Program-made: the position numbers and the translations under genes
Source: a virus
Reading direction: 5' to 3' (one strand)
Virus record (IMG/VR): IMGVR_UViG_3300021977_000001
DNA length: 64,000 nucleotides
The notes under the pieces: generated by a model
The model's database searches: none
What the model saw: only the letters and a program-made list of their open reading frames with translations
What the model was told of the DNA's origin: nothing
Shown here: in pieces, positions 1 through 64,000 of the stretch
Layout: every line of letters begins with the position of its first letter
Numbering within the stretch: the first letter of the stretch is position 1

Positions 1-474
1 GAAAGGAGTAGTGACCGTACCTTTCTTATCCTTAACCTTTTCTTTAGCATACGCTTTAAGCTGATGGAAATACTGATTGCCACTCATGCCGTTGTTATCA
101 GTAACCATTACCGCACCTGAGTCATCAACATCCCACCCAGACAATCCTGGGAAAAACTCACCTAGGTGTTCGATACGAGCAGGGCTCAACGATGACTCAC
201 TATCATAAACCAGATACAGTGACTGTTGATTAGCTTTGTTGTGAACGTCACCATAGCGTGATAACGCGCTAAGGTTAAAATAGTTCATGACGGTAGTCTT
301 GTAGGTGTTAGCACGACCGCACACGCCTAAGAAATGCGGATAGCCACCATTAAGAATATGCTCGCCGTATTCCCCTACGTGGTAACTACCCGACTGGATA
401 TCAAACATACTGCCAACGTTCAACATTGGTCTTATTTTAGGTACTTTAACGAAAAAGTCATTAGGGTTTGCCAT
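1..474 (-). CDS. uvsX: UvsX/RecA-like recombinase, N-terminal part (runs off window start)
   Basis: Not in ORF track; hand translation from ATG 474: MANPNDFFVKVPKIRPMLNVGSMFDIQSG...HILNGGYPHFLGVCGRANTYKTTV...LVYDSESSL, open to base 1. Walker A variant GRANTYKT and YDSE motif; adjacent to RNase H as in phiKZ-like phages. Confidence 0.8.
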   Translation of the reverse strand, partial: MANPNDFFVKVPKIRPMLNVGSMFDIQSGSYHVGEYGEHILNGGYPHFLGVCGRANTYKTTVMNYFNLSALSRYGDVHNKANQQSLYLVYDSESSLSPARIEHLGEFFPGLSGWDVDDSGAVMVTDNNGMSGNQYFHQLKAYAKEKVKDKKGTVTTPF

Positions 475-538
475 AGTGGGGCCTTATTGTTAAATAATCA
501 TCTCAAACAATGTCTCATGTCTGTCGTTTTAAACACAC

Positions 539-569
539 ACGGCATAAAGCAGGGCATTAATGCCCTGCT
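539..569 (-). terminator. hairpin + TTATGCCG
   Basis: Palindrome agcagggcattaatgccctgct 548-569 followed on minus strand by TTATGCCGT. Confidence 0.7.
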
Positions 570-988
570 AAATAGCGTTGATATTCCGTATCAGATACCC
601 GTCTAACGGATGGGTCGTTAAGCTCCATTAACACAACGCGATAAACTAAAAGCGTATCTTCCTGCATGATGTCGCTGTTATGTCCGTAACGTAACCAGTC
701 TGGGGTAGAACGTTCTATATCATCCATCGATATTTTATTATGCGTTACTACCTCTTCTGATATCATTTCACCTAATGGCGTATTTCTCCATATGACTTCG
801 GTAAACAAACCAGGCAGGTTAAAGGTTTCATCGTTAGGGGTCCAATCTAAACAGACCCCGTAAAGACGACTATAGTTCACTTCTCTATGGCTACGACGTA
901 CGAGGAAGGTAAACAACGTGGTGATGTAGAATAGACGTTTCATCATATCCGGCATGAAGCGTTTGCATAATGCGGTGGATACTGACAT
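557..988 (-). CDS. hypothetical protein
   Basis: 143-aa ORF between RNase H and UvsX, co-oriented; stop codon lies in the loop of a hairpin. Confidence 0.6.
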   Translation of the reverse strand: MSVSTALCKRFMPDMMKRLFYITTLFTFLVRRSHREVNYSRLYGVCLDWTPNDETFNLPGLFTEVIWRNTPLGEMISEEVVTHNKISMDDIERSTPDWLRYGHNSDIMQEDTLLVYRVVLMELNDPSVRRVSDTEYQRYLAGH

Positions 989-1001
989 ACGTCACCTCCT
1001 A

Positions 1002-2360
1002 TTAGATAATCCGAGTATTAGCATAACCGCAGGCCCATATTCCGATGTCGTCCTCAGTTTCCAAGACAAACCCATAATTAAATGAGGTCTTAGACGATGG
1101 CCACGTTAATATACTAATGCGTTTGATGACTTTAGATAAAGCAGCTAAGGCGTTACGTGATGGAATATCTACACCAAAGGTAAGCGTGATCTCTGTAAAG
1201 CCTGTAGTTAACCCCACGCCGTGTTCAGCATCTAACTTAATAGATTTAATTCCAGTAGGAAGTTCTTTGCTAAACTCGTAAACTTCACGTTCGTTTTTAC
1301 CCTTGCCCTTTGTTACTTTATTATAGAATTTATCAGTAACGTCAGTTAAACGCCAGTTGTCAGGAAGATCGTTATTAATAACGTGTTTTAAACGTTCTTC
1401 TAGATTCCCTAAGACATCTAAAAGGTAGAAACTTCTACCGACGGGTCGCACTTCGCTAGTTAGCTGTTGTTTATCAAAGGTAAGAATATCTCGCGTTCTA
1501 GGTTTGCGAGAAGTGTGTATAGTGCCGTTGTTGTATAACTCAGGATAATTCCTTGATGAGAAGATATCGGTTAAATGACCAGTAAACATCATTTGCTCAC
1601 CTTCTTCAACGTAGCGGTTCTGGTGATCTCTTAACGACTCTAGTACTTTATCGGGTTCTTTCAAATATAAGATGCTATGTCCGGCATCTGATTCTGGTTT
1701 ACCTATGATATCGTGATTACCACAATAATAGATATGGTGGCCGGTCTCACTCTCGTTATTTACGTTGGTATTGAAATACCAATAGTTGTGACAGAATAGA
1801 CGGTTATAGGCGGGGGCTTTAACTTTACCGTATTTCTTAGCTTCAGTGGCTTCGTGAAATGAAACATGGTGTCCGTTAGTAGATAACATAACGCCCTTTG
1901 TTGCATTCTTATCAGCGGCCTCGTTGCCTTTGATATCAGCGTGTCCCTTTATCCACTTAAACGTTACCTGATTACCTTTACCAGTAAACTCAGCACGTGC
2001 ATTAGCTAAGGACTCCCAATAGCTTCTATTTTTAACAGGCTCACCATCATGCCTTAACCAGTTATTCGCTTCCCACTTCTCATAACGGTCATTGATACCG
2101 TCGATCACATAACGTGAATCTGACAAGATAAGTAAGTCTTCAACGTTATATTGATCAGCTACCTCAATCGCTTCTTTAACGGCTACCATTTCTGCTACGT
2201 TGTTAGTAGTAAGCTCTTCAATACTACCCCATCCATCGTATACGTAATCGCCAATCTGACCGTGGTAGCCCCATCCTGCGAATCCTTTACCACTGCTGTG
2301 ATTTCTGCAGCCACCGTCAGTATACAACGTGGCTTTTATGCTAGGTGTTTCATTACTCAT
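1002..2360 (-). CDS. rnhA: ribonuclease HI with C-terminal extension (phiKZ-type)
   Basis: LYTDGGC, TNNVAEMVAV, SDSRYVIDGI, WIKGHADIKGNEAADKNA = RNase HI D-E-D-D motifs. Confidence 0.92.
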   Translation of the reverse strand: MSNETPSIKATLYTDGGCRNHSSGKGFAGWGYHGQIGDYVYDGWGSIEELTTNNVAEMVAVKEAIEVADQYNVEDLLILSDSRYVIDGINDRYEKWEANNWLRHDGEPVKNRSYWESLANARAEFTGKGNQVTFKWIKGHADIKGNEAADKNATKGVMLSTNGHHVSFHEATEAKKYGKVKAPAYNRLFCHNYWYFNTNVNNESETGHHIYYCGNHDIIGKPESDAGHSILYLKEPDKVLESLRDHQNRYVEEGEQMMFTGHLTDIFSSRNYPELYNNGTIHTSRKPRTRDILTFDKQQLTSEVRPVGRSFYLLDVLGNLEERLKHVINNDLPDNWRLTDVTDKFYNKVTKGKGKNEREVYEFSKELPTGIKSIKLDAEHGVGLTTGFTEITLTFGVDIPSRNALAALSKVIKRISILTWPSSKTSFNYGFVLETEDDIGIWACGYANTRII

Positions 2361-2423
2361 TGGTCATGTTCCATAAATATTTTAATGCAGGTCTCTATAA
2401 TTATTATTATTACCTGTAAAGCC

Positions 2424-2888
2424 CTACTGTGTTTTACATTGTTGGTTAAAACGCTCTACATCTTCAAGGTAGATGCTTCTTAATTTAGACGCATAATCAT
2501 ACAGCGCAGCAGTATATTCACCAAATGCTTGAAAGGCTTCATCTTCATTTGCGTAGCTAGATAAATCGACCGAATCGGGTAACGGTTTTAAGTTAGGCGT
2601 GGGAAACGGTATAAACCGCCTACACGCATCCACAACGGGTTCTTCTATCCGGTCTTCCAGTTGGTTAATGTATAACGATAAACGTTCATGATAGCGCTTG
2701 AGGGCGTCTAAATAACGCTTAGCGGGATGATCTTGATCAATATCGTTATAATCCCAAATAAACATATCCATAGTTGGAGGTGGACCTATCTGGTCTACAG
2801 GTTTATTATCTTGAGGTTGTTCGTCAGGAACAACGCTTACACAACTTCCTAACAGTAATGTAGCGATAAGTAGCAGTGGACGTAACAT
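2424..2888 (-). CDS. lipoprotein, o-spanin-like
   Basis: Signal MLRPLLLIATLLLGS-C (lipobox), Pro-rich linker, two further Cys; TAATG overlap with upstream TM/coiled-coil gene. Confidence 0.6.
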   Translation of the reverse strand: MLRPLLLIATLLLGSCVSVVPDEQPQDNKPVDQIGPPPTMDMFIWDYNDIDQDHPAKRYLDALKRYHERLSLYINQLEDRIEEPVVDACRRFIPFPTPNLKPLPDSVDLSSYANEDEAFQAFGEYTAALYDYASKLRSIYLEDVERFNQQCKTQ

Positions 2889-3367
2889 TAGTTCTTCCCT
2901 ATTTTATTAAGCGCATCCAATATACTTCTACGATTAGTATCAGAAGGCGGGTTGTATTTTGGTGGTTCAGACGGTCGAGCTAAGCATTGATTTAACTCGC
3001 CTTGTAAATGCTTCAACTGAGCATTAAGTTGAATAACCTCACCTGCTTGGTCCTGCATGGTTTTTAACTGAGCAGGACTAGGTACACCGTCTCGCTTCAT
3101 TTGGTCGATTTCATCGTTTAATGCCGATACCTTTGCAGTAAGGGTTTTAATCTCTTTCTCTTTTGTTGCTAAATTGAGCTCTATACCCCTTGCATCGAAA
3201 TACAAAATACCTGTACCTATTAAGGAAGTTATAAGTAATAATAACAGTACCCTTCCTTTAGAGGGATCTTTATGTCCAGACATGTTAGCCTTCTCCCCCT
3301 TTAATAATGTGAGTAGAAACGGTAGAAATTGGGGCAGGGCTTTAAGAAAAGCAATGAATAGTGTCAA
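2888..3367 (-). CDS. membrane-anchored coiled-coil protein, i-spanin-like
   Basis: TM VLLLLLITSLIGTGILYF followed by two heptad-rich helices, one Cys and a Pro-rich hinge; TTG start with AGGGAG RBS. Confidence 0.55.
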   Translation of the reverse strand: MTLFIAFLKALPQFLPFLLTLLKGEKANMSGHKDPSKGRVLLLLLITSLIGTGILYFDARGIELNLATKEKEIKTLTAKVSALNDEIDQMKRDGVPSPAQLKTMQDQAGEVIQLNAQLKHLQGELNQCLARPSEPPKYNPPSDTNRRSILDALNKIGKN

Positions 3368-3422
3368 TGTATCGCTCCCTACCTGAGTTGAATATGATGA
3401 TTAATTTTGGAGTCAGTTTATA

Positions 3423-4739
3423 ATGAGTACAGTAAAAGGGTTTGTCATTATCAATGATTTGATAAACAATGATAAGAATACCCTCTCCCCGGTTGGTGAA
3501 ATGTCATCACACGCCCGTTCCTATTCACCTGACAATCGTGAATACAGTTCTAACACCTACCCTAATCTGCGTCTTGCGCTAATGTCTACATTAGACGACA
3601 ATGGAGAGCAGATTGCCATTGGAGCAGAGGTAGGTAACGTATTATTAAATTTAGTTGACTACATCGATACTAAAGCACGTAACGGTGAACTTACTTCTAA
3701 CAATGCAGTATTAAATGAATTCATCAGTAACGATTATCCATCTATTGCTGTTGGTTTGTTTGTATCAGGAGCCATGGTAGCCTCTGATGCAGGTTACTAC
3801 TATCCCAGTTATATTAACTGGACTGCTAATGGTACTACGTTTACGTTATGGTTTTCTAATAACACGTTTCTACGTCAGTACGATGAGTATACCTTAATAC
3901 CTATCGCGCCAGTAGAAGAGCTCAACGACCTACATCGTCCGTATACCGAGATATCGGAAATACTGGTTAACGACCCTACAAGAATGTTAACGTTGGCTAA
4001 TGACGTATCAGAAGATGCACCATACACCTCACTTACTCCGTTCCAAGTGACGTGGAATGACAAACATTCTGAAACGACCATGGTACTGACCTGGTACGTG
4101 GTTCAATATGGGATTGCTGGCGATAACCCAGATGCTATTGCAGATGCTATTGCTAAATCTATCTTAGAGAATAGCGATTACGACTCTGTTGAGTGGTACG
4201 ATGTATTCCCTACCCTCTTTAGACCTACGGAGTTTATTATTGTTCCTATGTGGCACCGTGTAGCCATTGAAGAGCAAACCGGTCTTGCAGGAACATACTC
4301 GCCAACGGTAAATTACCAAGAGGCCATGAGTCTATCGCTTCCAGCGCTAAAGAACTACCCGCTAGAGCATGTCGATGCTAATATTGTTGTTAGTCACGCC
4401 GCGTATAAAACGCTCGCTTTCACTGCTATAGGCGAGATAGGTAACAGTGATGGTATTTCATCATTTGATGAGAAATTCACAGACTATACGGCCGTGTCGG
4501 CACAAGAGACAGACTTCAATCGTCTATCGCCGGAAACGCAGGATTGGGTTATCCTCTTTCATAGAATGTTAAACGCTGCAGAGACAGTCAATGAGTTTAC
4601 ACAACTAGATAGCGATATTTCAAGAATCACACGAGACGGTGTTGATTTCCTTATCGCCACCTATAATGATGTAAATTATCTGATTGTTCAAAAGCAAAGT
4701 TTTGAGGAGTATTATAGTGACTACGTTAGTCAAGGTTAA
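3423..4739 (+). CDS. phiKZ-like virion structural protein
   Basis: 438 aa, GGAG RBS, TATGAT upstream; position next to RNase H/spike/SbcC matches recalled phiKZ synteny. Confidence 0.65.
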   Translation: MSTVKGFVIINDLINNDKNTLSPVGEMSSHARSYSPDNREYSSNTYPNLRLALMSTLDDNGEQIAIGAEVGNVLLNLVDYIDTKARNGELTSNNAVLNEFISNDYPSIAVGLFVSGAMVASDAGYYYPSYINWTANGTTFTLWFSNNTFLRQYDEYTLIPIAPVEELNDLHRPYTEISEILVNDPTRMLTLANDVSEDAPYTSLTPFQVTWNDKHSETTMVLTWYVVQYGIAGDNPDAIADAIAKSILENSDYDSVEWYDVFPTLFRPTEFIIVPMWHRVAIEEQTGLAGTYSPTVNYQEAMSLSLPALKNYPLEHVDANIVVSHAAYKTLAFTAIGEIGNSDGISSFDEKFTDYTAVSAQETDFNRLSPETQDWVILFHRMLNAAETVNEFTQLDSDISRITRDGVDFLIATYNDVNYLIVQKQSFEEYYSDYVSQG

Positions 4740-5343
4740 CGATAAAGGGATATTTACCTTAGCAAGTCCATTCCTTACGTTAACAGGGGTCGAGTATACG
4801 GTAACTAATATCTCGACCATTGATACAATGTTGGCACGTGGTGATGATGTTTTACAGGATGTATTTCTAGGCAATGGATTAACCGCCGATGATTACACTA
4901 GCGCCATTGCTAATAAAACACTTATTGTTACATTAACAAGTGCAGTCAATACAACCATCACCCTGCCTGCTAGCTACATTACAGGTACGCCTAATATCAA
5001 TACTGTACCATACGCCAGACGCATCTTGTCGGTAGATCTTGGAAGTCTACCTACTAACTATCCGTTAGACGGTCTTAAAGTAATATTAAAAGACACAGTA
5101 TTGGCAGCCGCAGGCGTTACAGCTACCCTTAATGAATACACCGCCTCTACTACTGGGGCAGTCAGTATGGATCAACATGTTGCTTTAGAAGATGAACGTA
5201 GTCGTTTGAAGACAACAGGGGAGACAGAAAGACAACGCCGTATAAAGGCGGAGCAAAACGCTGCAGCATATAAGGAAAGAATGCTGGCGTTAGAGAAGAT
5301 TGTTGTAGAACAGCAAAAACGCCTAGACGAGCAGGACGCATAA
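4717..5343 (+). CDS. putative virion protein
   Basis: Start reassigned to GTG 4717 (GAGGAG 7 nt upstream); C-terminal coiled coil. Confidence 0.55.
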   Translation: MTTLVKVNDKGIFTLASPFLTLTGVEYTVTNISTIDTMLARGDDVLQDVFLGNGLTADDYTSAIANKTLIVTLTSAVNTTITLPASYITGTPNINTVPYARRILSVDLGSLPTNYPLDGLKVILKDTVLAAAGVTATLNEYTASTTGAVSMDQHVALEDERSRLKTTGETERQRRIKAEQNAAAYKERMLALEKIVVEQQKRLDEQDA

Positions 5344-5385
5344 AGCCCTACCTCTACCCTTAACAGGTAGAGGTAGGTTATGCCG
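5338..5385. terminator. bidirectional hairpin, TTATGCCG (+) / TTATGCG (-)
   Basis: cctacctctacc/ggtagaggtagg stem between convergent genes. Confidence 0.75.
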
Positions 5386-6396
5386 TTAACCATCAGGTGC
5401 GTGTACGGTCTTACCATCGATTGGGCTAGATGCTTTAAGGTCTTTAAAGTCACCGCTCTTCCCTTTAATGGTACCTTCACCGGTTATTCCACCAGACACA
5501 TTCAATGCGCCACCTATCTTCACATTACCTGTAAATTCGGTATTAGGGGTAGTGAATTTAGTTGAAGGGTTATTAACGGTTAGGCTACCGCCCGACTTAA
5601 TAGAAATAGACCCTTTAACATCTACGGTTTCATTACCACCTACAGACGTAGAGTAGTTGCCACCGATGTCAAAAGCAACGTGGCGACCCACCGTCATCTT
5701 AACATCGCGATCTACAGTAAATGTCATGTCTTGTGGGGCATAGGCGTTGATGTCTTTCTGATTAAGCTCAAAGAACGTCGTCTCTTTGTTGTGAGCTTTG
5801 ATGTGCGTATTTTCACTATCTAGGAATATATAGTTATCCACATTATCAGTCAGTGTGAATTTACCTACCTTAGTATCTAATAAGAACTGGTAGGCAAAGG
5901 GTTCGCCATTATTCATATTAGTGACTAACTCGATCTTCTGATCATGGGTAGATATGGTTAAGCGATAACTGTTTTCATCAGTCATTGCTTCTACATCAGT
6001 TGTAGGGTCAGGGACATTTGACCAACGATATACCACCGTCTCTAAACGACGCAATACATCATCACGACCCATGCTAGTATAAAAGTATTTATCAGTATCC
6101 GCATATTGCCAAATAAGTACCTGTTCGCCTCTCATGAGGTCTGGAGGCGTTTCTCGGTTAGTTTCTAAACTTAACCACGTCGCTTTCAAGGTCTTATCAA
6201 TATCCACTTGAGCGGACCACTCACCCCCGAATCCATCTAGACCTTTACTATAAAAGGTTTTCTCATCCTGTTTAATTTCACCTAATTGAAAGGGAAGGAT
6301 CTCTATAGGCGTAATTAAGACTTCAGGATTATCGCGTTCTTTATTCTCGGCTACAATGCCGATCGATATAACGCGTAAACGTGTTTGTAATGTCAT
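5386..6396 (-). CDS. baseplate central spike / puncturing protein (T4 gp5 / phiKZ gp164-like)
   Basis: N-terminal OB-like region and C-terminal Val/Gly-rich beta-strand repeats (TVGRHVAFDIGGNYSTSVGGNETVDVKGSISIKSGG). Confidence 0.7.
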   Translation of the reverse strand: MTLQTRLRVISIGIVAENKERDNPEVLITPIEILPFQLGEIKQDEKTFYSKGLDGFGGEWSAQVDIDKTLKATWLSLETNRETPPDLMRGEQVLIWQYADTDKYFYTSMGRDDVLRRLETVVYRWSNVPDPTTDVEAMTDENSYRLTISTHDQKIELVTNMNNGEPFAYQFLLDTKVGKFTLTDNVDNYIFLDSENTHIKAHNKETTFFELNQKDINAYAPQDMTFTVDRDVKMTVGRHVAFDIGGNYSTSVGGNETVDVKGSISIKSGGSLTVNNPSTKFTTPNTEFTGNVKIGGALNVSGGITGEGTIKGKSGDFKDLKASSPIDGKTVHAPDG

Positions 6397-6508
6397 CGTT
6401 TATCCCGTATTAATGATTTCAATCACAACATTAAGCACAAGGCAGTAATTAGCAACTGTCGATTTAAACACAATAACACTATCTTTTGAAATAGGGAGAT
6501 AAATCAGC

Positions 6509-7051
6509 ATGGGTATAATCCATAAACGCTTTATAACAAAACGCAAACAAGCAGCCAAGCTTAAAAATAAGTCAGGTGCTTTAAAAACAGTAGCGAGATC
6601 AATGGATAACGATGTTATTATTTGTCGATGCGAAAAGACTATAGATGGGGAGACATACGGTCCCTTTACTGCATCGGTGTACGATAAAAGCCTAACGGAT
6701 GTGGTTAATTATTACAAAGATAATCTACCTATCATGCCTGAACCTAGCGATGAAGGATTACGTATCCATCATGGTCTACGTGTAGGATTAGAGATTAAAG
6801 ACTTTGTAACGTGGTTTCCTAACGTCTTTGCAGGACGTAGATTATCAAAAGCCGGGTTCCAGTTTAATATATATACACTTCATCCATCTAAAATACAATG
6901 TGGTAAGACCCAGGTCGTTTATCACCCCGATAACGCTATTAAACTTGCAAGTATGGATTATGGGTCCATGATGAGTTTTTATGAACGTTGGGTGATGAAG
7001 AAAGGACGTTTAAATGAAAATACAAAAACTAATATTGAGCCAATACAGTAG
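6509..7051 (+). CDS. hypothetical protein
   Basis: 180-aa ORF with GGGAG RBS, overlaps SbcC start. Confidence 0.6.
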   Translation: MGIIHKRFITKRKQAAKLKNKSGALKTVARSMDNDVIICRCEKTIDGETYGPFTASVYDKSLTDVVNYYKDNLPIMPEPSDEGLRIHHGLRVGLEIKDFVTWFPNVFAGRRLSKAGFQFNIYTLHPSKIQCGKTQVVYHPDNAIKLASMDYGSMMSFYERWVMKKGRLNENTKTNIEPIQ

Positions 7052-9485
7052 ATTTGCATTAAGCGAGATACCTTATATCTGTATCGATTTCTCAACACCC
7101 ATGCAGTTGATACTAGGGACTAATGGGTCAGGTAAATCTAGCCTGTTAAGTGAGCTGACACCATTACCTGCGAATCCTCAGGATTTTGAAAAGGGCGGCT
7201 TTAAAGAGCTACATGTTAACTTTAAAGGTGATGAGTTTATTATTCGCTCAGACATTAGCCGTGGTGCTAAACATTCATTTATTAAAAACGGTACTGAACT
7301 TAACCCAGGTGGAACGGCCTTAGTTCAAAAGGACATGGTAGAAAGAGAGCTAGGGTATACCACAGCGTTGCACACAGTGCTAACTGGCAAGATGCGATTT
7401 ACCCAAATGGCTCCTGCTAAGCGACGAGAGTGGATAGCTAAACTAAGTACCACTGACATGAGTTACGCCCATGCTATATTTGATGCCGTTAAAGTAGCAG
7501 CACGTGATAATCAAGGTGCGCTTAAACACGTTAAAGAGAAAGTCTCTCAACAACAAGCAAGATTAGTGTCGTTAGAAGCTGCTTCAAATTTACAAGACCG
7601 TGTCGATGAGTGCCATAAGGACATAGAGGCACTGTTAACAGACAGACAGTCTAATACCCCTACACCTCAGGATATTAAGCAGCAAATTCAATCTCGTCGA
7701 GATAACGTACTTAAACTATCTAAGCGGTTATTAACTACGGATTTAAGCCCATGGATAAAGACAGGCTTTACTACCGTCTTTGATTTTGAAGAAGCGATTG
7801 TTAAACTGCAGTTAAAAGAAGCAGAACTTAAAGCTAAGCGCGATAACTATACTGAGACACTTCACGATCTTCAGACTATGCTAACGCAGATGGATAGACT
7901 AGGTGCAGTAAGTTTAGATGATCTGTTAAAAAAGCGAGCAGAGTTAGAAGAACGTCAGACGCTTATCGCGTTTAGCGGTGAATGGGACATTCCCAAACAA
8001 GACGCTGAGGCGCTCTACAGGGACGTTACATCAGCATTTGTACCTTTGCGTGACTGGGCGGTAGAAATGCCGACACAGATGAAACCAGAGTACAATAAGG
8101 CGGCTTATCAAGAAGCAGTAGAGTATGTTAAGGGGTTAGAGCGAGAAACGTTAAGTTTAAAACGCAAGCTGGAAAGCCTTCAGCATCGCATTCAACACAT
8201 GAAGCAAGCCAGAGAATTAGAATGTCCTAAATGTAACTACATATGGCGTCCTGGTGTGTCTGAAAATGAACTTAAGGAATCCCTAGTACAGCAAGAAACA
8301 ATCTCTAATTTAATTGATAGTAAGGACAGAGAGTATAAAGGGTATGTTGAGAAACTAGAAGCCTATCAGCAGTACGTTAGAAATCTTAATCGCCTACAGG
8401 CTATCATGGAAAGCTATCCTAGATGCAGTGCGTTGTGGGAGCGTGTTAAACGCGATAAATACTACGACACATCACCTCTACAAATCATGCACACTTATGA
8501 TACGTTTAAAGACTACGTCATGATGTTAAAAGACCAGCAAGCGTTGGATGATGAAATAGCGCTTATTGATGCGTCTATTAAGAAATGTCATGAAAGTAAG
8601 GGGTTAGATGGCTTAGAGGTGGAAAAGCGCGTAGAGGAGCTTGAGCGACGTTTAGATGATGTTATTAAAGCAATATCTAAGACAAGCGATGAGATAGCTC
8701 GATTGCAGGCAGGTAAAGGTGAGTTTGATCGTTACTTTAAAGACACAGGTGTAGTAAGTGATGCTTTGGTAGATTTAGAATCTCTACGTGACCAGCTTAT
8801 TGAATCTCAACGACAATCAGTTATCGGTTCGGTATTGCAAGAAAGACAACAAACGTTATCGGTATTGTCATCTACGCTTAATCAGAAAGTTACATTAGAG
8901 CAGATGATTGCAGAACTTCGTGAATCTCAAGCTCAATTGGAAACAGAAACACAAGGATGGCAAGACCTACAGCACATGTTATCTCCGGCAACCGGTATCA
9001 TTGCAGATCAAATGACAGGGTTTATTAAATGTCTATTAGATCAGATGAATACTATCATTGCTAAAGTTTGGCATCATCGTCTAGTCGTACTACCTTGCGC
9101 TAACCAATCAGGCACATTAGACTATAAGTTTCCGTTTGTAGTAGGTGAAGATGATAAGCGTGTGGGTGATGTAGGACTAGGTAGCGAAGGTCAGATGGAG
9201 ATGATAGACTTTGCTTTTATGGTAACAGTAATGCACTTCATGGATCTACATGAATACCCAATGCTCTTAGATGAGACAGGTCGTACATTCGACGCTGTTC
9301 ACCGCAATCGTTTAATGGGGTATATTAAACTTCTGGTAGAGACTGGCCAAGCATCTCAACTATTCCTAGTTAACCACTTCGCTAGCTTTAGTGGTGGGTT
9401 TACTAATGCAGAGTTTTGCGTATTAGATGATCAAAACGTATCACTACCCTCAACCTATAACGAACACGTTAGCTTTACAGCATAA
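7014..9485 (+). CDS. sbcC: SbcC/Rad50-like SMC ATPase
   Basis: Walker A GTNGSGKS, long coiled coils, CPKC zinc hook, signature variant LGSEGQ, Walker B MLLDE, H-loop VNH. Confidence 0.92.
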   Translation: MKIQKLILSQYSRFALSEIPYICIDFSTPMQLILGTNGSGKSSLLSELTPLPANPQDFEKGGFKELHVNFKGDEFIIRSDISRGAKHSFIKNGTELNPGGTALVQKDMVERELGYTTALHTVLTGKMRFTQMAPAKRREWIAKLSTTDMSYAHAIFDAVKVAARDNQGALKHVKEKVSQQQARLVSLEAASNLQDRVDECHKDIEALLTDRQSNTPTPQDIKQQIQSRRDNVLKLSKRLLTTDLSPWIKTGFTTVFDFEEAIVKLQLKEAELKAKRDNYTETLHDLQTMLTQMDRLGAVSLDDLLKKRAELEERQTLIAFSGEWDIPKQDAEALYRDVTSAFVPLRDWAVEMPTQMKPEYNKAAYQEAVEYVKGLERETLSLKRKLESLQHRIQHMKQARELECPKCNYIWRPGVSENELKESLVQQETISNLIDSKDREYKGYVEKLEAYQQYVRNLNRLQAIMESYPRCSALWERVKRDKYYDTSPLQIMHTYDTFKDYVMMLKDQQALDDEIALIDASIKKCHESKGLDGLEVEKRVEELERRLDDVIKAISKTSDEIARLQAGKGEFDRYFKDTGVVSDALVDLESLRDQLIESQRQSVIGSVLQERQQTLSVLSSTLNQKVTLEQMIAELRESQAQLETETQGWQDLQHMLSPATGIIADQMTGFIKCLLDQMNTIIAKVWHHRLVVLPCANQSGTLDYKFPFVVGEDDKRVGDVGLGSEGQMEMIDFAFMVTVMHFMDLHEYPMLLDETGRTFDAVHRNRLMGYIKLLVETGQASQLFLVNHFASFSGGFTNAEFCVLDDQNVSLPSTYNEHVSFTA

Positions 9486-9530
9486 GAACCTAACCACCCG
9501 GCCTGATGGCTAGGTGGTTAGTTTATGCCG
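9479..9530. terminator. bidirectional hairpin, TTATGCCG (+) / TTATGCTG (-)
   Basis: ctaaccacc...ggtggttag stem between convergent genes. Confidence 0.75.
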
Positions 9531-10730
9531 TTATAACAGGCTATAGAACCGTTTAAGTGTTGGTGGTCTTCTGTTTCTACGGGAAGTAGGGAAACGAGTA
9601 GGCGCAACGGCGATAGGAAGATCCATCAAGGTATCAAGCATTAATGTTTTCTCTTCTTTGACGCGTGCAGAGACGAGATAATCATCCTTGCTTCCTATTA
9701 GCGTATATTCAGCAATCAAACCCTCGTTGTCAAATAAAATACCTTGAGGGATAGACGCGCTGCGATACTTTCCAGGTAATCCTGTTTCTTGTAGACGTTC
9801 TTCATCCGTGCAAACATTATCATGATCGATTGTAATAACAAAGCTAAACGGATGCGTCATGTAGCGTCTAATAAACGAATTAGAGTGAATGTCTTTAACC
9901 TGGATGTTGCCGATTGGGTTAATCAAATCATCTAACTGAATATCTTCACGCGATAATAATACACGACGGATAAGCGGGTAGGTCTTAAGGTTAACTTTAA
10001 TAGTGTTATCACCGATGACCTGGTAGGTGTCATCTAAGGCGATTAGATAACCACCGATACACAACATCACTGTTTTATTACTTAAATCTACGTCAGGTAG
10101 ATTGATAAGAAACTGCTCGTGAGCAGGGATGCGTATATCGGTAAGGATGTTTTCATCCTTTAGCCCGTAGGTGTTAATCTCACCTAGCTGAGAGAAGTTC
10201 AACAATCCGATATGGTTACCGTCAGTTCGCTCTAAGGTCTCTCCTGCACGCAACACATAAAGACGTTGGCTAGTGGCGCTAGTGCGGTGAAGGTAGCCGT
10301 TGACAGTAAACAGACTATGTTTAGCAAGCTGTACATAGTCCATATCGTCATGTTCCAATAACGCGTCAGGACCCTGCTTGCCTATAGTAGGGTTAGTGAC
10401 GTGCTTAGTATGGTCAGAGCGAGTTACGGTAAATTCATGATCAAACACATCCGCATAGAAGGCGTTGATAGGGTGGTCTATATCAGGTACGTCAGGTAAC
10501 CAAGGTAACGTAGAGGTGATGTTAGAGAAGTAATCAGCCACTAAGGTATTGGAGTAACGTAATGTCTTATCCATGTCGTTAAGCAACAGTGCCTTTTCTT
10601 CACCCGCAGCGACTATAATAAAAAGCACATGCTTATAGTCTTGGAACAATGTTTTAAATGAAAGTTGGGAAACATCTACCGTTTCCCATTGTCTATTTTG
10701 TTGTACAAAGGCACGTGATAAGGTATACAC
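9531..10730 (-). CDS. phiKZ-like virion structural protein
   Basis: 399-aa ORF divergent from the tail cluster; GGAG RBS and TATGAT upstream; call by context. Confidence 0.5.
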   Translation of the reverse strand: MYTLSRAFVQQNRQWETVDVSQLSFKTLFQDYKHVLFIIVAAGEEKALLLNDMDKTLRYSNTLVADYFSNITSTLPWLPDVPDIDHPINAFYADVFDHEFTVTRSDHTKHVTNPTIGKQGPDALLEHDDMDYVQLAKHSLFTVNGYLHRTSATSQRLYVLRAGETLERTDGNHIGLLNFSQLGEINTYGLKDENILTDIRIPAHEQFLINLPDVDLSNKTVMLCIGGYLIALDDTYQVIGDNTIKVNLKTYPLIRRVLLSREDIQLDDLINPIGNIQVKDIHSNSFIRRYMTHPFSFVITIDHDNVCTDEERLQETGLPGKYRSASIPQGILFDNEGLIAEYTLIGSKDDYLVSARVKEEKTLMLDTLMDLPIAVAPTRFPTSRRNRRPPTLKRFYSLL

Positions 10731-10858
10731 AACCTGTCTCCTTTATAGATATATTAATGGGCTAATCATAGTTTACCTACGTGGGGCTTAAATATTATGT
10801 GAACCCCATGTATTTTATTAATTATATTTACCTATGTTGACCAAAGGAGTCAGTCAGA

Positions 10859-11980
10859 ATGTCAGATCAAAGCTACCTCTACGACTACGACCCAACTGGT
10901 CAGGCTGCTTCTAATTTAAGGCGGGATGAGAACCACGTCCTCACCGCAGATAATGGCGATAATTATCATCTCATTATCCCCGACATCTCTCCTTTCTATA
11001 AGGAAGGATTTGTCCTTACTCACGAGGATAGCGCTGACCCCTTGCAAGTAGGTAAAGATTATATCTTTACCCATCAATACACCAAGCCCGAAGATAACTT
11101 GGGTGGTGATGCTTTTGGCAGCATTACCTTACTAGATCGCGAACTTAACGGTAACTTTACCATTGAAAGTTATCAAGTAATGGGTGGACCTCATAGTCAG
11201 GAAGGCAAAGAACTTCTAGCCGCTATTGGTAATCTAGCCGCGTTTGCTGATACGCGAACCATGGCAGATATCATCGGCTTGCCTGAATTCTACCCGCCCT
11301 CTGCACACGTTGTAGATGGTGAGGATCTAACTGACCTTAATCACGTTATTGCTGCTTTACAAGAAGTACGGGCGGCAATCAGTGGCGAGTATAAAGCGAA
11401 CCATACTCATGCCATAGACCAAATCTTAGGTTTAGAAGACCGCCTTAGCCAGATGGCTGTGGTTAACCGGTCTCACAAACCTGCGCCTGCTAATGGATAT
11501 AGCTTTGCTAACCAAGTGGGCTCAGTAGCTATTCGCCTGCCTAAACTTAATAATGCACTTCGTGTCACTGTAGAAGTAGCGGTGTTAAGTGAGGATGAAC
11601 CCACTATCTATTATCTATCAGGATTAGTAGGTAGTCGTTACCAAACGGTAGCAGGTGCTAGCTGGGAAGATACTACAGCGACTTATCAAGGTCATCGTCA
11701 TGTCCTAGATGCGTTCTTTACTTATGACGTCGATAATTATCCTACCATTTATTTAGGTAAGGACGATGCCTGGAGCAACCACCATGTGGTTATCCGATCG
11801 ATCACCATAGGGACGACCGTTCCTCAGATTTACAATCAAGGCTACGTGGTTTATTTTGCCAATGATGTGACTGGTGAAGCTACGCTTGTTGAGAAAATCC
11901 TAGGTTTGGATCGCATAGAAAGCCGTCTGACCAAGCTAAGTTTAAACTCGTTTTATCCCGGGCTATTTAAGCACATTTAA
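10859..11980 (+). CDS. tail/baseplate protein, phiKZ gp131-like family
   Basis: N-terminal YDYDPTG..N...E.H...IIPDISPFYKEGF..PLQVGKDY..YQVMGG..YPPSAH; paralogue of 12684..13772. Confidence 0.7.
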   Translation: MSDQSYLYDYDPTGQAASNLRRDENHVLTADNGDNYHLIIPDISPFYKEGFVLTHEDSADPLQVGKDYIFTHQYTKPEDNLGGDAFGSITLLDRELNGNFTIESYQVMGGPHSQEGKELLAAIGNLAAFADTRTMADIIGLPEFYPPSAHVVDGEDLTDLNHVIAALQEVRAAISGEYKANHTHAIDQILGLEDRLSQMAVVNRSHKPAPANGYSFANQVGSVAIRLPKLNNALRVTVEVAVLSEDEPTIYYLSGLVGSRYQTVAGASWEDTTATYQGHRHVLDAFFTYDVDNYPTIYLGKDDAWSNHHVVIRSITIGTTVPQIYNQGYVVYFANDVTGEATLVEKILGLDRIESRLTKLSLNSFYPGLFKHI

Positions 11981-12025
11981 AACGACCATCTTATTCACTC
12001 CTAATTCTGTTTGAGGTGCCCTCTA

Positions 12026-12610
12026 ATGGCCGATAATGATACTACGACAAATGCCGTACCAACTGTAAGAGAGCTGGTTAACGGACAATACGACCGACTC
12101 AGTAAGTTAGCTGAAGGTTCACGCACGTCTGAAGACATGTTCTATAATGCCAAGGCATTACAAGAAATCCAAAAGGCTGACATCTACAGCCTAACCGAAG
12201 CTGCTATCACCGCCGCCCACGATGCAGCAGGTGCTCGCGATGCGGTTAACCAAGCTGTTATTGACGCCCAGGCGTTTAACACGCTTTATGATGAAGGTCG
12301 CGTAGCGCGTACTATGGTTAACGACATGGCTCCAGATGGTGACCTTGTACCATGGTCTACCTGGCTAGCCGATGTAACTGAAGAAGCAGTAACGCGTACA
12401 TTGCCTTCAGATGATGCCATTCTTGATGGTTCTGAGATTATCATTAAAGATCGTTACGGTCGTGCTAGCAATAACGCTATTAATATTGCTGGACCGATTG
12501 AAGATGTGGCTGATGAAGATCCATTGACAATTTCATCAGATTACGGTTGGGTTTGGTTACGTTGGATGAAAGCGGAATCAAAATGGATTGTTATCGCTGG
12601 TGCGGTATAA
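12026..12610 (+). CDS. tail fibre/baseplate-associated protein
   Basis: ATG 12026 with GAGG RBS; C-terminal TLP...GSEIIIKDRYGRASNNAINI...LTISSDYGWVWLRW resembles the T4 gp34/gp9-10-type repeat domain. Confidence 0.55.
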   Translation: MADNDTTTNAVPTVRELVNGQYDRLSKLAEGSRTSEDMFYNAKALQEIQKADIYSLTEAAITAAHDAAGARDAVNQAVIDAQAFNTLYDEGRVARTMVNDMAPDGDLVPWSTWLADVTEEAVTRTLPSDDAILDGSEIIIKDRYGRASNNAINIAGPIEDVADEDPLTISSDYGWVWLRWMKAESKWIVIAGAV

Positions 12611-12630
12611 TCACTGATCATAAACACATC

Positions 12631-12664
12631 GATGGGTAGGGTAAATCCCTACCCATCTATGCAA
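12631..12664 (+). terminator. hairpin + CTATGCA
   Basis: gatgggtaggg/ccctacccatc 11-bp stem. Confidence 0.65.
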
Positions 12665-12683
12665 TCTCACTAAGGAGCGGGTT

Positions 12684-13772
12684 ATGTTACCTGAATTACA
12701 AAAGTACCCTTTTGATCCTACGGCGGTGGCATCAACCAACGCGGTCTCGGGTGAAATTATCACCTTAGACACGGTGAGCAATCAGATCATCGTCCCTACC
12801 TATACGCCGTTCTACGCGCAAGGGTTCAGTCTGGCCCCGGTAGGTGGAAATCCTTTAGTCCCAGGTGATGACTATAAACTCGTCTATCTTTACCAAGAAG
12901 CTACCATGGACACGGGTCATGAGGTAGTAACAGCCGTAGCGCTGTTAAACGATAACCTTACTGTCGATGAGCTAGTGCTCAGTTATCAAACGGTAGGTGA
13001 ACGTTATGCTTCAGAAGCTGCTGCTATCCACGAGGTACTTACTACGCTTAACGTTTCTGATCTAACCGTCCATTGGGATGATATTAAGAACAAGAAAGAA
13101 GAGTATCCGCCGGAAGATCACAAACACAGCGGTTACGATTTGGTTGGTCTAAGTGAGTTGGTGGAGAGTATTGGTAATGTTAAAGACGCCATCGATATTT
13201 CTAACGAAGCGTTTGTTGAGCAAATCCTTAAACAACTTGCTAAGAAAACCTCAGACGTTGGCCGTACTAAGCTGATTACGCAGGACGAGGCTGCATTCTT
13301 ACCAGGCGACTACGTTGGACCCTTACGTTTGTTGATTGAAAGATCAATAGATCAAAATGCCATCAATGTCATTGAGTTTGAAATTGTATCACCAAAAGGG
13401 GTAGCACGATACTCGCTGTCTTATAAAGAAATAGAACACGATAATGTTTCTGTTTATTTACACGGCTCTGAGTTATCAGGCGAACGTATTAAGTACTATT
13501 TTGAGTATTTTGATGCGACACGCAACGCTCTATACATAGAGCTAGACGACAACGAGCAGAATTGGGACGAATCCCATCTGTGTGTAACACGAATGACAAC
13601 CTCATGTCTTAGCGGGGAACGTTACCGTACAGGGTGGTTGTGGGGTAAAAACCCAGATCTTACGGATAAGGAAATGCGCTCTGCCGAAAGTGAAACGAAG
13701 AATTTACTGGTAGAGATTGAAGAAGTAAACACCGAATGGCGCAACTACGTTGACCGTCCGGAGAGCTTCTAA
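12684..13772 (+). CDS. tail/baseplate protein, phiKZ gp131-like family (paralogue 2)
   Basis: YPFDPTA..N...E...IVPTYTPFYAQGF..PLVPGDDY..YQTVG..YPPEDH aligns by eye with 10859..11980. Confidence 0.7.
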   Translation: MLPELQKYPFDPTAVASTNAVSGEIITLDTVSNQIIVPTYTPFYAQGFSLAPVGGNPLVPGDDYKLVYLYQEATMDTGHEVVTAVALLNDNLTVDELVLSYQTVGERYASEAAAIHEVLTTLNVSDLTVHWDDIKNKKEEYPPEDHKHSGYDLVGLSELVESIGNVKDAIDISNEAFVEQILKQLAKKTSDVGRTKLITQDEAAFLPGDYVGPLRLLIERSIDQNAINVIEFEIVSPKGVARYSLSYKEIEHDNVSVYLHGSELSGERIKYYFEYFDATRNALYIELDDNEQNWDESHLCVTRMTTSCLSGERYRTGWLWGKNPDLTDKEMRSAESETKNLLVEIEEVNTEWRNYVDRPESF

Positions 13773-13856
13773 ATTATCCTATGAGTTCACAGTAGTACGT
13801 GTACAATTAAGGCCGTTTATCGTCTTATAATTGCTTAATTAACGAAGGTGACATTG

Positions 13857-14441
13857 ATGCCTTATGATTTATATACACTACTGCCTACATCCAGCAATGA
13901 TACCGAGATAATCGAACGTTATCACTACCCTAAACTCGGACTGCGTGATGTCATGTTTGCAAGCCGCGTACTAGGCCGTGAAAGTAATGCGTCAAGTACT
14001 CGGTATCGGACGTTGAAGGCTGAGACTCAACAGTCATCAAGTTTATCACGCGATGCGTTTAGAACTGCTAGCGGCGATGCAGGTGTGTTTAAACCCTACC
14101 TGCAGCTCGATGGGCGTGGGGTGTTAAGTGCTGTTCACGGCATGAATCAACCCATGCGCCTACGCATTACAGTCGATGGTGAAGAAAGTGTGACGTATAG
14201 TAACAACTGGGACTATCGTCATCTTATCTGGGGTTATTGGATGCAAGGATCGGTTGAGGGATCAGCTAATGGTTTCTTTTTCTATAAAGGAAGAGAAGCG
14301 ATTACCGATGAATACCGGCAGAACTTCTTTAAGGGTGGGGTTCATTTTGAATCTCAACTTAAAATAGAATACGCTAACCGTTACAGCTGGAGTTCTAGAC
14401 AGACGCTAAGTTGTGATTATTTACTAGGAGATGAGACATGA
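13857..14441 (+). CDS. hypothetical tail-cluster protein
   Basis: ATG 13857 with GAAGG RBS; ATGA overlap with next gene. Confidence 0.55.
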   Translation: MPYDLYTLLPTSSNDTEIIERYHYPKLGLRDVMFASRVLGRESNASSTRYRTLKAETQQSSSLSRDAFRTASGDAGVFKPYLQLDGRGVLSAVHGMNQPMRLRITVDGEESVTYSNNWDYRHLIWGYWMQGSVEGSANGFFFYKGREAITDEYRQNFFKGGVHFESQLKIEYANRYSWSSRQTLSCDYLLGDET

Positions 14442-14863
14442 GTGGTGTCAAAACTATAGTGTCGACCGAGAACCTAAGTCGACCCGGTGAGGAACCGGCT
14501 GACGGCGATCAGATAAGGCACAAATATTCTGACGGCACCGGTAAAGTGATTGTCTATCAAGAAGAAAGCATAGGTGTCGATACAAGCGATACTTTCATCA
14601 TCACTGTAGCTGCGTTTCTAGATCGGTTAGATATAGGTTCAAAGTTAGATACAGTGTACGCGTGGGCTCAGTCAGGTAAGAGCGCCAATCCTCCAGACAT
14701 GACGCTTTACAAGTACCTGACTAATCTCAAACAACGACGTTACATAGACCTGAACGATCCTCGTCTTCGTACCGTTATTGAATCGCTTAACCTCTACACC
14801 GAAGATGACCTTACGGCTATCTTTGCTCCAGCCACATTTATTGAAATCCCAGCGGGACTATAA
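14438..14863 (+). CDS. tail-fibre-associated / assembly protein
   Basis: ITVAAFLDRL...YIDLNDPRL...IFA motif typical of small genes beside tail fibres. Confidence 0.5.
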   Translation: MSGVKTIVSTENLSRPGEEPADGDQIRHKYSDGTGKVIVYQEESIGVDTSDTFIITVAAFLDRLDIGSKLDTVYAWAQSGKSANPPDMTLYKYLTNLKQRRYIDLNDPRLRTVIESLNLYTEDDLTAIFAPATFIEIPAGL

Positions 14864-14875
14864 GGAGATGCTGTT

Positions 14876-15466
14876 ATGGCCTCAGTGACCACCCCCGGTG
14901 GAACCATATTGAAACCGGTCCAGCTGCGACGGTCTATCACCCCCAATGCAGTACCCACGCCAAGTATTGTAGAAGAAGGTGAACTTGCAGCTAACATCAA
15001 AGACCTAATACTTTATACTAAAGATAACGAGGGCAACATCGTTAAGTTAGGTCAGAACTACGATGCCATATTGGCCGCTCACTTTCAAGCAAGGAATCCC
15101 CATGGGACTACCAAGGCTGATGTGGGTTTAAGTAATGTACCTAATGAGAACTTAAAACCTCTGTATTACTACAATTCAGGTTCTCGCACACTTAACACTC
15201 CACGTATCATGACTCGCATGGATTATGCAGCGGCAGCTAACGTTACCTACACGATAGATGCCTCTATGTATGCTGTTGGTGACCAGTTTGAAATTGCCCG
15301 TTTAGCAGACAGTGCTGGTGAGATAACTATCGCATTGAACGCAGGCGATTGGCTAATAGACGGAGCACGTAGCGCCACCGACCTACGCATTAATGAGCAG
15401 ACGTTCATGGCCATTCTAACAAAAGCACAATCTGACCTATGGACTGTTAAAGTTCAATATGTCTAA
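14876..15466 (+). CDS. short tail-fibre adaptor (Mtd-N-like domain)
   Basis: VQLRRSITPNAVP...EEGELAANIKDLILYTKD N-terminal domain plus NPHGTTKADVGLSNVPN fibre repeat. Confidence 0.65.
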   Translation: MASVTTPGGTILKPVQLRRSITPNAVPTPSIVEEGELAANIKDLILYTKDNEGNIVKLGQNYDAILAAHFQARNPHGTTKADVGLSNVPNENLKPLYYYNSGSRTLNTPRIMTRMDYAAAANVTYTIDASMYAVGDQFEIARLADSAGEITIALNAGDWLIDGARSATDLRINEQTFMAILTKAQSDLWTVKVQYV

Positions 15467-15493
15467 CGTTTTATTAATTAGGAGTATCTACTC

Positions 15494-18373
15494 ATGACTA
15501 ACTTAGCCAATCGGCTCCCCGATAGTCAACCGCCTCTGTCGGCTGCTGCCTTTAACGCACGACGTGATATTAACCGTGACAAGTACGCCGCGTCGGGCTA
15601 TATCGAACCTGGAAGACATTACGACGGGGCCTTTGCTGATGACGTATTCGGCCCTGGTGGTATGTGGACATCAAATGCAATTGTGCAAGGTATTCGATTT
15701 GGTCGCAATAGCCGTGACTCTACAGGAACGTCTAACTCTGGCAATCCTATCTTTCATGTTGACGGTTTGGTTATTACAATGGCCGGACTTAACTGGGTAA
15801 ATGAAGAGAATAATCAAATCGATCTTCCCGCCGCCCCTACCGGACAGATAGAAACTACCACGTTAACAACGCGTGATTACGCACAAGGTGACCACGTTGT
15901 AGTTGGCAACGACATTTACGTATGTATACATCCTGATGGGTCTGTTGCAGGCGATGTGTTGTCCGATACTGATCTATTTGAACGTGATGATGTGGTATCG
16001 CGTGAAGACCTAATCGGGTTAGAAGTTTTTCTAGTGCAACTCGGTGATGGAAATGGTGCAGTAGACGCCGTTTACCCGCACGGTAACGTACAGTACACCC
16101 CTACCACCGTCGATGGCCAGTTCTCACTAAGTTCAAACGCCATGCCTCAAAGCTACAGTGCAATGTTTTTAGGCGATACTGATACAGTTGGTCGTGGTCT
16201 TAAGTGGTCTACGCTAACGCCGGAACAGCGTAATCTGTGGGCGCAAAAGGCATCAAACAACATTTATGTTGAAGACGGTAAATATTTCCAATGGCAATAC
16301 CGTGCTCGTGTTTTTAAATCACGCGGCGGCCAGTGGCATGTAGCTACAGCTTGGGACTCTACCTCCTGGGCTATTCGAGATAGACGAAACTCTGATCAAA
16401 GTACGACCAATGGTCGCTATCCAACGCTTCAAGGCTCTGCTTTAACACCAAATCCAGATTCAGTTTCTACGCTTGATGCCGGATATACTGCTAGTTATTT
16501 CTTAACTACTTTAAATAGTGGTTTTCCATTAGAAGTCAATAAAGGCGTTGCCGCAACGGGTCCAAGTAGTAGAAGTTTGTCACGATCTGTTAATGGTATA
16601 GGGTATTTTTTATCACTAGCAAAGATTACACGTCTTAACCAAGGTGGTTATCATCCTGTCTATAATCCAACAGGTACAAAGACGTTCCGTCGTCAAGATA
16701 TCAACGGTGATAACCGCTGGGATAATCTTAACACATTCCAGCCTACTAGTACCGCTGAATGTTTCCAAATTGGTGAGACTGCGCAGTCAGAAGGTATTTA
16801 TATACATTCTGGTCTGTTAGGAAGTGCTAGATCTGGTCATCCTCAAGATTACCGTAGTGATATTGTATACGGTTGGCAGGTAGAAGACCTACGCATGGAT
16901 GCTCATGGGTTTAACATGACACCAGATGAGTTTGCTAATAAACTACTCTATAACAACATGCCTGCGATGGAACCTGCAAAAGTGTTGCGTGTGATGGACA
17001 CTGTTATTGAGGAGATTGTAGACGACTTTAGTTATTATGTCGAAGATAATATCTTAGATGAATGGGGTATTGTAGCGGCGTATCAGGGTGCCGGTTATCT
17101 TTACAATAAAGATAAACAGGAACTTATGCCTATAAGTATCTATCATCACAGCACGGGTCGTATCCTTATCCAACCTTTAAAAGATGAGATACAAGTTGAA
17201 AACATCGGACGATTCTATTCTTCAACTTTATTAAAGTCTGGTGATAGAAAATCATGGACGGTGGGTGACGTTGTTACATTTATAGGTTACAAGGAAACTA
17301 AGTACTACACTGGGATACAGGAGTGTGTCGACGTTATTGCCACACCTGAAAGGCTATTAGAGGCTTTCAGTGAATATGGTGTTGACCGTATGGTTAACGC
17401 TCTATGGACACCGGCTGAACTTGGCTCTAATCCAGGCGCAGGTGTAGTTGTCAAGGCGCGTCGTAAAGTTGAAAACGCTTATAACGCTTACATTAAATAC
17501 TCGGATAGAATCTCAGTTAAAACGGACTATAACAATGATTTTGAGTTTAATGGCAATGCTGCAAGTCTGATCGAGGATGAAACAGCGTTTGTTATGTTTA
17601 CTTATAACACCCCGTCCGTGGCTTTAACACCATATAACTTCGGTTATCGTTTGTTAGATGGTGAGTTTGGATCAGCGTGGATTACTGACAATAATGCTAG
17701 TGGTGAAGGCGGGACGCTAGCTTACAATCTAATAGGTAAGGTTCCAGTTAATCTTGCATACAACGAAGCTATAGCACTGCAGATCCAAAAAGCAGGCATG
17801 CAGTACAATAGTCTTGATTTTGACTCCGTTGCTACGTCGTCGTATTCTGAAATCGCGCACACCAATATACCTTATATTTTTCTAGACGATGGTGTTAAAT
17901 TTGTACCTTTCTTTTCCATTAGCGAGCCTAGAGGTATTGTTAACGGTCAGGTGATGTTTAAAGAAGTAAGGGCAACTGAGAGTACGCGCGACTATCGTAC
18001 CATAGACGTTAGTAGTGCTGTAGAGGTATCTTTAGTCGCAGGTGAGCGCTTTAAGCTAGTAGGTACCGGTCTGACTAATTTTGACAATCGTTATTTAGTA
18101 GCATTGTCTACCTATACGGCAACATGGTCACCAGGTGCTTTTGAAGGATATTCACTCGACACTGATGACGGTAGGATCTATACTGCCGCCGGTCATATCT
18201 GGAGCGGCGCGCGTCTTGATGCGCTAGCCAACGCAGATAGCGGTACCATTGAACCTAGATCTTGGATGTTTTACGATAAAGATTTAAACCAAAACGATAT
18301 TCGCGTTGGTACAATGATAACCACTAGGCCTTTAGGTTTCTTACCAAAGCGTCAGCGCCGTAACAAAATGTAA
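15494..18373 (+). CDS. large tail/receptor-binding protein, paralogue 1
   Basis: 959 aa; conserved blocks shared with the next two ORFs (GDHVVVGNDIYVC, NNIY..FQWQYR, NQG.YHP.YN, SGHP..Y..D..DLR..AHG, C-terminal PLGFLPK); tail locus context. Confidence 0.65.
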   Translation: MTNLANRLPDSQPPLSAAAFNARRDINRDKYAASGYIEPGRHYDGAFADDVFGPGGMWTSNAIVQGIRFGRNSRDSTGTSNSGNPIFHVDGLVITMAGLNWVNEENNQIDLPAAPTGQIETTTLTTRDYAQGDHVVVGNDIYVCIHPDGSVAGDVLSDTDLFERDDVVSREDLIGLEVFLVQLGDGNGAVDAVYPHGNVQYTPTTVDGQFSLSSNAMPQSYSAMFLGDTDTVGRGLKWSTLTPEQRNLWAQKASNNIYVEDGKYFQWQYRARVFKSRGGQWHVATAWDSTSWAIRDRRNSDQSTTNGRYPTLQGSALTPNPDSVSTLDAGYTASYFLTTLNSGFPLEVNKGVAATGPSSRSLSRSVNGIGYFLSLAKITRLNQGGYHPVYNPTGTKTFRRQDINGDNRWDNLNTFQPTSTAECFQIGETAQSEGIYIHSGLLGSARSGHPQDYRSDIVYGWQVEDLRMDAHGFNMTPDEFANKLLYNNMPAMEPAKVLRVMDTVIEEIVDDFSYYVEDNILDEWGIVAAYQGAGYLYNKDKQELMPISIYHHSTGRILIQPLKDEIQVENIGRFYSSTLLKSGDRKSWTVGDVVTFIGYKETKYYTGIQECVDVIATPERLLEAFSEYGVDRMVNALWTPAELGSNPGAGVVVKARRKVENAYNAYIKYSDRISVKTDYNNDFEFNGNAASLIEDETAFVMFTYNTPSVALTPYNFGYRLLDGEFGSAWITDNNASGEGGTLAYNLIGKVPVNLAYNEAIALQIQKAGMQYNSLDFDSVATSSYSEIAHTNIPYIFLDDGVKFVPFFSISEPRGIVNGQVMFKEVRATESTRDYRTIDVSSAVEVSLVAGERFKLVGTGLTNFDNRYLVALSTYTATWSPGAFEGYSLDTDDGRIYTAAGHIWSGARLDALANADSGTIEPRSWMFYDKDLNQNDIRVGTMITTRPLGFLPKRQRRNKM
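15887..15915 (+). repeat. 29-bp exact direct repeat, copy 1 (copy 2 at 18839-18867)
   Basis: ggtgaccacgttgtagttggcaacgacat present in both paralogue 1 and paralogue 2. Confidence 0.9.
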
Positions 18374-18382
18374 TTAAACTTA

Positions 18383-18406
18383 TAGCCGGGGTTATAACCC
18401 CGGCTA
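18383..18406. repeat. perfect 24-bp palindrome between tail paralogues 1 and 2
   Basis: tagccggggtta|taaccccggcta. Confidence 0.9.
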
Positions 18407-18424
18407 ACTTTGGAGTATCTATCC

Positions 18425-21289
18425 ATGGGAAATTTAGCTAACCGAGTTCCAGGAGCGCTCAAGGCGCTGTCTAAAGCTCAGTTTGAAGCAAACAGACAAC
18501 AAACCAGAAGTAACCTTGCGGGTTCGGGCATTGTTGAATACGGTAAACACGACACCCGTAACTATGTGATGGGCGAGGGAATGTTCGCTTTTCAAAACTG
18601 GCCTCTCCATATCACCTTAGGACGCTCACCGTATCAAGATGCGACAGGTGGCACTAGTGATAGCAATTACCCTATATTAAATATAGATGGTATAAATGTT
18701 CATGTTCGCGGTGGTGGTGATACCTCTACCCATGTGGAATATGAGAGGATTAAATTCGATGTGAATGTCGTTAGGTTACCTGACGCGCCAGTTGCACAAA
18801 TTGAAACATCCACCACTACCACTCGTACATACAAGCGCGGTGACCACGTTGTAGTTGGCAACGACATCTACGTGTGTGTCCATCACGATGGTGCGGGCGT
18901 AGGTACGTCGCTGTTAAATGATCTTTATTTTGAAACAAGAGAATTAGTGACCGACGAAACGCTAGTGGGTATTGAAGTGTTCTGTGTGGAGTTAGGTGAA
19001 AGTGTGGACGCCGTATACCCTTATGGTAATGTTCAATGTCAGGAAACTGACTGGAATGGTTTCACATTAGATTCTACAGTCATGCCAGATCGCTATAGTG
19101 AGCTAGGTGAGTGGGATACAGAACCCTACACTTGGAACGATAAGACACAAATCTACGGCTATGGAAGACGCTGGAGTACTATGTCTGCGGCTGAGCGTAA
19201 TATATGGTTATCTGAACAAGGTAATAATATCTACGAAGAAGACGGCAAGTTTTTCCAATGGCAATACCGTTTGAAAGTAACACGCGGAAACGGTGAGGCT
19301 TGGGCGGCACCTAGACCCAACATACTTACAAATTCTGCAATTAGAACCTCAACGGGTAGAACTGCAAGCGCTAACGGAATGCTACGCGTTAGAGGCAAGC
19401 GCGATAACGAATTTAAAGACGTTGGTCCAGACAATGGTGCTATTTTACTTACCCATGGCCATGCTGATAGACCTGTTGAGGTGGATCCAGGCGTTGGCGC
19501 TACACGAAAAGGTATTTCAGCCGTAACTGACTATATATCAGATTCAGGCATCGCATACTACTTGCCAATTGCGACAGTGACAAGATATAATCAGGGCGCT
19601 TATCACCCTGTTTATAATCCAATGGGTACTACCACCTTCAGACGTCTGGATATCGACGGTAATAACGCGTGGCATTTTAGCCAAGTCTACAAACCTCAAA
19701 GCGTAGCTGATTGTTTTAGATTTACTGAAGAAGCTCAATCAGAAGGCGCGTTCCCATATGCCGGATACTACGCCTCGGGTAGATCAGGCCACCCTATGGG
19801 TTACATGCATGATGTAATTTACACGCATCTTGTAAATGACTTGCGTAATAGCGCCCACGGTGTTAATCTAAGTGCTGAAGATGCCGCTTATAATCTGACG
19901 TTTGGTTTAACACCAGGCTGGGAGCCAATTAAAAAGACGTACTTCCATCGCAGTACGCTTAGTGCAGTTTCGTCAAATCAAGTAACGCTGGCGTCGATGC
20001 CTGATGCAAGACACTCTGGTGGTTATTTATTTAACGTCACTAAAAATCTAGTTACCGGCTGTATGCGTTTCTCGGCAGATGCAGAAAACTTAGATATTCT
20101 TTCTAACGATGTAAATCCAAAGGCAATGCCGCCAGGTACCATTACTGGCTCAGCCGGAGGCACGTTAGAGGGTAACTGGGAAGTGGGTGATACGGTAATC
20201 TACATTACCTACGAATACGCTAACGTGTATATGAGAGAACACATCGCCACCGACGTAATAGGCTCTCCTGATAACATTTTAAACTGGTTACAGGCGCACG
20301 ACACTAATGTAGTATACGGGTTGGATTGGATGCCCGAGATCCCTGACGGAACGGTTAAATCCTTTAAGGCCACACGTCGTGCTATCGAAGTAGCTGATCA
20401 ATCACTTACTAGTAACGATGTAGGTGATAACTGGATAGCAGACACGTCTTTTATTGATAACTTCCTACTCCCTACCAACGCAAATGTACGAGAGATGTAT
20501 CTTAATCAGATACAGTTAATTCAGTACGTGTATCGTTCGGGGGTGATGGGTTTGAACGCACGCTTGCCTTATATTAATGGTACATTTAGTAGCGTATGGG
20601 CGTCTACGTCGTCGGATGACCATAAAGGTGGCTTGATGGCAACTACGTTATTAGGTGATGTTCCAGAAGGTAACGGTGCTAGCGCCCTGCGTTATGCTAT
20701 TGAACGCCATGGTCTTAAGAACCTAGGTGGTGTTTTCTACCACGACTCAAGTCAGTTACAACGCATTGCCCACGCTGAGATAGACAATTTGGACGCCTCG
20801 CACGGTATCAAGTACCTTATATCCTTAGGGTATAATGACGATACTGGGATGGTTTATTCTCAAGTGCATTATAAGAAGTTGTTCCACCAAGCTGATACAA
20901 TTCCTGTTAACGATATAGATCTTTCAACAAACCCAACTGTAAATATCGAGTTAGGTAAACGCTATCGTTTGCTCAATACACGCAATTCAGATATTGAGGG
21001 TGTTGTGTTATCTGCGATGAGAGATTTTACAGGGACGTGGTCAAATGCCACATTCGATGACCATAGGCTTAACTATGATGATGGTCGTATTTACCGTGAA
21101 AATGGTTCCTTTATGACTATATTTGAATTAGCACCTATAGGTCAATTCGGCGATGATGGTGAGTTCTACAGCCCTGTTGAAGTAACAGGTATAGCGGCCT
21201 ATGATGATTTAAATGGTCGCCGTTGCATATCTGGTAGCATGCTAAGTAGAAACCCGCTTGGGTTCCTTCCGAAAGACGGCCGTCGTTAA
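18425..21289 (+). CDS. large tail/receptor-binding protein, paralogue 2
   Basis: Start reassigned to ATG 18425 (MGNLANR; same GGAGTATCT RBS spacing as paralogue 1); same conserved blocks. Confidence 0.65.
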   Translation: MGNLANRVPGALKALSKAQFEANRQQTRSNLAGSGIVEYGKHDTRNYVMGEGMFAFQNWPLHITLGRSPYQDATGGTSDSNYPILNIDGINVHVRGGGDTSTHVEYERIKFDVNVVRLPDAPVAQIETSTTTTRTYKRGDHVVVGNDIYVCVHHDGAGVGTSLLNDLYFETRELVTDETLVGIEVFCVELGESVDAVYPYGNVQCQETDWNGFTLDSTVMPDRYSELGEWDTEPYTWNDKTQIYGYGRRWSTMSAAERNIWLSEQGNNIYEEDGKFFQWQYRLKVTRGNGEAWAAPRPNILTNSAIRTSTGRTASANGMLRVRGKRDNEFKDVGPDNGAILLTHGHADRPVEVDPGVGATRKGISAVTDYISDSGIAYYLPIATVTRYNQGAYHPVYNPMGTTTFRRLDIDGNNAWHFSQVYKPQSVADCFRFTEEAQSEGAFPYAGYYASGRSGHPMGYMHDVIYTHLVNDLRNSAHGVNLSAEDAAYNLTFGLTPGWEPIKKTYFHRSTLSAVSSNQVTLASMPDARHSGGYLFNVTKNLVTGCMRFSADAENLDILSNDVNPKAMPPGTITGSAGGTLEGNWEVGDTVIYITYEYANVYMREHIATDVIGSPDNILNWLQAHDTNVVYGLDWMPEIPDGTVKSFKATRRAIEVADQSLTSNDVGDNWIADTSFIDNFLLPTNANVREMYLNQIQLIQYVYRSGVMGLNARLPYINGTFSSVWASTSSDDHKGGLMATTLLGDVPEGNGASALRYAIERHGLKNLGGVFYHDSSQLQRIAHAEIDNLDASHGIKYLISLGYNDDTGMVYSQVHYKKLFHQADTIPVNDIDLSTNPTVNIELGKRYRLLNTRNSDIEGVVLSAMRDFTGTWSNATFDDHRLNYDDGRIYRENGSFMTIFELAPIGQFGDDGEFYSPVEVTGIAAYDDLNGRRCISGSMLSRNPLGFLPKDGRR

Positions 21290-21298
21290 TTAAACTAA

Positions 21299-21320
21299 AG
21301 GGGCTGGATATCCAGCCCCT
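21299..21320. repeat. perfect 22-bp palindrome between tail paralogues 2 and 3
   Basis: aggggctggat|atccagcccct. Confidence 0.9.
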
Positions 21321-21337
21321 AACTTGGAGTAAAGTTC

Positions 21338-24184
21338 ATGACTCAATTAAGTAACCTTCTTCCTGATGCAGGACGGGGTATGACAATTGCTGAGTTTGAA
21401 GCTCTGCGTGAGCAACGTAGAAGTACGTTTGCATGTTCTGGTTATATTGAACCAGGCAGGCATTATGTAGATGCGTCTAACGTTGTAGTAAATCAAGGTA
21501 TCTGGTGTACTATAAACGGCGGCGTGCCTAATGGGTTTAGAATGGGACGTGGGTCGGGCGATTCAACACAACACGGCGAGAGCGATACTAGTTACCCTAT
21601 CTATAATGTTGATGGTCTGCGTATCACACAGGCCTTAGTTGGCGCTAGTAACCGCAACACCATTGTATTACCACCAGCCCCTACGGCGGAAGTAGAGACT
21701 TCTACTACAACAACTAAAGACTATGATGTTGGCGATCACGTAGTGGTTGGTAATGATATCTACATATGTGTCTTAGACGCGCCTTCAGGGATGCTGCTAA
21801 CCGACGTTACGTATTTTAAACCCGTAGACATGGTCTCGCGTGAAGACCTTGTGGGGATGGAGGTCTTCCTTGTCGAAATAGGTGACGAGGGCGAGCAGGT
21901 TCCTGCAGTCTATCCGCTAGGTAATGTTCAATATGACGGTAATAGTACTGGGTCTAAAAACTACACTGATGGGGTAATGCCACAGAGCTATAGTGCATTT
22001 GGTACGTGGGATACGGTTACATGGGGGCGTGGTTTTACTTGGGCATTGATGTCCGAGGAAGAGAAAGATTCGTTCTTGAACAATCCTAATAACAACATAT
22101 ATCGTGATGGCGATCGCGTATTCCAATGGCAGTATCGATTTAGATCTATATCTTCGGTCGGAGACGACTGGCGTTATAATAGCGGATTTGACGATTACGC
22201 AAATAATATCATTCGTAATCGCGGTGTTAAAGTACCGATTAGATTAACCGCCCAAGGTTCTAATCCAATACCGTTAAACTATAACAGCGGACGTTATTTC
22301 TATCAGATCAACGCTAATGATAGAGCACCTGGTGTGGATGGCGGAATAGCTATAACTAACCCAGAACAGACTAGTAACCGTGCGATAGGTCCAATTTACT
22401 GGATGGGCATTGCTCGCGTTACAAGAATGAACCAAGGTGCTTATCATCCGTTCTATAACGCTATGGGAACGCTGCTTCATGCACAGACTAATAGCGGCGG
22501 TTCTACATGGGATTCAACGGCCACGGCTAAACTAGCAACTAGCGTTGCTGATTGCTTTTTAGGTTTTGAGCATGGCGGTTCAAGAATACGTAGTAAATAC
22601 GGCGGTAACATTCAATACGGCGCAAGTGGTCACCCCCAGCAATATACCTACGACGGTGTTTACGATTGGCAAATGCAAGATCTACGTATCTCAGCACATG
22701 GTGTTGATGTAGACGCTAATGCGTTTGGCATTGATGTCATGGGTGGTCGTCATCGTGGATGGGAGCGCATTAAAGGACTAGCATTTGTCAGAACCACGCT
22801 TACTAGTAGCGATATCGTTCAAGGGGAGTTCACAGCACCTCCCGCAGGCAAGATTACCAAGGAAGATGGTCAGACGGTCAAACAAGGTGGGTGTTGGGTT
22901 TATAACGTAAATAAAAATCAATACGTACCGGCTGTTAAGATCAACCGCGATGATCGTGATGATTATTATTATTACCTGCCGTCTTATGTAAGTCCTACTC
23001 TATTTGAAGGTAGTGCGTTTACTAACAGTTCTAGATCAGTATTTTCAGAAAAGGGAACTCGGGTCTATGAAGGTTGGGATGTAGGCGATGATTTAATTAT
23101 CATGATGCCTATACAGACGCCTTATTCATTAGAGCAGTTACCGGTTACTGAAGTGTTTGCTAATCCAGCAAATCTTGCGGATATGGTAGATCGCTATGGT
23201 GTAGATTACGTGCCGGGTTTAATATGGTCGCCGGTAATCCCCGATGACACATCTAAAACACAGCCGCTTACTCGCCGTGTTATTAAGAGAAACAATCACT
23301 TATCAACCTCTCAGGATTTAGGTGACTCTTGGGTTAATAACAACACGTATACTGCTAGCTTTAATGCAAACGATAATGCAGGTTCGGTTATCATGCCTGC
23401 GTCTACCGTTATGTTGATGGAGTATACTTACGGGTCCAGCGTAATGGAGCCTATGTCTTTTGCAGAGCGTCGTGTATTGGCCAGTGCTGATTTGGGTCAT
23501 GTGTTCGTACTACGTGCCGATGAGAAAAGCACGTTGATACCTACACTTATCGGTAAGATCGGACCTTACAACAGTACTGTTATATATAGCAAACACGCGC
23601 TAGAGCGTGCTATCATGACGTATAACGAAGATGAAGGTTCTGCCTTTGAAACATCTTGGTCTAACGATGTAATACGTCATAGTAACGTCACGATGAAGAC
23701 GTTTGGTGATTGTGTTAAATTCTTACCATTTCTAAGTGAGGATTTGGTTGAAGGCATAGCCTATGGTAGCTTGACTTTCCGCGAGTTAAAGTATGATGAC
23801 GATCCAAAATCGATTACCGAAATTGATCTATCCACATCAGTTACCCACGGTCTTGGTATTAACGATCGTTTTATACTTAAGAACTGCCCTAACCCAGTTA
23901 TGAATGGTATTGTGTTTGTTACTCGAGGCGCGCCGGTTCCTACTTGGAACCCTACGGATTTTGATGGCTATAGTGTCAACTACGAAGATGGGTCAGTGTA
24001 TAATAATGTTGGCATTTTACATTCAACATTCCAAGTAGATCCGACCAACGATGTAGGTGATGATAACGCCATGCAGTATTATCCACACATCACTTTCATG
24101 ACTAACTTAAACGACTATCGAGTCGCCCGTGGTCTGTCTCGCACACATAGACCGCTAGGATTCTTACCTAAGGAGAAACGCTAA
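21338..24184 (+). CDS. large tail/receptor-binding protein, paralogue 3
   Basis: 948 aa; same conserved blocks and PLGFLPK end. Confidence 0.65.
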   Translation: MTQLSNLLPDAGRGMTIAEFEALREQRRSTFACSGYIEPGRHYVDASNVVVNQGIWCTINGGVPNGFRMGRGSGDSTQHGESDTSYPIYNVDGLRITQALVGASNRNTIVLPPAPTAEVETSTTTTKDYDVGDHVVVGNDIYICVLDAPSGMLLTDVTYFKPVDMVSREDLVGMEVFLVEIGDEGEQVPAVYPLGNVQYDGNSTGSKNYTDGVMPQSYSAFGTWDTVTWGRGFTWALMSEEEKDSFLNNPNNNIYRDGDRVFQWQYRFRSISSVGDDWRYNSGFDDYANNIIRNRGVKVPIRLTAQGSNPIPLNYNSGRYFYQINANDRAPGVDGGIAITNPEQTSNRAIGPIYWMGIARVTRMNQGAYHPFYNAMGTLLHAQTNSGGSTWDSTATAKLATSVADCFLGFEHGGSRIRSKYGGNIQYGASGHPQQYTYDGVYDWQMQDLRISAHGVDVDANAFGIDVMGGRHRGWERIKGLAFVRTTLTSSDIVQGEFTAPPAGKITKEDGQTVKQGGCWVYNVNKNQYVPAVKINRDDRDDYYYYLPSYVSPTLFEGSAFTNSSRSVFSEKGTRVYEGWDVGDDLIIMMPIQTPYSLEQLPVTEVFANPANLADMVDRYGVDYVPGLIWSPVIPDDTSKTQPLTRRVIKRNNHLSTSQDLGDSWVNNNTYTASFNANDNAGSVIMPASTVMLMEYTYGSSVMEPMSFAERRVLASADLGHVFVLRADEKSTLIPTLIGKIGPYNSTVIYSKHALERAIMTYNEDEGSAFETSWSNDVIRHSNVTMKTFGDCVKFLPFLSEDLVEGIAYGSLTFRELKYDDDPKSITEIDLSTSVTHGLGINDRFILKNCPNPVMNGIVFVTRGAPVPTWNPTDFDGYSVNYEDGSVYNNVGILHSTFQVDPTNDVGDDNAMQYYPHITFMTNLNDYRVARGLSRTHRPLGFLPKEKR

Positions 24185-24837
24185 TGTCGCGTCCTACTAA
24201 ACCTGATCTGAGTCAATGGATCATAACACCTGAATCAACCGACGATGAAGGTGTTATTACAGAAGCTACCTACGACTTAAGTCATTTAACGTACGATATC
24301 AATTACTTGTATCGTCTAATGGCTAACAACGTAGCACCATCTCGCCTTGAAGCTGCCTTTAATCAGTTTAAAGAGTTCTTAAAAGAAACGTGGGTTAACC
24401 AAGTTATTGCCACGGATAAAAAGAACGCTGAGATTGAAGCGTACAACAAAGAAGCCTCTGCGTATAACGACACGTTAACGTCAGATCAAGAAGACTTCAA
24501 ACAACCACTAAAGGACTACATCCCTTTCACTGCGATGCCGCAGCCTGGTGAGTTTGAAGACTACTTTACCGGCGATACCAAATACGCTACCTGGCGCAAG
24601 CTTAATGCGTTTGAGTTCAACGGTACCGTGTGTAGCGTAACGGAAAACGACCAGAACGGCTGGACGTCGATCGATCGTCTTATCGAGAAGCGCGAAGCGG
24701 CAGGTGCTGAATGGCAACCAATTCCGTTTAAGAACGAGAACGGTAACACCGTAGTTCTTGCAACGAAAGAAGAATGGGAAACCTTCTACTTCACTGCATG
24801 GGATAAACGTGTTGAGTTCTTCGGTGTAAGCGTATAG
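24184..24837 (+). CDS. tail fibre assembly/chaperone-like protein (DUF4376-like C-terminus)
   Basis: TAATG overlap with paralogue 3; AFEFNGTVCSVTENDQNG...FKNENGNTVVL...F..AWDKRVEFF. Confidence 0.5.
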   Translation: MSRPTKPDLSQWIITPESTDDEGVITEATYDLSHLTYDINYLYRLMANNVAPSRLEAAFNQFKEFLKETWVNQVIATDKKNAEIEAYNKEASAYNDTLTSDQEDFKQPLKDYIPFTAMPQPGEFEDYFTGDTKYATWRKLNAFEFNGTVCSVTENDQNGWTSIDRLIEKREAAGAEWQPIPFKNENGNTVVLATKEEWETFYFTAWDKRVEFFGVSV

Positions 24838-24850
24838 ATCGACGCATTTA

Positions 24851-24881
24851 AGAGGTAGGGTAAAACTCTACCTCTCTTTTT
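24851..24881 (+). terminator. canonical intrinsic terminator (U-tract)
   Basis: agaggtaggg-taaaa-ctctacctct then cttttt. Confidence 0.75.
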
Positions 24882-24963
24882 ACTACGATACTATGATGCG
24901 ATCACTATCGTGCTTTTTTATTTAACGGGACAACCCCAAACCCCTTACTAGGAGTTTCACCTT

Positions 24964-25956
24964 ATGACAACTGTCAATTCGACTTCAGGCGCAGAAAACG
25001 TAGCCATCGATTTGGGTCAGATTCAGTTTGACCGCTCGGTTACCTCTGGCGCTGCACCTCTGGCTGCTGACCTTGAAGAAGGTGCTATTGCACTTAACTT
25101 AGTAGATCGCAAGATCTTTACTAAAGACCACGAAGGCAACGTAATCACGCTAGGTCGTGACTACACTGCTGATATTGCTGCTGCACAAGCTAACGCAATC
25201 GCGCAGTCTAACACTTACACCGATAGCCAAATCAACGGTCTTAAAGGTGGCACGCTAGCTGCTGACCTAGATACCCTGTTGAAGATCGGTCAACGTCTTG
25301 AAACTGCTGAGTCTAACATCGCTCAGGGTCAACAAGACACCCAAAACCTAACCAAAGCTGACGTTGGTCTAGGTAACGTTGAAAACTACGGTATCAGCGA
25401 CTCAGTTGCAGAACAGACGTCTACTCAGTACGCGTCATCTATGGCTGCGTATACTGCTCACCAGCGTGCGGTTGATGCTGAAGCAGCAGCGATTGCTTAC
25501 GCTGACGCAGTTAAGTCTGACATCCTTGGCGGTGCTCCACCAGAAGCGTTGGATACCCTTCAAGAACTTGCTGCTGCATTGACAGACAACGACAGCGATA
25601 TCGCTGCTATCACGTCTTCACTTGCAACTAAAGCAACGATCACTCAGCTTAACGATGGCTTGGATACTAAAGTAGACAAAACGTCTATCTCTGATTCAAT
25701 CACGTCTAACAGCTCAACAAACGTTGCGTCTTCAAATGCAATTCTACTTGCATTGACTGATGCTAAAGCTTACGCTGACGCTGGCCTTGCACTTAAAGTA
25801 GACAAGTCTGCTATCTCAAGTGCGACCGACTCTGCATCTGAAACTAACGTAGCTTCTTCTAAAGCCGTTAACGATGCACGCCTAGCTGCCATTAGTCATG
25901 CTAACGGTCTGGTTGCCGACCTCGCTGCTAACTTGGACTACGGACGTTCATTCTAG
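24964..25956 (+). CDS. tail fibre protein (Mtd-N-like domain plus fibre repeats)
   Basis: IQFDRS...LEEGAIALNLVDRKIFTKD; TKADVGLGNVEN; APPEALDTLQELAAAL; three DS..S.S.T.VASS.A tail-fibre repeats. Confidence 0.75.
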   Translation: MTTVNSTSGAENVAIDLGQIQFDRSVTSGAAPLAADLEEGAIALNLVDRKIFTKDHEGNVITLGRDYTADIAAAQANAIAQSNTYTDSQINGLKGGTLAADLDTLLKIGQRLETAESNIAQGQQDTQNLTKADVGLGNVENYGISDSVAEQTSTQYASSMAAYTAHQRAVDAEAAAIAYADAVKSDILGGAPPEALDTLQELAAALTDNDSDIAAITSSLATKATITQLNDGLDTKVDKTSISDSITSNSSTNVASSNAILLALTDAKAYADAGLALKVDKSAISSATDSASETNVASSKAVNDARLAAISHANGLVADLAANLDYGRSF

Positions 25957-26017
25957 ATTCTGATCAATTGATGAATCTTAGATTAGATTGATTCTGATCA
26001 AAAAAGAAACATAGCTA

Positions 26018-26059
26018 AAGATCCCTCTCCTGTAATGGGAGAGGGATCTTCTATGCCGT
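26018..26059. terminator. bidirectional hairpin + CTATGCCG (+)
   Basis: 13-bp stem aagatccctctcc/ggagagggatctt between convergent genes. Confidence 0.75.
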
Positions 26060-27661
26060 TTAACCGAATACTTCTAAAGTATACTCCTTCTCTAATAAAG
26101 AATGCTCTGTAAGGTACCTGTAAGCCTCTCTAACGTTAGAAAAGATTACATGCGGCTCATTGGGTTGCTTAAGGATAACATCCTCTGAGATGTCCGTACA
26201 GCCCCTGTAATCGTTCCATGGGGTAGGATCTTCAATACGTTTAACTACCCACTCATCGTTAATCATCGATCCTCTTAAAGCATTGTTTCTCAATATATTT
26301 AAATTTAGATCATACTCCTTAGCAAATATAGATAATTTCTTACTAAACACTATTGTCTTTGTTAGGACATTAAGACATGCGATAACTCTCCACTTTAATT
26401 GTGGTGGTGCTTTAGTATTTAAAGCTTTTTCTATACCCCATCCCTTCTCCAACCGTTGGCGTAGTAGATCTGGGGCTATTCCATGTTTCTCGGCCAGTTC
26501 TCTGCGTTTAACAATCTCCCCTTTATACTCTACCATCGCAGTAGTGCTTTTATTCATGGATTGAGTACGGTTATCTGCCCATCTACAATTCTCTGGACTA
26601 TAGTCCCCATCATTATCTTTACGGTCTAACGTATAGCCCTCAGGCGGCATCCCCATGTCTTCTAAGAAGTTAGGGAAATGGTCCCAACGTTCACACACCT
26701 TGACACCTTTTTCTCCATAGTTAGCATAGTACTCATCATTTGGGTTATTGCAGCGATTGCGCATAGCCAACCATCTTCCGTATAGAGGATGGTCTCTCAT
26801 CCCGTGGGTAGTAAATCGCTCTCTCGCTGATAACCCCTTACCACAACCGCAACTTTTGGTGTGGCCTGAGGTTAGATCGTTAGTCGCCACTGAGGTTGTA
26901 TTACCGCAGCTACATTGGCAGATCCAACGACGCTTCTTACCTTGCTTTATAGGGTCTTCTCTAAGAACCGTTAATTCGCTAAAGGTATCCCCTATTAGGT
27001 TGCGTTTAGATAAGCACCCGCAACTTCTAGTATCCCCTGCCTTTAAGGATTTTGCTGATACTATTTTCTCATTACCACACGAGCATCTTACCCACCACCG
27101 ATTCCCTCTAGTAGCAGGTAGGGGGTCTGCTTTCTTAAAGACCGTTACCTCTCCAAAGGTTTTATCCATAAGGTCTTCGCCTTGTCTAACGTTGGTTTGT
27201 TTATTCCCTTTACGATCACCCCAGTAGCAGTTATCGGGTCCAAAGTCAGCGTTAGCGTCCCTTCTTAATAAGACCTGACCGGGTTCAGGTTCTCCCATAT
27301 CTTGCACGAATAACCCAAAATCATCCCACCTAGGATCAACACCTACACCTAGTCCTCCGTAGTTATGGTAGTCGGCGTTGTTTGGATTGTTACAGCGTCC
27401 ACGCATCATCATCCACCGACCGTGTAAAGGGTGGTGACGTAGACCGTGGGTAGTTGCGTTCTCTTTTGCCTTTAGCTTGGCTAAGCAGCCGCATGAAGTA
27501 ATTTTGCCTGCTTTAAGCCTGTAGGTGTCCACGGATATTACCTTACCGCATTGACATTTACACAGCCAGCTGCGTTTGGTTTTTGTATTAGACGTGTCTA
27601 GGCCTTGAACGGTTAACACCCCAACATTCAACCCTACTAATTCATTATCAACACTTACCAT
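26060..27661 (-). mobile_element. free-standing HNH-type homing endonuclease with tandem domains
   Basis: Three G..F..LTV...W.C.C.CG...L..G...SCGC modules; two HG....P..GRW..M..RC.NP...Y..YG..G...RW.F..F..DMG nuclease-type domains (second intact LDRKDNDGDYSPENCRWA, first degenerate); C-terminal HTH; antisense to the tail genes. Confidence 0.8.
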
Positions 27662-27697
27662 CGTATATTCCTAAGCTTGATATTACAAGTTCAGTTG

Positions 27698-28075
27698 TCA
27701 CAAGTCATCCGCGTAGCCTTTGATGTCTTTGTTTACTGATTTCGTTAGCACGTCTTCTGAGGGAAGCTGATAATTTGAGAAAGACATGGCTTGAGCCACG
27801 GTCCATCCCTTATTATCTGCTAGCTTCAACAGCTCGCTATCCTCTGGGAAAACAAACCCTCCAATAGCCATGACGTGAGCTACTGTCCATCCTTGATCGT
27901 CTGCTAATTTAAGTAGCTCACTCTCTAGTGGAAAGGTGTAACCATTGGCGACCATGACGTGAGCTACTGTAACGTTAGTAGAACCATCTTTTAATGTAAG
28001 TCTTTTATCGTTTAAGTCTAAAGTCTTTTGTTCAATTAACTCTAACGCTAATTCTTCTATCTGTTTTAAGTTCAT
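27698..28075 (-). CDS. ankyrin-like repeat protein
   Basis: Start reassigned to ATG 28075 (AGGA RBS); three ~29-aa repeats (G/N)(W/V)TVAH....G..FP..SELLKLAD, with the duplication visible in the DNA (ccatgacgtgagctactgt twice). Confidence 0.6.
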   Translation of the reverse strand: MNLKQIEELALELIEQKTLDLNDKRLTLKDGSTNVTVAHVMVANGYTFPLESELLKLADDQGWTVAHVMAIGGFVFPEDSELLKLADNKGWTVAQAMSFSNYQLPSEDVLTKSVNKDIKGYADDL

Positions 28076-28112
28076 TATTTTATTCCTATTTAAATTATCA
28101 TCAACCACATAG

Positions 28113-28124
28113 GTAATATAGGTG
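28113..28124 (-). promoter_or_regulatory. phiKZ-type early promoter CACC-TATATTAC
   Basis: Exact TATATTAC, intergenic, ~38 nt upstream of the ankyrin-like gene. Confidence 0.7.
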
Positions 28125-28251
28125 TTAAAGATAATAGACTTTAGCTACCTTATTCTTATGAATCCTTTCACGCTTACCGCGCCGTATGCGGTTAACCAAT
28201 AACGATACTAGCACGCTCATCCAATGGCCTGCTTTTAACTAGGAGTATGCA

Positions 28252-28782
28252 ATGGCAACCTTCCGATTAGGTCCTATTGGATTTCCATTCAGTAGTACAC
28301 CAGGTGCTGTACCTGAACCTGAACTTATTAATGTAGCAGGGATAGCTATTAACATTAAAGATCAGATCCTTTATTCCAAGGACGATGAAGGCAATATGTT
28401 CAGCATCGGGTCGTCGTATGACGGAATCCTTGAAGCTCACTTTAGCGCTGTCGATCCCCATGGGACATTTAACGTCATCAACACCACCGGTGATGCTACC
28501 TTAGGTGGCTTAGCGGTCTATCACGTTATTAAACGTGTAGGTGCAGGCGATGGTACCCTAACCGTTGATATGGCAGAGATTGCCGAAAACGCGATTATCA
28601 AAGTTGATAACGTTTGGGACAATGCAGGTACCGTTAACGTTGTGTCTTCTGATCCTGCTACCGTGTTCCATTTAGATGAGAGCACGCAAGAAAGTTCAGT
28701 TAGCTTAACCGGCAAAGGCCAGTTTGAGTTGATTGTGGATGTTGAAAATAATAACATTTACCTCACCAACATCGAGCAATAA
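28252..28782 (+). CDS. short tail-fibre adaptor (Mtd-N-like domain), paralogue of 14876..15466
   Basis: STPGAVP...IAINIKDQILYSKDDEGN...G.SYDGILEAHF...PHGT aligns with 14876..15466. Confidence 0.65.
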   Translation: MATFRLGPIGFPFSSTPGAVPEPELINVAGIAINIKDQILYSKDDEGNMFSIGSSYDGILEAHFSAVDPHGTFNVINTTGDATLGGLAVYHVIKRVGAGDGTLTVDMAEIAENAIIKVDNVWDNAGTVNVVSSDPATVFHLDESTQESSVSLTGKGQFELIVDVENNNIYLTNIEQ

Positions 28783-28794
28783 GATTTAACGTAG

Positions 28795-28830
28795 AAGAAG
28801 ATCTAGCAATAGGTCTTCTTTTATGCCGTC
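28795..28830 (+). terminator. hairpin + TTATGCCGTC
   Basis: aagaagatcta-gcaa-taggtcttctt. Confidence 0.7.
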
Positions 28831-28886
28831 GGGGTAGGTAATTAATCGTATGTATTGTTGTATTTGTTATTCAAAAGGACGTTAAC

Positions 28887-29744
28887 GTGTTTAAATTAAT
28901 TGCAAACATTATTAGAGAAACCATCTTACTTATTAGCGAGCTGCCCTACCTTAAGTTCATCAACGACTCAACAGGTCAGCCTATTCCAGAATTTGGTAAT
29001 GAGGGTACTGCTGTTACTAATGAAGTAGAACGCCGTAGTAAAGTTAAACTAGCGCTGGCGATGGTCGCGGTGGGTGAGAGTAGAACGAAGGTCCTAGATC
29101 GCTTCTTTGCCATGCCTGTCTATAAAGGCGAGACCATGCCTATCTTAGAGTTTAATAGACAAGAAGAGCATTGGTATTTCATTAATGGGATCATGACGAC
29201 GCAGGATGTTTTTGATGTAAATCTTCATGGGTTATCTAAGCTCCTCAATCGCCCTGTAATGGGTCTTTACAACCCGACCAAAGGAATGTACCGTGATTTA
29301 ATAGAAAGCGTGGTGGGTCGCGCTACGGATCGTTTAACACCCATTGCCCGTGTTATGGCGCAGCATCTATTCTACGCGGTGCTAAGCGGTAAGCCTGTTA
29401 GAATAATAGGTCACTCTCAGGGGGCTATTATTTTATCCAATGTGGCTAAGATATTACAAAGCTATGGGTTTGAATTAAACAATGTAGAATTCTATACTAT
29501 AGCAGGAGCGCATGATGAGTTCCCTCAGGTGCCTATGGTTGAGCATTTTGGCAATGAGAAAGACTACGTTTACCGTATAGGTGCTAAACATTACCAGGCG
29601 CGTATATACGGCGAGCAGTATGTAAGGGATCTAGGCGGTCATCTATTAAATCGACACTACCTAACCGGATTATACAACGGTGATTACTGTGGTGGTCGAT
29701 CTAAACTACATAAACACATTCAAAGCAAAAAAGAAACAATATAG
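28887..29744 (+). CDS. alpha/beta hydrolase (lipase/esterase-like)
   Basis: GHSQG nucleophile elbow, FING oxyanion-region motif, candidate Asp (EKDYV) and His (GGHLL). Confidence 0.75.
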   Translation: MFKLIANIIRETILLISELPYLKFINDSTGQPIPEFGNEGTAVTNEVERRSKVKLALAMVAVGESRTKVLDRFFAMPVYKGETMPILEFNRQEEHWYFINGIMTTQDVFDVNLHGLSKLLNRPVMGLYNPTKGMYRDLIESVVGRATDRLTPIARVMAQHLFYAVLSGKPVRIIGHSQGAIILSNVAKILQSYGFELNNVEFYTIAGAHDEFPQVPMVEHFGNEKDYVYRIGAKHYQARIYGEQYVRDLGGHLLNRHYLTGLYNGDYCGGRSKLHKHIQSKKETI

Positions 29745-29748
29745 ACAA

Positions 29749-29785
29749 GGTAGAGGTAGCAACGCGCTACCTCTACCCCTATGCC
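29749..29785. terminator. hairpin + CTATGCC (+)
   Basis: ggtagaggtagc/gctacctctacc between convergent genes. Confidence 0.75.
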
Positions 29786-30714
29786 TATTGTGCCACCAAG
29801 GCTTCTCTTAAACCTTCCATGGTATTTTCTAAACGATAGCAGGTCTTCATGAGTTCTTCATTACTAGCCGCTACATGTTCTTCATGTTTAGCTTTAATGC
29901 GTTTTGCTTCTTTCTGAAAGGCAACCGGGTCCTGATATAAACGTTGGGGATATAGCCAGATACCATCTTGACAAAAGGCATCTACTTGATTAGTGTAGCG
30001 TTCTGTCATATAGGCGGTGTCTACTCTATAGGCTGGAACACCTACTAATATATCAGAAGTATCATTGATGATTTTAGTTAAGTGTAACGTAAATGGAGAA
30101 GTAGGCCATAACTGAATAAATGAGGGTAGGTTGTACCCCGTCTTTAGTTGACGTATATCTCTAAAGTACTCGCCATCCCTTACCAGCTTACGCTCTCTGT
30201 TACCTTTAACAATATCCTTTAACGCCATGATTAAAAGATCAAGCGCTTTGACTACCTCAGCGTTAAACGCCATGCGGTGAGTTATAGCCTGTCCCACAAA
30301 GTGGTCAATTGTGTCAACATCAATGATCAGCTCATCTCTAAACACTAGACTAATGTCACCCCAGTTAACGTTAATGAGTTTTAATAACTCACGTTCTACG
30401 GTAGGCTTATCAACAATAGACCGTTCGACATCAACAGTAGATCTATAGCTAAACGCAGGCTTAGCCGTGGGCGTGTCCTTTTTAACCTGCAGCGTAGACG
30501 GTTTAGTGCTGGCTGTAGGAATATAGCGATACTCGTGAAGCGTAGTGCCGTCATTGCTAAGCATAGTCAACATATAAGGTTGTTCAATGTGCAATACCTT
30601 GTCATCTATTGTCAAGCTTGGTGGTCTTACCTTTGTATTTAAATGTGCACGTTTGGCTTGAATTATCTCTACGCTGTTGTCGTCTTTAATTAAAGATTCA
30701 ATTTTAATAATCAT
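29785..30714 (-). CDS. hypothetical protein (putative early)
   Basis: 309 aa; TAATG-coupled to upstream peptide under a TATATTAC promoter. Confidence 0.6.
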   Translation of the reverse strand: MIIKIESLIKDDNSVEIIQAKRAHLNTKVRPPSLTIDDKVLHIEQPYMLTMLSNDGTTLHEYRYIPTASTKPSTLQVKKDTPTAKPAFSYRSTVDVERSIVDKPTVERELLKLINVNWGDISLVFRDELIIDVDTIDHFVGQAITHRMAFNAEVVKALDLLIMALKDIVKGNRERKLVRDGEYFRDIRQLKTGYNLPSFIQLWPTSPFTLHLTKIINDTSDILVGVPAYRVDTAYMTERYTNQVDAFCQDGIWLYPQRLYQDPVAFQKEAKRIKAKHEEHVAASNEELMKTCYRLENTMEGLREALVAQ

Positions 30715-30833
30715 TACTTACGTCCTTTTAACCAATTCTTAACAGATGGGATAATCGCATCACGATACAGTAAAACTACTAGGCTTGACATAAGGGCAAT
30801 GTAAATAATGAAATCTAATAATGAGAATTCCAT
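30714..30833 (-). CDS. 39-aa single-TM peptide
   Basis: ATG 30833 with AAAGGA RBS; MEFSLLDFIIYIALMSSLVVLLY + basic tail. Confidence 0.55.
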   Translation of the reverse strand: MEFSLLDFIIYIALMSSLVVLLYRDAIIPSVKNWLKGRK

Positions 30834-30869
30834 AGTCTTTTCCTTTATTAATAAGTTAATCTCCCTTAA

Positions 30870-30881
30870 GTAATATAGGTC
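30870..30881 (-). promoter_or_regulatory. phiKZ-type early promoter GACC-TATATTAC
   Basis: Exact motif 36 nt upstream of ATG 30833, just after a terminator. Confidence 0.7.
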
Positions 30882-30894
30882 TATAAATTGATGA

Positions 30895-30926
30895 GACGGC
30901 ATAAGGAAGCGTCAATGACGCTTCCT
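30895..30926 (-). terminator. hairpin + TTATGCCGTC
   Basis: aggaagcgtca/tgacgcttcct at the end of the lysis cassette. Confidence 0.75.
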
Positions 30927-31311
30927 AGATAGTGTAGTAAAGTAAAGGTAACAGCCAGGCACAGGCGTGTGGGCTAATTACCAACTTATAAATAGTACTC
31001 ATGCTAAAATCAGCAGCGGCTTGACCGTCTAAAGCCCGCATCACGCCAAAGGCCATAATCACTAACATATAACCATAGAGAAACAGTGAGAACGATTCAG
31101 TAACAACAAAGAACAATCCAAGACCAATGATAGTACTTGAGTCGCGTGCCCAAGTCGATACTCTGTCATACCAGGTAATAATACGCGCATCTAGTTTCTG
31201 ACATCGCTTACAGCGACTCGCTCTAAAGAGATACTCGCCGTCCATAACAGTAAATACATTAACACATAAAACAATAAAGACGGTAAGTAACGTGAGTGTA
31301 TAGAAAGTCAT
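30925..31311 (-). CDS. multi-pass membrane protein at end of lysis cassette
   Basis: 3-4 hydrophobic segments, CKRC loop; ATGA-coupled. Confidence 0.55.
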   Translation of the reverse strand: MTFYTLTLLTVFIVLCVNVFTVMDGEYLFRASRCKRCQKLDARIITWYDRVSTWARDSSTIIGLGLFFVVTESFSLFLYGYMLVIMAFGVMRALDGQAAADFSMSTIYKLVISPHACAWLLPLLYYTI

Positions 31312-31580
31312 ATATCATCCTTGGAGACCTTTAATTTAATATTCTCAAACATCAACTTTAGCGCCCCTAGGAAACCTCCCATATAGGCCACTACTGATAC
31401 CATTTGCCATTCTTCAAAGTTATCGAAATGATCTTTGTAAAAGGTGTGAAAATCGTAGGTTAGATAGCAGATAAATATTAAACACGCTACCTGCGCTATA
31501 CGTAACTTCATAAGAAGATACGCCACCTCATGTATACGGTTATCTAACCGCCGTCGCTCTGGTCTTTCTTCAGTCATCAT
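31308..31580 (-). CDS. small 2-TM protein, holin/antiholin-like
   Basis: Charged N-terminus, two TM segments, charged C-terminus; follows the o-spanin. Confidence 0.45.
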   Translation of the reverse strand: MMTEERPERRRLDNRIHEVAYLLMKLRIAQVACLIFICYLTYDFHTFYKDHFDNFEEWQMVSVVAYMGGFLGALKLMFENIKLKVSKDDI

Positions 31581-32127
31581 CCTGCTCCAAAAATGCCTGC
31601 TGTTGTAAGTTCCCCGCGTTCTCTAGCTCTTTAATAACCCCTTCAAGATACTGAATACGGTTACGTAACTGTTCAGTATAAAGACCCAGTTTAATCAACT
31701 GACTCTCTAACATAAACTGACCTTGTACGGTATAGCCGTATATAGCCCAGTTACATGCACTTTCCTGTGTCATGCCCGGATAGCGCTCATACACTTCATC
31801 TAACGTATAAGCATCATCTCGCCCGGCATCTTTAAACTCATCACAAACATACCTGTAATACGACGCGTCTTGAGCGGTTAGCGTAATGACCTCAGGCATG
31901 GTAATGGAGGGTTGAGGAATCGGTGCGGGTAGGGTAACTTTAGGAAGAAGGGGGACGGTCTTGACTTTGACTGTCTGCGTTTCCGGCAATGTTGCGCAGG
32001 AGCTCACCAACACGCATAGAAGCAGCGTTACCGCGCTCGTAAGGCGCTTCCAAGGCTTTAATAGATTCTGTCTGTCTAAGTCTATTGAGCTGACCTTCCA
32101 GCTCCGTAGCACGTCTTGAGGCGTCAT
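31570..32127 (-). CDS. o-spanin (Rz1-like lipoprotein)
   Basis: LLLCVLVSS-C lipobox, Pro-rich segment, C-terminal helix; overlaps i-spanin in another frame; probable start 32127 (GGAG 9 nt upstream). Confidence 0.7.
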   Translation of the reverse strand: MTPQDVLRSWKVSSIDLDRQNLLKPWKRLTSAVTLLLCVLVSSCATLPETQTVKVKTVPLLPKVTLPAPIPQPSITMPEVITLTAQDASYYRYVCDEFKDAGRDDAYTLDEVYERYPGMTQESACNWAIYGYTVQGQFMLESQLIKLGLYTEQLRNRIQYLEGVIKELENAGNLQQQAFLEQDDD

Positions 32128-32374
32128 TGTTTTGTTCTCCATAATCTACTAACAACGTTGCTTGCTTTTCAGTTAACACAGTAAGTTGTTCTATTGTCAT
32201 CTCTTGTTGTTCATTAACGGATTCAAGCGTGGCGATGTTTTGTTTTAACGTCTTTACTTCTAAGGCCTGTACTGCATAGTCGGTTTGTAAAGTTATCTTC
32301 TGATACCCTAACCACCCGGCTAAGCCTAAAGACGCCAGTAAGCCCGCTGCGGCTATTTTATAACCTAATAACAT
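31940..32374 (-). CDS. i-spanin (Rz-like)
   Basis: N-terminal TM (IAAAGLLASLGLAGWLGY) plus long coiled coil; between holin and lipoprotein. Confidence 0.72.
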   Translation of the reverse strand: MLLGYKIAAAGLLASLGLAGWLGYQKITLQTDYAVQALEVKTLKQNIATLESVNEQQEMTIEQLTVLTEKQATLLVDYGEQNNDASRRATELEGQLNRLRQTESIKALEAPYERGNAASMRVGELLRNIAGNADSQSQDRPPSS

Positions 32375-32384
32375 ATCTCTATCC

Positions 32385-32774
32385 TTACGGTGATTTAGTA
32401 AGATCTACGCCAAGATATTTAGCAGCTAGTACGCTAATAAGTTTATCTAACGTAGATGGGGGGTTGGGGTCTAAGCCTAGGCCTGCAGCGGCACGTGTTT
32501 TCTTATCTTGCGTGCGGTTATTAAAATAACTACGCAATACAAAAGCCGGTAGCCCAAGTAATGCGGTTATCTCTTCCCAACCAGGTAAATCTATTTGTCC
32601 TGAAACCACACCCTTTACCATAGATACCATATATGTGGCATAAAAGGCAGTAAACAGAATAGCCATCAACCACGTAATACGTGGTCGTGTCTTACCACCC
32701 TTAGCATCTTCCTTAGATAAGCTCTCCTGAACCGCGTTAAACTTATCAATGTCTATATTCTTTTGTTCTAACAT
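32385..32774 (-). CDS. holin (GTA 3TM-holin-like)
   Basis: RPRITWLMAILF...W......LG....LRSYF..R...KK pattern; first gene of the spanin cassette. Confidence 0.6.
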   Translation of the reverse strand: MLEQKNIDIDKFNAVQESLSKEDAKGGKTRPRITWLMAILFTAFYATYMVSMVKGVVSGQIDLPGWEEITALLGLPAFVLRSYFNNRTQDKKTRAAAGLGLDPNPPSTLDKLISVLAAKYLGVDLTKSP

Positions 32775-32823
32775 ACATCATAACCTGTTTTTAAACTTGT
32801 TCATAAAATGAACACAATACATA

Positions 32824-32857
32824 GACGGCATAGAGAAGAGCTAAATGCTCTTCTCTA
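32824..32857 (-). terminator. hairpin + TATGCCGTC
   Basis: tagagaagagc-taaat-gctcttctcta. Confidence 0.75.
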
Positions 32858-32861
32858 AATA

Positions 32862-33200
32862 TTAAACCGTATCATCAAACCATAGCGACAATACCACTGC
32901 GGTGGTACCCGCATCGTATTGCTGTCTAATATGATTGATCAATGTGTCATTTTCATAACAAAACACACGCTGTGTTTCTAAGTTACGTATAATGATGTCA
33001 ATTAAATCTCGCATATCACGATCAATAGCATCTTCAGAAAGTTTAGTATCTAAATGATGTCTAACCATTCCAACTGCTAAGCCTGCTGCTTTGCGCTGCC
33101 AGTTTTTATCAGTATGCATGTCGCTAACGACAGTATGATGTTTGGACGTATTAATGTGTTGACCACGTACGACAACGCTCGCTTCAAAGGTAATCTTCAC
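32862..33200 (-). CDS. hypothetical protein
   Basis: GTG start abutting the upstream stop; ends at a hairpin terminator. Confidence 0.55.
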   Translation of the reverse strand: MKITFEASVVVRGQHINTSKHHTVVSDMHTDKNWQRKAAGLAVGMVRHHLDTKLSEDAIDRDMRDLIDIIIRNLETQRVFCYENDTLINHIRQQYDAGTTAVVLSLWFDDTV

Positions 33201-33530
33201 CTATTCTTCCTCATCTGGATATTCTTCATCTCTACCATGTAACTGGTATAGTTCATTTCCACTGGTGTGATCGAGTATATGTTCTAAGTTACCCTGATCG
33301 TTAGTGAAACACATGCCTTTAGGTAGGAACGTGCGATGGAAACGATTATGCCACTGGCCTGTAAACTTAGTGGGTTTACCATTTCTGTAATGGGTTGGTG
33401 CACATACACAACACAATACCATGTCGTTAGGGACGTTATCAAAATGTACTTCGTTACGACGGACGTTGTGGTATAGACCTAATGCGGTGTTCTCAGCTAC
33501 ACCGCATTTAATACATTGGAATATAGACAT
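33201..33530 (-). CDS. Cys-rich (Zn-binding) phage protein
   Basis: MSIFQCIKCG..ENTAL...LCCVC...GQWH..F.R.FLPKG..TN..GNLEH, a recognisable small phage family. Confidence 0.6.
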   Translation of the reverse strand: MSIFQCIKCGVAENTALGLYHNVRRNEVHFDNVPNDMVLCCVCAPTHYRNGKPTKFTGQWHNRFHRTFLPKGMCFTNDQGNLEHILDHTSGNELYQLHGRDEEYPDEEE

Positions 33531-33541
33531 ACTACTTACTC

Positions 33542-34186
33542 TTAGATGGATTGATTTAATGCAAAGATCACATCATCAGCCACCATAGAGAACGTTTGAT
33601 CAGCATTGATAATTAAGGTTTTATTATCATCACCCATCACCTTATCATAAGCGCTAATAATCTCACCGTATCGACGATGCCACATCGTAAACGTACTAAG
33701 TGGCGCATCATCGTTCTTATCGGCAACATCACCACGACCAGCACCAGAGGTACAGCGCTTCTTAGCTACCTTAGGTGATACGTCTAGGTAGAACATAAAG
33801 TCAGGACGCTGATACGTGTTTGCTATCTCTTCAATAACAGGATGAAGAGGCTGACTAGAGTAATAGTCCCACTGATACGCTAATGTAGACATCCAGTAAC
33901 GATCTAATATCACCCACTTACCATCATCTAACAGGGGCTGCACCACGTCTACTAAAAGACGCCTTCTTGCTAGCCACAATAGTTCAGTTTGCGTTTCAAC
34001 ACTGATATCGCTATCGGGGTGTTTAATTAACGTCCTTACCGCTTCCCCTATCGGTGTGCTACCTGGTTCTCGAAACGTTAACGCTTCAATGCCTTGTACT
34101 TCCTTTAACCAAGTAATAATGCGTTCAACAATAGACGTTTTACCCGCACCTTCTATGCCTTCTACAACAATAAGTTTACCTGACAT
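33542..34186 (-). CDS. tmk: thymidylate kinase
   Basis: IVVEGIEGAGKTS, REPG, ILDRYWMSTLAYQ, PDFMFYLDV; start reassigned to 34186. Confidence 0.92.
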   Translation of the reverse strand: MSGKLIVVEGIEGAGKTSIVERIITWLKEVQGIEALTFREPGSTPIGEAVRTLIKHPDSDISVETQTELLWLARRRLLVDVVQPLLDDGKWVILDRYWMSTLAYQWDYYSSQPLHPVIEEIANTYQRPDFMFYLDVSPKVAKKRCTSGAGRGDVADKNDDAPLSTFTMWHRRYGEIISAYDKVMGDDNKTLIINADQTFSMVADDVIFALNQSI

Positions 34187-34187
34187 A

Positions 34188-34910
34188 TTACACCTTTGAG
34201 TAAGTGAGATGGTTATCCCATGCCGCTTGCAATGCGTCATGGATATAGTCTGCTACTTTATCGCTGGGAATATTTAAATCAATAGCAGTTAACACAGTAA
34301 CCTCTAAGATGGCATTATCAGCAGCAGATTCACCAGCGCTAGAAACGCACCAGTTGCGCTGATAAGTACCTTCTTTATCACCGTGTTGTTGTCTGAAATG
34401 ATTAAGTTGATTTTTACCAATATACCACGTATACAACGCTTCAAAACTCAGCCCTAAATCTTCCATAATACGCATGAAGTAAGTGATATCAGGTTCACGA
34501 AACTCAATGGTATCGTTAATAAAACGCTCTACATCAACGCAGAGTTCTTCCACACCCTCTGGAAAGGTTAACGGTTTCCCAAGCGGCCCTTCATTTAAAA
34601 TACTATCCGCTAGGATAATAGCCACATCTTGAAATGATTCTTCTTCATCACGACGTTGTAATAGATGTGATAGATAGAAATGCCAGATATCGACAACCTC
34701 AAGCTGAGCCTGTTTAATGCTAACTTCGCCTTTCTTCCACCATTCCCAGTCAACCCATTCGGTAACCAGCTCAGATGCCTCTGTCCACATAGCGCGATAC
34801 CAGGGACGTTCTAGACTTACCCAGTCTTCCGTTTTATTCATCACTACATTAACATCATGTTGTTTTTGAAGCATGTCAGTTAATGCGTTTATTAATTGCT
34901 CTTTATCCAT
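34188..34910 (-). CDS. dut: dimeric all-alpha dUTPase (dUTPase_2 family)
   Basis: AMWTEASEL, WEWWKK, EVVDIWHF, YIGKNQLNHFRQ..G...GTY...W; start reassigned to 34910. Confidence 0.88.
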   Translation of the reverse strand: MDKEQLINALTDMLQKQHDVNVVMNKTEDWVSLERPWYRAMWTEASELVTEWVDWEWWKKGEVSIKQAQLEVVDIWHFYLSHLLQRRDEEESFQDVAIILADSILNEGPLGKPLTFPEGVEELCVDVERFINDTIEFREPDITYFMRIMEDLGLSFEALYTWYIGKNQLNHFRQQHGDKEGTYQRNWCVSSAGESAADNAILEVTVLTAIDLNIPSDKVADYIHDALQAAWDNHLTYSKV

Positions 34911-35181
34911 TATCTTTATCCTTACTAGGTAAAATGTAATCGTTAATCTGATCGATAGTATAGCCTTTAGGATCCGAAGACCATAATACTTGAGAGATAT
35001 CAACATTAAATGTGTAAGTCTTTTCACATACACTACATTGATGCGGTACTTTTTTACTTTCAACCCCACCCCACCAATCTGAAACACTATAGTCATCACG
35101 TAGAGGTTTTACAGGGTTACCGCATACATCGCAATCGTAGGCTATTTGAATAGGTGTTAGAATTACCTGTCTAGCGGGCAT
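34903..35181 (-). CDS. small Zn-ribbon protein
   Basis: CDVC...CSVC; overlaps both neighbours. Confidence 0.55.
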   Translation of the reverse strand: MPARQVILTPIQIAYDCDVCGNPVKPLRDDYSVSDWWGGVESKKVPHQCSVCEKTYTFNVDISQVLWSSDPKGYTIDQINDYILPSKDKDNG

Positions 35182-35758
35182 AGCGGCGCTCCAATTTAAT
35201 TCTCATGTCAGTTTCTGAGTTCTCGGTGTTAACAAAGTGAAGAATCTGAAAACCAATACCGGGCGTTTTAGATTTCTCTAACTCGCTTATCTTTTCAATA
35301 GCAAATGAATCTAACAAGTCTTTATCAAAGAAAGCATCACAATCAAAATGCGATATTTTAGCATGTGATATTCGGGTAACTATATATCGGTCAACCCAGC
35401 GATGCATAGCTTTGTATATCTCACTCCCGCCACAAATAAATATCTTAGTACGTTCACCACCGGTGTCGATAGAATCTGCTAATGCTCTGGCTGTCCACAT
35501 AGCGTTTTCAGGACTAGAGGTCACTATACAGCCTTGTATATTTAGATTCATGTTTTTAGTAAGCACGATGGTGACGCGGCCTGGTAAGGGTCTACCTATG
35601 CTTTCAAAGGTCTTGCGGCCCATAATAACTATTTGTTTATAGGTGGTTGCTTTAAAGTGCTTAAAGTCCTCAGGACAATACCACGGAATGTTATTTTCCC
35701 GTCCTATACCCCAGCGGGTATCACAAGCCAATATACCGATAGCGTTGTCGTAATTCAT
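35171..35758 (-). CDS. folA: dihydrofolate reductase
   Basis: GIGRENNIPWYCPEDFKHFK, IMGRKTFESIGRPLPGR, ICGGSEIY, CDAFF. Confidence 0.95.
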   Translation of the reverse strand: MNYDNAIGILACDTRWGIGRENNIPWYCPEDFKHFKATTYKQIVIMGRKTFESIGRPLPGRVTIVLTKNMNLNIQGCIVTSSPENAMWTARALADSIDTGGERTKIFICGGSEIYKAMHRWVDRYIVTRISHAKISHFDCDAFFDKDLLDSFAIEKISELEKSKTPGIGFQILHFVNTENSETDMRIKLERRYAR

Positions 35759-36069
35759 CGTGAGAATTCCTTAACCAATAATTCAGATCGTTCTGATGCT
35801 TCCAAATCCATTAGAAACATTAAATAAGCAATAGAGTCAGTGATCTCGCCCTTGGCTAGATGGTTTCTAAGTGCCGTTACACATTCTTGAGGCGTGTTAA
35901 AGAATCGCCCATCACCAACTTCACTGCCAACAGGCGGGTATCGCCAACCATGCGCTAAACCGTGTTTCTTTTGCGCTAAGGTTAGCTTTTTAAGCACCCG
36001 GTCTGTGGCCAGTGTGACGGTATTATGAGTATCGTCATGTAACTCATCAGTATCAATTAAATTACTCAT
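35755..36069 (-). CDS. hypothetical phage protein
   Basis: KL..AQKKHG...GW...C..AL..HL.KG...D..AY pattern of small phage proteins; coupled overlaps. Confidence 0.55.
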   Translation of the reverse strand: MSNLIDTDELHDDTHNTVTLATDRVLKKLTLAQKKHGLAHGWRYPPVGSEVGDGRFFNTPQECVTALRNHLAKGEITDSIAYLMFLMDLEASERSELLVKEFSR

Positions 36070-36430
36070 CTAACTCTCCGTTGTAGTGAAAAGGAATGTC
36101 ATAGTTGTTACAAATACGTTCAAACATTCCTATTAATAAATGACGATGACAAAACTCACCAGCCTTACAATAACAACCAAAGGCAACGTGTTCTCGCTTA
36201 GCCATTGCTTCAAAAAGGTTTCTATAACGTCTATAGCGATAACGCATGAGCTCTTGAAACTTCTGCGTGTATTCTTCTTCCGTAATCTCTTTACGTTTAT
36301 AGGCCATCAGTAACCCCCATGTAGGAGCTAGCCAACGATGACCACTCTTAACCGACGCATTAATGATAGTAATATCTTCAACGCCTTCTATGGATTCTAT
36401 CTTACCTATTTGATACGTATAACATTGCAT
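36062..36430 (-). CDS. DUF488-like protein
   Basis: LAPTWGLL..Y.....EEEY...F..LM...VAFGCYCKAGEFCHRHLL. Confidence 0.65.
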   Translation of the reverse strand: MQCYTYQIGKIESIEGVEDITIINASVKSGHRWLAPTWGLLMAYKRKEITEEEYTQKFQELMRYRYRRYRNLFEAMAKREHVAFGCYCKAGEFCHRHLLIGMFERICNNYDIPFHYNGELDE

Positions 36431-36474
36431 GTTTATATACCTCTATAGGGTTTCTCAACGCTGTTAGAGTTAAC

Positions 36475-36504
36475 ACGGCATAGAGGTCAGGGTTACCCCT
36501 GACC
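36475..36504 (-). terminator. hairpin + CTATGCCGT
   Basis: ggtcaggg-ttac-ccctgacc; upstream stop codon in loop. Confidence 0.7.
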
Positions 36505-36897
36505 GACTCTAGGCTTACCTACAGGGCCCTCATCAGGCCGTATAGTTTCAAGTAGATTGCGTGATTCTTCATTGATCCGTTTAATCCTAAGTAATAAATC
36601 AATAATCTGGCGACTATTTAATTTAAGTGATTGAGAAGCAAGACTTCTATCTTTTTCGATATATTCCTGTTTCTCATTCATCTCAGCAATTAACTGATCA
36701 ATGATATCCTCCAAAGGTATACCATCTGGATTATTACGTGACATTAAAATAGGCGTGGTGCCCATCTTGTCTAACTTTCGAGTTACGTGAGTAAGTTGCG
36801 CCATTGGGTCAACTTTAGCCTGAATGACTTGCTCAATCTCAGCTAAAGTCTCATGACCTACATTAGTGGGTGTAACTAGAAAGAACGTTTTCATCAC
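36493..36897 (-). CDS. hypothetical protein
   Basis: 134 aa, coupled to ruvC. Confidence 0.6.
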   Translation of the reverse strand: MMKTFFLVTPTNVGHETLAEIEQVIQAKVDPMAQLTHVTRKLDKMGTTPILMSRNNPDGIPLEDIIDQLIAEMNEKQEYIEKDRSLASQSLKLNSRQIIDLLLRIKRINEESRNLLETIRPDEGPVGKPRVGQG

Positions 36898-37469
36898 GAC
36901 CTCTTCAAATAAGTATTAAACTGCATCTGATATAACCAATAGGCAACTGCTACCGCATCCACGCTATGTTCATCTAAAGTCTCTACATCAAGACCATCAG
37001 CCCAAGCAATGCCGTCGTGATCAATTAGAGCACGCTGCATATCGTCTTTATCTTTAGAAGAACCTGATACCCCTAGGGCGTTCTTAACACTCTTAGGGTC
37101 TATCTCATTGAGCTTAAGGGCAAAGTCATGATAGATCAGCGCCTGGGTTACTGTACATACGCATTCTTTAAGTGCTCCATAGGCGGCAGGAAAACGTCCT
37201 AAGAAAGGTGTTTCAATAGCCACCGCATGAGGTTCCCATTGATCGAAAAGCTTAACAATAGCATTATAATGGCCATGTAATTTGGCTACACGATCACCAT
37301 GTACTTTTGCAATATGCGAATAACGCTTAACATGATCTTTCCCTTTAAAGGTAAATGACTGGACGCAGGTAACTTTATAGGTTTTAATATCAACCTCTAA
37401 AATACCCACGCCCATATTATCTACACTTGGATCAAATCCAATGATCCGATATGTATTTACGCCAAACAT
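36894..37469 (-). CDS. ruvC: RuvC-like Holliday junction resolvase
   Basis: IIGFDPS, VAIETPF, PKSVKNALGVSG..DK, EHSVDAVAVA. Confidence 0.88.
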   Translation of the reverse strand: MFGVNTYRIIGFDPSVDNMGVGILEVDIKTYKVTCVQSFTFKGKDHVKRYSHIAKVHGDRVAKLHGHYNAIVKLFDQWEPHAVAIETPFLGRFPAAYGALKECVCTVTQALIYHDFALKLNEIDPKSVKNALGVSGSSKDKDDMQRALIDHDGIAWADGLDVETLDEHSVDAVAVAYWLYQMQFNTYLKRS

Positions 37470-37471
37470 AG

Positions 37472-37774
37472 TTAGTCTAACCTATTATTATTAAGCCTGA
37501 TAACCAGCATCTTACGCTGTGCGGCGGCAAGCGATAAATTAAAACGATGAACACTGCCGTTATCGTTTATCTCAAGAGGAAGTTTACAATTAGAGATATA
37601 AAGACCTCCACAACGATTACAATGACACGGCCACGCATTAGCACCGTATAACTGTTCGCGTGTATTATCGCTTATCGTACTTAGCACCACGATACCACCA
37701 CAATCCTTTGTCTCACACTTGTAGTTTAACGTGTGGGTGAAGGTGCTTGAGATTTTAATATGGTCAGCTAACAT
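37472..37774 (-). CDS. small Cys-rich protein
   Basis: CETKDCGG...CHCNRCGG. Confidence 0.5.
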   Translation of the reverse strand: MLADHIKISSTFTHTLNYKCETKDCGGIVVLSTISDNTREQLYGANAWPCHCNRCGGLYISNCKLPLEINDNGSVHRFNLSLAAAQRKMLVIRLNNNRLD

Positions 37775-37784
37775 AAGTCACCTG

Positions 37785-38618
37785 TTAAATAGCAAGTGAC
37801 TCAGTACCACCTAAATTAAACTCAAGCGTTAAGCTGTTGTTTAACAACCAAAGTTGCTGATGTAGGGTGATGTGTGTGTTGACCTGAGCGGCGATTACCT
37901 CATTGTAGGTAAACGACCCTCCTTCATTGTTAACGGCGCTGTGTGTGAAATCTTGACCTGTCACTAGCGCAATTTCAGAAAGCGTCGCGTACTCCTCTTC
38001 ACCATAGATGATCTTAGCCGCATTAACGATTTCATTAATGATCTCAGTAGTGAAGTTAAGCGTGATGCCTGCTGACGCCGTCAGATACTCGCCGTCAGAT
38101 ACATTAATACCCGTAGGGTTAGTTTCAACTGGCGTAGGCTGCAAATCGCTTGATGACGGTGTATATGGTACCGTATTTTGCTCACCATCAGTTACGGTGA
38201 CACGACTATAGTCGATGTCTACATTAGTGTTATCTATACGTAAAAGATAATAAGCAATGTAGTTAACGCCATCAATCGTTTCTTCGCGACGCATACCGTA
38301 ACGTGCGCGCTCTGCAGAGGTAAGATCGTTATCTTCTTCTCGCAATACAAAAGGGAGATGTTTAAACAACGCAGCATCAGATGCCCTGTGGGTGTTTAGA
38401 CGGGTTAGGGAAGCACCATCAGCACCGGTTGCGTTTCTGTGACCACCACGACCTATTGCTAAATACTGCATGACCGGATACCCTTCAGTAGGATGGGTGC
38501 CGTCTAAAATACCAAACTTCTCATTAAGCGTGGTGTTATCTACGATGTCGTAGGGGATACCTAGCACTTGTGCTGATTGTAAAGCACTGGCATAGATAGT
38601 ACGTGTTACATTAGTCAT
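37785..38618 (-). CDS. phiKZ-like virion structural protein
   Basis: 277 aa; second gene divergent from portal (recalled phiKZ gp127-129 arrangement). Confidence 0.65.
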   Translation of the reverse strand: MTNVTRTIYASALQSAQVLGIPYDIVDNTTLNEKFGILDGTHPTEGYPVMQYLAIGRGGHRNATGADGASLTRLNTHRASDAALFKHLPFVLREEDNDLTSAERARYGMRREETIDGVNYIAYYLLRIDNTNVDIDYSRVTVTDGEQNTVPYTPSSSDLQPTPVETNPTGINVSDGEYLTASAGITLNFTTEIINEIVNAAKIIYGEEEYATLSEIALVTGQDFTHSAVNNEGGSFTYNEVIAAQVNTHITLHQQLWLLNNSLTLEFNLGGTESLAI

Positions 38619-40695
38619 GTGTTATTTCCTTTACAGCTACTTCCACATTAGCAATACGTATTGAACCTAACGTACGTGCCTGGGTATGAAGTGATGCAGT
38701 ATCGAGTTGATTAAGGGAGAACTGTGCATACGATGGGCTAACGTCATTTAACCTTAACACGGCCGCTTGACTATCTAAACGCCCCATGTCGGTTCGCATG
38801 CTGGCGTCTTTGATTCGCATCGTCGAATGGTAGTCACCGTCGTTGTGAGAACCTGATATGTCCAGTTCAGAGATTTTAAAACGATTAGTATCAACACTGA
38901 ACGCGTTTTGACCTAATAAGGTAGGAACTACGTTAATGTCGTAACTTGTTAATTGATTAAGAATAGATACAAGTGCCGCCTGTATAGACTCAGCAGTCGT
39001 ATCGGTAGAGGCATCGCTACCTGTAGAGGTTTCAAGTATAACATCCATAAATGCTTGCGCATCGGTTAAACTGATATCCTCAACATCAATGTCATTGACG
39101 AACAGCCACTGATCATACGAGCTAATGTTGCTCAATGTTAATTCTTTAGACTGTGTGATGCGATTAAATAGAATACGCAGATCTGCTTTCTCTTCTAACT
39201 TACTCGCCATGTTAGAGGCGGTCAGTATAGACGCAATAACATTATATACCGCCTGTACATGTTCAAAGAACCCTTCTGCGTTAATAATGTTAGATGTTGT
39301 AGGTAGGCTTAAGAACATACTACGATAAGGCTCGACGTATTTTGGATTAAGACCTTCGATAAACGTATCCCAGTCCTGCAAGACCGGTTCTACCGTAAGT
39401 AGTGTAGTAAAGGTAGGGATAGTGTCTAAGGTAACGCCCAGTGTACGATTAAACAAATACAGATAGAGAATAAAGGCATCCGCCGCACTGATCTGTAGTA
39501 TGTTACCACTATGCGGGTTAACTAATGTAACGTTACCGCTATAGACGCCCGTGTTAGATAAATACGCCCAGTGTTCTAATAGTAACTGACTCAGATTCAC
39601 TGCTTCAAAACTGTCGTTAATTTCAACCACAGATTCTACAACTTTAGTCAATACTCTATCACGCCCTGACCGCTGCATTTTAAGCACCCACTCATCCGTG
39701 AGTTCTTCTGCATTTAATCCATTATCAGACGCAAAGTCTTGAACTAGCTGCGTTAGCTCATCTGGCGTGTATATTTGAATAGCATCAGCGCTAACTAAGG
39801 AATCGTTAAGGGGGTAACGTATTACGTCTATTTCCGGACGAATAGAATCAGGTAGACTATCTGTACGATGACGCAGATCGTACGCGTATAGCGGTAGACC
39901 ACGTTGAGTCAATAGGTTTTCTATTAACAACTTAAACGTTGATGTCTTACCTGAGTTCTTATAAATGTAACGAATGTTTCTATATAGAAACAACGCCTGG
40001 GCGGTACTTAATGTATCTCTAAATCCACTCAGTCCACCACGGCTAGCAAGATAAGTCCAAACATGATAGCTGTGGGCTTTATACGTCTTAGCGTTATCTA
40101 ACCGTATGTTAACAATAGCGTTAGGGAGATGGCTATACATAACACCCATAGCTGCTGCTAAATAGAGATCATCGCTGATAGTATAGTCGTTAATATGCCA
40201 ACGCAGCATGTGTCGACGTATCCATGTCTGGATACGGTTAACTAAATCAGCCTCGTTAGCCTCTACTAAGTCATCGTTGTAGTGTAGGATATCCCAATCC
40301 GCTGCAGACAATGCTACGTCTATGTCAACGGGATTAACAATACCACGTATTAGTGTTTCTTGTTCTGGGTAACGAGCAAGAAGTGAGAGGTAAGCTTCGG
40401 AGTTAAACGTATAGGCTTTCGCCGTAGAACGATGTATCTCTAAACTTTCTCGGGTGAATGCTATGACCTCTAAAGTATCAAGGGATGTTACCGTCATTGG
40501 CGTATCAAAACTATGATACTGCCCATTTAAATTAAGATAATACTTCCACGTACTCGGATCGGTTTCATCAACGTCTACTCCATAAAGAGTGAGCTCTGCA
40601 TTAATAGCAGCAGCGACTTCGCTGGATTTTAAAATGATCGAACGAGCTAGATTAATACAGCTTTGTCGATAAAGATCGTAGGTAGAGTCAGACAT
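38611..40695 (-). CDS. phiKZ-like virion structural (baseplate-type) protein
   Basis: 694 aa; WKYYLNLNGQYH, LFLYRNIRYI..N.GK..TF motifs; divergent from portal. Confidence 0.65.
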   Translation of the reverse strand: MSDSTYDLYRQSCINLARSIILKSSEVAAAINAELTLYGVDVDETDPSTWKYYLNLNGQYHSFDTPMTVTSLDTLEVIAFTRESLEIHRSTAKAYTFNSEAYLSLLARYPEQETLIRGIVNPVDIDVALSAADWDILHYNDDLVEANEADLVNRIQTWIRRHMLRWHINDYTISDDLYLAAAMGVMYSHLPNAIVNIRLDNAKTYKAHSYHVWTYLASRGGLSGFRDTLSTAQALFLYRNIRYIYKNSGKTSTFKLLIENLLTQRGLPLYAYDLRHRTDSLPDSIRPEIDVIRYPLNDSLVSADAIQIYTPDELTQLVQDFASDNGLNAEELTDEWVLKMQRSGRDRVLTKVVESVVEINDSFEAVNLSQLLLEHWAYLSNTGVYSGNVTLVNPHSGNILQISAADAFILYLYLFNRTLGVTLDTIPTFTTLLTVEPVLQDWDTFIEGLNPKYVEPYRSMFLSLPTTSNIINAEGFFEHVQAVYNVIASILTASNMASKLEEKADLRILFNRITQSKELTLSNISSYDQWLFVNDIDVEDISLTDAQAFMDVILETSTGSDASTDTTAESIQAALVSILNQLTSYDINVVPTLLGQNAFSVDTNRFKISELDISGSHNDGDYHSTMRIKDASMRTDMGRLDSQAAVLRLNDVSPSYAQFSLNQLDTASLHTQARTLGSIRIANVEVAVKEITHD

Positions 40696-40735
40696 ATTGC
40701 ACTTCGCTCTTTATTACAGTTATAGGTAAATACAC

Positions 40736-43393
40736 ATGGCAATAGAACATATTCGTAAACATGCCCATCCCCGCCACGATGCCGATCAAGGCATGACGCC
40801 AGAGATTAAGGCAATTGTTGATAAGATCGTCCAGCCAGGACAAGGCGACGGTCAGATACCCTCTAAGACTAAAGCACCATCGCTTAACGTCATGGAGACT
40901 ATCTCTAATAACATCGCCACCAATGTCAATGACGCTAGGGCTATTTTTGAAATACTGCCTGATACAGAAATGGCCATGCAGGTGTTGGTGTCTTCTATTC
41001 TATCGCCTAAAGACATGATCTCTACGGAAATAACATTTACCTCAGGGATTGCTGGCGAGGCAGCAGAAGTGGCATCAGGTGTCATAAGAATTATCCAAAA
41101 CTATTTCATCAAGGAATTTGGTTTACGTCGACGCCTCACTACAATATTGCAGGACGCGTTATTTAAGACAGGTAGTTACCCTATTGCTATCATTCCTGAA
41201 AATGGATTAGATGCACTGATTAATGGTAACGACACCGTGTCGTCAGAAAGCGTTAAAGAGTTCTTTGTCCCGTCTTCTAACAGCGTTAAACCTGTAGGGT
41301 TATTAGGTAACCCGGGTGCAGATAAGCAGGTAAGTTTAGAAAACCTATTCTCAGAACCCACCACGCCAGATAGCTATAAGAAGTTCAATGCGTATACGGA
41401 AGTTACTGATAACTTCAATGCTCTTAAAGTGCCTAGTTTATTATCTAAAGCACGTCAGCATGCTGTGGCGTCTGCATTTGAACGTCAGGGTGTAGCTGGG
41501 GTACATATCAGTAATGAGGCAGCAAGGGATAGTGAGGGTGGTGAGCGTGCGACGGTACTTAAAACAGCGTATCGCCGCCGCGTCTATACTCAGCGCTCTG
41601 CTGTACAACTTCAGACCAGTGAAACGCTTAACCGTGAATCGGTAGGTCATCCGCTAATAATGAAGTTACCTAGTGAGGCGGTCATTCCCGTTCACGTACC
41701 GTCAGACCCTTCTAACCACATCGGTTATTATGTTCTATTAGATAAGAATGGTAACCCTATTACGCGGGCTAAGGATGCTAAATATTTCACCAACCTTAAA
41801 CAACGGGTGAAAAAAGAGAATGAAGGAACCTCTGAGCTCATCGAGCAGGTTAGACAAGGCATGTACGGTAACCGTAATACGGTTGCTGAAGCGTCTGAAA
41901 ATGAGATCATTAACGCCTATACGTCGTTAATAGAAAACGATCTTGTAGCACGTCTAGAAGCCGGTATCTATAACGATAACGCAACGCTATCGTGTCCGGA
42001 AGAAGTAGGACGTATCATGCTTGCGCGTGCTTTATCTAAAATGCATACGCAGGTGTTGTTTGTACCCGCTGAATTAATGACGTATGTGGCGTTTGATTAC
42101 AACGATAACGGTACGGGTCGATCGCTAATTGAAGGGTCTAAGATCATTGCGTCGTTACGTGCTATGACGATGTTTGCTAATACCATGGCAGGTATTAAGA
42201 ACTCTAATAGCCGGACTAAGCTTAACATTACCCTAGATGAAGATGATCCTGATCCAGCGAATACCGTTGAAAAGATCATGCATAACTTCACTAAGAACCA
42301 TCAGTTGTCTTATCCGCTAGGCACCATTGACCCATCGGACATTACAGGTTACCTGCAACGTTCTTCGGTCGATATCAACGTAGAGGGTCACCCTGCGTAT
42401 CCAAGTACAAAGACCAACATTGAAGATGGTCAACGTAGTGTTATTAATGTCGATACTGACTTAGAAGAAACATTACGTAACCGTCACTTCATGTCGATGC
42501 ATATTGCGCCTGAGATTGTAGATTCTACATTGGATGTTGAATTTGCTACTAATGTGGTAGGGTCTAACTTACTATTAGCTAAGCGCGTGATCATCTATCA
42601 AGATACGCTATGTGATCACCTATCTGACTTTATTCGTAAGTTTACTAATAACTCATCAGTGCTGATGGCTCAGATATCAAAACTTATTGATGAATCGGGT
42701 ATCAGTAAGAAACTTAAACAAGGCAATAAAGATGTAACAGACGATGGGACGTTTGATACGAAAGAATCATTAATCACGGAGATCATTGATTCAATTACCA
42801 TTAGTCTGCCAACCCCTGATACGGCTAAATTAGCAAATCAAGGGGCGTCTTTTGAAGAGTTTAATAGTTTACTTGAAGCAGCGCTACCTGCCTATGTTGA
42901 CTCTGAGATGTTTGACGGTATGTTAGATTCAGATCTTGAAGAAGGTATAGAAGGTACTATAGCGGCATTGCGTGGCTACTTCCAGCGACAATGGTTACGT
43001 AAGAATAACATCATGCCTGAATTAGAAGGAATGGTGTCTGAAGGGTCTAATGAAAGCTTTGATATTGTCAATGTACATAAAGACCATGCCAAGGCTATCC
43101 TAGACCCCATGCAGAAACTATTACGGATGATGCGTAAGGAAGGACAAAAGGCACAAAGTAACTTGGATGCTGATCGTGATGAGATGACCAAGGCTTCTGA
43201 AGAGAAAGATCAAATGATCCAAACACTGCAAGAAGAACTTGAAGCATTAAAAGCTAAACTTGGAGGTAGTGAGGAAGCGGAGGAACCTGTAGATGACAAT
43301 ACAGACATCCCTGAAGACCTAGAAAATGAAGAAGAATCAGAAACACCACCTAGTGAGGAACCAGGTGCTGAGGACGATCTACCACCACTTTAA
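40736..43393 (+). CDS. portal protein (phiKZ gp129-like)
   Basis: 885 aa; LPDTEMAMQVLVSSILSPKD, LMKLPSEAVIPVH, acidic C-tail, S-x-E protease-type sites; synteny. Confidence 0.75.
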   Translation: MAIEHIRKHAHPRHDADQGMTPEIKAIVDKIVQPGQGDGQIPSKTKAPSLNVMETISNNIATNVNDARAIFEILPDTEMAMQVLVSSILSPKDMISTEITFTSGIAGEAAEVASGVIRIIQNYFIKEFGLRRRLTTILQDALFKTGSYPIAIIPENGLDALINGNDTVSSESVKEFFVPSSNSVKPVGLLGNPGADKQVSLENLFSEPTTPDSYKKFNAYTEVTDNFNALKVPSLLSKARQHAVASAFERQGVAGVHISNEAARDSEGGERATVLKTAYRRRVYTQRSAVQLQTSETLNRESVGHPLIMKLPSEAVIPVHVPSDPSNHIGYYVLLDKNGNPITRAKDAKYFTNLKQRVKKENEGTSELIEQVRQGMYGNRNTVAEASENEIINAYTSLIENDLVARLEAGIYNDNATLSCPEEVGRIMLARALSKMHTQVLFVPAELMTYVAFDYNDNGTGRSLIEGSKIIASLRAMTMFANTMAGIKNSNSRTKLNITLDEDDPDPANTVEKIMHNFTKNHQLSYPLGTIDPSDITGYLQRSSVDINVEGHPAYPSTKTNIEDGQRSVINVDTDLEETLRNRHFMSMHIAPEIVDSTLDVEFATNVVGSNLLLAKRVIIYQDTLCDHLSDFIRKFTNNSSVLMAQISKLIDESGISKKLKQGNKDVTDDGTFDTKESLITEIIDSITISLPTPDTAKLANQGASFEEFNSLLEAALPAYVDSEMFDGMLDSDLEEGIEGTIAALRGYFQRQWLRKNNIMPELEGMVSEGSNESFDIVNVHKDHAKAILDPMQKLLRMMRKEGQKAQSNLDADRDEMTKASEEKDQMIQTLQEELEALKAKLGGSEEAEEPVDDNTDIPEDLENEEESETPPSEEPGAEDDLPPL

Positions 43394-43438
43394 GGCATAA
43401 CTTGTAGGGTAGCTTAGACTACCCTACTTTATGCCGTC
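43394..43438. terminator. bidirectional hairpin, TTATGCCGTC (+) / TTATGCC (-)
   Basis: gtagggtag/ctaccctac between portal and convergent gene. Confidence 0.75.
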
Positions 43439-43457
43439 ACAGACGCATACAGAAGCA

Positions 43458-43658
43458 CTATTGGTTCTTTTTGTTACGACGTCTTTGTTTTCTTGCTTCT
43501 TTAGCTTTCTTACGACCACGAAGACGTTTATTACGCGCTGCTTCGTCTTCACAACGAATCTTACCGCGTTTACTTGGTGAGGGTATTACCGTATCGGCAG
43601 AGAAACTAGCAGCCATAGCTGCTGTTAACAATCCATTCATACGGGGTTTAGAAAACAT
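43458..43658 (-). CDS. small Arg/Lys-rich protein
   Basis: 66 aa, AAGG RBS, RGRKKAKEARKQRRRNKK; flanked by terminators. Confidence 0.55.
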   Translation of the reverse strand: MFSKPRMNGLLTAAMAASFSADTVIPSPSKRGKIRCEDEAARNKRLRGRKKAKEARKQRRRNKKNQ

Positions 43659-43690
43659 AATTAACGTTCCTTATTTTTATTATCGAAGAC

Positions 43691-43721
43691 AAAAAAAGGA
43701 GAGGGCAATAACCCCCTCTCC
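43691..43721 (-). terminator. canonical intrinsic terminator (U-tract)
   Basis: ggagaggg/ccctctcc stem followed by T7 on minus strand. Confidence 0.7.
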
Positions 43722-43775
43722 AAATGTCTGGCCCTAACACCAGACGCCCTTTTAAAGGGGTGAGGTCGTAGACGC

Positions 43776-45848
43776 TTATTCGCGCCACAGGCCTAATGCA
43801 TAGTAGTCTTTACTTAACCAACCCGGTAGAACCTTTAGGCGGTATCCATCAATAGTATCGATGAAGTAATGACGTACGTGTAGATCTTTAGTACGTGCAT
43901 AGAGATCTTGCAGTACTTTAAACTCTACAGGGTTAACAGATTGTTTCACCGATGCGATAGGTTGATCTTTATCGACTTTAAGTTCCATTGACTTAAGCGT
44001 CCACGGTACTTGAGTGATAGAGATTACATCAGTAAGGAAAACAACAGCGTAGTCTTCAGTGGTTAGATCTAGTGTGTCTGGATCTTCTACGTTTTCAAAG
44101 AACCCAGATAACTCAGTATCTTCAGCCACCTCTACAATGTTATCTTTAAGGCGATCTGCCTTATATGTTTCTTTCAGATAGTTACTTACTTCCGGTGCAC
44201 TTACCGCAGAGAATAACAATGGAATCAGATCATTGATTTTATCTGCAAATAGCTTACGTACACTTTCACCATGCTCATTGGCGATTTCGGTAAGTAACTC
44301 AGCATAGTCACTTAACTCATCAATAGTCCAACTTACCGACATAGAGTAGTTAAGTGCATCATTGATCATACCAATCGCACGCTTGGTGATTTGACCGCAG
44401 AAACGCTCAGGCATATCTAGGTTAGACATAACAGAGATGAATTGATCCATAGTCTCTGCCTTTGCAAGATCATCAGCACCTTTGCGGTCTATACGATAAG
44501 CGATAGGTTTAAGGTGACGGTATTGGAATTCCAAAATGGCATCTTCAGGGATCTTGATACGTTTGCTGTTTAAAGCTTGGCGTAAGTAGAATTCTGCTTG
44601 CTGATCAGAGTGCGCATCAATCAGGTTAGTAAACTGTACAGCTGGAGTCACTTCGCCCTCCTCAGTCTCATCATCTAAGATGGTGGCAGTTGCATTGATG
44701 TAGTGATAGTCTTTCCAACCATCACCTTGAACAGAGCCACTAGGTGCTCCAAGTGATTGTGTCTTAAGGGCTGCGTCTAATTCGTGTTGTTCGTAATCCA
44801 TGAATTCACCTTTCTCTTGTATGACTTCGACGAGGTAACCATCTTTGTGTGGTAAGTAAATACGCTCGTGCGTGTTAGGGTTGTAAGTTAAATTAAATGG
44901 CAATAAGGGCTTTAGTGCCATATGGTCTGGTAAGTCGTTATAGAATAACGGGGCTTCATAAGCAGGAGTAGTGTCGTTATCAAAGCTAACGGTATCAGCA
45001 GTTTTAACATCAGGGATATCCCACGCCGCACTCCGTCTATTTTCACTACCTGTACTCCATGATGTTTTGACAGCATTATCGTTAGTTGGCGCTGTCTTAC
45101 CTACATCCACTTCCTGATAATCATGCAGGCCACCTCGTCTGCCCGTATCTAGTACCGACCGGTGCTGGTTAGGCTGAGGTGTGTTAAACATGCCACGCAT
45201 ATTACCACCGTTACCATTGAAGGTATTAGGCTGATTGAAACCCATCTGAGTACCACCCTGCCATTGGGTTTGGCGAGGTTGATAGTTATTACCCCCACCG
45301 TAACCACCTTGGTTGTAACCGCCCTGATTACCGCCCCACGCAGGTTGTTGATTGCGTTGTTGGAACTGTAAGATCTGTTGCTTAATCTGCTCAAACTCAC
45401 CTAGGGTGCTGTTAACAGAGTTAACGATATTAGGATCTTGAACTAGCTGCTGTAGTGGCTGATACGTAACCGCATTAATTGAAGCATAGATGCCTGTCAT
45501 CTTTTGTGCAACCATAGCCGCAGCTGAATCAACATTATTACCATGCGTGTTAGCAGCAAGTACCATTTCTAAGAAACCGCCAGCAGAGACAAGTAACTCA
45601 TCATACTGCTGATTGTTATACATGTTGCTTGCCATCTGATTAAACAAGAACGTACGTAACGGATTACGCGGTGCTTGTTCTTGTAACTGATGACGTAGAT
45701 GTCCATCTAACATCTTAAAGGCTTCTGGCCCTAGCTGCATGGGGAAACCGTTAGGGGGGTTTCTGCCAGGAACCGAGTACGGCAATCCATGGATAAAGAA
45801 TTGCTGACTTGGAGCATTAGCGTCAAAGGGTAAATTACCGGGGTACAT
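43776..45848 (-). CDS. conserved hypothetical protein with Q/N/G low-complexity segment
   Basis: 690 aa, GAGG RBS, directly downstream of the nvRNAP subunit. Confidence 0.65.
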   Translation of the reverse strand: MYPGNLPFDANAPSQQFFIHGLPYSVPGRNPPNGFPMQLGPEAFKMLDGHLRHQLQEQAPRNPLRTFLFNQMASNMYNNQQYDELLVSAGGFLEMVLAANTHGNNVDSAAAMVAQKMTGIYASINAVTYQPLQQLVQDPNIVNSVNSTLGEFEQIKQQILQFQQRNQQPAWGGNQGGYNQGGYGGGNNYQPRQTQWQGGTQMGFNQPNTFNGNGGNMRGMFNTPQPNQHRSVLDTGRRGGLHDYQEVDVGKTAPTNDNAVKTSWSTGSENRRSAAWDIPDVKTADTVSFDNDTTPAYEAPLFYNDLPDHMALKPLLPFNLTYNPNTHERIYLPHKDGYLVEVIQEKGEFMDYEQHELDAALKTQSLGAPSGSVQGDGWKDYHYINATATILDDETEEGEVTPAVQFTNLIDAHSDQQAEFYLRQALNSKRIKIPEDAILEFQYRHLKPIAYRIDRKGADDLAKAETMDQFISVMSNLDMPERFCGQITKRAIGMINDALNYSMSVSWTIDELSDYAELLTEIANEHGESVRKLFADKINDLIPLLFSAVSAPEVSNYLKETYKADRLKDNIVEVAEDTELSGFFENVEDPDTLDLTTEDYAVVFLTDVISITQVPWTLKSMELKVDKDQPIASVKQSVNPVEFKVLQDLYARTKDLHVRHYFIDTIDGYRLKVLPGWLSKDYYALGLWRE

Positions 45849-45895
45849 AAGAGACCTCGTTGTTATTTGTCAAATATTTAAAAGTGATGATAGTG

Positions 45896-47512
45896 CTATG
45901 TGCGTGCAATCTTCGCCTGCACACTTTCTATCAGATCTGTGAAGCGCGGATCAGGAATCATCTCACCTTCAGGTGTTACGTTTAGATATGGATTAATCTG
46001 ACCGTGACCTGTTGGACAAGAACTTGGCTGATTCCCATAACTACATACTTCAGCCAACGAAGCGTGTAGTAGTCGTGATGGTTTAGTCTTCGTCCCGCTG
46101 CGAGAGCCAGTCGCATCAGTCTGAGGTACCACCTTGTTAGTCATCTTGAACATGAGATTATCACCGGCCGTAGAGAGAGAACTTACCTCACCATGTCCTG
46201 TGTTTATCTTACGTATAGTATCAAACTTCAGATACTTGTCCATAAGCTTTTCTATGTCCTTGACAGCTAGGGTTTTGTTTTTGTTAGAGTTTAACTTAAA
46301 GGTAAAATTAAATATTGCCTTTATCACATCTAGTAATATATATCTCAAGGTTGTTAGCTTCTTACCATACAGGTTAGATACATCCGTTGTGATGATAATT
46401 TCATTCATGGTTTCGATAATATAAGCAAATAAAGCATACGTGTCTTTACACTCTATCCCCTCACGTTCTAGGTTCATTTGAACCAGGCCATCAATGTAAT
46501 AATCTAGACTTACTAAATGCGCATCGATATCTTCTAACAGCCTACCTTCATTTACTTTACTCTTAAAGATAACATGCCCCATCAATACACGCCATAGACG
46601 CGTATCATCGATATACTCTGGGCGAATACGTTGAGTAAAATGATCTGCAAGGTAGAATAACGTGGCGAGTAAGTTGTCAGATAGCCTACTGCGCTGCTCA
46701 CGCTTACAGGCAACACGCAGCTGCGTAGGTTGATAACCCTTACCTTTAACGCTGATAGGTTGTAGATGTAAACTCTCTACAATAATCCAATCTGATTTAG
46801 GATGTGACTGCTCGGTGATGGTGTTACGATCACCTACTACAACATCCATACCGCAGAAGCGTTTGAAGGTTTCTGTCACGCCATACTTACAAAACAGATA
46901 ATGACCTAAGGTACTTACCATATTGAGACGTAGACCGCCCATGTAAATAATCTTAGAACCTTTATCTTTTTGACGCAGATGATAAATGGTACTCCATGGA
47001 ATACTTAGAGTTTCTTTAACACCATCAATGACTAGGTTGTGTGTGACCCGTTCAAAGGTAAGTTTGTCACGTGTTAATGCAACGAATAGTTTCCCATCGT
47101 CTACTGAGAATAGATTATCAACCATAACTGGATTAATAACATATTTAGAACCGTTCACGCGTATAACACCACCTGGTCCTACAAAAGGCAACTGCATAGA
47201 GCGCGGATAAAGCTTTTGACCATGGTAGCTAAAATTATACTGAAGCATGTAGAAGTCACTTGGCGCAAGATTGAACTCAGCGCGCGATGATCGCTTACGT
47301 GTCATGTAAGCATACTGCTGCTCCGGTGTTGCTCTTTTGTACTCTCCATCGTACGTAAATCCCTCTGGAAAGCTTCGTGCTGCACATTTCCACACATGGT
47401 CGATGTATTGCTCGACTTCACGCATCTGCTCTACTACTAACCCTTTCGCCAGTATAGGGTTAAACTTAGGCACATGTTGCTCGTGTATGTGTTTAAATAA
47501 ATATTGATCCAT
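45896..47512 (-). CDS. non-virion RNA polymerase beta-type subunit (phiKZ gp123-like)
   Basis: 538 aa; LPFVGPGG.I..NGSKY.I.PV, KKL...YIL.D, SRLLHAS..E, GQINP; located two genes from the major capsid gene as in phiKZ. Confidence 0.78.
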   Translation of the reverse strand: MDQYLFKHIHEQHVPKFNPILAKGLVVEQMREVEQYIDHVWKCAARSFPEGFTYDGEYKRATPEQQYAYMTRKRSSRAEFNLAPSDFYMLQYNFSYHGQKLYPRSMQLPFVGPGGVIRVNGSKYVINPVMVDNLFSVDDGKLFVALTRDKLTFERVTHNLVIDGVKETLSIPWSTIYHLRQKDKGSKIIYMGGLRLNMVSTLGHYLFCKYGVTETFKRFCGMDVVVGDRNTITEQSHPKSDWIIVESLHLQPISVKGKGYQPTQLRVACKREQRSRLSDNLLATLFYLADHFTQRIRPEYIDDTRLWRVLMGHVIFKSKVNEGRLLEDIDAHLVSLDYYIDGLVQMNLEREGIECKDTYALFAYIIETMNEIIITTDVSNLYGKKLTTLRYILLDVIKAIFNFTFKLNSNKNKTLAVKDIEKLMDKYLKFDTIRKINTGHGEVSSLSTAGDNLMFKMTNKVVPQTDATGSRSGTKTKPSRLLHASLAEVCSYGNQPSSCPTGHGQINPYLNVTPEGEMIPDPRFTDLIESVQAKIART

Positions 47513-47608
47513 AGATCATCCTCCGATCAGTTATGTCGCAATTCGGACATAATGACACTTCCTTTAAAGCATCACCATAGGGTAGGTGTCCTCTGTATTT
47601 CTTGACGT

Positions 47609-48736
47609 TTAGTCACGCATCTTAGCCATTGCCGCCAGCGCAATGCCGATACCTGTTACTAACGCCCCACCTATTTTAAGTACCTCTACCCCTACACTTC
47701 TTTCATCTTTAACACGATCCAATCGTGCTTTTCTTTCCATCTCCTCCATTTTTCGTTGATGGTCACGTTCTTTACGTGCCTCTTCCTGTTGCTTAATACG
47801 TTCCTCTTGTTCTTTAGCTTTAATATCCGCACGTGCTTTATCAAGTTGGTAACGTTTCTCTAACTGCACTAACGCATCACCATGGGTAATGCACTCTTGC
47901 ATGCTGTAATACAGCATAGGTGTTTCAAAGTCAGTACCATCTAGACATGCTAGGGTATCGTATCTAACTCTAGAAGGTCCACCTATAAAGACCGCATCAG
48001 TTTCTGATACCGCTCCCCGTGTATGCGATGACCGAGATACCCATACGCCGTCTTCCATGTTTTCCGAACGCGTGGGTTTAATCTCCATTGCATCGCCATG
48101 TATATTGATATACAGGCTGTTATACCGACCCGCATTATCAACTAACATTACGGTAAAGTTGCTACGCGGTGCTTCTTTTTGATTCTTTTGATATTGACTA
48201 TAGATACTCGCCGCTGTGCGTGCAGCGTAAGGATGTATAACGTCAGTACCTTCAAATCCAATAGCAACATCTAAATTGGTGATATACAGACCGTTAGGTT
48301 GTGTTTGTATCGCCTTACCGCCAATAACGTATCGGACGGTAAACTGTAATCCTGATCGGTGTTTCTCAATATGATCTCCCCCGGTTATGGCTTCAATGAC
48401 TCGGTGTTGTTCGATGTTGTGGTTTTCAGTATCTTCTTCAACATCAAGCATTAACTGATTAATAAATTCATCCACACGATCATAAGCCACGAGGAACTGT
48501 TGTTCAATAACCAACTTACCTACGTGCTGCTGGGGCATGTTCATGTGTCTGTCCTCCATAGCAAGAGGAAATAAGATATTGTTACGATGTGCTAAGTACA
48601 GCACCTTACCTGTATAGTTGTAATAGCTTTCCGTAATACGTAACGCAGCTTGACGCGGTGGCGTGTACGAGGTTTCCTTGTATGCTTCTATATTTCTTAT
48701 ACGTGTAAAGTGCCCCTTGGTTGTTCTTTTATCCAT
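47609..48736 (-). CDS. conserved hypothetical protein (phiKZ gp122-like position)
   Basis: 375 aa; C-terminal charged coiled coil plus hydrophobic tail; TACATTAC promoter upstream. Confidence 0.6.
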   Translation of the reverse strand: MDKRTTKGHFTRIRNIEAYKETSYTPPRQAALRITESYYNYTGKVLYLAHRNNILFPLAMEDRHMNMPQQHVGKLVIEQQFLVAYDRVDEFINQLMLDVEEDTENHNIEQHRVIEAITGGDHIEKHRSGLQFTVRYVIGGKAIQTQPNGLYITNLDVAIGFEGTDVIHPYAARTAASIYSQYQKNQKEAPRSNFTVMLVDNAGRYNSLYINIHGDAMEIKPTRSENMEDGVWVSRSSHTRGAVSETDAVFIGGPSRVRYDTLACLDGTDFETPMLYYSMQECITHGDALVQLEKRYQLDKARADIKAKEQEERIKQQEEARKERDHQRKMEEMERKARLDRVKDERSVGVEVLKIGGALVTGIGIALAAMAKMRD

Positions 48737-48791
48737 CTGGCGTGATCTCTTTAACGGTTCCTATCGATAGTCTTAGCGCAAGACCATACTA

Positions 48792-48803
48792 GTAATGTAG
48801 GTG
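48792..48803 (-). promoter_or_regulatory. early promoter variant CACC-TACATTAC
   Basis: One mismatch; same terminator-then-promoter layout. Confidence 0.6.
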
Positions 48804-48817
48804 TGAAGTGTCGTCGA

Positions 48818-48863
48818 GACGGCATAGACGGCATAACACCCAGGAACCTTAAGTCCCTGAGTG
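48818..48863 (-). terminator. hairpin + tandem TATGCCGTC x2
   Basis: Minus strand: cactcagggac-ttaag-gttcctgggtg then TTATGCCGTC-TATGCCGTC. Confidence 0.7.
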
Positions 48864-48974
48864 CTACTTAACCACGCTAAGTGATCTTTTAATCGGTAAT
48901 GAAACCGGCATTGTCTTTTTTTAAATTGTAAATACGCAAGCGCATTTTTAACCAGATTGTTAATGAATCAGGTC

Positions 48975-48992
48975 AGGGAGGCGAACCTCCCT
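48975..48992 (-). terminator. UUCG hairpin after the major capsid gene
   Basis: Minus strand agggagg-ttcg-cctccct; no U-tract or TATGCC. Confidence 0.5.
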
Positions 48993-49001
48993 TGGGTATT
49001 A

Positions 49002-51164
49002 CTAGCTACGTGTTGGTACACCACCGATGTAGTCAGTGAAGACTTTATCGATGTTAGACACGTTGATCACACCCATTACAGGTAGGTGTGGTACGTGAAG
49101 GTCACGTGGCTGTACTTGAGTTTCTTTGGTAGTAGCATTGTCACGTGATACTTGCGCTGTGCTAGTAAGCTCAGGCATGTAGAAGTGAGTACCAAAACCA
49201 AGCGCATCAGGTTTACCTGATGCACCACGGCCGAAACCAAGAACGATCTTACCAGACATACGAGCATCAGGTGAAGATACAACTTCAAAGTCCATACCGA
49301 TAGATGCAGTACGCTCATCACCAGAAACCATGATGTGCTGAGCGATAACGTGATCTGTACCGATGATCAGCTTAGGCTTAACGCTAGTGCCGCCAGTTTC
49401 CATCTCAAGCGCTGCTGCGTAGTTAGAACGATCCATCATCTTGTATGCAATTTGACGGATAGCGTCAACTAGGATAGCAGAGAAATCAGATGCTTTCTCA
49501 TGCGACTTAGTTGAGTTGATAACTGCAGCTGCATCGATAGTTTCTTCTTGGAAGTAAGGCTTCACTAGAAGACGACCGATACCTTGTACTTGAGGTGCAG
49601 TACCTGTTGCCGTTGCACGAGCTACTGTAGAACGTAGGCTATCTACGTAGTTAAGTAGAGTGGTAACCGCGTTGTTAGAGGTACGAGTACGTGCAGTAGT
49701 AACTAGCGCACGTAGATCAGACGCCTGGTCGCTTGAGCCGTGGATAGGCTGAGGCGCAGAGATAGGCGCACCTAGTGGTACAGTGTAACGCTCTTTAACT
49801 TCAGTACGATCGATCAAGATACCACGAGTACGACGGTTAGCGTTAGTTAGACGTGCGTCTAGTTTATAACCGATCACTTCCATAGAGAAGCTGTCGATAG
49901 CTGCTTTACCATCACCTTGAGTAGTAGAGATCTGTGCACCAGATGCATCTACTAGGCCGTTAACGCGAAGTGGTGAAGCATTGATTTCAAGCGCACCCGT
50001 TTCAAGGTTAAGCGTACCATTAAGCTTCATGTCTAGTGAAGCAACGTAGTCGTTAAGACCAGCAAGCGCATCTGCTTTGCTCTGATCAACAGCTTTAGTG
50101 TCAGAAGCAAGTAGAACAGCGTTGTTAGCAAACGTTAGTGCCATTTCACGGCTATCGCCTTCAGCAGTAGGCTGGAACGTAGTGCGTGGAAGGCCTTTAA
50201 CTTGAATTTCAAGAACGTCAGACTCACCAGTAGCAGGGTCAGCTTGGTTAGCTGCATCGCGAACCAACACGTAAACTGTCTTAAGCTCAACACGGCCATC
50301 GATAGAGTCAGTGCTGTCGATTTGTGAGTTGATGCGGTTAGGACCAGTTGCAAGTGATACAAGATCCATTTGTGCGTCAACACGTAGTGCTGAAGTTTTG
50401 AACTCGTCACCGTCAACTTTAACGTCAGCAGGTGCTAGTACGTCAGTGTCTACGAAGAACTCAGCACGGCTGTCATCAGCAAGATAAACAGGCACTAGGT
50501 CAGTAGTTTGGTTTTCAAGGATCGATGCATCTTGAACTGCGTCAACAAGGTTAACTTTACCAAAGTTGGTAATAGAACCTGTAGCAGAACGCGTTACTTC
50601 GTTGAATACCATTGTACGTTGTACAGATACTTCAGCGCCAGCATTATCAGGCGACATTACGTACGTTGGGAAGAATGCTTCAGCAAACGGGTCTTGTACC
50701 GCAGCTAGCGCGTTGAACACGATTGAATGAGGAGCAAACTTACGTAGCTCAGATTCGTCAAATGCTTCGCTAGACGGAGAAAGGCGGAAGTCCATTGAAC
50801 CCGCTGAACCGAAAGCTGGTAGGCTGGTGTTGCCTTCAACGCTTACAGACATTGCACGCTGTGCGTAAACTGCTGGGTTACCGTTAGCAAGTGCAGCAAT
50901 TGCAGCAGCTTCAAGGCCAACCTGAGTAACAGCAAAACCTTCACCTAGGTTCTCTTCAAGGATGTGCTTGATTTCATTTGAATTACTTTCAAAAGACATC
51001 TCTAGATCAGAACGTGCGTTATCGTCAAGTGACTCAAGCGCAATAAGGTTGTTAGTAAGAGTTGTGTTAGACAAATCAGCACCCTGACCCTGCAGAAGCG
51101 CGGAGATGCTTTGTTTAGCGGCACCTAAACCGGTTGCCTTTTTCTTGATGCTTAATAGGGACAT
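49002..51164 (-). CDS. major capsid protein (phiKZ gp120-like)
   Basis: 720 aa, strongly biased codon usage, strong RBS, N-terminal propeptide rich in A/S/G-x-E sites, QDPFAEAFFPT and LTNANRRTRG motifs. Confidence 0.88.
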   Translation of the reverse strand: MSLLSIKKKATGLGAAKQSISALLQGQGADLSNTTLTNNLIALESLDDNARSDLEMSFESNSNEIKHILEENLGEGFAVTQVGLEAAAIAALANGNPAVYAQRAMSVSVEGNTSLPAFGSAGSMDFRLSPSSEAFDESELRKFAPHSIVFNALAAVQDPFAEAFFPTYVMSPDNAGAEVSVQRTMVFNEVTRSATGSITNFGKVNLVDAVQDASILENQTTDLVPVYLADDSRAEFFVDTDVLAPADVKVDGDEFKTSALRVDAQMDLVSLATGPNRINSQIDSTDSIDGRVELKTVYVLVRDAANQADPATGESDVLEIQVKGLPRTTFQPTAEGDSREMALTFANNAVLLASDTKAVDQSKADALAGLNDYVASLDMKLNGTLNLETGALEINASPLRVNGLVDASGAQISTTQGDGKAAIDSFSMEVIGYKLDARLTNANRRTRGILIDRTEVKERYTVPLGAPISAPQPIHGSSDQASDLRALVTTARTRTSNNAVTTLLNYVDSLRSTVARATATGTAPQVQGIGRLLVKPYFQEETIDAAAVINSTKSHEKASDFSAILVDAIRQIAYKMMDRSNYAAALEMETGGTSVKPKLIIGTDHVIAQHIMVSGDERTASIGMDFEVVSSPDARMSGKIVLGFGRGASGKPDALGFGTHFYMPELTSTAQVSRDNATTKETQVQPRDLHVPHLPVMGVINVSNIDKVFTDYIGGVPTRS

Positions 51165-51199
51165 TATCGTACCTTTCCTTTCATTAACGTGGATTATTA

Positions 51200-51242
51200 A
51201 GAAGCGTGTGTCTCATACAGTGTGTGACACAGGTTTGCTTCT
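51200..51242 (-). promoter_or_regulatory. candidate late promoter (TATG) inside an inverted repeat upstream of the major capsid gene
   Basis: Minus strand agaagc..tgtgtc-acacactgTATGa-gacaca.gcttct. Confidence 0.4.
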
Positions 51243-51263
51243 ACAGGTTAAAAATGCGGATGA

Positions 51264-51797
51264 CTACGCTGCGTGGCGCAGCTGCATCGCAACGTAGCTG
51301 GTATACAGTGGCGTCTTAAGTATAGCGCCATGGTCATAGCGTATCTGAAGAATCTTAAATAGTTCCTCATATAAATCCATAACCACTACAGGTTCTTTAC
51401 TAGGCTCGATGCACAGGCCTATGGTGTCCGTGCCGATCAGGCAGGGTGTCATAGAGATAGTATCGTTTTGACTTCCTAATGTTTGACCGTACAACAGAAT
51501 CTGTTGCCGTCCTACCATACCTTGATGCTGTTGAAGTTTAATTCTTACTGCATCACTAGGAACATCTGGCAGGCCTTTTACATCAGCGTGTGGATAGCTT
51601 GCAGCTAAGGCATTTAACCATCCCAGACCACCGTTACCCAGCTCACTTAACGTACTATAAATAGATGCTTGGTAGAACTGAACATCTTCGGGAGATAGTA
51701 TAGACGACAATTTCTCAATATCCAGCACGCTGGTGAGAGGCTCACCCAAACGCGCTAAGGTTTCTTTTAGCCAATGGGGTACAATGACATAATTCAT
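51264..51797 (-). CDS. conserved protein between DnaB and capsid (phiKZ gp119-like)
   Basis: 177 aa; synteny. Confidence 0.55.
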   Translation of the reverse strand: MNYVIVPHWLKETLARLGEPLTSVLDIEKLSSILSPEDVQFYQASIYSTLSELGNGGLGWLNALAASYPHADVKGLPDVPSDAVRIKLQQHQGMVGRQQILLYGQTLGSQNDTISMTPCLIGTDTIGLCIEPSKEPVVVMDLYEELFKILQIRYDHGAILKTPLYTSYVAMQLRHAA

Positions 51798-51850
51798 AAC
51801 GGGCCTTTACTAGTAGTTGCGTGTGATTCATCTATACAATAGGAAACCTC

Positions 51851-53413
51851 ATGGACTCAAAACTATTGCTCGTTAAGGCGATAATGTTACTGTATCGCGA
51901 AGGGCAACTAGAAGATAACAATGGTCAGTCTGGACCTATTATCAAAGAAGTAATTGAAGCACTTAAGCCAACCTTTAACAGTGCGGTATCAGGTTCCTCG
52001 AAAGATACACTAGTAGCATTACGTGACACGCTTCTATATATGCTAGAAGAACCACCTGGCTATAAACACGATAGAGACACCATCATTCAACGCTTACGTG
52101 TTAACATCATTGACGACGAGTCATTGTTTAAAGCCGTTGAATTAGGAATGATAGAATTAGAATCAGAAGAACGCATTCAGCAGGTCTGTTACGACCACGT
52201 CAGGACGTTACGTCAGTTCCTATCAAGAAACACCATTAAAAACATTATTAAACAAGCCTCTCAAGATGTTCACTTTAATGAAGAATCGGTAAATTGGAAG
52301 ACGTTTGCTGCGGATCTAGTAGATCAACTTGAGCCTTTTGCAAGTAACCTAGTCGAAAACGCGCAAGGGTTAGTGACCGAGTTAGATATTGATAACATTG
52401 AAGCCGTTGAAAAGGTAATGAAAGACGGTAATGAGTCTAACTCAACTGAAGGGATCATGAAGTTAGGTTGGCAGGGTGTTAATAGAATGACAGGTGACCA
52501 TGGCGGTATACGACGTGGTGACTTTGTACTAATAGGTGCACTTCAGCATAACTTTAAATCAGGGATGCTACTTAACATCCCTAAACACGTAGCGTTGTAT
52601 AATCGCCCATACATGCTAGACCCTAAAAAGAAACCGTTAATTATCTATATCTCTTTAGAAAACAAGATTGAAGATAACATCTTGATCATGTACAAGAACC
52701 TTAAAGAGAATGAAACCGGTGAAGCATGCGATGTAAGTAACATCAACATACAAGAAGCAGCGGCTTATCTTCGTGAAGTCTTAGGTAAGAATGGTTACCA
52801 CTTTAAGTTCTTACGTTTTGACCCGACTGAATTTACTTATCGTGATCTGTTTGAATTACTTGACCGTTACCAAGCTGAAGGTTACGAGATCCATATGGTA
52901 TCGGTGGATTACCTTAACATGATGAGTAAGCAAGGATGTAACTCAGGTATTAACGAAGCACACCGCATACGTGAGTTGTTTAGACGTGTTCGTAACTACT
53001 GTAACCCTAAAGGCATCACGCTGTTAACCGCGCACCAGTTAAGTTCAGATGCTAAGCAACTAGTACGGATGGGAAGTTCTGACTTTGTTAAAGAGGTAGC
53101 TAACAAAGGCTATTACGACTCATCTAAAGGTATCGACCAAGAGGTGGACTTAGAGATTACCATACACATCGAAAAACCAGGTGACGGCCATAGCTATCTC
53201 ACCATGATGCGAGGCAAGCATCGTAAGTCAGGTAAAATTACCCCTGATAAAGACTTATTCTGCGTATATCGCTTTGAACCTATCGGCGATATACCTGACG
53301 ACGTACATGGAAGTGATTTGTCAAGAAGAAGCGTTGGTGGTGGTGTCAATAGTCAACCAGGCGCTGCTGAAGGTGCGTGGTGGGACATGCCAAAAGGTGA
53401 CCATGCCGCATAA
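51851..53413 (+). CDS. dnaB: DnaB-like replicative helicase (phiKZ gp118-like)
   Basis: GWQGVNRM.G..GG.RRG, Walker A variant GALQHNFKS, YISLEN, VDYLNMM, TAHQLS, RGKHR. Confidence 0.85.
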   Translation: MDSKLLLVKAIMLLYREGQLEDNNGQSGPIIKEVIEALKPTFNSAVSGSSKDTLVALRDTLLYMLEEPPGYKHDRDTIIQRLRVNIIDDESLFKAVELGMIELESEERIQQVCYDHVRTLRQFLSRNTIKNIIKQASQDVHFNEESVNWKTFAADLVDQLEPFASNLVENAQGLVTELDIDNIEAVEKVMKDGNESNSTEGIMKLGWQGVNRMTGDHGGIRRGDFVLIGALQHNFKSGMLLNIPKHVALYNRPYMLDPKKKPLIIYISLENKIEDNILIMYKNLKENETGEACDVSNINIQEAAAYLREVLGKNGYHFKFLRFDPTEFTYRDLFELLDRYQAEGYEIHMVSVDYLNMMSKQGCNSGINEAHRIRELFRRVRNYCNPKGITLLTAHQLSSDAKQLVRMGSSDFVKEVANKGYYDSSKGIDQEVDLEITIHIEKPGDGHSYLTMMRGKHRKSGKITPDKDLFCVYRFEPIGDIPDDVHGSDLSRRSVGGGVNSQPGAAEGAWWDMPKGDHAA

Positions 53414-53460
53414 AAGCCTAACCACCTAGCCGTGAGGCCGGGTGGTTAGCTTATGCCGTC
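53406..53460. terminator. bidirectional hairpin, TTATGCCGTC (+) / TTATGCGG (-)
   Basis: ctaaccacc...ggtggttag between DnaB and HDOD; 30/32 identical to the reverse complement of 9490-9521. Confidence 0.75.
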
Positions 53461-54290
53461 TAGATAAAGCTAGCTAATACTGCTTGACTCATTTCGTTGT
53501 ATTTATCGCATGCTAATATATCAGGATGGGAGAACATGCCTTTCTTTTTACAATACGCAATCATACGCTCTTGTTTATCTTCAAAGTAACCATTTAACGC
53601 AGCACCTAGACGAAGATAATCGACATAATCGATAGCCTGTTTAGCATCATCGCTTTCTTTTCGTCGCCAGCGTTCAACAGCGTAGATGATAGGTTGTTCA
53701 AATTCCCACTGTTTAAGGATCTGACCCCCTAAGATAGGTGATAGGCGGCTAGCGGTTTCATTTAAAAAAGCAGGCTGAGCAAATTCAGCAGGGTTAGTTT
53801 CTGCTTCATTTAGTATAGCCAACATACCGATGTTGTGGACTAGGCAGGCCAGGAATAACGTTTCTTCCCTGACGTGTTTTTGCTTATCGCAGACCGCATA
53901 GGCACCAATGGCACACGAGGTCATCGTAACGGTATCCATCCATACCTCATGCATCTTTATTTGAATCTGTTTATTTTGAGAATCAAATAACTGCTCCATG
54001 GCCATACCTATTGCTAGGTTTTTAAGCTTAACAAGCCCTATACGTTTACAGGCTTCGTGGATATCAGTAATGGTAGAGACACCACGTACTAAAGCAGTAT
54101 TAGAGTAGCGTAGTATTCTAGTGGTTAATGCAGCGTCAGTAGCGATCACCTGACTAACATCTACAATAGTTGAATCTTCTTGCTCCGCTGTCTGCTTTAC
54201 ACGTAGTGCGATATCAGGCAAAGTAGGTAGCGTTAGCTTGTTATGGTTGATCTTATCGAGGATTGATAAAGTTAACGCGTTATGTTTCAT
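53460..54290 (-). CDS. HDOD domain protein
   Basis: LPTLPDIALRV, VIATDAALTTRILRYSN, A..RIG, LVHNIG, ILKQWEF: canonical stand-alone HDOD. Confidence 0.88.
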   Translation of the reverse strand: MKHNALTLSILDKINHNKLTLPTLPDIALRVKQTAEQEDSTIVDVSQVIATDAALTTRILRYSNTALVRGVSTITDIHEACKRIGLVKLKNLAIGMAMEQLFDSQNKQIQIKMHEVWMDTVTMTSCAIGAYAVCDKQKHVREETLFLACLVHNIGMLAILNEAETNPAEFAQPAFLNETASRLSPILGGQILKQWEFEQPIIYAVERWRRKESDDAKQAIDYVDYLRLGAALNGYFEDKQERMIAYCKKKGMFSHPDILACDKYNEMSQAVLASFI

Positions 54291-54292
54291 GG

Positions 54293-55549
54293 TTAAACAA
54301 ACTCCATTGTTGAAGAACTTAGCAACAACCGGCTAAGGTCGTTAGGGATGTAGCTCCCATAGAAATACTGAGTTATAAGTGACTTACTTGCGAGCTTATT
54401 ATCCGCTAACGCCTTAAATTGAGCAAATTGATAACTGTGATTCATCACCACCCCTAGCTGAGATCGCTCGTGTAGGGGCGTATTTTCTTGATGCTCTTCT
54501 AAGGCCCGTCGTAGTGGACGTATATGTGTCCAGTTAATCTGGTGAATAAGGATATCTTGAATCTTTTCTTTAAAGCAGTTAATCCAAATACTTAACACAT
54601 TAAAATTCACATCAACGGACTGAATAGCAGTGTGTAGAGTATGTTGGCTCTGAGATCGCCACGTATCCATTAAACGCACCCTAACGTCATCCTGGCGCTC
54701 GCAGAACAAACGATAGACCACTACGCCACACAAGACGTCTAGTACGCCTAGAAGACCACCTAAACGGCGTGTAGGATGATCTTTACCTAAGGTGTTTAAA
54801 ATACCGATAGCGTAGTTAACATTATAGCTAAGTAAACGCTTAAACCTATTCTCGCTAGCACTACGTTTAACGTCATAATCCACTTCTGTAAACTGCTGTA
54901 CGAGTAAAAGAGGAAGTAGATCATCAAGGGTAGATTTACCTAACTGACCTATAATAGCCTGCATACTCTGTTTACCTACATCAATCTTGCTATATTTTCC
55001 ACTGCGCTGTTCTTTAACAATAAACTTCAATACCCCGTCTGTCAATATATCAGACTGACCGATGGCATTAACCAGTTTCTTATAGTCGACGTTAGGATGG
55101 TATAGTGTATCAATGAGATCTGGCAAGGCACGCCCAATAGCATGGAGTGGGCGTTCGGTTAATTGAATCTCTATATCTTTTTTAAGCTCGCGATGATATA
55201 GTTCGCTGGCTTTAACCTGCCACTCTACCTGTTTTGCGTTGGCCCGTATTTTATCCTCTTGCCTTACACGTTCTACATCCAGCAGCGTTCGATTAGCGTT
55301 AGCAACAATAGGTTCTTTAATACCGCGTTTTATTACAGTATCTATATCAGGCGTATAGCCTGCTGATATAGAGGAAGCGAGATTAAGATCAAACAAATGT
55401 GCACGGCATCGCTGCGTCATCAAGTGCTTGACTAATGAAAATTGACTAACCTGCTCTTCAGTAAGTCGGGTTGGGTCTAGTAGAAATTTAACAGCCTGCA
55501 TGGTTTGTGGTCCTTCATCGTCATAAGGTGAGGACCTATTGGTCCTCAC
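54293..55549 (-). CDS. divergent HDOD-like protein with N-terminal extension
   Basis: LPDLIDTL...YKKLVNAI...L...VLKF..., QAIIGQLG..TL..LLP, GLLGVL pattern resembling long gammaproteobacterial HDOD proteins. Confidence 0.6.
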   Translation of the reverse strand: MRTNRSSPYDDEGPQTMQAVKFLLDPTRLTEEQVSQFSLVKHLMTQRCRAHLFDLNLASSISAGYTPDIDTVIKRGIKEPIVANANRTLLDVERVRQEDKIRANAKQVEWQVKASELYHRELKKDIEIQLTERPLHAIGRALPDLIDTLYHPNVDYKKLVNAIGQSDILTDGVLKFIVKEQRSGKYSKIDVGKQSMQAIIGQLGKSTLDDLLPLLLVQQFTEVDYDVKRSASENRFKRLLSYNVNYAIGILNTLGKDHPTRRLGGLLGVLDVLCGVVVYRLFCERQDDVRVRLMDTWRSQSQHTLHTAIQSVDVNFNVLSIWINCFKEKIQDILIHQINWTHIRPLRRALEEHQENTPLHERSQLGVVMNHSYQFAQFKALADNKLASKSLITQYFYGSYIPNDLSRLLLSSSTMEFV

Positions 55550-56243
55550 TGCTTATTAATAAATTACGCAACGTAATGATGTCATCTAGACATCGGTTAA
55601 GTGGGTCGGCGGGGAAGTGTATAGCATCTTTCTCATCGTCATGATCTAAAAGCTCTTTAGCCGAATTAGCATGATCGATAAAAAGATCCAACATGGCCTC
55701 GGCAGCATCTAGCTTATCTTCAATGCTATTAGTTTCCTCTAACAATCTTTGAAGATAGCCACCGTATTGATCCAAATTAACCACCCAGTAAACAATACCT
55801 GTACGAATATCTTGCTGTTTATTTACCTCCAGGTAATTAAACGCTGTTTCGCCCCGATATAGCTCATGTCTGTCGCGGTTTCTTTTCTTATCGATATCTA
55901 TCACTACATCAAAATGGTTGCGACGTGTAGGTTTAAGACCTACTTTGTCAAATACACCCATGATAACATCAATTAACCGCATGTAAGTGTTATAGAACAA
56001 CTTATAGCGTTTAAAGGTAACGTAGTGTAGTTCTTTATTCACATAAGACTTAACTGCCTTATCTACCTCACCATAGACACGTGTCGATTGGTTAGGATTT
56101 TCTACTGCTTCGGTGAAGCATTGATCGCGTTGATTAGTTAAAATACCTCTTATGGATATTGCGCACTGCTTCCTTTCGTTTAAACGCTCGATCAACGCAC
56201 CGATATTAGCTTTAGTGTAGCTAATGGTGAGTAATCGTCTCAT
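55536..56243 (-). CDS. hypothetical protein
   Basis: 235 aa, AGGA RBS, overlaps the HDOD-like gene. Confidence 0.6.
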   Translation of the reverse strand: MRRLLTISYTKANIGALIERLNERKQCAISIRGILTNQRDQCFTEAVENPNQSTRVYGEVDKAVKSYVNKELHYVTFKRYKLFYNTYMRLIDVIMGVFDKVGLKPTRRNHFDVVIDIDKKRNRDRHELYRGETAFNYLEVNKQQDIRTGIVYWVVNLDQYGGYLQRLLEETNSIEDKLDAAEAMLDLFIDHANSAKELLDHDDEKDAIHFPADPLNRCLDDIITLRNLLISSEDQ

Positions 56244-56270
56244 ACCAGTGTCCTATGATGTTAACGCTCC

Positions 56271-56822
56271 CTACCAGTTTAGAGATACAATCATAGCATG
56301 AGTATCTTCTAAGCTCACCTTTGCTGATTGAGCTAGTTTCCTTGCATTACGCTTTACCTGTTCATCGCTGTAGCGAGTTTGACTATCCCACGCCCACTGT
56401 AGTAGTGCTTGACGTTGTTTAGGTCGACATTCTCTATCCTTTAAATTACAATTAGCGTTGATCTGTCCTTGATGTCTTGCCACAAAGCTACGCCAGCGTT
56501 TGATTTCCAATTCGTCTTTCTCACCTAAACGTCGACCTAGGTAATAGAGACAATACCACTGAAACCATCCTAGAGGATAATCGGGGTCTGTCCATCCATT
56601 CTTTTTCCAAATAGATAAAGGCTGTCGGGATTTAACACCGTAATAGTTAATGGTAGGGTCAGGGTCATCGCTGCGTTTCAACACTTTAGGGATGTCGTAC
56701 CATGACTTAGGTAGTCCTTCAACGGCATTTATATATTTACCTTCAAAGATGCCAAGCTTTAACATCTGCTCCGGTGTATAAGACGGGCCGAATGTTGGAT
56801 CCCAGGTTATTGTCTTACTCAT
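56271..56822 (-). CDS. conserved protein of unknown function (family shared by jumbo phages and giant viruses)
   Basis: F.P..TP..ML.LG.F.G.Y, NYYGV, GWFQWYC.YY.GRR..D..I.RW, RQALLQWA.D; start reassigned to 56822. Confidence 0.7.
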   Translation of the reverse strand: MSKTITWDPTFGPSYTPEQMLKLGIFEGKYINAVEGLPKSWYDIPKVLKRSDDPDPTINYYGVKSRQPLSIWKKNGWTDPDYPLGWFQWYCLYYLGRRLGEKDELEIKRWRSFVARHQGQINANCNLKDRECRPKQRQALLQWAWDSQTRYSDEQVKRNARKLAQSAKVSLEDTHAMIVSLNW

Positions 56823-56850
56823 GATGATTCCATATTTTCTTATTAAAGAC

Positions 56851-56878
56851 AAAAAAGAACAGGATCCGAAGATCCCGT
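56851..56878 (-). terminator. canonical terminator with C(UUCG)G loop
   Basis: Minus strand acgggatc-ttcg-gatcctgt then tctttttt. Confidence 0.7.
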
Positions 56879-56881
56879 GGG

Positions 56882-57523
56882 CTATTTACTTACATTATCA
56901 GAATAGTAGGTTAGTGCGTCAGCACACTGCATGTTATAAGGTATTTGGAAACTAACTTGATGCGTCCCACCTTTCCACGTATTGACACGTGGTCCTACTT
57001 CTTCATTAAACGTTATCTCTGCACGATAGATACGCCAGGAGATAAACCGCGCCCATCGTAAACATAACGGCGCTACACGAATATAATACGTACGCACATG
57101 ACATTGTACCATGTTCAAATTAGCTTGATCGTGGTATTTCATGTTATTTACTTGCTTTAACGTCACCTCGGTATAAGGTTCTAAGCAGCGTATCTGCCAA
57201 GGCATATCATACCCGCGATACCCTTTACGTCCAAGGTAGAATGACACAGAATCCGCATGAAAGAATACCCCATACCAGATATCTTCCTCATTATTATCCA
57301 ATGCTTCAACGCACCATCTTGCACTAAGTTTAATGGTGATGTTAATCAGGTATAAGAATAACGTAACACTATTATCGCCCTCACCGTAGCTAAGGTTTTG
57401 CTTGGTGGTTCGACTTAAAAGGAAATGGATACTCCTATCTACCTTAGGAATATTCCACTTTACCGACAACATGCCTAAGCTAAACACACCGCTGGCTTTT
57501 AGTCGTTTTAATGCAGCTAACAT
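56882..57523 (-). CDS. hypothetical protein
   Basis: 213 aa, own terminators on both sides. Confidence 0.55.
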   Translation of the reverse strand: MLAALKRLKASGVFSLGMLSVKWNIPKVDRSIHFLLSRTTKQNLSYGEGDNSVTLFLYLINITIKLSARWCVEALDNNEEDIWYGVFFHADSVSFYLGRKGYRGYDMPWQIRCLEPYTEVTLKQVNNMKYHDQANLNMVQCHVRTYYIRVAPLCLRWARFISWRIYRAEITFNEEVGPRVNTWKGGTHQVSFQIPYNMQCADALTYYSDNVSK

Positions 57524-57547
57524 AATACACGTCCTGTTATTGAAGTT

Positions 57548-57577
57548 AAAAAAAGAAGGTCATAATAAACCTTCTTT
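57548..57577 (-). terminator. canonical intrinsic terminator
   Basis: aaagaaggt/accttcttt stem with T-run on minus strand. Confidence 0.6.
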
Positions 57578-57591
57578 ATGTTAATACTGAC

Positions 57592-58005
57592 TTACTTTGT
57601 AAGATCCAAGCCCAGGTTACGCACTAGGCGTATGCCTTTAGACGTCATCCCGTAGGCCATAAAACGCCCATGGCGTTCTTTATCTAAATAACCTAGGTTA
57701 ACCAGCTTGTTTAGCATGCGTGCTATGGCGGAGTAACTCCAACGATTACCCCCGCGTCTATAATAGCTCATAAAGAAACCTTCTACCTCACCTACATACA
57801 CTAGCGGGTATTTGCCACTATGGTTACTATTGACAATGGATAACGCCAGCATAGCAGGAAGACTTAAGTTAGACAGCCTAAGTTTTACCATGATCTCTAA
57901 CGGGCTTAGTTGGACATCATGTTTGTCTTTAAATAGCTGAATAACTTCAGCACTTTGCTGTTGGACTTCTTCGCGTTGAGGTTTAGTCTTTATTGTTTTC
58001 ATCAT
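57592..58005 (-). CDS. winged-helix (MarR/ArsR-like) DNA-binding protein
   Basis: SYSAIARMLNKLVNLGYLDKERHGRFMAYGMTSKG. Confidence 0.65.
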   Translation of the reverse strand: MMKTIKTKPQREEVQQQSAEVIQLFKDKHDVQLSPLEIMVKLRLSNLSLPAMLALSIVNSNHSGKYPLVYVGEVEGFFMSYYRRGGNRWSYSAIARMLNKLVNLGYLDKERHGRFMAYGMTSKGIRLVRNLGLDLTK

Positions 58006-58475
58006 TACGCTTCCTTGCTGTATTTTATCATATCACATATAGCCTTACCTAGATTGTATCGCACGCTATTGTTAATACTTGCATCCGATAACTGACCACG
58101 CATTAAAGAACCGTACATGCGGGTTATCTGCACAGGCATATTGGCTACTACGACTGCGCTATCGCCATGTGGATAACGATCAAATAAGATTACGTTACCG
58201 TTAGGGGTGTTGGTAACGTGGACCAACCTTTGCTTGCTGTCTAATCCAATTATCTGGATATTATCTGATAAACTACTATCATCAACCCCGCCATCTAAAT
58301 ACCCTGATCCGTTATCCCAACTGTCTGGAATCTTATCGCAGACATACAAGTTATCATCAACTACCTCGTTATCATCAAGTCCTGTTAGCAGTTCTTTAAT
58401 AGCTTTAGCTAGACGTCCTTCATTGTCTTCTATTATTGCATTGATATTACTAGGGGTTGCTTTAGTTAAGTTCAT
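58005..58475 (-). CDS. hypothetical protein
   Basis: 156 aa, TAATG-coupled to the wHTH gene. Confidence 0.6.
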   Translation of the reverse strand: MNLTKATPSNINAIIEDNEGRLAKAIKELLTGLDDNEVVDDNLYVCDKIPDSWDNGSGYLDGGVDDSSLSDNIQIIGLDSKQRLVHVTNTPNGNVILFDRYPHGDSAVVVANMPVQITRMYGSLMRGQLSDASINNSVRYNLGKAICDMIKYSKEA

Positions 58476-58530
58476 GTTAGTTTCCTTAATTTAAAAGACC
58501 AAGCCTTTATTGACCTGGTCGTATAAGTGT

Positions 58531-59349
58531 TTATTTAGTTTTGAAATTACCCATACCGTCATGACTTGCTGGGGTAAGGCTATCGAAAATGGTAGCTTCA
58601 ACGACGGTATCATCATCTACATGGTAAAACTCTTTAAACTGTCGAGATTTAACCACCTCACCATCTCTAACAGTAAGACGTACTCTGGCTGACGCGCTGA
58701 GTTGAATTAACGTCCCTGGACGAGCTAGACTGATTTCTATCATCCTTTCTTTAATATCAACCACGCCACTGTCTACGCCAATTTCTTCAATAGACCACGC
58801 ACTGCCTGCTTCACTTATAAACCAGTACGGATATTTATAGGACGTATTTTCACTTGACTCAGATTCTGTAGTGTCGTCTACTTTTATCTCATCGTTTACC
58901 TTTACCGTTACTTGATCTTTACCCATGCGCTCTTTAAGCGCCACCATGCGTCTGGTAGAAGACAAGTCTTTAGATTGTACTAGTTGTTTTAGATTCATAG
59001 CCACGTCCACTAGCGAGTTAAGTATACCCATGTAGTCTTTCAATAGATCTACACCATATGCCATAAGCTCAGAAAAGACCACATCGTCAATCGATATAGA
59101 TAGCGTAACTTCAACATCGTCTTTAACACGTAACATGTAAGCAATGTTGCTAAGGCTGTTAGCTACCTTTACGTCGACTGTGATACTCTCTTTAAGCATC
59201 TCTATAAGTAAATCGCCTTTCACTTTAGCGTGTTCTTCTGTATTGACTTTAGCTACTAAGGGTTTAAGTAACTCGATGGCCTGTGTTGCGTTTTCACGAT
59301 AAGCAGCTACTTCAACACGTGACAGGGTGAAGGTTTGTGTAATTTGCAT
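58531..59349 (-). CDS. hypothetical early protein
   Basis: 272 aa, first gene after the TATATTAC promoter at 59406. Confidence 0.65.
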   Translation of the reverse strand: MQITQTFTLSRVEVAAYRENATQAIELLKPLVAKVNTEEHAKVKGDLLIEMLKESITVDVKVANSLSNIAYMLRVKDDVEVTLSISIDDVVFSELMAYGVDLLKDYMGILNSLVDVAMNLKQLVQSKDLSSTRRMVALKERMGKDQVTVKVNDEIKVDDTTESESSENTSYKYPYWFISEAGSAWSIEEIGVDSGVVDIKERMIEISLARPGTLIQLSASARVRLTVRDGEVVKSRQFKEFYHVDDDTVVEATIFDSLTPASHDGMGNFKTK

Positions 59350-59405
59350 GATGTTATACCTTTTAAAGTTTAAAGAATGTTACCTTATTGTAATCATTCA
59401 CTACA

Positions 59406-59417
59406 GTAATATAGAGG
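59406..59417 (-). promoter_or_regulatory. phiKZ-type early promoter CCTC-TATATTAC
   Basis: Exact motif 56 nt upstream of 59349, just after a terminator. Confidence 0.7.
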
Positions 59418-59432
59418 TATAATGTTGTCGAA

Positions 59433-59462
59433 ACGGCATAAAGTGGGCAGGTTGCCCTGCCC
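59433..59462 (-). terminator. hairpin + TTATGCCGT
   Basis: gggcagg-ttgc-cctgccc after dcd. Confidence 0.72.
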
Positions 59463-59479
59463 TTGCTAATAGTAGCAGC

Positions 59480-60097
59480 CTATAGCTTGCTGCCGGTAAT
59501 ACCTGTCTGACCCTGATACTTACCCCCTCTATCACCATAGGTAACGTTAGGGCGTTGTTTAGAGGCCTTAAACTCTATCTGTGCAATACCTACTCCAGCA
59601 TAGATCCGCATCGGTAGATTAGTGCAGTTAGTGATCTCTACTACTAAGTGACCTTCCCAACCCGCTTCCAGAGGCGTGATCAGGCTAAACATCCCTAACC
59701 TGGCCCAAGTGCTTTTATTAGAACACGTGGCCATTACGTTGTCTGGTATATGGAAGTATTCTACTGTACGCGATAGTAGCAATCCACCAGGCGGTAGGAT
59801 GACGCTATCGGCCTTTACCTCTTCAACAAACTCACGTTCATCAAAGTTCATGATATCAATGATACGTCCGTCGTTAGGTTTACTAAAGAGTTTAAACTCA
59901 GGCGCTAAACGGATATCGTACCCAAAACTACTAAGTCCATAGCTAGGTATGCGTTGGCCTTTATCGTTAGTATTAATGCTTTTACTAATAAAGGGTTCAA
60001 TCATGGGTTGTTGATGATTGTTAATCATTACGCCATCTAGATTAATTTGACATAAGTCGGTACATAACGCTTCTATTGCAAAGTCAGGTATTAACAT
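59480..60097 (-). CDS. dcd: dCTP deaminase
   Basis: SYGLSSFGYDIRL, TVEYFHIP, KSTWARLG, LEAGWEGHLVVEITN, GIAQ, Y....GKYQGQ.G. Confidence 0.92.
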   Translation of the reverse strand: MLIPDFAIEALCTDLCQINLDGVMINNHQQPMIEPFISKSINTNDKGQRIPSYGLSSFGYDIRLAPEFKLFSKPNDGRIIDIMNFDEREFVEEVKADSVILPPGGLLLSRTVEYFHIPDNVMATCSNKSTWARLGMFSLITPLEAGWEGHLVVEITNCTNLPMRIYAGVGIAQIEFKASKQRPNVTYGDRGGKYQGQTGITGSKL

Positions 60098-60522
60098 GCG
60101 TTATCTCCATTTACCATCCCCACACATTCTAGCTTAAGCATGATGCTAAACGGGTCGATGCCAGTCTCAAATTTAGTATGCTTAGGTGGAGCGTGTATAT
60201 CCATGTGGTCTACCCAGTCCTGATAGTCCTTTAACGCGCTCTGTACAAGCATGTTAAGTTCTTTATCAATGACGGCTATCTCATCAGACATAGCGGTAAT
60301 GGCGCGCTCTGCATGCCAGGCAGCGCCTTCTACAGATGGTTTCTCTTCAAACCTTAAGCTAGTAAGGTACTGTGTTATACCTGAACGTAGGTTATCGGTA
60401 CCAACAAACTCACATTTCATTTCTTGCGTGATAGCGTGACCTGGAACGTCAACATCAAAATAAACATTGTGTCCCATAACTTTAATTAGTATTTGAAAAA
60501 CTGGCGTTGTCATTAATAGCAT
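60091..60522 (-). CDS. hypothetical protein
   Basis: 143 aa, overlaps dcd start. Confidence 0.55.
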   Translation of the reverse strand: MLLMTTPVFQILIKVMGHNVYFDVDVPGHAITQEMKCEFVGTDNLRSGITQYLTSLRFEEKPSVEGAAWHAERAITAMSDEIAVIDKELNMLVQSALKDYQDWVDHMDIHAPPKHTKFETGIDPFSIMLKLECVGMVNGDNAC

Positions 60523-60578
60523 CCTTTAATAATAGATCTTTGGGCTTGTAGGATTAATGATCTATGTAAATAAAGAAA

Positions 60579-60614
60579 GACGGCATAAGGGATGCAAGGT
60601 TACCCCCACATCCC
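60579..60614 (-). terminator. hairpin + TTATGCCGTC
   Basis: gggatg...catccc interrupted stem. Confidence 0.65.
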
Positions 60615-60619
60615 AATAG

Positions 60620-60820
60620 TTAACTTAATCCTACAGTAAGGTCAAAGAACTCGTCTTTAGCCGACACTATTACCTGGTCACCATCTACAGTATACCCGTT
60701 AAATAGCTGATTCTCTACCATCAATAATACTTTAACGCTTGAAAACTTACGTACTTGTTTTCCATCCTTGCTTTTTACTATTGCGGGTAGATCGTTGTAA
60801 TTCTCAATACCTTCAAACAT
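60620..60820 (-). CDS. hypothetical protein
   Basis: 66 aa with GGAA RBS, ends at a hairpin. Confidence 0.55.
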   Translation of the reverse strand: MFEGIENYNDLPAIVKSKDGKQVRKFSSVKVLLMVENQLFNGYTVDGDQVIVSAKDEFFDLTVGLS

Positions 60821-60846
60821 AGAGGATTCCTTACACTATTTATAAA

Positions 60847-61725
60847 CTACGACGCCATCTCAGCTGAGATAGGCGCGTGGTGATCATAACCAAAGACTTC
60901 AAAATCTTTATCGGTCATGTGATTAACCACATAATCCCAATCCGTTATACGATCACTTAACACGATTGTGGGTGGGTCATATGGATCGCGACTTAGTTGT
61001 TCAGTTACCTGCTCGAAATGATTATCGTAGATGTGGAAGTTATTATGGTCGTGTTTAACCCAACCTGGTTTATGACCAGTTATCTTAGCCATAACGGCTA
61101 AAAATACATAACACTGCATCATGTTCCAATTCATACCCAAAAATCCATCTGTGGATCTTTGTGTGGATGTCATATGGAGCGTATCACCTAACAATGTAAA
61201 AGTATGGCTATACATGCATGGTCTTAATGCCCCTAGTTCAAATAGACCTGGGTTCCAAAAGGTAACAATCTCACCACGATCATCGATACCAGCTTTAAGG
61301 TTAGTATAGACCTTTTTAAATAGATCCATCGTGTAACCGTCATGGGTTGGCCAGTTCTTAGCAACACCACCATACACCACACCAATATCATCTGTACCTT
61401 TACGGTGCGGATTATCTAACCACGCACGTGTTTCGTTAGCGTTAATGTCCCAGCTATCTGTCCCTAGGTCTCTAAACTGCGCCGCGCTATTAAACCCACG
61501 GAAATAACCACAGAGTTCTCTTATAGCTTTACGCCAATAGCTTTTACGCGTGGTCACTAGTGGAAACTCACCACCCCCTACATTGTAATATAGCACAGCG
61601 CCTGTTACCGTACGACAAACCTTACCGGTGCGGTCATTATGTATATCATAACCATGTTTCATGGTGTGTCTTAGTAGATCTAGATACTGTACTTCTGCAG
61701 TAGGTAGATGCTTTGGTATAATCAT
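60847..61725 (-). CDS. thyA: thymidylate synthase (Vibrio/Pasteurellaceae-type ThyA)
   Basis: RTG, FPLVTTRK, WNPG, LRPCMY (catalytic Cys), QRSTD..LG..N, HIY. Confidence 0.95.
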   Translation of the reverse strand: MIIPKHLPTAEVQYLDLLRHTMKHGYDIHNDRTGKVCRTVTGAVLYYNVGGGEFPLVTTRKSYWRKAIRELCGYFRGFNSAAQFRDLGTDSWDINANETRAWLDNPHRKGTDDIGVVYGGVAKNWPTHDGYTMDLFKKVYTNLKAGIDDRGEIVTFWNPGLFELGALRPCMYSHTFTLLGDTLHMTSTQRSTDGFLGMNWNMMQCYVFLAVMAKITGHKPGWVKHDHNNFHIYDNHFEQVTEQLSRDPYDPPTIVLSDRITDWDYVVNHMTDKDFEVFGYDHHAPISAEMAS

Positions 61726-62213
61726 TACATGTCTCCCATATCGTTAAAATAGTCACGTAGCTCCATCAACAACTTGCCTAAATGGTTTTCTCCTTTCCCA
61801 TCTCGATTAGATACACCCCAATACTTATCTCCATGCCAGTTACCTTCAACCAATGCCGCGTTACCCGTTGCTATTAACTTACGTTTAAGGTCTAAGTTGA
61901 GGTTAAATTTAAGCAGCAATATTTCCCACATCAGCGGTAGTTTAATAGCGTCCCAATCATCTCGCAGCTTAAGCTTCCTACCATGTATTTTAGCCTGGCC
62001 TGGATAAGGTAGGGTGGTGATAAAGGCCCGTTCTTTTACATCAGTGGTTTTAGCCGCCACGTAGGCGTGCTCGGCAGTGCTAAAGCTATACGTCTGAAGC
62101 TGTTTGCCTGGAAATACCGCAGTATAAGGAATAGGGTTAGTTAGTGGATAGAAGTTACTTAAAAACGCATAGTCGTCTTTAAATCTATCTATTCTATTCT
62201 CCTGAAATAACAT
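61725..62213 (-). CDS. NADAR (YbiA-like) protein
   Basis: FLSNFYP, AEHAYVAAK, AKIHGRK..LR.DW, KF..N..L...L..TG...LVEGN..D.YWG...G.N.LG.LLMELR. Confidence 0.9.
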   Translation of the reverse strand: MLFQENRIDRFKDDYAFLSNFYPLTNPIPYTAVFPGKQLQTYSFSTAEHAYVAAKTTDVKERAFITTLPYPGQAKIHGRKLKLRDDWDAIKLPLMWEILLLKFNLNLDLKRKLIATGNAALVEGNWHGDKYWGVSNRDGKGENHLGKLLMELRDYFNDMGDM

Positions 62214-62223
62214 AGCAATATCC

Positions 62224-62661
62224 TTATTTAAATATTACATTCGGCAGAGGTCTGGCTGCTAGGCGCGTGGTCTCATCGATAATGAATTTATCATTAGGCT
62301 TTCCGCGATTAACGCTATCGTTATAACGTATCACGTGAAGGCTACGTCGCATGCGATAGGCGCGCCTAAGCGCAGGATTGAACACGTCATTGTTCCATTC
62401 CAGATACGTAGTATTGGTTCCTTCTAATTCACGCATATCCACCACCACAGGTGTGAGTTTATAATACAGTCTCTGTAGTAGCAATGTGATAATGTAGACG
62501 ATTAATAAACTTAAAATAAACATTCCCATGTAAAAGGCAATTCTCTTTATTATAATTAGGTTATAGTATTTAAACAGGGTGTTAAATGCGACGTTGATGA
62601 CAAAAAAGAAACAATAATCAAAGAGCAGCGCTAACCGCATGCTTGATCTTGTTTCTCTCAT
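62224..62661 (-). CDS. membrane protein
   Basis: Two hydrophobic N-terminal segments. Confidence 0.5.
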   Translation of the reverse strand: MRETRSSMRLALLFDYCFFFVINVAFNTLFKYYNLIIIKRIAFYMGMFILSLLIVYIITLLLQRLYYKLTPVVVDMRELEGTNTTYLEWNNDVFNPALRRAYRMRRSLHVIRYNDSVNRGKPNDKFIIDETTRLAARPLPNVIFK

Positions 62662-62663
62662 TA

Positions 62664-62873
62664 TTATTCACTGGCCGTTATACTCTCTGCAATGGTTGAG
62701 AACAATACCCCCGCTTTACGTTTTGCTTGAATATTGTATTTGAACGTATCGCCTTTAATAGATAGTTCAGCAGTGTAGTCATAATGACCTGCCTCTATTA
62801 AATCAGCAAGGCTGCGTAACCGAGCAACAACGTCAAGCTCATCGTCGGTTACATTAATGGTTGAATCGGTCAT
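62664..62873 (-). CDS. hypothetical protein
   Basis: 69 aa with GGGTG RBS. Confidence 0.5.
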   Translation of the reverse strand: MTDSTINVTDDELDVVARLRSLADLIEAGHYDYTAELSIKGDTFKYNIQAKRKAGVLFSTIAESITASE

Positions 62874-62891
62874 ATTTGATCACCCTACTAA

Positions 62892-62920
62892 GGCATAAAG
62901 GGAGGACCGAAGCCCTCCCC
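62892..62920 (-). terminator. C(UUCG)G hairpin + TTATGCC
   Basis: Minus strand gggagggc-ttcg-gtcctccc then TTTATGCC, after endA. Confidence 0.72.
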
Positions 62921-62932
62921 TTACTATGTTTA

Positions 62933-63706
62933 TTATTCGCAAACGCCTACGTAATGGTTACCACTGCCCTGCTTATCACAGATACGCTGGTTACGTAAAC
63001 GTTCATCATCTCCAATAGGATCTTTTAAATCCCAGTAGTATAGATGCATAAGTTCGTCGTTGGTAATATCTATACCTAGAGGAACGGCGTATGCGTCTAG
63101 CATGTATAAATAGATACGCGCTACGTCACCGCGTTTAATATCACGTATCTCTACAGCCTCTGAGGTAACCTCTACGTCGCATCTTCCAAAGTCCCTCGCC
63201 TCACCTATGATGTTAGCAAAGGGTTTATCAGAACGTAGATTGTTAAGCTCACCTATAGCAGGTACAACGTTAACAAGATCATTCTGCGCACGCTCGTAGA
63301 CCAGATTCGTTTTCTCACAGCACGCACGTGATGACATCAGGTCACCATCCGACTCGTAGCACTCTGATATCTCTTCACGACCCTCACCCCAACACTGTAG
63401 CGCTCCACCTATCTTTGAAGCAGGCATGACGTGTTCGCCTTCTACGCGATTAGCACGTGTAGACGTTGCACTTATAGGCTGATAGTCGCAGTCGGAATAA
63501 TCTACTTGCTTATCTTCTGTAAACCCACATCCACAGTAAAACGTCTGGTTTAACGGACTAGCATGTACATCTTCAATCATCCAGCGGGTTGTAGTTGAAA
63601 ATGACTTAGGAATGTCTTTAGCATAGCCGGTACTTGCAGACATGATAATACCAATAGCAATAACTGCTAGTAGTATGGTGAATAGTCCTACTGATTTTTG
63701 TTTCAT
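62933..63706 (-). CDS. endA: secreted endonuclease I (EndA/Vvn/Dns family)
   Basis: Start reassigned to 63706 (AAGGA RBS, ATGA overlap); signal peptide; FYCGC, RVEGEHVMPAS, ND..N..P.IGELN..RS, RGDVARIYLYM, E..RN..I...QG..N; many Cys. Confidence 0.9.
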   Translation of the reverse strand: MKQKSVGLFTILLAVIAIGIIMSASTGYAKDIPKSFSTTTRWMIEDVHASPLNQTFYCGCGFTEDKQVDYSDCDYQPISATSTRANRVEGEHVMPASKIGGALQCWGEGREEISECYESDGDLMSSRACCEKTNLVYERAQNDLVNVVPAIGELNNLRSDKPFANIIGEARDFGRCDVEVTSEAVEIRDIKRGDVARIYLYMLDAYAVPLGIDITNDELMHLYYWDLKDPIGDDERLRNQRICDKQGSGNHYVGVCE

Positions 63707-64000
63707 TTTATTATATCCTTTAAAAGGGGTGAGCGTTTTAATAGTTCTTTGTATAATGCAGCAAACTTCGTTGCACGTTCCGCACAAGCCTTCAGTAAAG
63801 CGGACGATGGCTTACCTGTACAGACGTGTCGTTCGAGTATGAGGATGTTACCCAGTATTAATATATGGCGCAAATACCAATCTAATACCCTATCCTGCAG
63901 CATCACGTTGAAGTTAATAACTGACTTCCTATTCCTAGCAAAGATACCACGACCTATTTTAACGGTGGGGATGCTATCTGGTAGCATTACAATCTCATTA
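63703..64000 (-). CDS. hypothetical protein, 5' end outside window
   Basis: Frame open to the window edge; stop overlaps the endA ATG (ATGA). Confidence 0.55.
   Translation of the reverse strand, partial: NEIVMLPDSIPTVKIGRGIFARNRKSVINFNVMLQDRVLDWYLRHILILGNILILERHVCTGKPSSALLKACAERATKFAALYKELLKRSPLLKDIIK

Follow-up and report, generated by a model that had tools for sequence, protein, structure and literature searches.

In phage phiKZ, 61 terminators mapped by ONT-cappable-seq share a motif in which a stem-loop is followed by TTATKYYGT (Putzeys et al. 2024, microLife, PMC10914365), and the same motif, termed motif A, is found at 59 terminators of phage 201phi2-1 (PMC11512511). Eight 201phi2-1 terminators equal or exceed lambda T0 in stopping reporter read-through in uninfected P. 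chlororaphis (PMC11512511), which implies that bacterial RNA polymerase (RNAP) reads them without phage factors. TATG is also the late-promoter core of phiKZ, where it is bound on the non-template strand, with G at +1, by the gp123 pocket of the phage nvRNAP (PMC4666361; PMC12809450). Initiation by phiKZ nvRNAP needs TATG with G at +1 and downstream sequence matters, while nothing beyond TATG is conserved among the late promoters (PMC4666361).

We analyze a 64,000-nt stretch of viral DNA (“the window”) from a phiKZ-like genome, recognizable by its capsid gene (phrog_3231), a gp123-like nvRNAP beta-subunit gene (phrog_2943) and synteny with phiKZ gp118-gp129; the helicase, gp119-like, capsid, gp122-like, gp123-like and gp124-like genes are syntenic with the phiKZ family. 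Its capsid protein is 27-38% identical to that of any phage among the matches listed. An earlier note on this DNA had pointed out dispersed hairpins followed by TATGC and knew of no description of the element. In our reading, these sites are very probably phiKZ-type intrinsic terminators of a distant, uncultured nucleus-forming jumbo phage (Chimalliviridae). The consensus in the window, YTATGCCGT(C)T, fits the phiKZ motif and 201phi2-1 motif A, so the element is one already described, and we regard the finding as a sound annotation of a known, RNA-seq-mapped stop signal rather than as a new kind of element. Its anatomy, statistics, gene-end placement and evolutionary conservation are observed directly; RNA 3' ends and termination activity are attributed to the sites by homology, through the papers on relatives.

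All 16 sites listed in the earlier note (Table 1) do have a (T/C)TATGC box, usually TATGCCGT(C), on the 3' side of a GC-rich hairpin, with a spacer of 0-6 nt between the stem and the first T of TATG and fold energies of -13.8 to -26 kcal/mol (RNAfold). The exact 8-mer TATGCCGT occurs at 13 of the 16 sites and twice at 48818, where the tandem duplication is genuine, giving 14 copies in the window; the other three sites have variants (12631, TATGCAAT; 29749, TATGCCTA; 62892, TATGCCTT). Minus-strand boxes, claimed for the junctions at 5347, 9490, 43394 and 53418, are present at all four, and at 5347, 9490 and 53418 they overlap the final GCA TAA (last codon plus stop) of the gene on the plus strand. 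The 43394 junction is convergent because a small gene, read by eye, ends there, which corrects the earlier reading. Counting each orientation, the window holds 22 boxes, whose position weight matrix reads Y-T-A-T-G-C(21)-C(17)-G(16)-T(18)-C/T-T(15); 18 of the 22 are TATKYYGT-like with at most one mismatch. Rfam covariance models gave no match at the gathering threshold anywhere in the window.

Table 1. Hairpin-box sites, U-tract terminators and the nvRNAP subunit gene in the window (site names in parentheses)
Feature	Coordinates	Strand	Hairpin	Box or tail	Context
Terminator (539)	539..569	-	548-569	TTATGCCGT, 547->539	Ends gene 557-988(-), stem overlaps its stop codon; next gene start 72 nt downstream
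Bidirectional terminator, convergent junction (5347)	5335..5387	both	5347-5377, 12 bp	plus TTATGCCGT, 5378-5386; minus TTATGCGTC, 5343->5335	Minus box overlaps GCA-TAA of gene 4684-5343(+)
Bidirectional terminator (9490)	9477..9532	both	9490-9521	plus TTATGCCGT; minus TTATGCTGT, over GCA-TAA	SbcC-like gene 7014-9485(+); gene 9531-10730(-)
Terminator, weak box (12631)	12627..12665	+		CTATGCAAT	TATG 27 nt before ATG of gene 12684-13772
Terminator, convergent junction (26018)	26008..26060	both	26018-26050, 13 bp	plus CTATGCCGT; minus partial only, GCTATGTTTC	
Terminator (28795)	28795..28831	+	28795-28820	TTATGCCGTC	
Terminator, convergent junction (29749)	29749..29788	+	29749-29777	variant CTATGCCTA	Minus-strand flank (TTGTCTATATTG) without box
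Terminator (30895)	30895..30926	-	30904-30926	TTATGCCGTC	TATATTAC at 30877->30870, ~18 nt past box
Terminator (32824)	32823..32857	-	32831-32857	CTATGCCGTC, overlaps stem base	
Terminator (36475)	36474..36504	-	36485-36504	CTATGCCGT	
Bidirectional terminator (43394)	43392..43438	both	43404-43427	plus TTATGCCGTC; minus TTATGCCTT	gp129-like virion gene 40736-43393(+); 66-aa basic-protein gene ~43461-43658(-)
Terminator after major capsid gene (48818)	48818..48868	-	48836-48868, imperfect, 13-15 bp	tandem TATGCCGTCTATGCCGTC	Conserved TTCAnACCTACATTAC ~12 nt beyond box
Bidirectional terminator (53418)	53405..53460	both	53414-53452	plus TTATGCCGTC; minus TTATGCGGC, over GCA-TAA	DnaB-like helicase gene 51851-53413(+); gene 53460-54290(-)
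Terminator (59433)	59432..59462	-	59445-59462	TTATGCCGT	After dCTP-deaminase-like gene 59480-60097(-); TATATTAC downstream at 59413->59406
Terminator (60579)	60579..60614	-	60589-60614	TTATGCCGTC	
Terminator (62892)	62889..62923	-	62899-62920	variant TTATGCCTT	TATG 24 nt before next ATG
Canonical hairpin + U-tract terminator	43690..43721	-		T7 (seven T) then GTCTT	After gp124-like gene
U-tract terminator	24851-24882	+			
U-tract terminator	56851-56880	-			
U-tract terminator	57545-57577	-			
U-tract terminator	about 58490-58520	-			
phiKZ gp123 homologue (nvRNAP beta-like subunit)	45896..47512	-			Pocket residues compared with phiKZ

The association between box and hairpin is far beyond chance. 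TATGC follows 16 of the 36 strong hairpin 3' ends (40-nt fold energy <= -18 kcal/mol), against 0.7% of background positions (binomial p ~1e-21). De novo counting in the 3' flanks of strong hairpins ranks TATGC, ATGCC, TGCCG and GCCGT as the top 5-mers, with TATGC observed 14 times and expected 0.43 times. Exact TATGCCGT is present in 14 copies, whereas 200 first-order Markov simulations averaged 2.2 and never exceeded 7. All of these copies (14/14) are attached to a hairpin, with no hairpin-free exact box in the window. The bare 6-mer TATGCC is not enriched, occurring 32 times in the window against 33 expected. The signal lies in the coupling of the box to hairpins, not in the abundance of TATGCC.

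Placement likewise follows the ends of genes. Boxes are found at 6/6 convergent junctions (of the 12 gene ends there, 10 have a full or variant box and one a partial box), in 10 of 21 co-directional gaps of at least 40 nt and at 0/6 divergent junctions, as expected from the earlier proposal of a gene-end signal that acts in transcript orientation and is not primarily a promoter. The hairpin starts ~0-60 nt from a same-strand stop codon everywhere except at the post-capsid site. Eleven boxes run toward the end of a facing gene, and eleven toward a same-strand gene whose start codon is 24-99 nt away; compared with this range, the stem-box spacing of 0-6 nt is tight, and the position of the box is tied to the hairpin rather than to the next gene. 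Between facing genes, the best reading is that the terminators are bidirectional.

Transcripts of the relatives end at the same place. All eight 201phi2-1 termination sites printed in PMC11512511 fall inside the box. They span positions G to G+2 of TATGNN, 7-9 nt past the stem, and five of them coincide with the Y directly before GT. ONT 3' ends (accurate to ~+/-2 nt) and fluorescence traps do not separate termination from 3' processing. The one phiKZ site that we compared (270485) is 7 nt past the stem. RNA 3' ends, whose mapping to the motif the earlier note had proposed as a test, are thus located there in relatives, at eight sites in 201phi2-1 and one in phiKZ. The box or a close variant is also present in all eight 201phi2-1 terminators assayed in the reporter. 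The same de novo approach, applied to phiKZ, 201phi2-1, Xoo-sp14, Burkholderia FLC9 and Serratia KpSz_1, phages whose GC content ranges from 38% to 59%, again puts TTATG/TATGC at the top of the k-mers on the 3' side of strong hairpins. At the SPN3US locus and the Vibrio phage YongXC32 locus, TTAT(T) or U-tracts replace the box, which indicates that it is not obligatory for the polymerases of the family.

Within IMG/VR relatives with 92-56% capsid identity, the box is kept at three orthologous terminators. The post-capsid TATGCCGTCTATGCCGT does not vary, while the intergenic region around it averages 65% identity; the tandem box stays unchanged even where capsid identity falls to 56%, and both boxes of the 43392..43438 site are retained in all relatives examined. 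The stems at orthologous sites show wobble or compensatory changes, inversion of the inner palindrome or complete replacement.

In this reading, each site encodes an RNA hairpin that is rich in GC but not fixed in sequence, with a conserved tail, (U)UUAUGCCGU, directly behind it. By homology with the mapped sites, transcription would continue 7-9 nt beyond the stem, and the RNA would end within TATGYY, directly before the conserved GT. Ending there, the box would occupy the position of the U-tract in a bacterial terminator. The UUAU may provide a weak proximal RNA:DNA hybrid, and GCC|G may create a pause context (pyrimidine at -1, G at +1) together with a GC-rich downstream duplex. Where the box is mirrored between facing genes (GCATAA-stem-TTATGC), the result would be a two-way stop within 40-46 nt.

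The main alternative, which we consider unlikely, is a composite signal in which the hairpin terminates the upstream unit and nvRNAP re-initiates from the TATG of the box, used as a late promoter with G at +1 and GCCGU as the initial transcribed sequence; such a role could add to that of a terminator at co-directional junctions. The box carries the four bases that phiKZ nvRNAP requires, on the non-template strand as in promoters, and a polymerase of the same family is encoded in the window: the gp123 homologue matches phiKZ at 8 of 16 listed pocket positions (S144, F151, R156, K158, K190, H331, S334, Q466) and retains aromatic residues at positions 185 and 406. In both strand orientations TATG is specifically depleted within genes, as would fit an active signal, and the eleven boxes that precede a same-strand start codon are suitably placed. 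Two of their TATGs, at 12658 and 62897 (27 and 24 nt upstream), resemble the hairpin-free TATGs of divergent junctions at 3393 and 10833 (30 and 26 nt); the proximity of its TATG to the start codon of gene 12684-13772 makes it possible that the 12627..12665 site doubles as a late promoter. However, half of the boxes lie at convergent junctions, where initiation would send antisense transcripts into the 3' end of the opposing gene, and divergent junctions have no box. CCGT is conserved here, whereas phiKZ late promoters have neither conserved sequence after TATG nor an upstream hairpin, and the box never occurs without one. Downstream of three boxes there is a distinct, conserved promoter-like element (ACCTACATTAC / TATATTAC), which makes the box unnecessary there for driving the next gene, and the RNA ends mapped at homologous sites are 3' ends.

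Much less probable is RNA 3' processing or protection, in which read-through transcripts are cut or trimmed to the hairpin and box and the 3' end is shielded. Processed and terminated ends look the same in ONT data, stable 3' hairpins protect mRNA, and the gene complement of the phage includes RNase H-like and ribonuclease genes; but in uninfected cells the cloned 201phi2-1 elements lower expression of a downstream reporter as well as lambda T0 does, the fixed distance of 7-9 nt from the stem is the geometry of intrinsic termination, and mirrored boxes between facing genes are consistent with avoiding collisions. We give almost no credence to a DNA-level element between genes (a mobile mini-cassette, recombination hotspot, or nick or endonuclease site), which would suit the recurring hairpin families (identical 14-nt arms, in inverted orientation, at 9490 and 53418; GGTAGAGGTAG at 5347, 29749 and 24851) and the inner palindrome inverted between relatives, but not a box that, relative to the gene ending there, is strictly 3' of the stem, RNA ends at homologous sites in relatives, or orthologous stems that change and yet keep their pairing, which suggests folding in a single-stranded nucleic acid.

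Read as intrinsic terminators, the sites share with those of phiKZ and 201phi2-1 a GC-rich stem-loop directly followed by TTAT and KYYGT, a location at gene or unit ends and bidirectionality at convergent genes. They differ in a tighter tail (TATGCCGT, often followed by C, versus TTATKYYGT) and in their stems, in which the phiKZ bias toward CCYCCCC/GGGRRGG is absent and the families are CCTACC and CTAACCACC. T7 RNAP recognizes a class II pause/termination signal (ATCTGTT), a short, specific DNA or RNA sequence that stops this single-subunit phage polymerase independently of any hairpin; its sequence is unrelated to the box.

Bacterial intrinsic (Rho-independent) terminators resemble the sites in having weak U/A pairs at the start of a 7-9 nt segment behind a hairpin; the 201phi2-1 members are factor-independent in the host reporter, and ARNold classes the phiKZ members as intrinsic. 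In the box, however, 2-3 U are followed by A, U and GCCG, and the tail is conserved in sequence far beyond T-richness. The suggestion that the box stands in place of a U-tract is therefore right in that there is no U-tract, and needs qualifying in that the box begins (U)UUAU and fills the same 7-9 nt. A scan for T-runs (at least 5 T in the 8 nt after a hairpin) recovered none of the box sites and found the separate U-tract class alone. That second class, noted earlier at 24851(+), 43691(-), 56851(-) and 57548(-), is real and has one further member (Table 1); orthologues of the 43690..43721 site are of the U-tract type in all relatives.

The idea that one phage RNAP reads the element sequence-specifically finds no support: the 201phi2-1 terminators work in the uninfected host, and the boxes follow replication, nucleotide-metabolism and structural genes alike, with no polymerase- or time-class specificity visible in the window. 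Host-RNAP activity in the reporter nevertheless does not account for the conservation of the exact GCCGT in phages of many hosts, and this sequence may be read by something phage-encoded. As a minor observation, CTATGT also occurs in the plus-strand flank of the 62889..62923 site.

The earlier note had described, at 16 sites, a GC-rich hairpin followed within about 0-5 nt by TATGC, and all 16 carry a stable hairpin with 0-6 nt between stem and motif; the note is likewise right about the four junctions with a box on each strand and about the tandem duplication at 48818, the terminator behind the capsid gene. To quantify the association, we folded every 40-nt window on both strands and kept hairpins at -18 kcal/mol or lower. 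TATGC follows 16 of the 36 hairpin ends obtained in this way, against a positional background of 0.7%, and a motif-free search gave TATGC, ATGCC, TTATG, TGCCG and GCCGT as the top 5-mers 3' of strong hairpins. The exact 8-mer TATGCCGT has 14 copies versus about 2 expected, each of them attached to a hairpin, while its one-mismatch copies elsewhere in the window occur at chance level only. Counting both strands, we obtain 22 oriented boxes (our term for the tail 3' of the stem) with the consensus Y-TATG-C-C-G-T-(C/T)-T; at three junctions, the mirrored box coincides with the facing gene's last alanine codon and its stop codon (GCA TAA). Rfam returned no match.

The terminator reading of this signal is supported by its homology to elements whose ends have been mapped, and the claim that it is undescribed is not supported: the window's terminators are the known element of phages phiKZ and 201phi2-1. 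Using ONT-cappable-seq on phiKZ, Putzeys et al. (2024) located the ends of its transcripts and reported 61 terminators consisting of a stem-loop followed by a TTAT region, BCCYCCCCHWWDGGGRRGGBYTTATKYYGT (PMC10914365); the window's box TTATGCCGT is one instance of the phiKZ TTATKYYGT. For 201phi2-1, a motif in 59 terminators “strongly resembles” that of phiKZ, and the coordinates of eight mapped RNA 3' ends are printed (PMC11512511). Placed on the genome, all eight, which are on the plus strand, fall inside a box, at the G of TATG or 1-2 bases on and 7-9 nt past the last paired base; in 5 of the 8, the end is the pyrimidine just before the conserved GT. One published phiKZ 3' end, 270485, lies 7 nt after its stem in a TTATATTC variant, and the matching 5' end, 270595, is the base that follows a TATG, where a late promoter would place it. 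The resolution of ONT 3' ends is about 2 nt, which permits no finer placement. Because the mapped ends of both phages lie there, the window's box is, by analogy, transcribed to about TATGYY and occupies the hybrid position of a U-tract.

The window also encodes a DnaB-like helicase, an SbcC-like protein and a homologue of phiKZ gp123, and the gene order around its capsid gene is that of phiKZ gp118-gp129. The closest protein matches in the phage collection are to Xanthomonas, Burkholderia, Erwinia and Pseudomonas jumbo phages at 27-38% identity, and a near-identity DNA search of the same collection gave no match, so that no listed phage is close in DNA. In IMG/VR, the same phage and its relatives (92-56% capsid identity) are present as metagenomic contigs. 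Given the lack of a close DNA match, the low protein identities, the phiKZ-like synteny and the occurrence in metagenomic contigs, the phage belongs to the nucleus-forming jumbo phages, as a distant and uncultured member.

Coordinates of two genes and of the true U-tract terminators in the window
Feature	Coordinates	Strand
phiKZ-type major capsid protein	49002-51164	minus
gp123 homologue (nvRNAP beta-like subunit)	45896-47512	
True U-tract terminator	24851-24882	plus
True U-tract terminator	43690-43721	minus
True U-tract terminator	56851-56880	minus
True U-tract terminator	57545-57577	minus
True U-tract terminator	58490-58520	minus

The box extends to other jumbo phages. In stretches of 42-50 kb, the top k-mer flanking hairpins is TTATG, TATGC or TATGT in phiKZ, 201phi2-1, Xoo-sp14, Burkholderia FLC9 and Serratia KpSz_1; the signal is weaker in RSF1, Goslar, EL and a Vibrio phage show isolated clear instances, and the SPN3US stretch has U-tracts and TTAT(T) in place of the box. 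Behind the capsid gene, 5 of the 10 phages checked (the window's phage, phiKZ, Xoo-sp14, FLC9 and RSF1) have a hairpin with a TATG-type box; the hairpin of EL is followed by a TTATACCGT variant and that of SPN3US by a U-tract; in the remaining 3, the stem finder picked up no hairpin at this position. Among phages that share 25-35% protein identity, range over 38-59% GC and infect hosts from several bacterial orders, the box is invariant while the stems turn over.

The same contrast is seen at closer range when three orthologous terminators are compared in the IMG/VR relatives. The 17-nt tandem box behind the capsid gene, TATGCCGTCTATGCCGT, is unchanged down to 56% capsid identity, whereas the mean identity of the intergenic region is 65%; its stem alternates between U-A and U-G and between C-G and U-A pairs, and in the 56% relative it is of wholly different sequence, still folding. 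At the helicase junction, the window's phage and the 89% relative differ by an inversion of the palindrome's inner part, and in the 56% relative the stem has been replaced and both boxes kept. A stem free in sequence but fixed in pairing, next to a tail fixed in sequence, is the pattern expected if the hairpin is read as RNA and the tail as sequence. Every relative retains the U-tract (T7-10 followed by GTCTT) at the terminator behind the gp124-like gene, and terminator class is therefore a stable property of a site.

The window's hairpins also form sequence families (9490-9521, 53418-53449, 5347-5377, 29749-29777, 24851-24875 and 12631-12655). Those at 9490-9521 and 53418-53449, at convergent junctions 44 kb apart, have identical 14-nt arms, CTAACCACCCGGCC and GGCTAGGTGGTTAG, in inverted orientation and with the same internal mismatch, and GGTAGAGGTAG is common to three other terminator hairpins. 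Together with the flipped palindrome, these families suggest copying between sites or cruciform-type inversion.

Which polymerase reads the tail is a separate matter. The proposal of a polymerase-specific reader is unsupported, as the 201phi2-1 elements are read by host RNAP: in uninfected P. chlororaphis, the eight terminators with printed 3' ends stopped read-through as well as or better than lambda T0 (PMC11512511), and they therefore need no phage factor or phage polymerase. A phage-specific alternative comes from a 2026 structure in which a pocket of phiKZ gp123 under the beta lobe holds non-template TATG at -3 to +1 (PMC12809450). The window's homologue retains S144, F151, R156, K158, K190, H331, S334 and Q466, with aromatics at 185 and 406. 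It is conceivable, though we consider it improbable, that this non-template pocket of nvRNAP (the non-virion RNA polymerase), with which late promoters are recognised, also reads the box's TATG during elongation. The contact would produce a sequence-specific pause 7-9 nt past the hairpin, replacing the U-tract; a single polymerase-DNA contact would then serve both terminator and promoter, and stop and restart without release might be possible. An elongating polymerase held in this way would be compatible with RNA ends that fall on the G of TATG or immediately behind it. However, as a general rule pocket reading faces, besides the activity of host RNAP, a register uncertain by about 2 nt and the case of SPN3US, which keeps most of the pocket and avoids TATG in its genes, yet has terminators without it. 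In an alignment of ten box-rich and box-poor phages, F151 and H331 never vary and S334 and Q466 hardly do, and SPN3US has the largest number of substitutions; co-variation of pocket and box usage was looked for in these ten sequences only. The invariant box, the turnover of stems and the 3' ends at TATG(YY) make concrete the question of whether the family's non-canonical RNAPs stop via their promoter-recognition pocket, a question already visible in the phiKZ and 201phi2-1 data, to which the window adds breadth only.

Synonymous-codon shuffles served as the reference for word depletion inside coding sequence, read on both strands. TATG has an observed/expected ratio of 0.76 in the window's genes, where other TAxx words are at 0.95 or above; 11 of 13 chimallivirus loci have ratios of 0.53-0.86, and the controls T4 and phage 14-1 one of 0.90. 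As the depleted set includes SPN3US with its TATG-free terminators, the depletion speaks for a live signal in general rather than specifically for a terminator role, and it suggests that TATG is such a signal for these phages, of whatever kind. The most depleted 4-mers in the window's genes include TTTT (0.47), AAAA, GGAG/GAGG and TATG/CATA (0.76/0.73), and sigma-70-like promoter matches between 43 and 63 kb are fewer than in shuffles (37 versus 48), a pattern consistent with stray signals being avoided and with transcription that does not depend on host RNAP.

That the box is a promoter only is ruled out by junction statistics: a hairpin with at least one box is present at 6/6 convergent junctions (counting their 12 gene ends, the box is full or a variant at ten and partial at one), 10 of the 21 co-directional gaps at least 40 nt long have a box, and the 6 divergent junctions, where promoters alone are expected, have none. 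The distance from stem to box is fixed at 0-6 nt, while that from box to next start codon varies from 24 to 99 nt. Some co-directional boxes (12658, 62897) may also act as promoters; a comparison of TATG frequency upstream of the start codons of 12 loci is confounded, since co-directional genes have the terminator boxes upstream of them. A separate element, TATATTAC or ACCTACATTAC, lies 12-25 nt after three boxes, and its post-capsid copy is kept in all relatives. TAYATTAC, which resembles the TTAC-type motifs of phiKZ and is likely a phage promoter element, lies 50-60 nt upstream of four minus-strand start codons, at 28113-28120(-), 30870-30877(-), 48792-48799(-) and 59406-59413(-). Of its 11 copies, 4 are in non-coding DNA, which makes up 5% of the window, and the copy after the capsid terminator belongs to a TTCAnACCTACATTAC block kept in relatives.

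For annotation, a hairpin with TATGCCGT marks the ends of transcription units in uncultured phiKZ-like phages. Terminator finders that need a U-tract miss all box sites, and the box tells bidirectional stops apart from the second, U-tract class. PHROG annotation revealed no split in gene class between genes upstream of U-tract and box terminators. Two U-tract terminators have in common T6-7, then GTCTT, then an AT-rich stretch.

Several further features were noted. A small unlisted gene at ~43461-43658(-), flanked by a U-tract and a box terminator and kept in position in relatives, encodes a very basic 66-aa protein with a K/R-rich C-terminus and has its own Shine-Dalgarno sequence. An HNH endonuclease gene (533 aa, phrog_374) at 26060-27661(-), bounded by a box terminator and alone on the minus strand beside a tail-fibre-like cluster, may be a homing endonuclease insertion. 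Where genes 55536-56243(-) and 54293-55549(-) overlap, a 9-bp hairpin (55522-55549, -16.5 kcal/mol) is followed by minus-strand CTTATGACG, a box variant of the 201phi2-1 type kept in an identical contig (L017), and may be an internal attenuator. In the ~130 nt from capsid stop to terminator (48870-49001(-); ~8161-8300 in contigs L017-L022), a box-less hairpin directly after the stop precedes a stretch kept in relatives (TTCATTAACAATCTGGTTAAAATGCG...), and the region may be a 3'-UTR element or a small RNA. Between three tandem paralogous genes of ~950 aa (15494-24184), hairpins at 18383-18406 and 21299-21320 (-18 to -19 kcal/mol) have neither box nor U-tract; both lie in the conserved context TAATTAAACT-[hairpin]-AACTT(T)GGAGTA, immediately ahead of the Shine-Dalgarno sequence that comes next.
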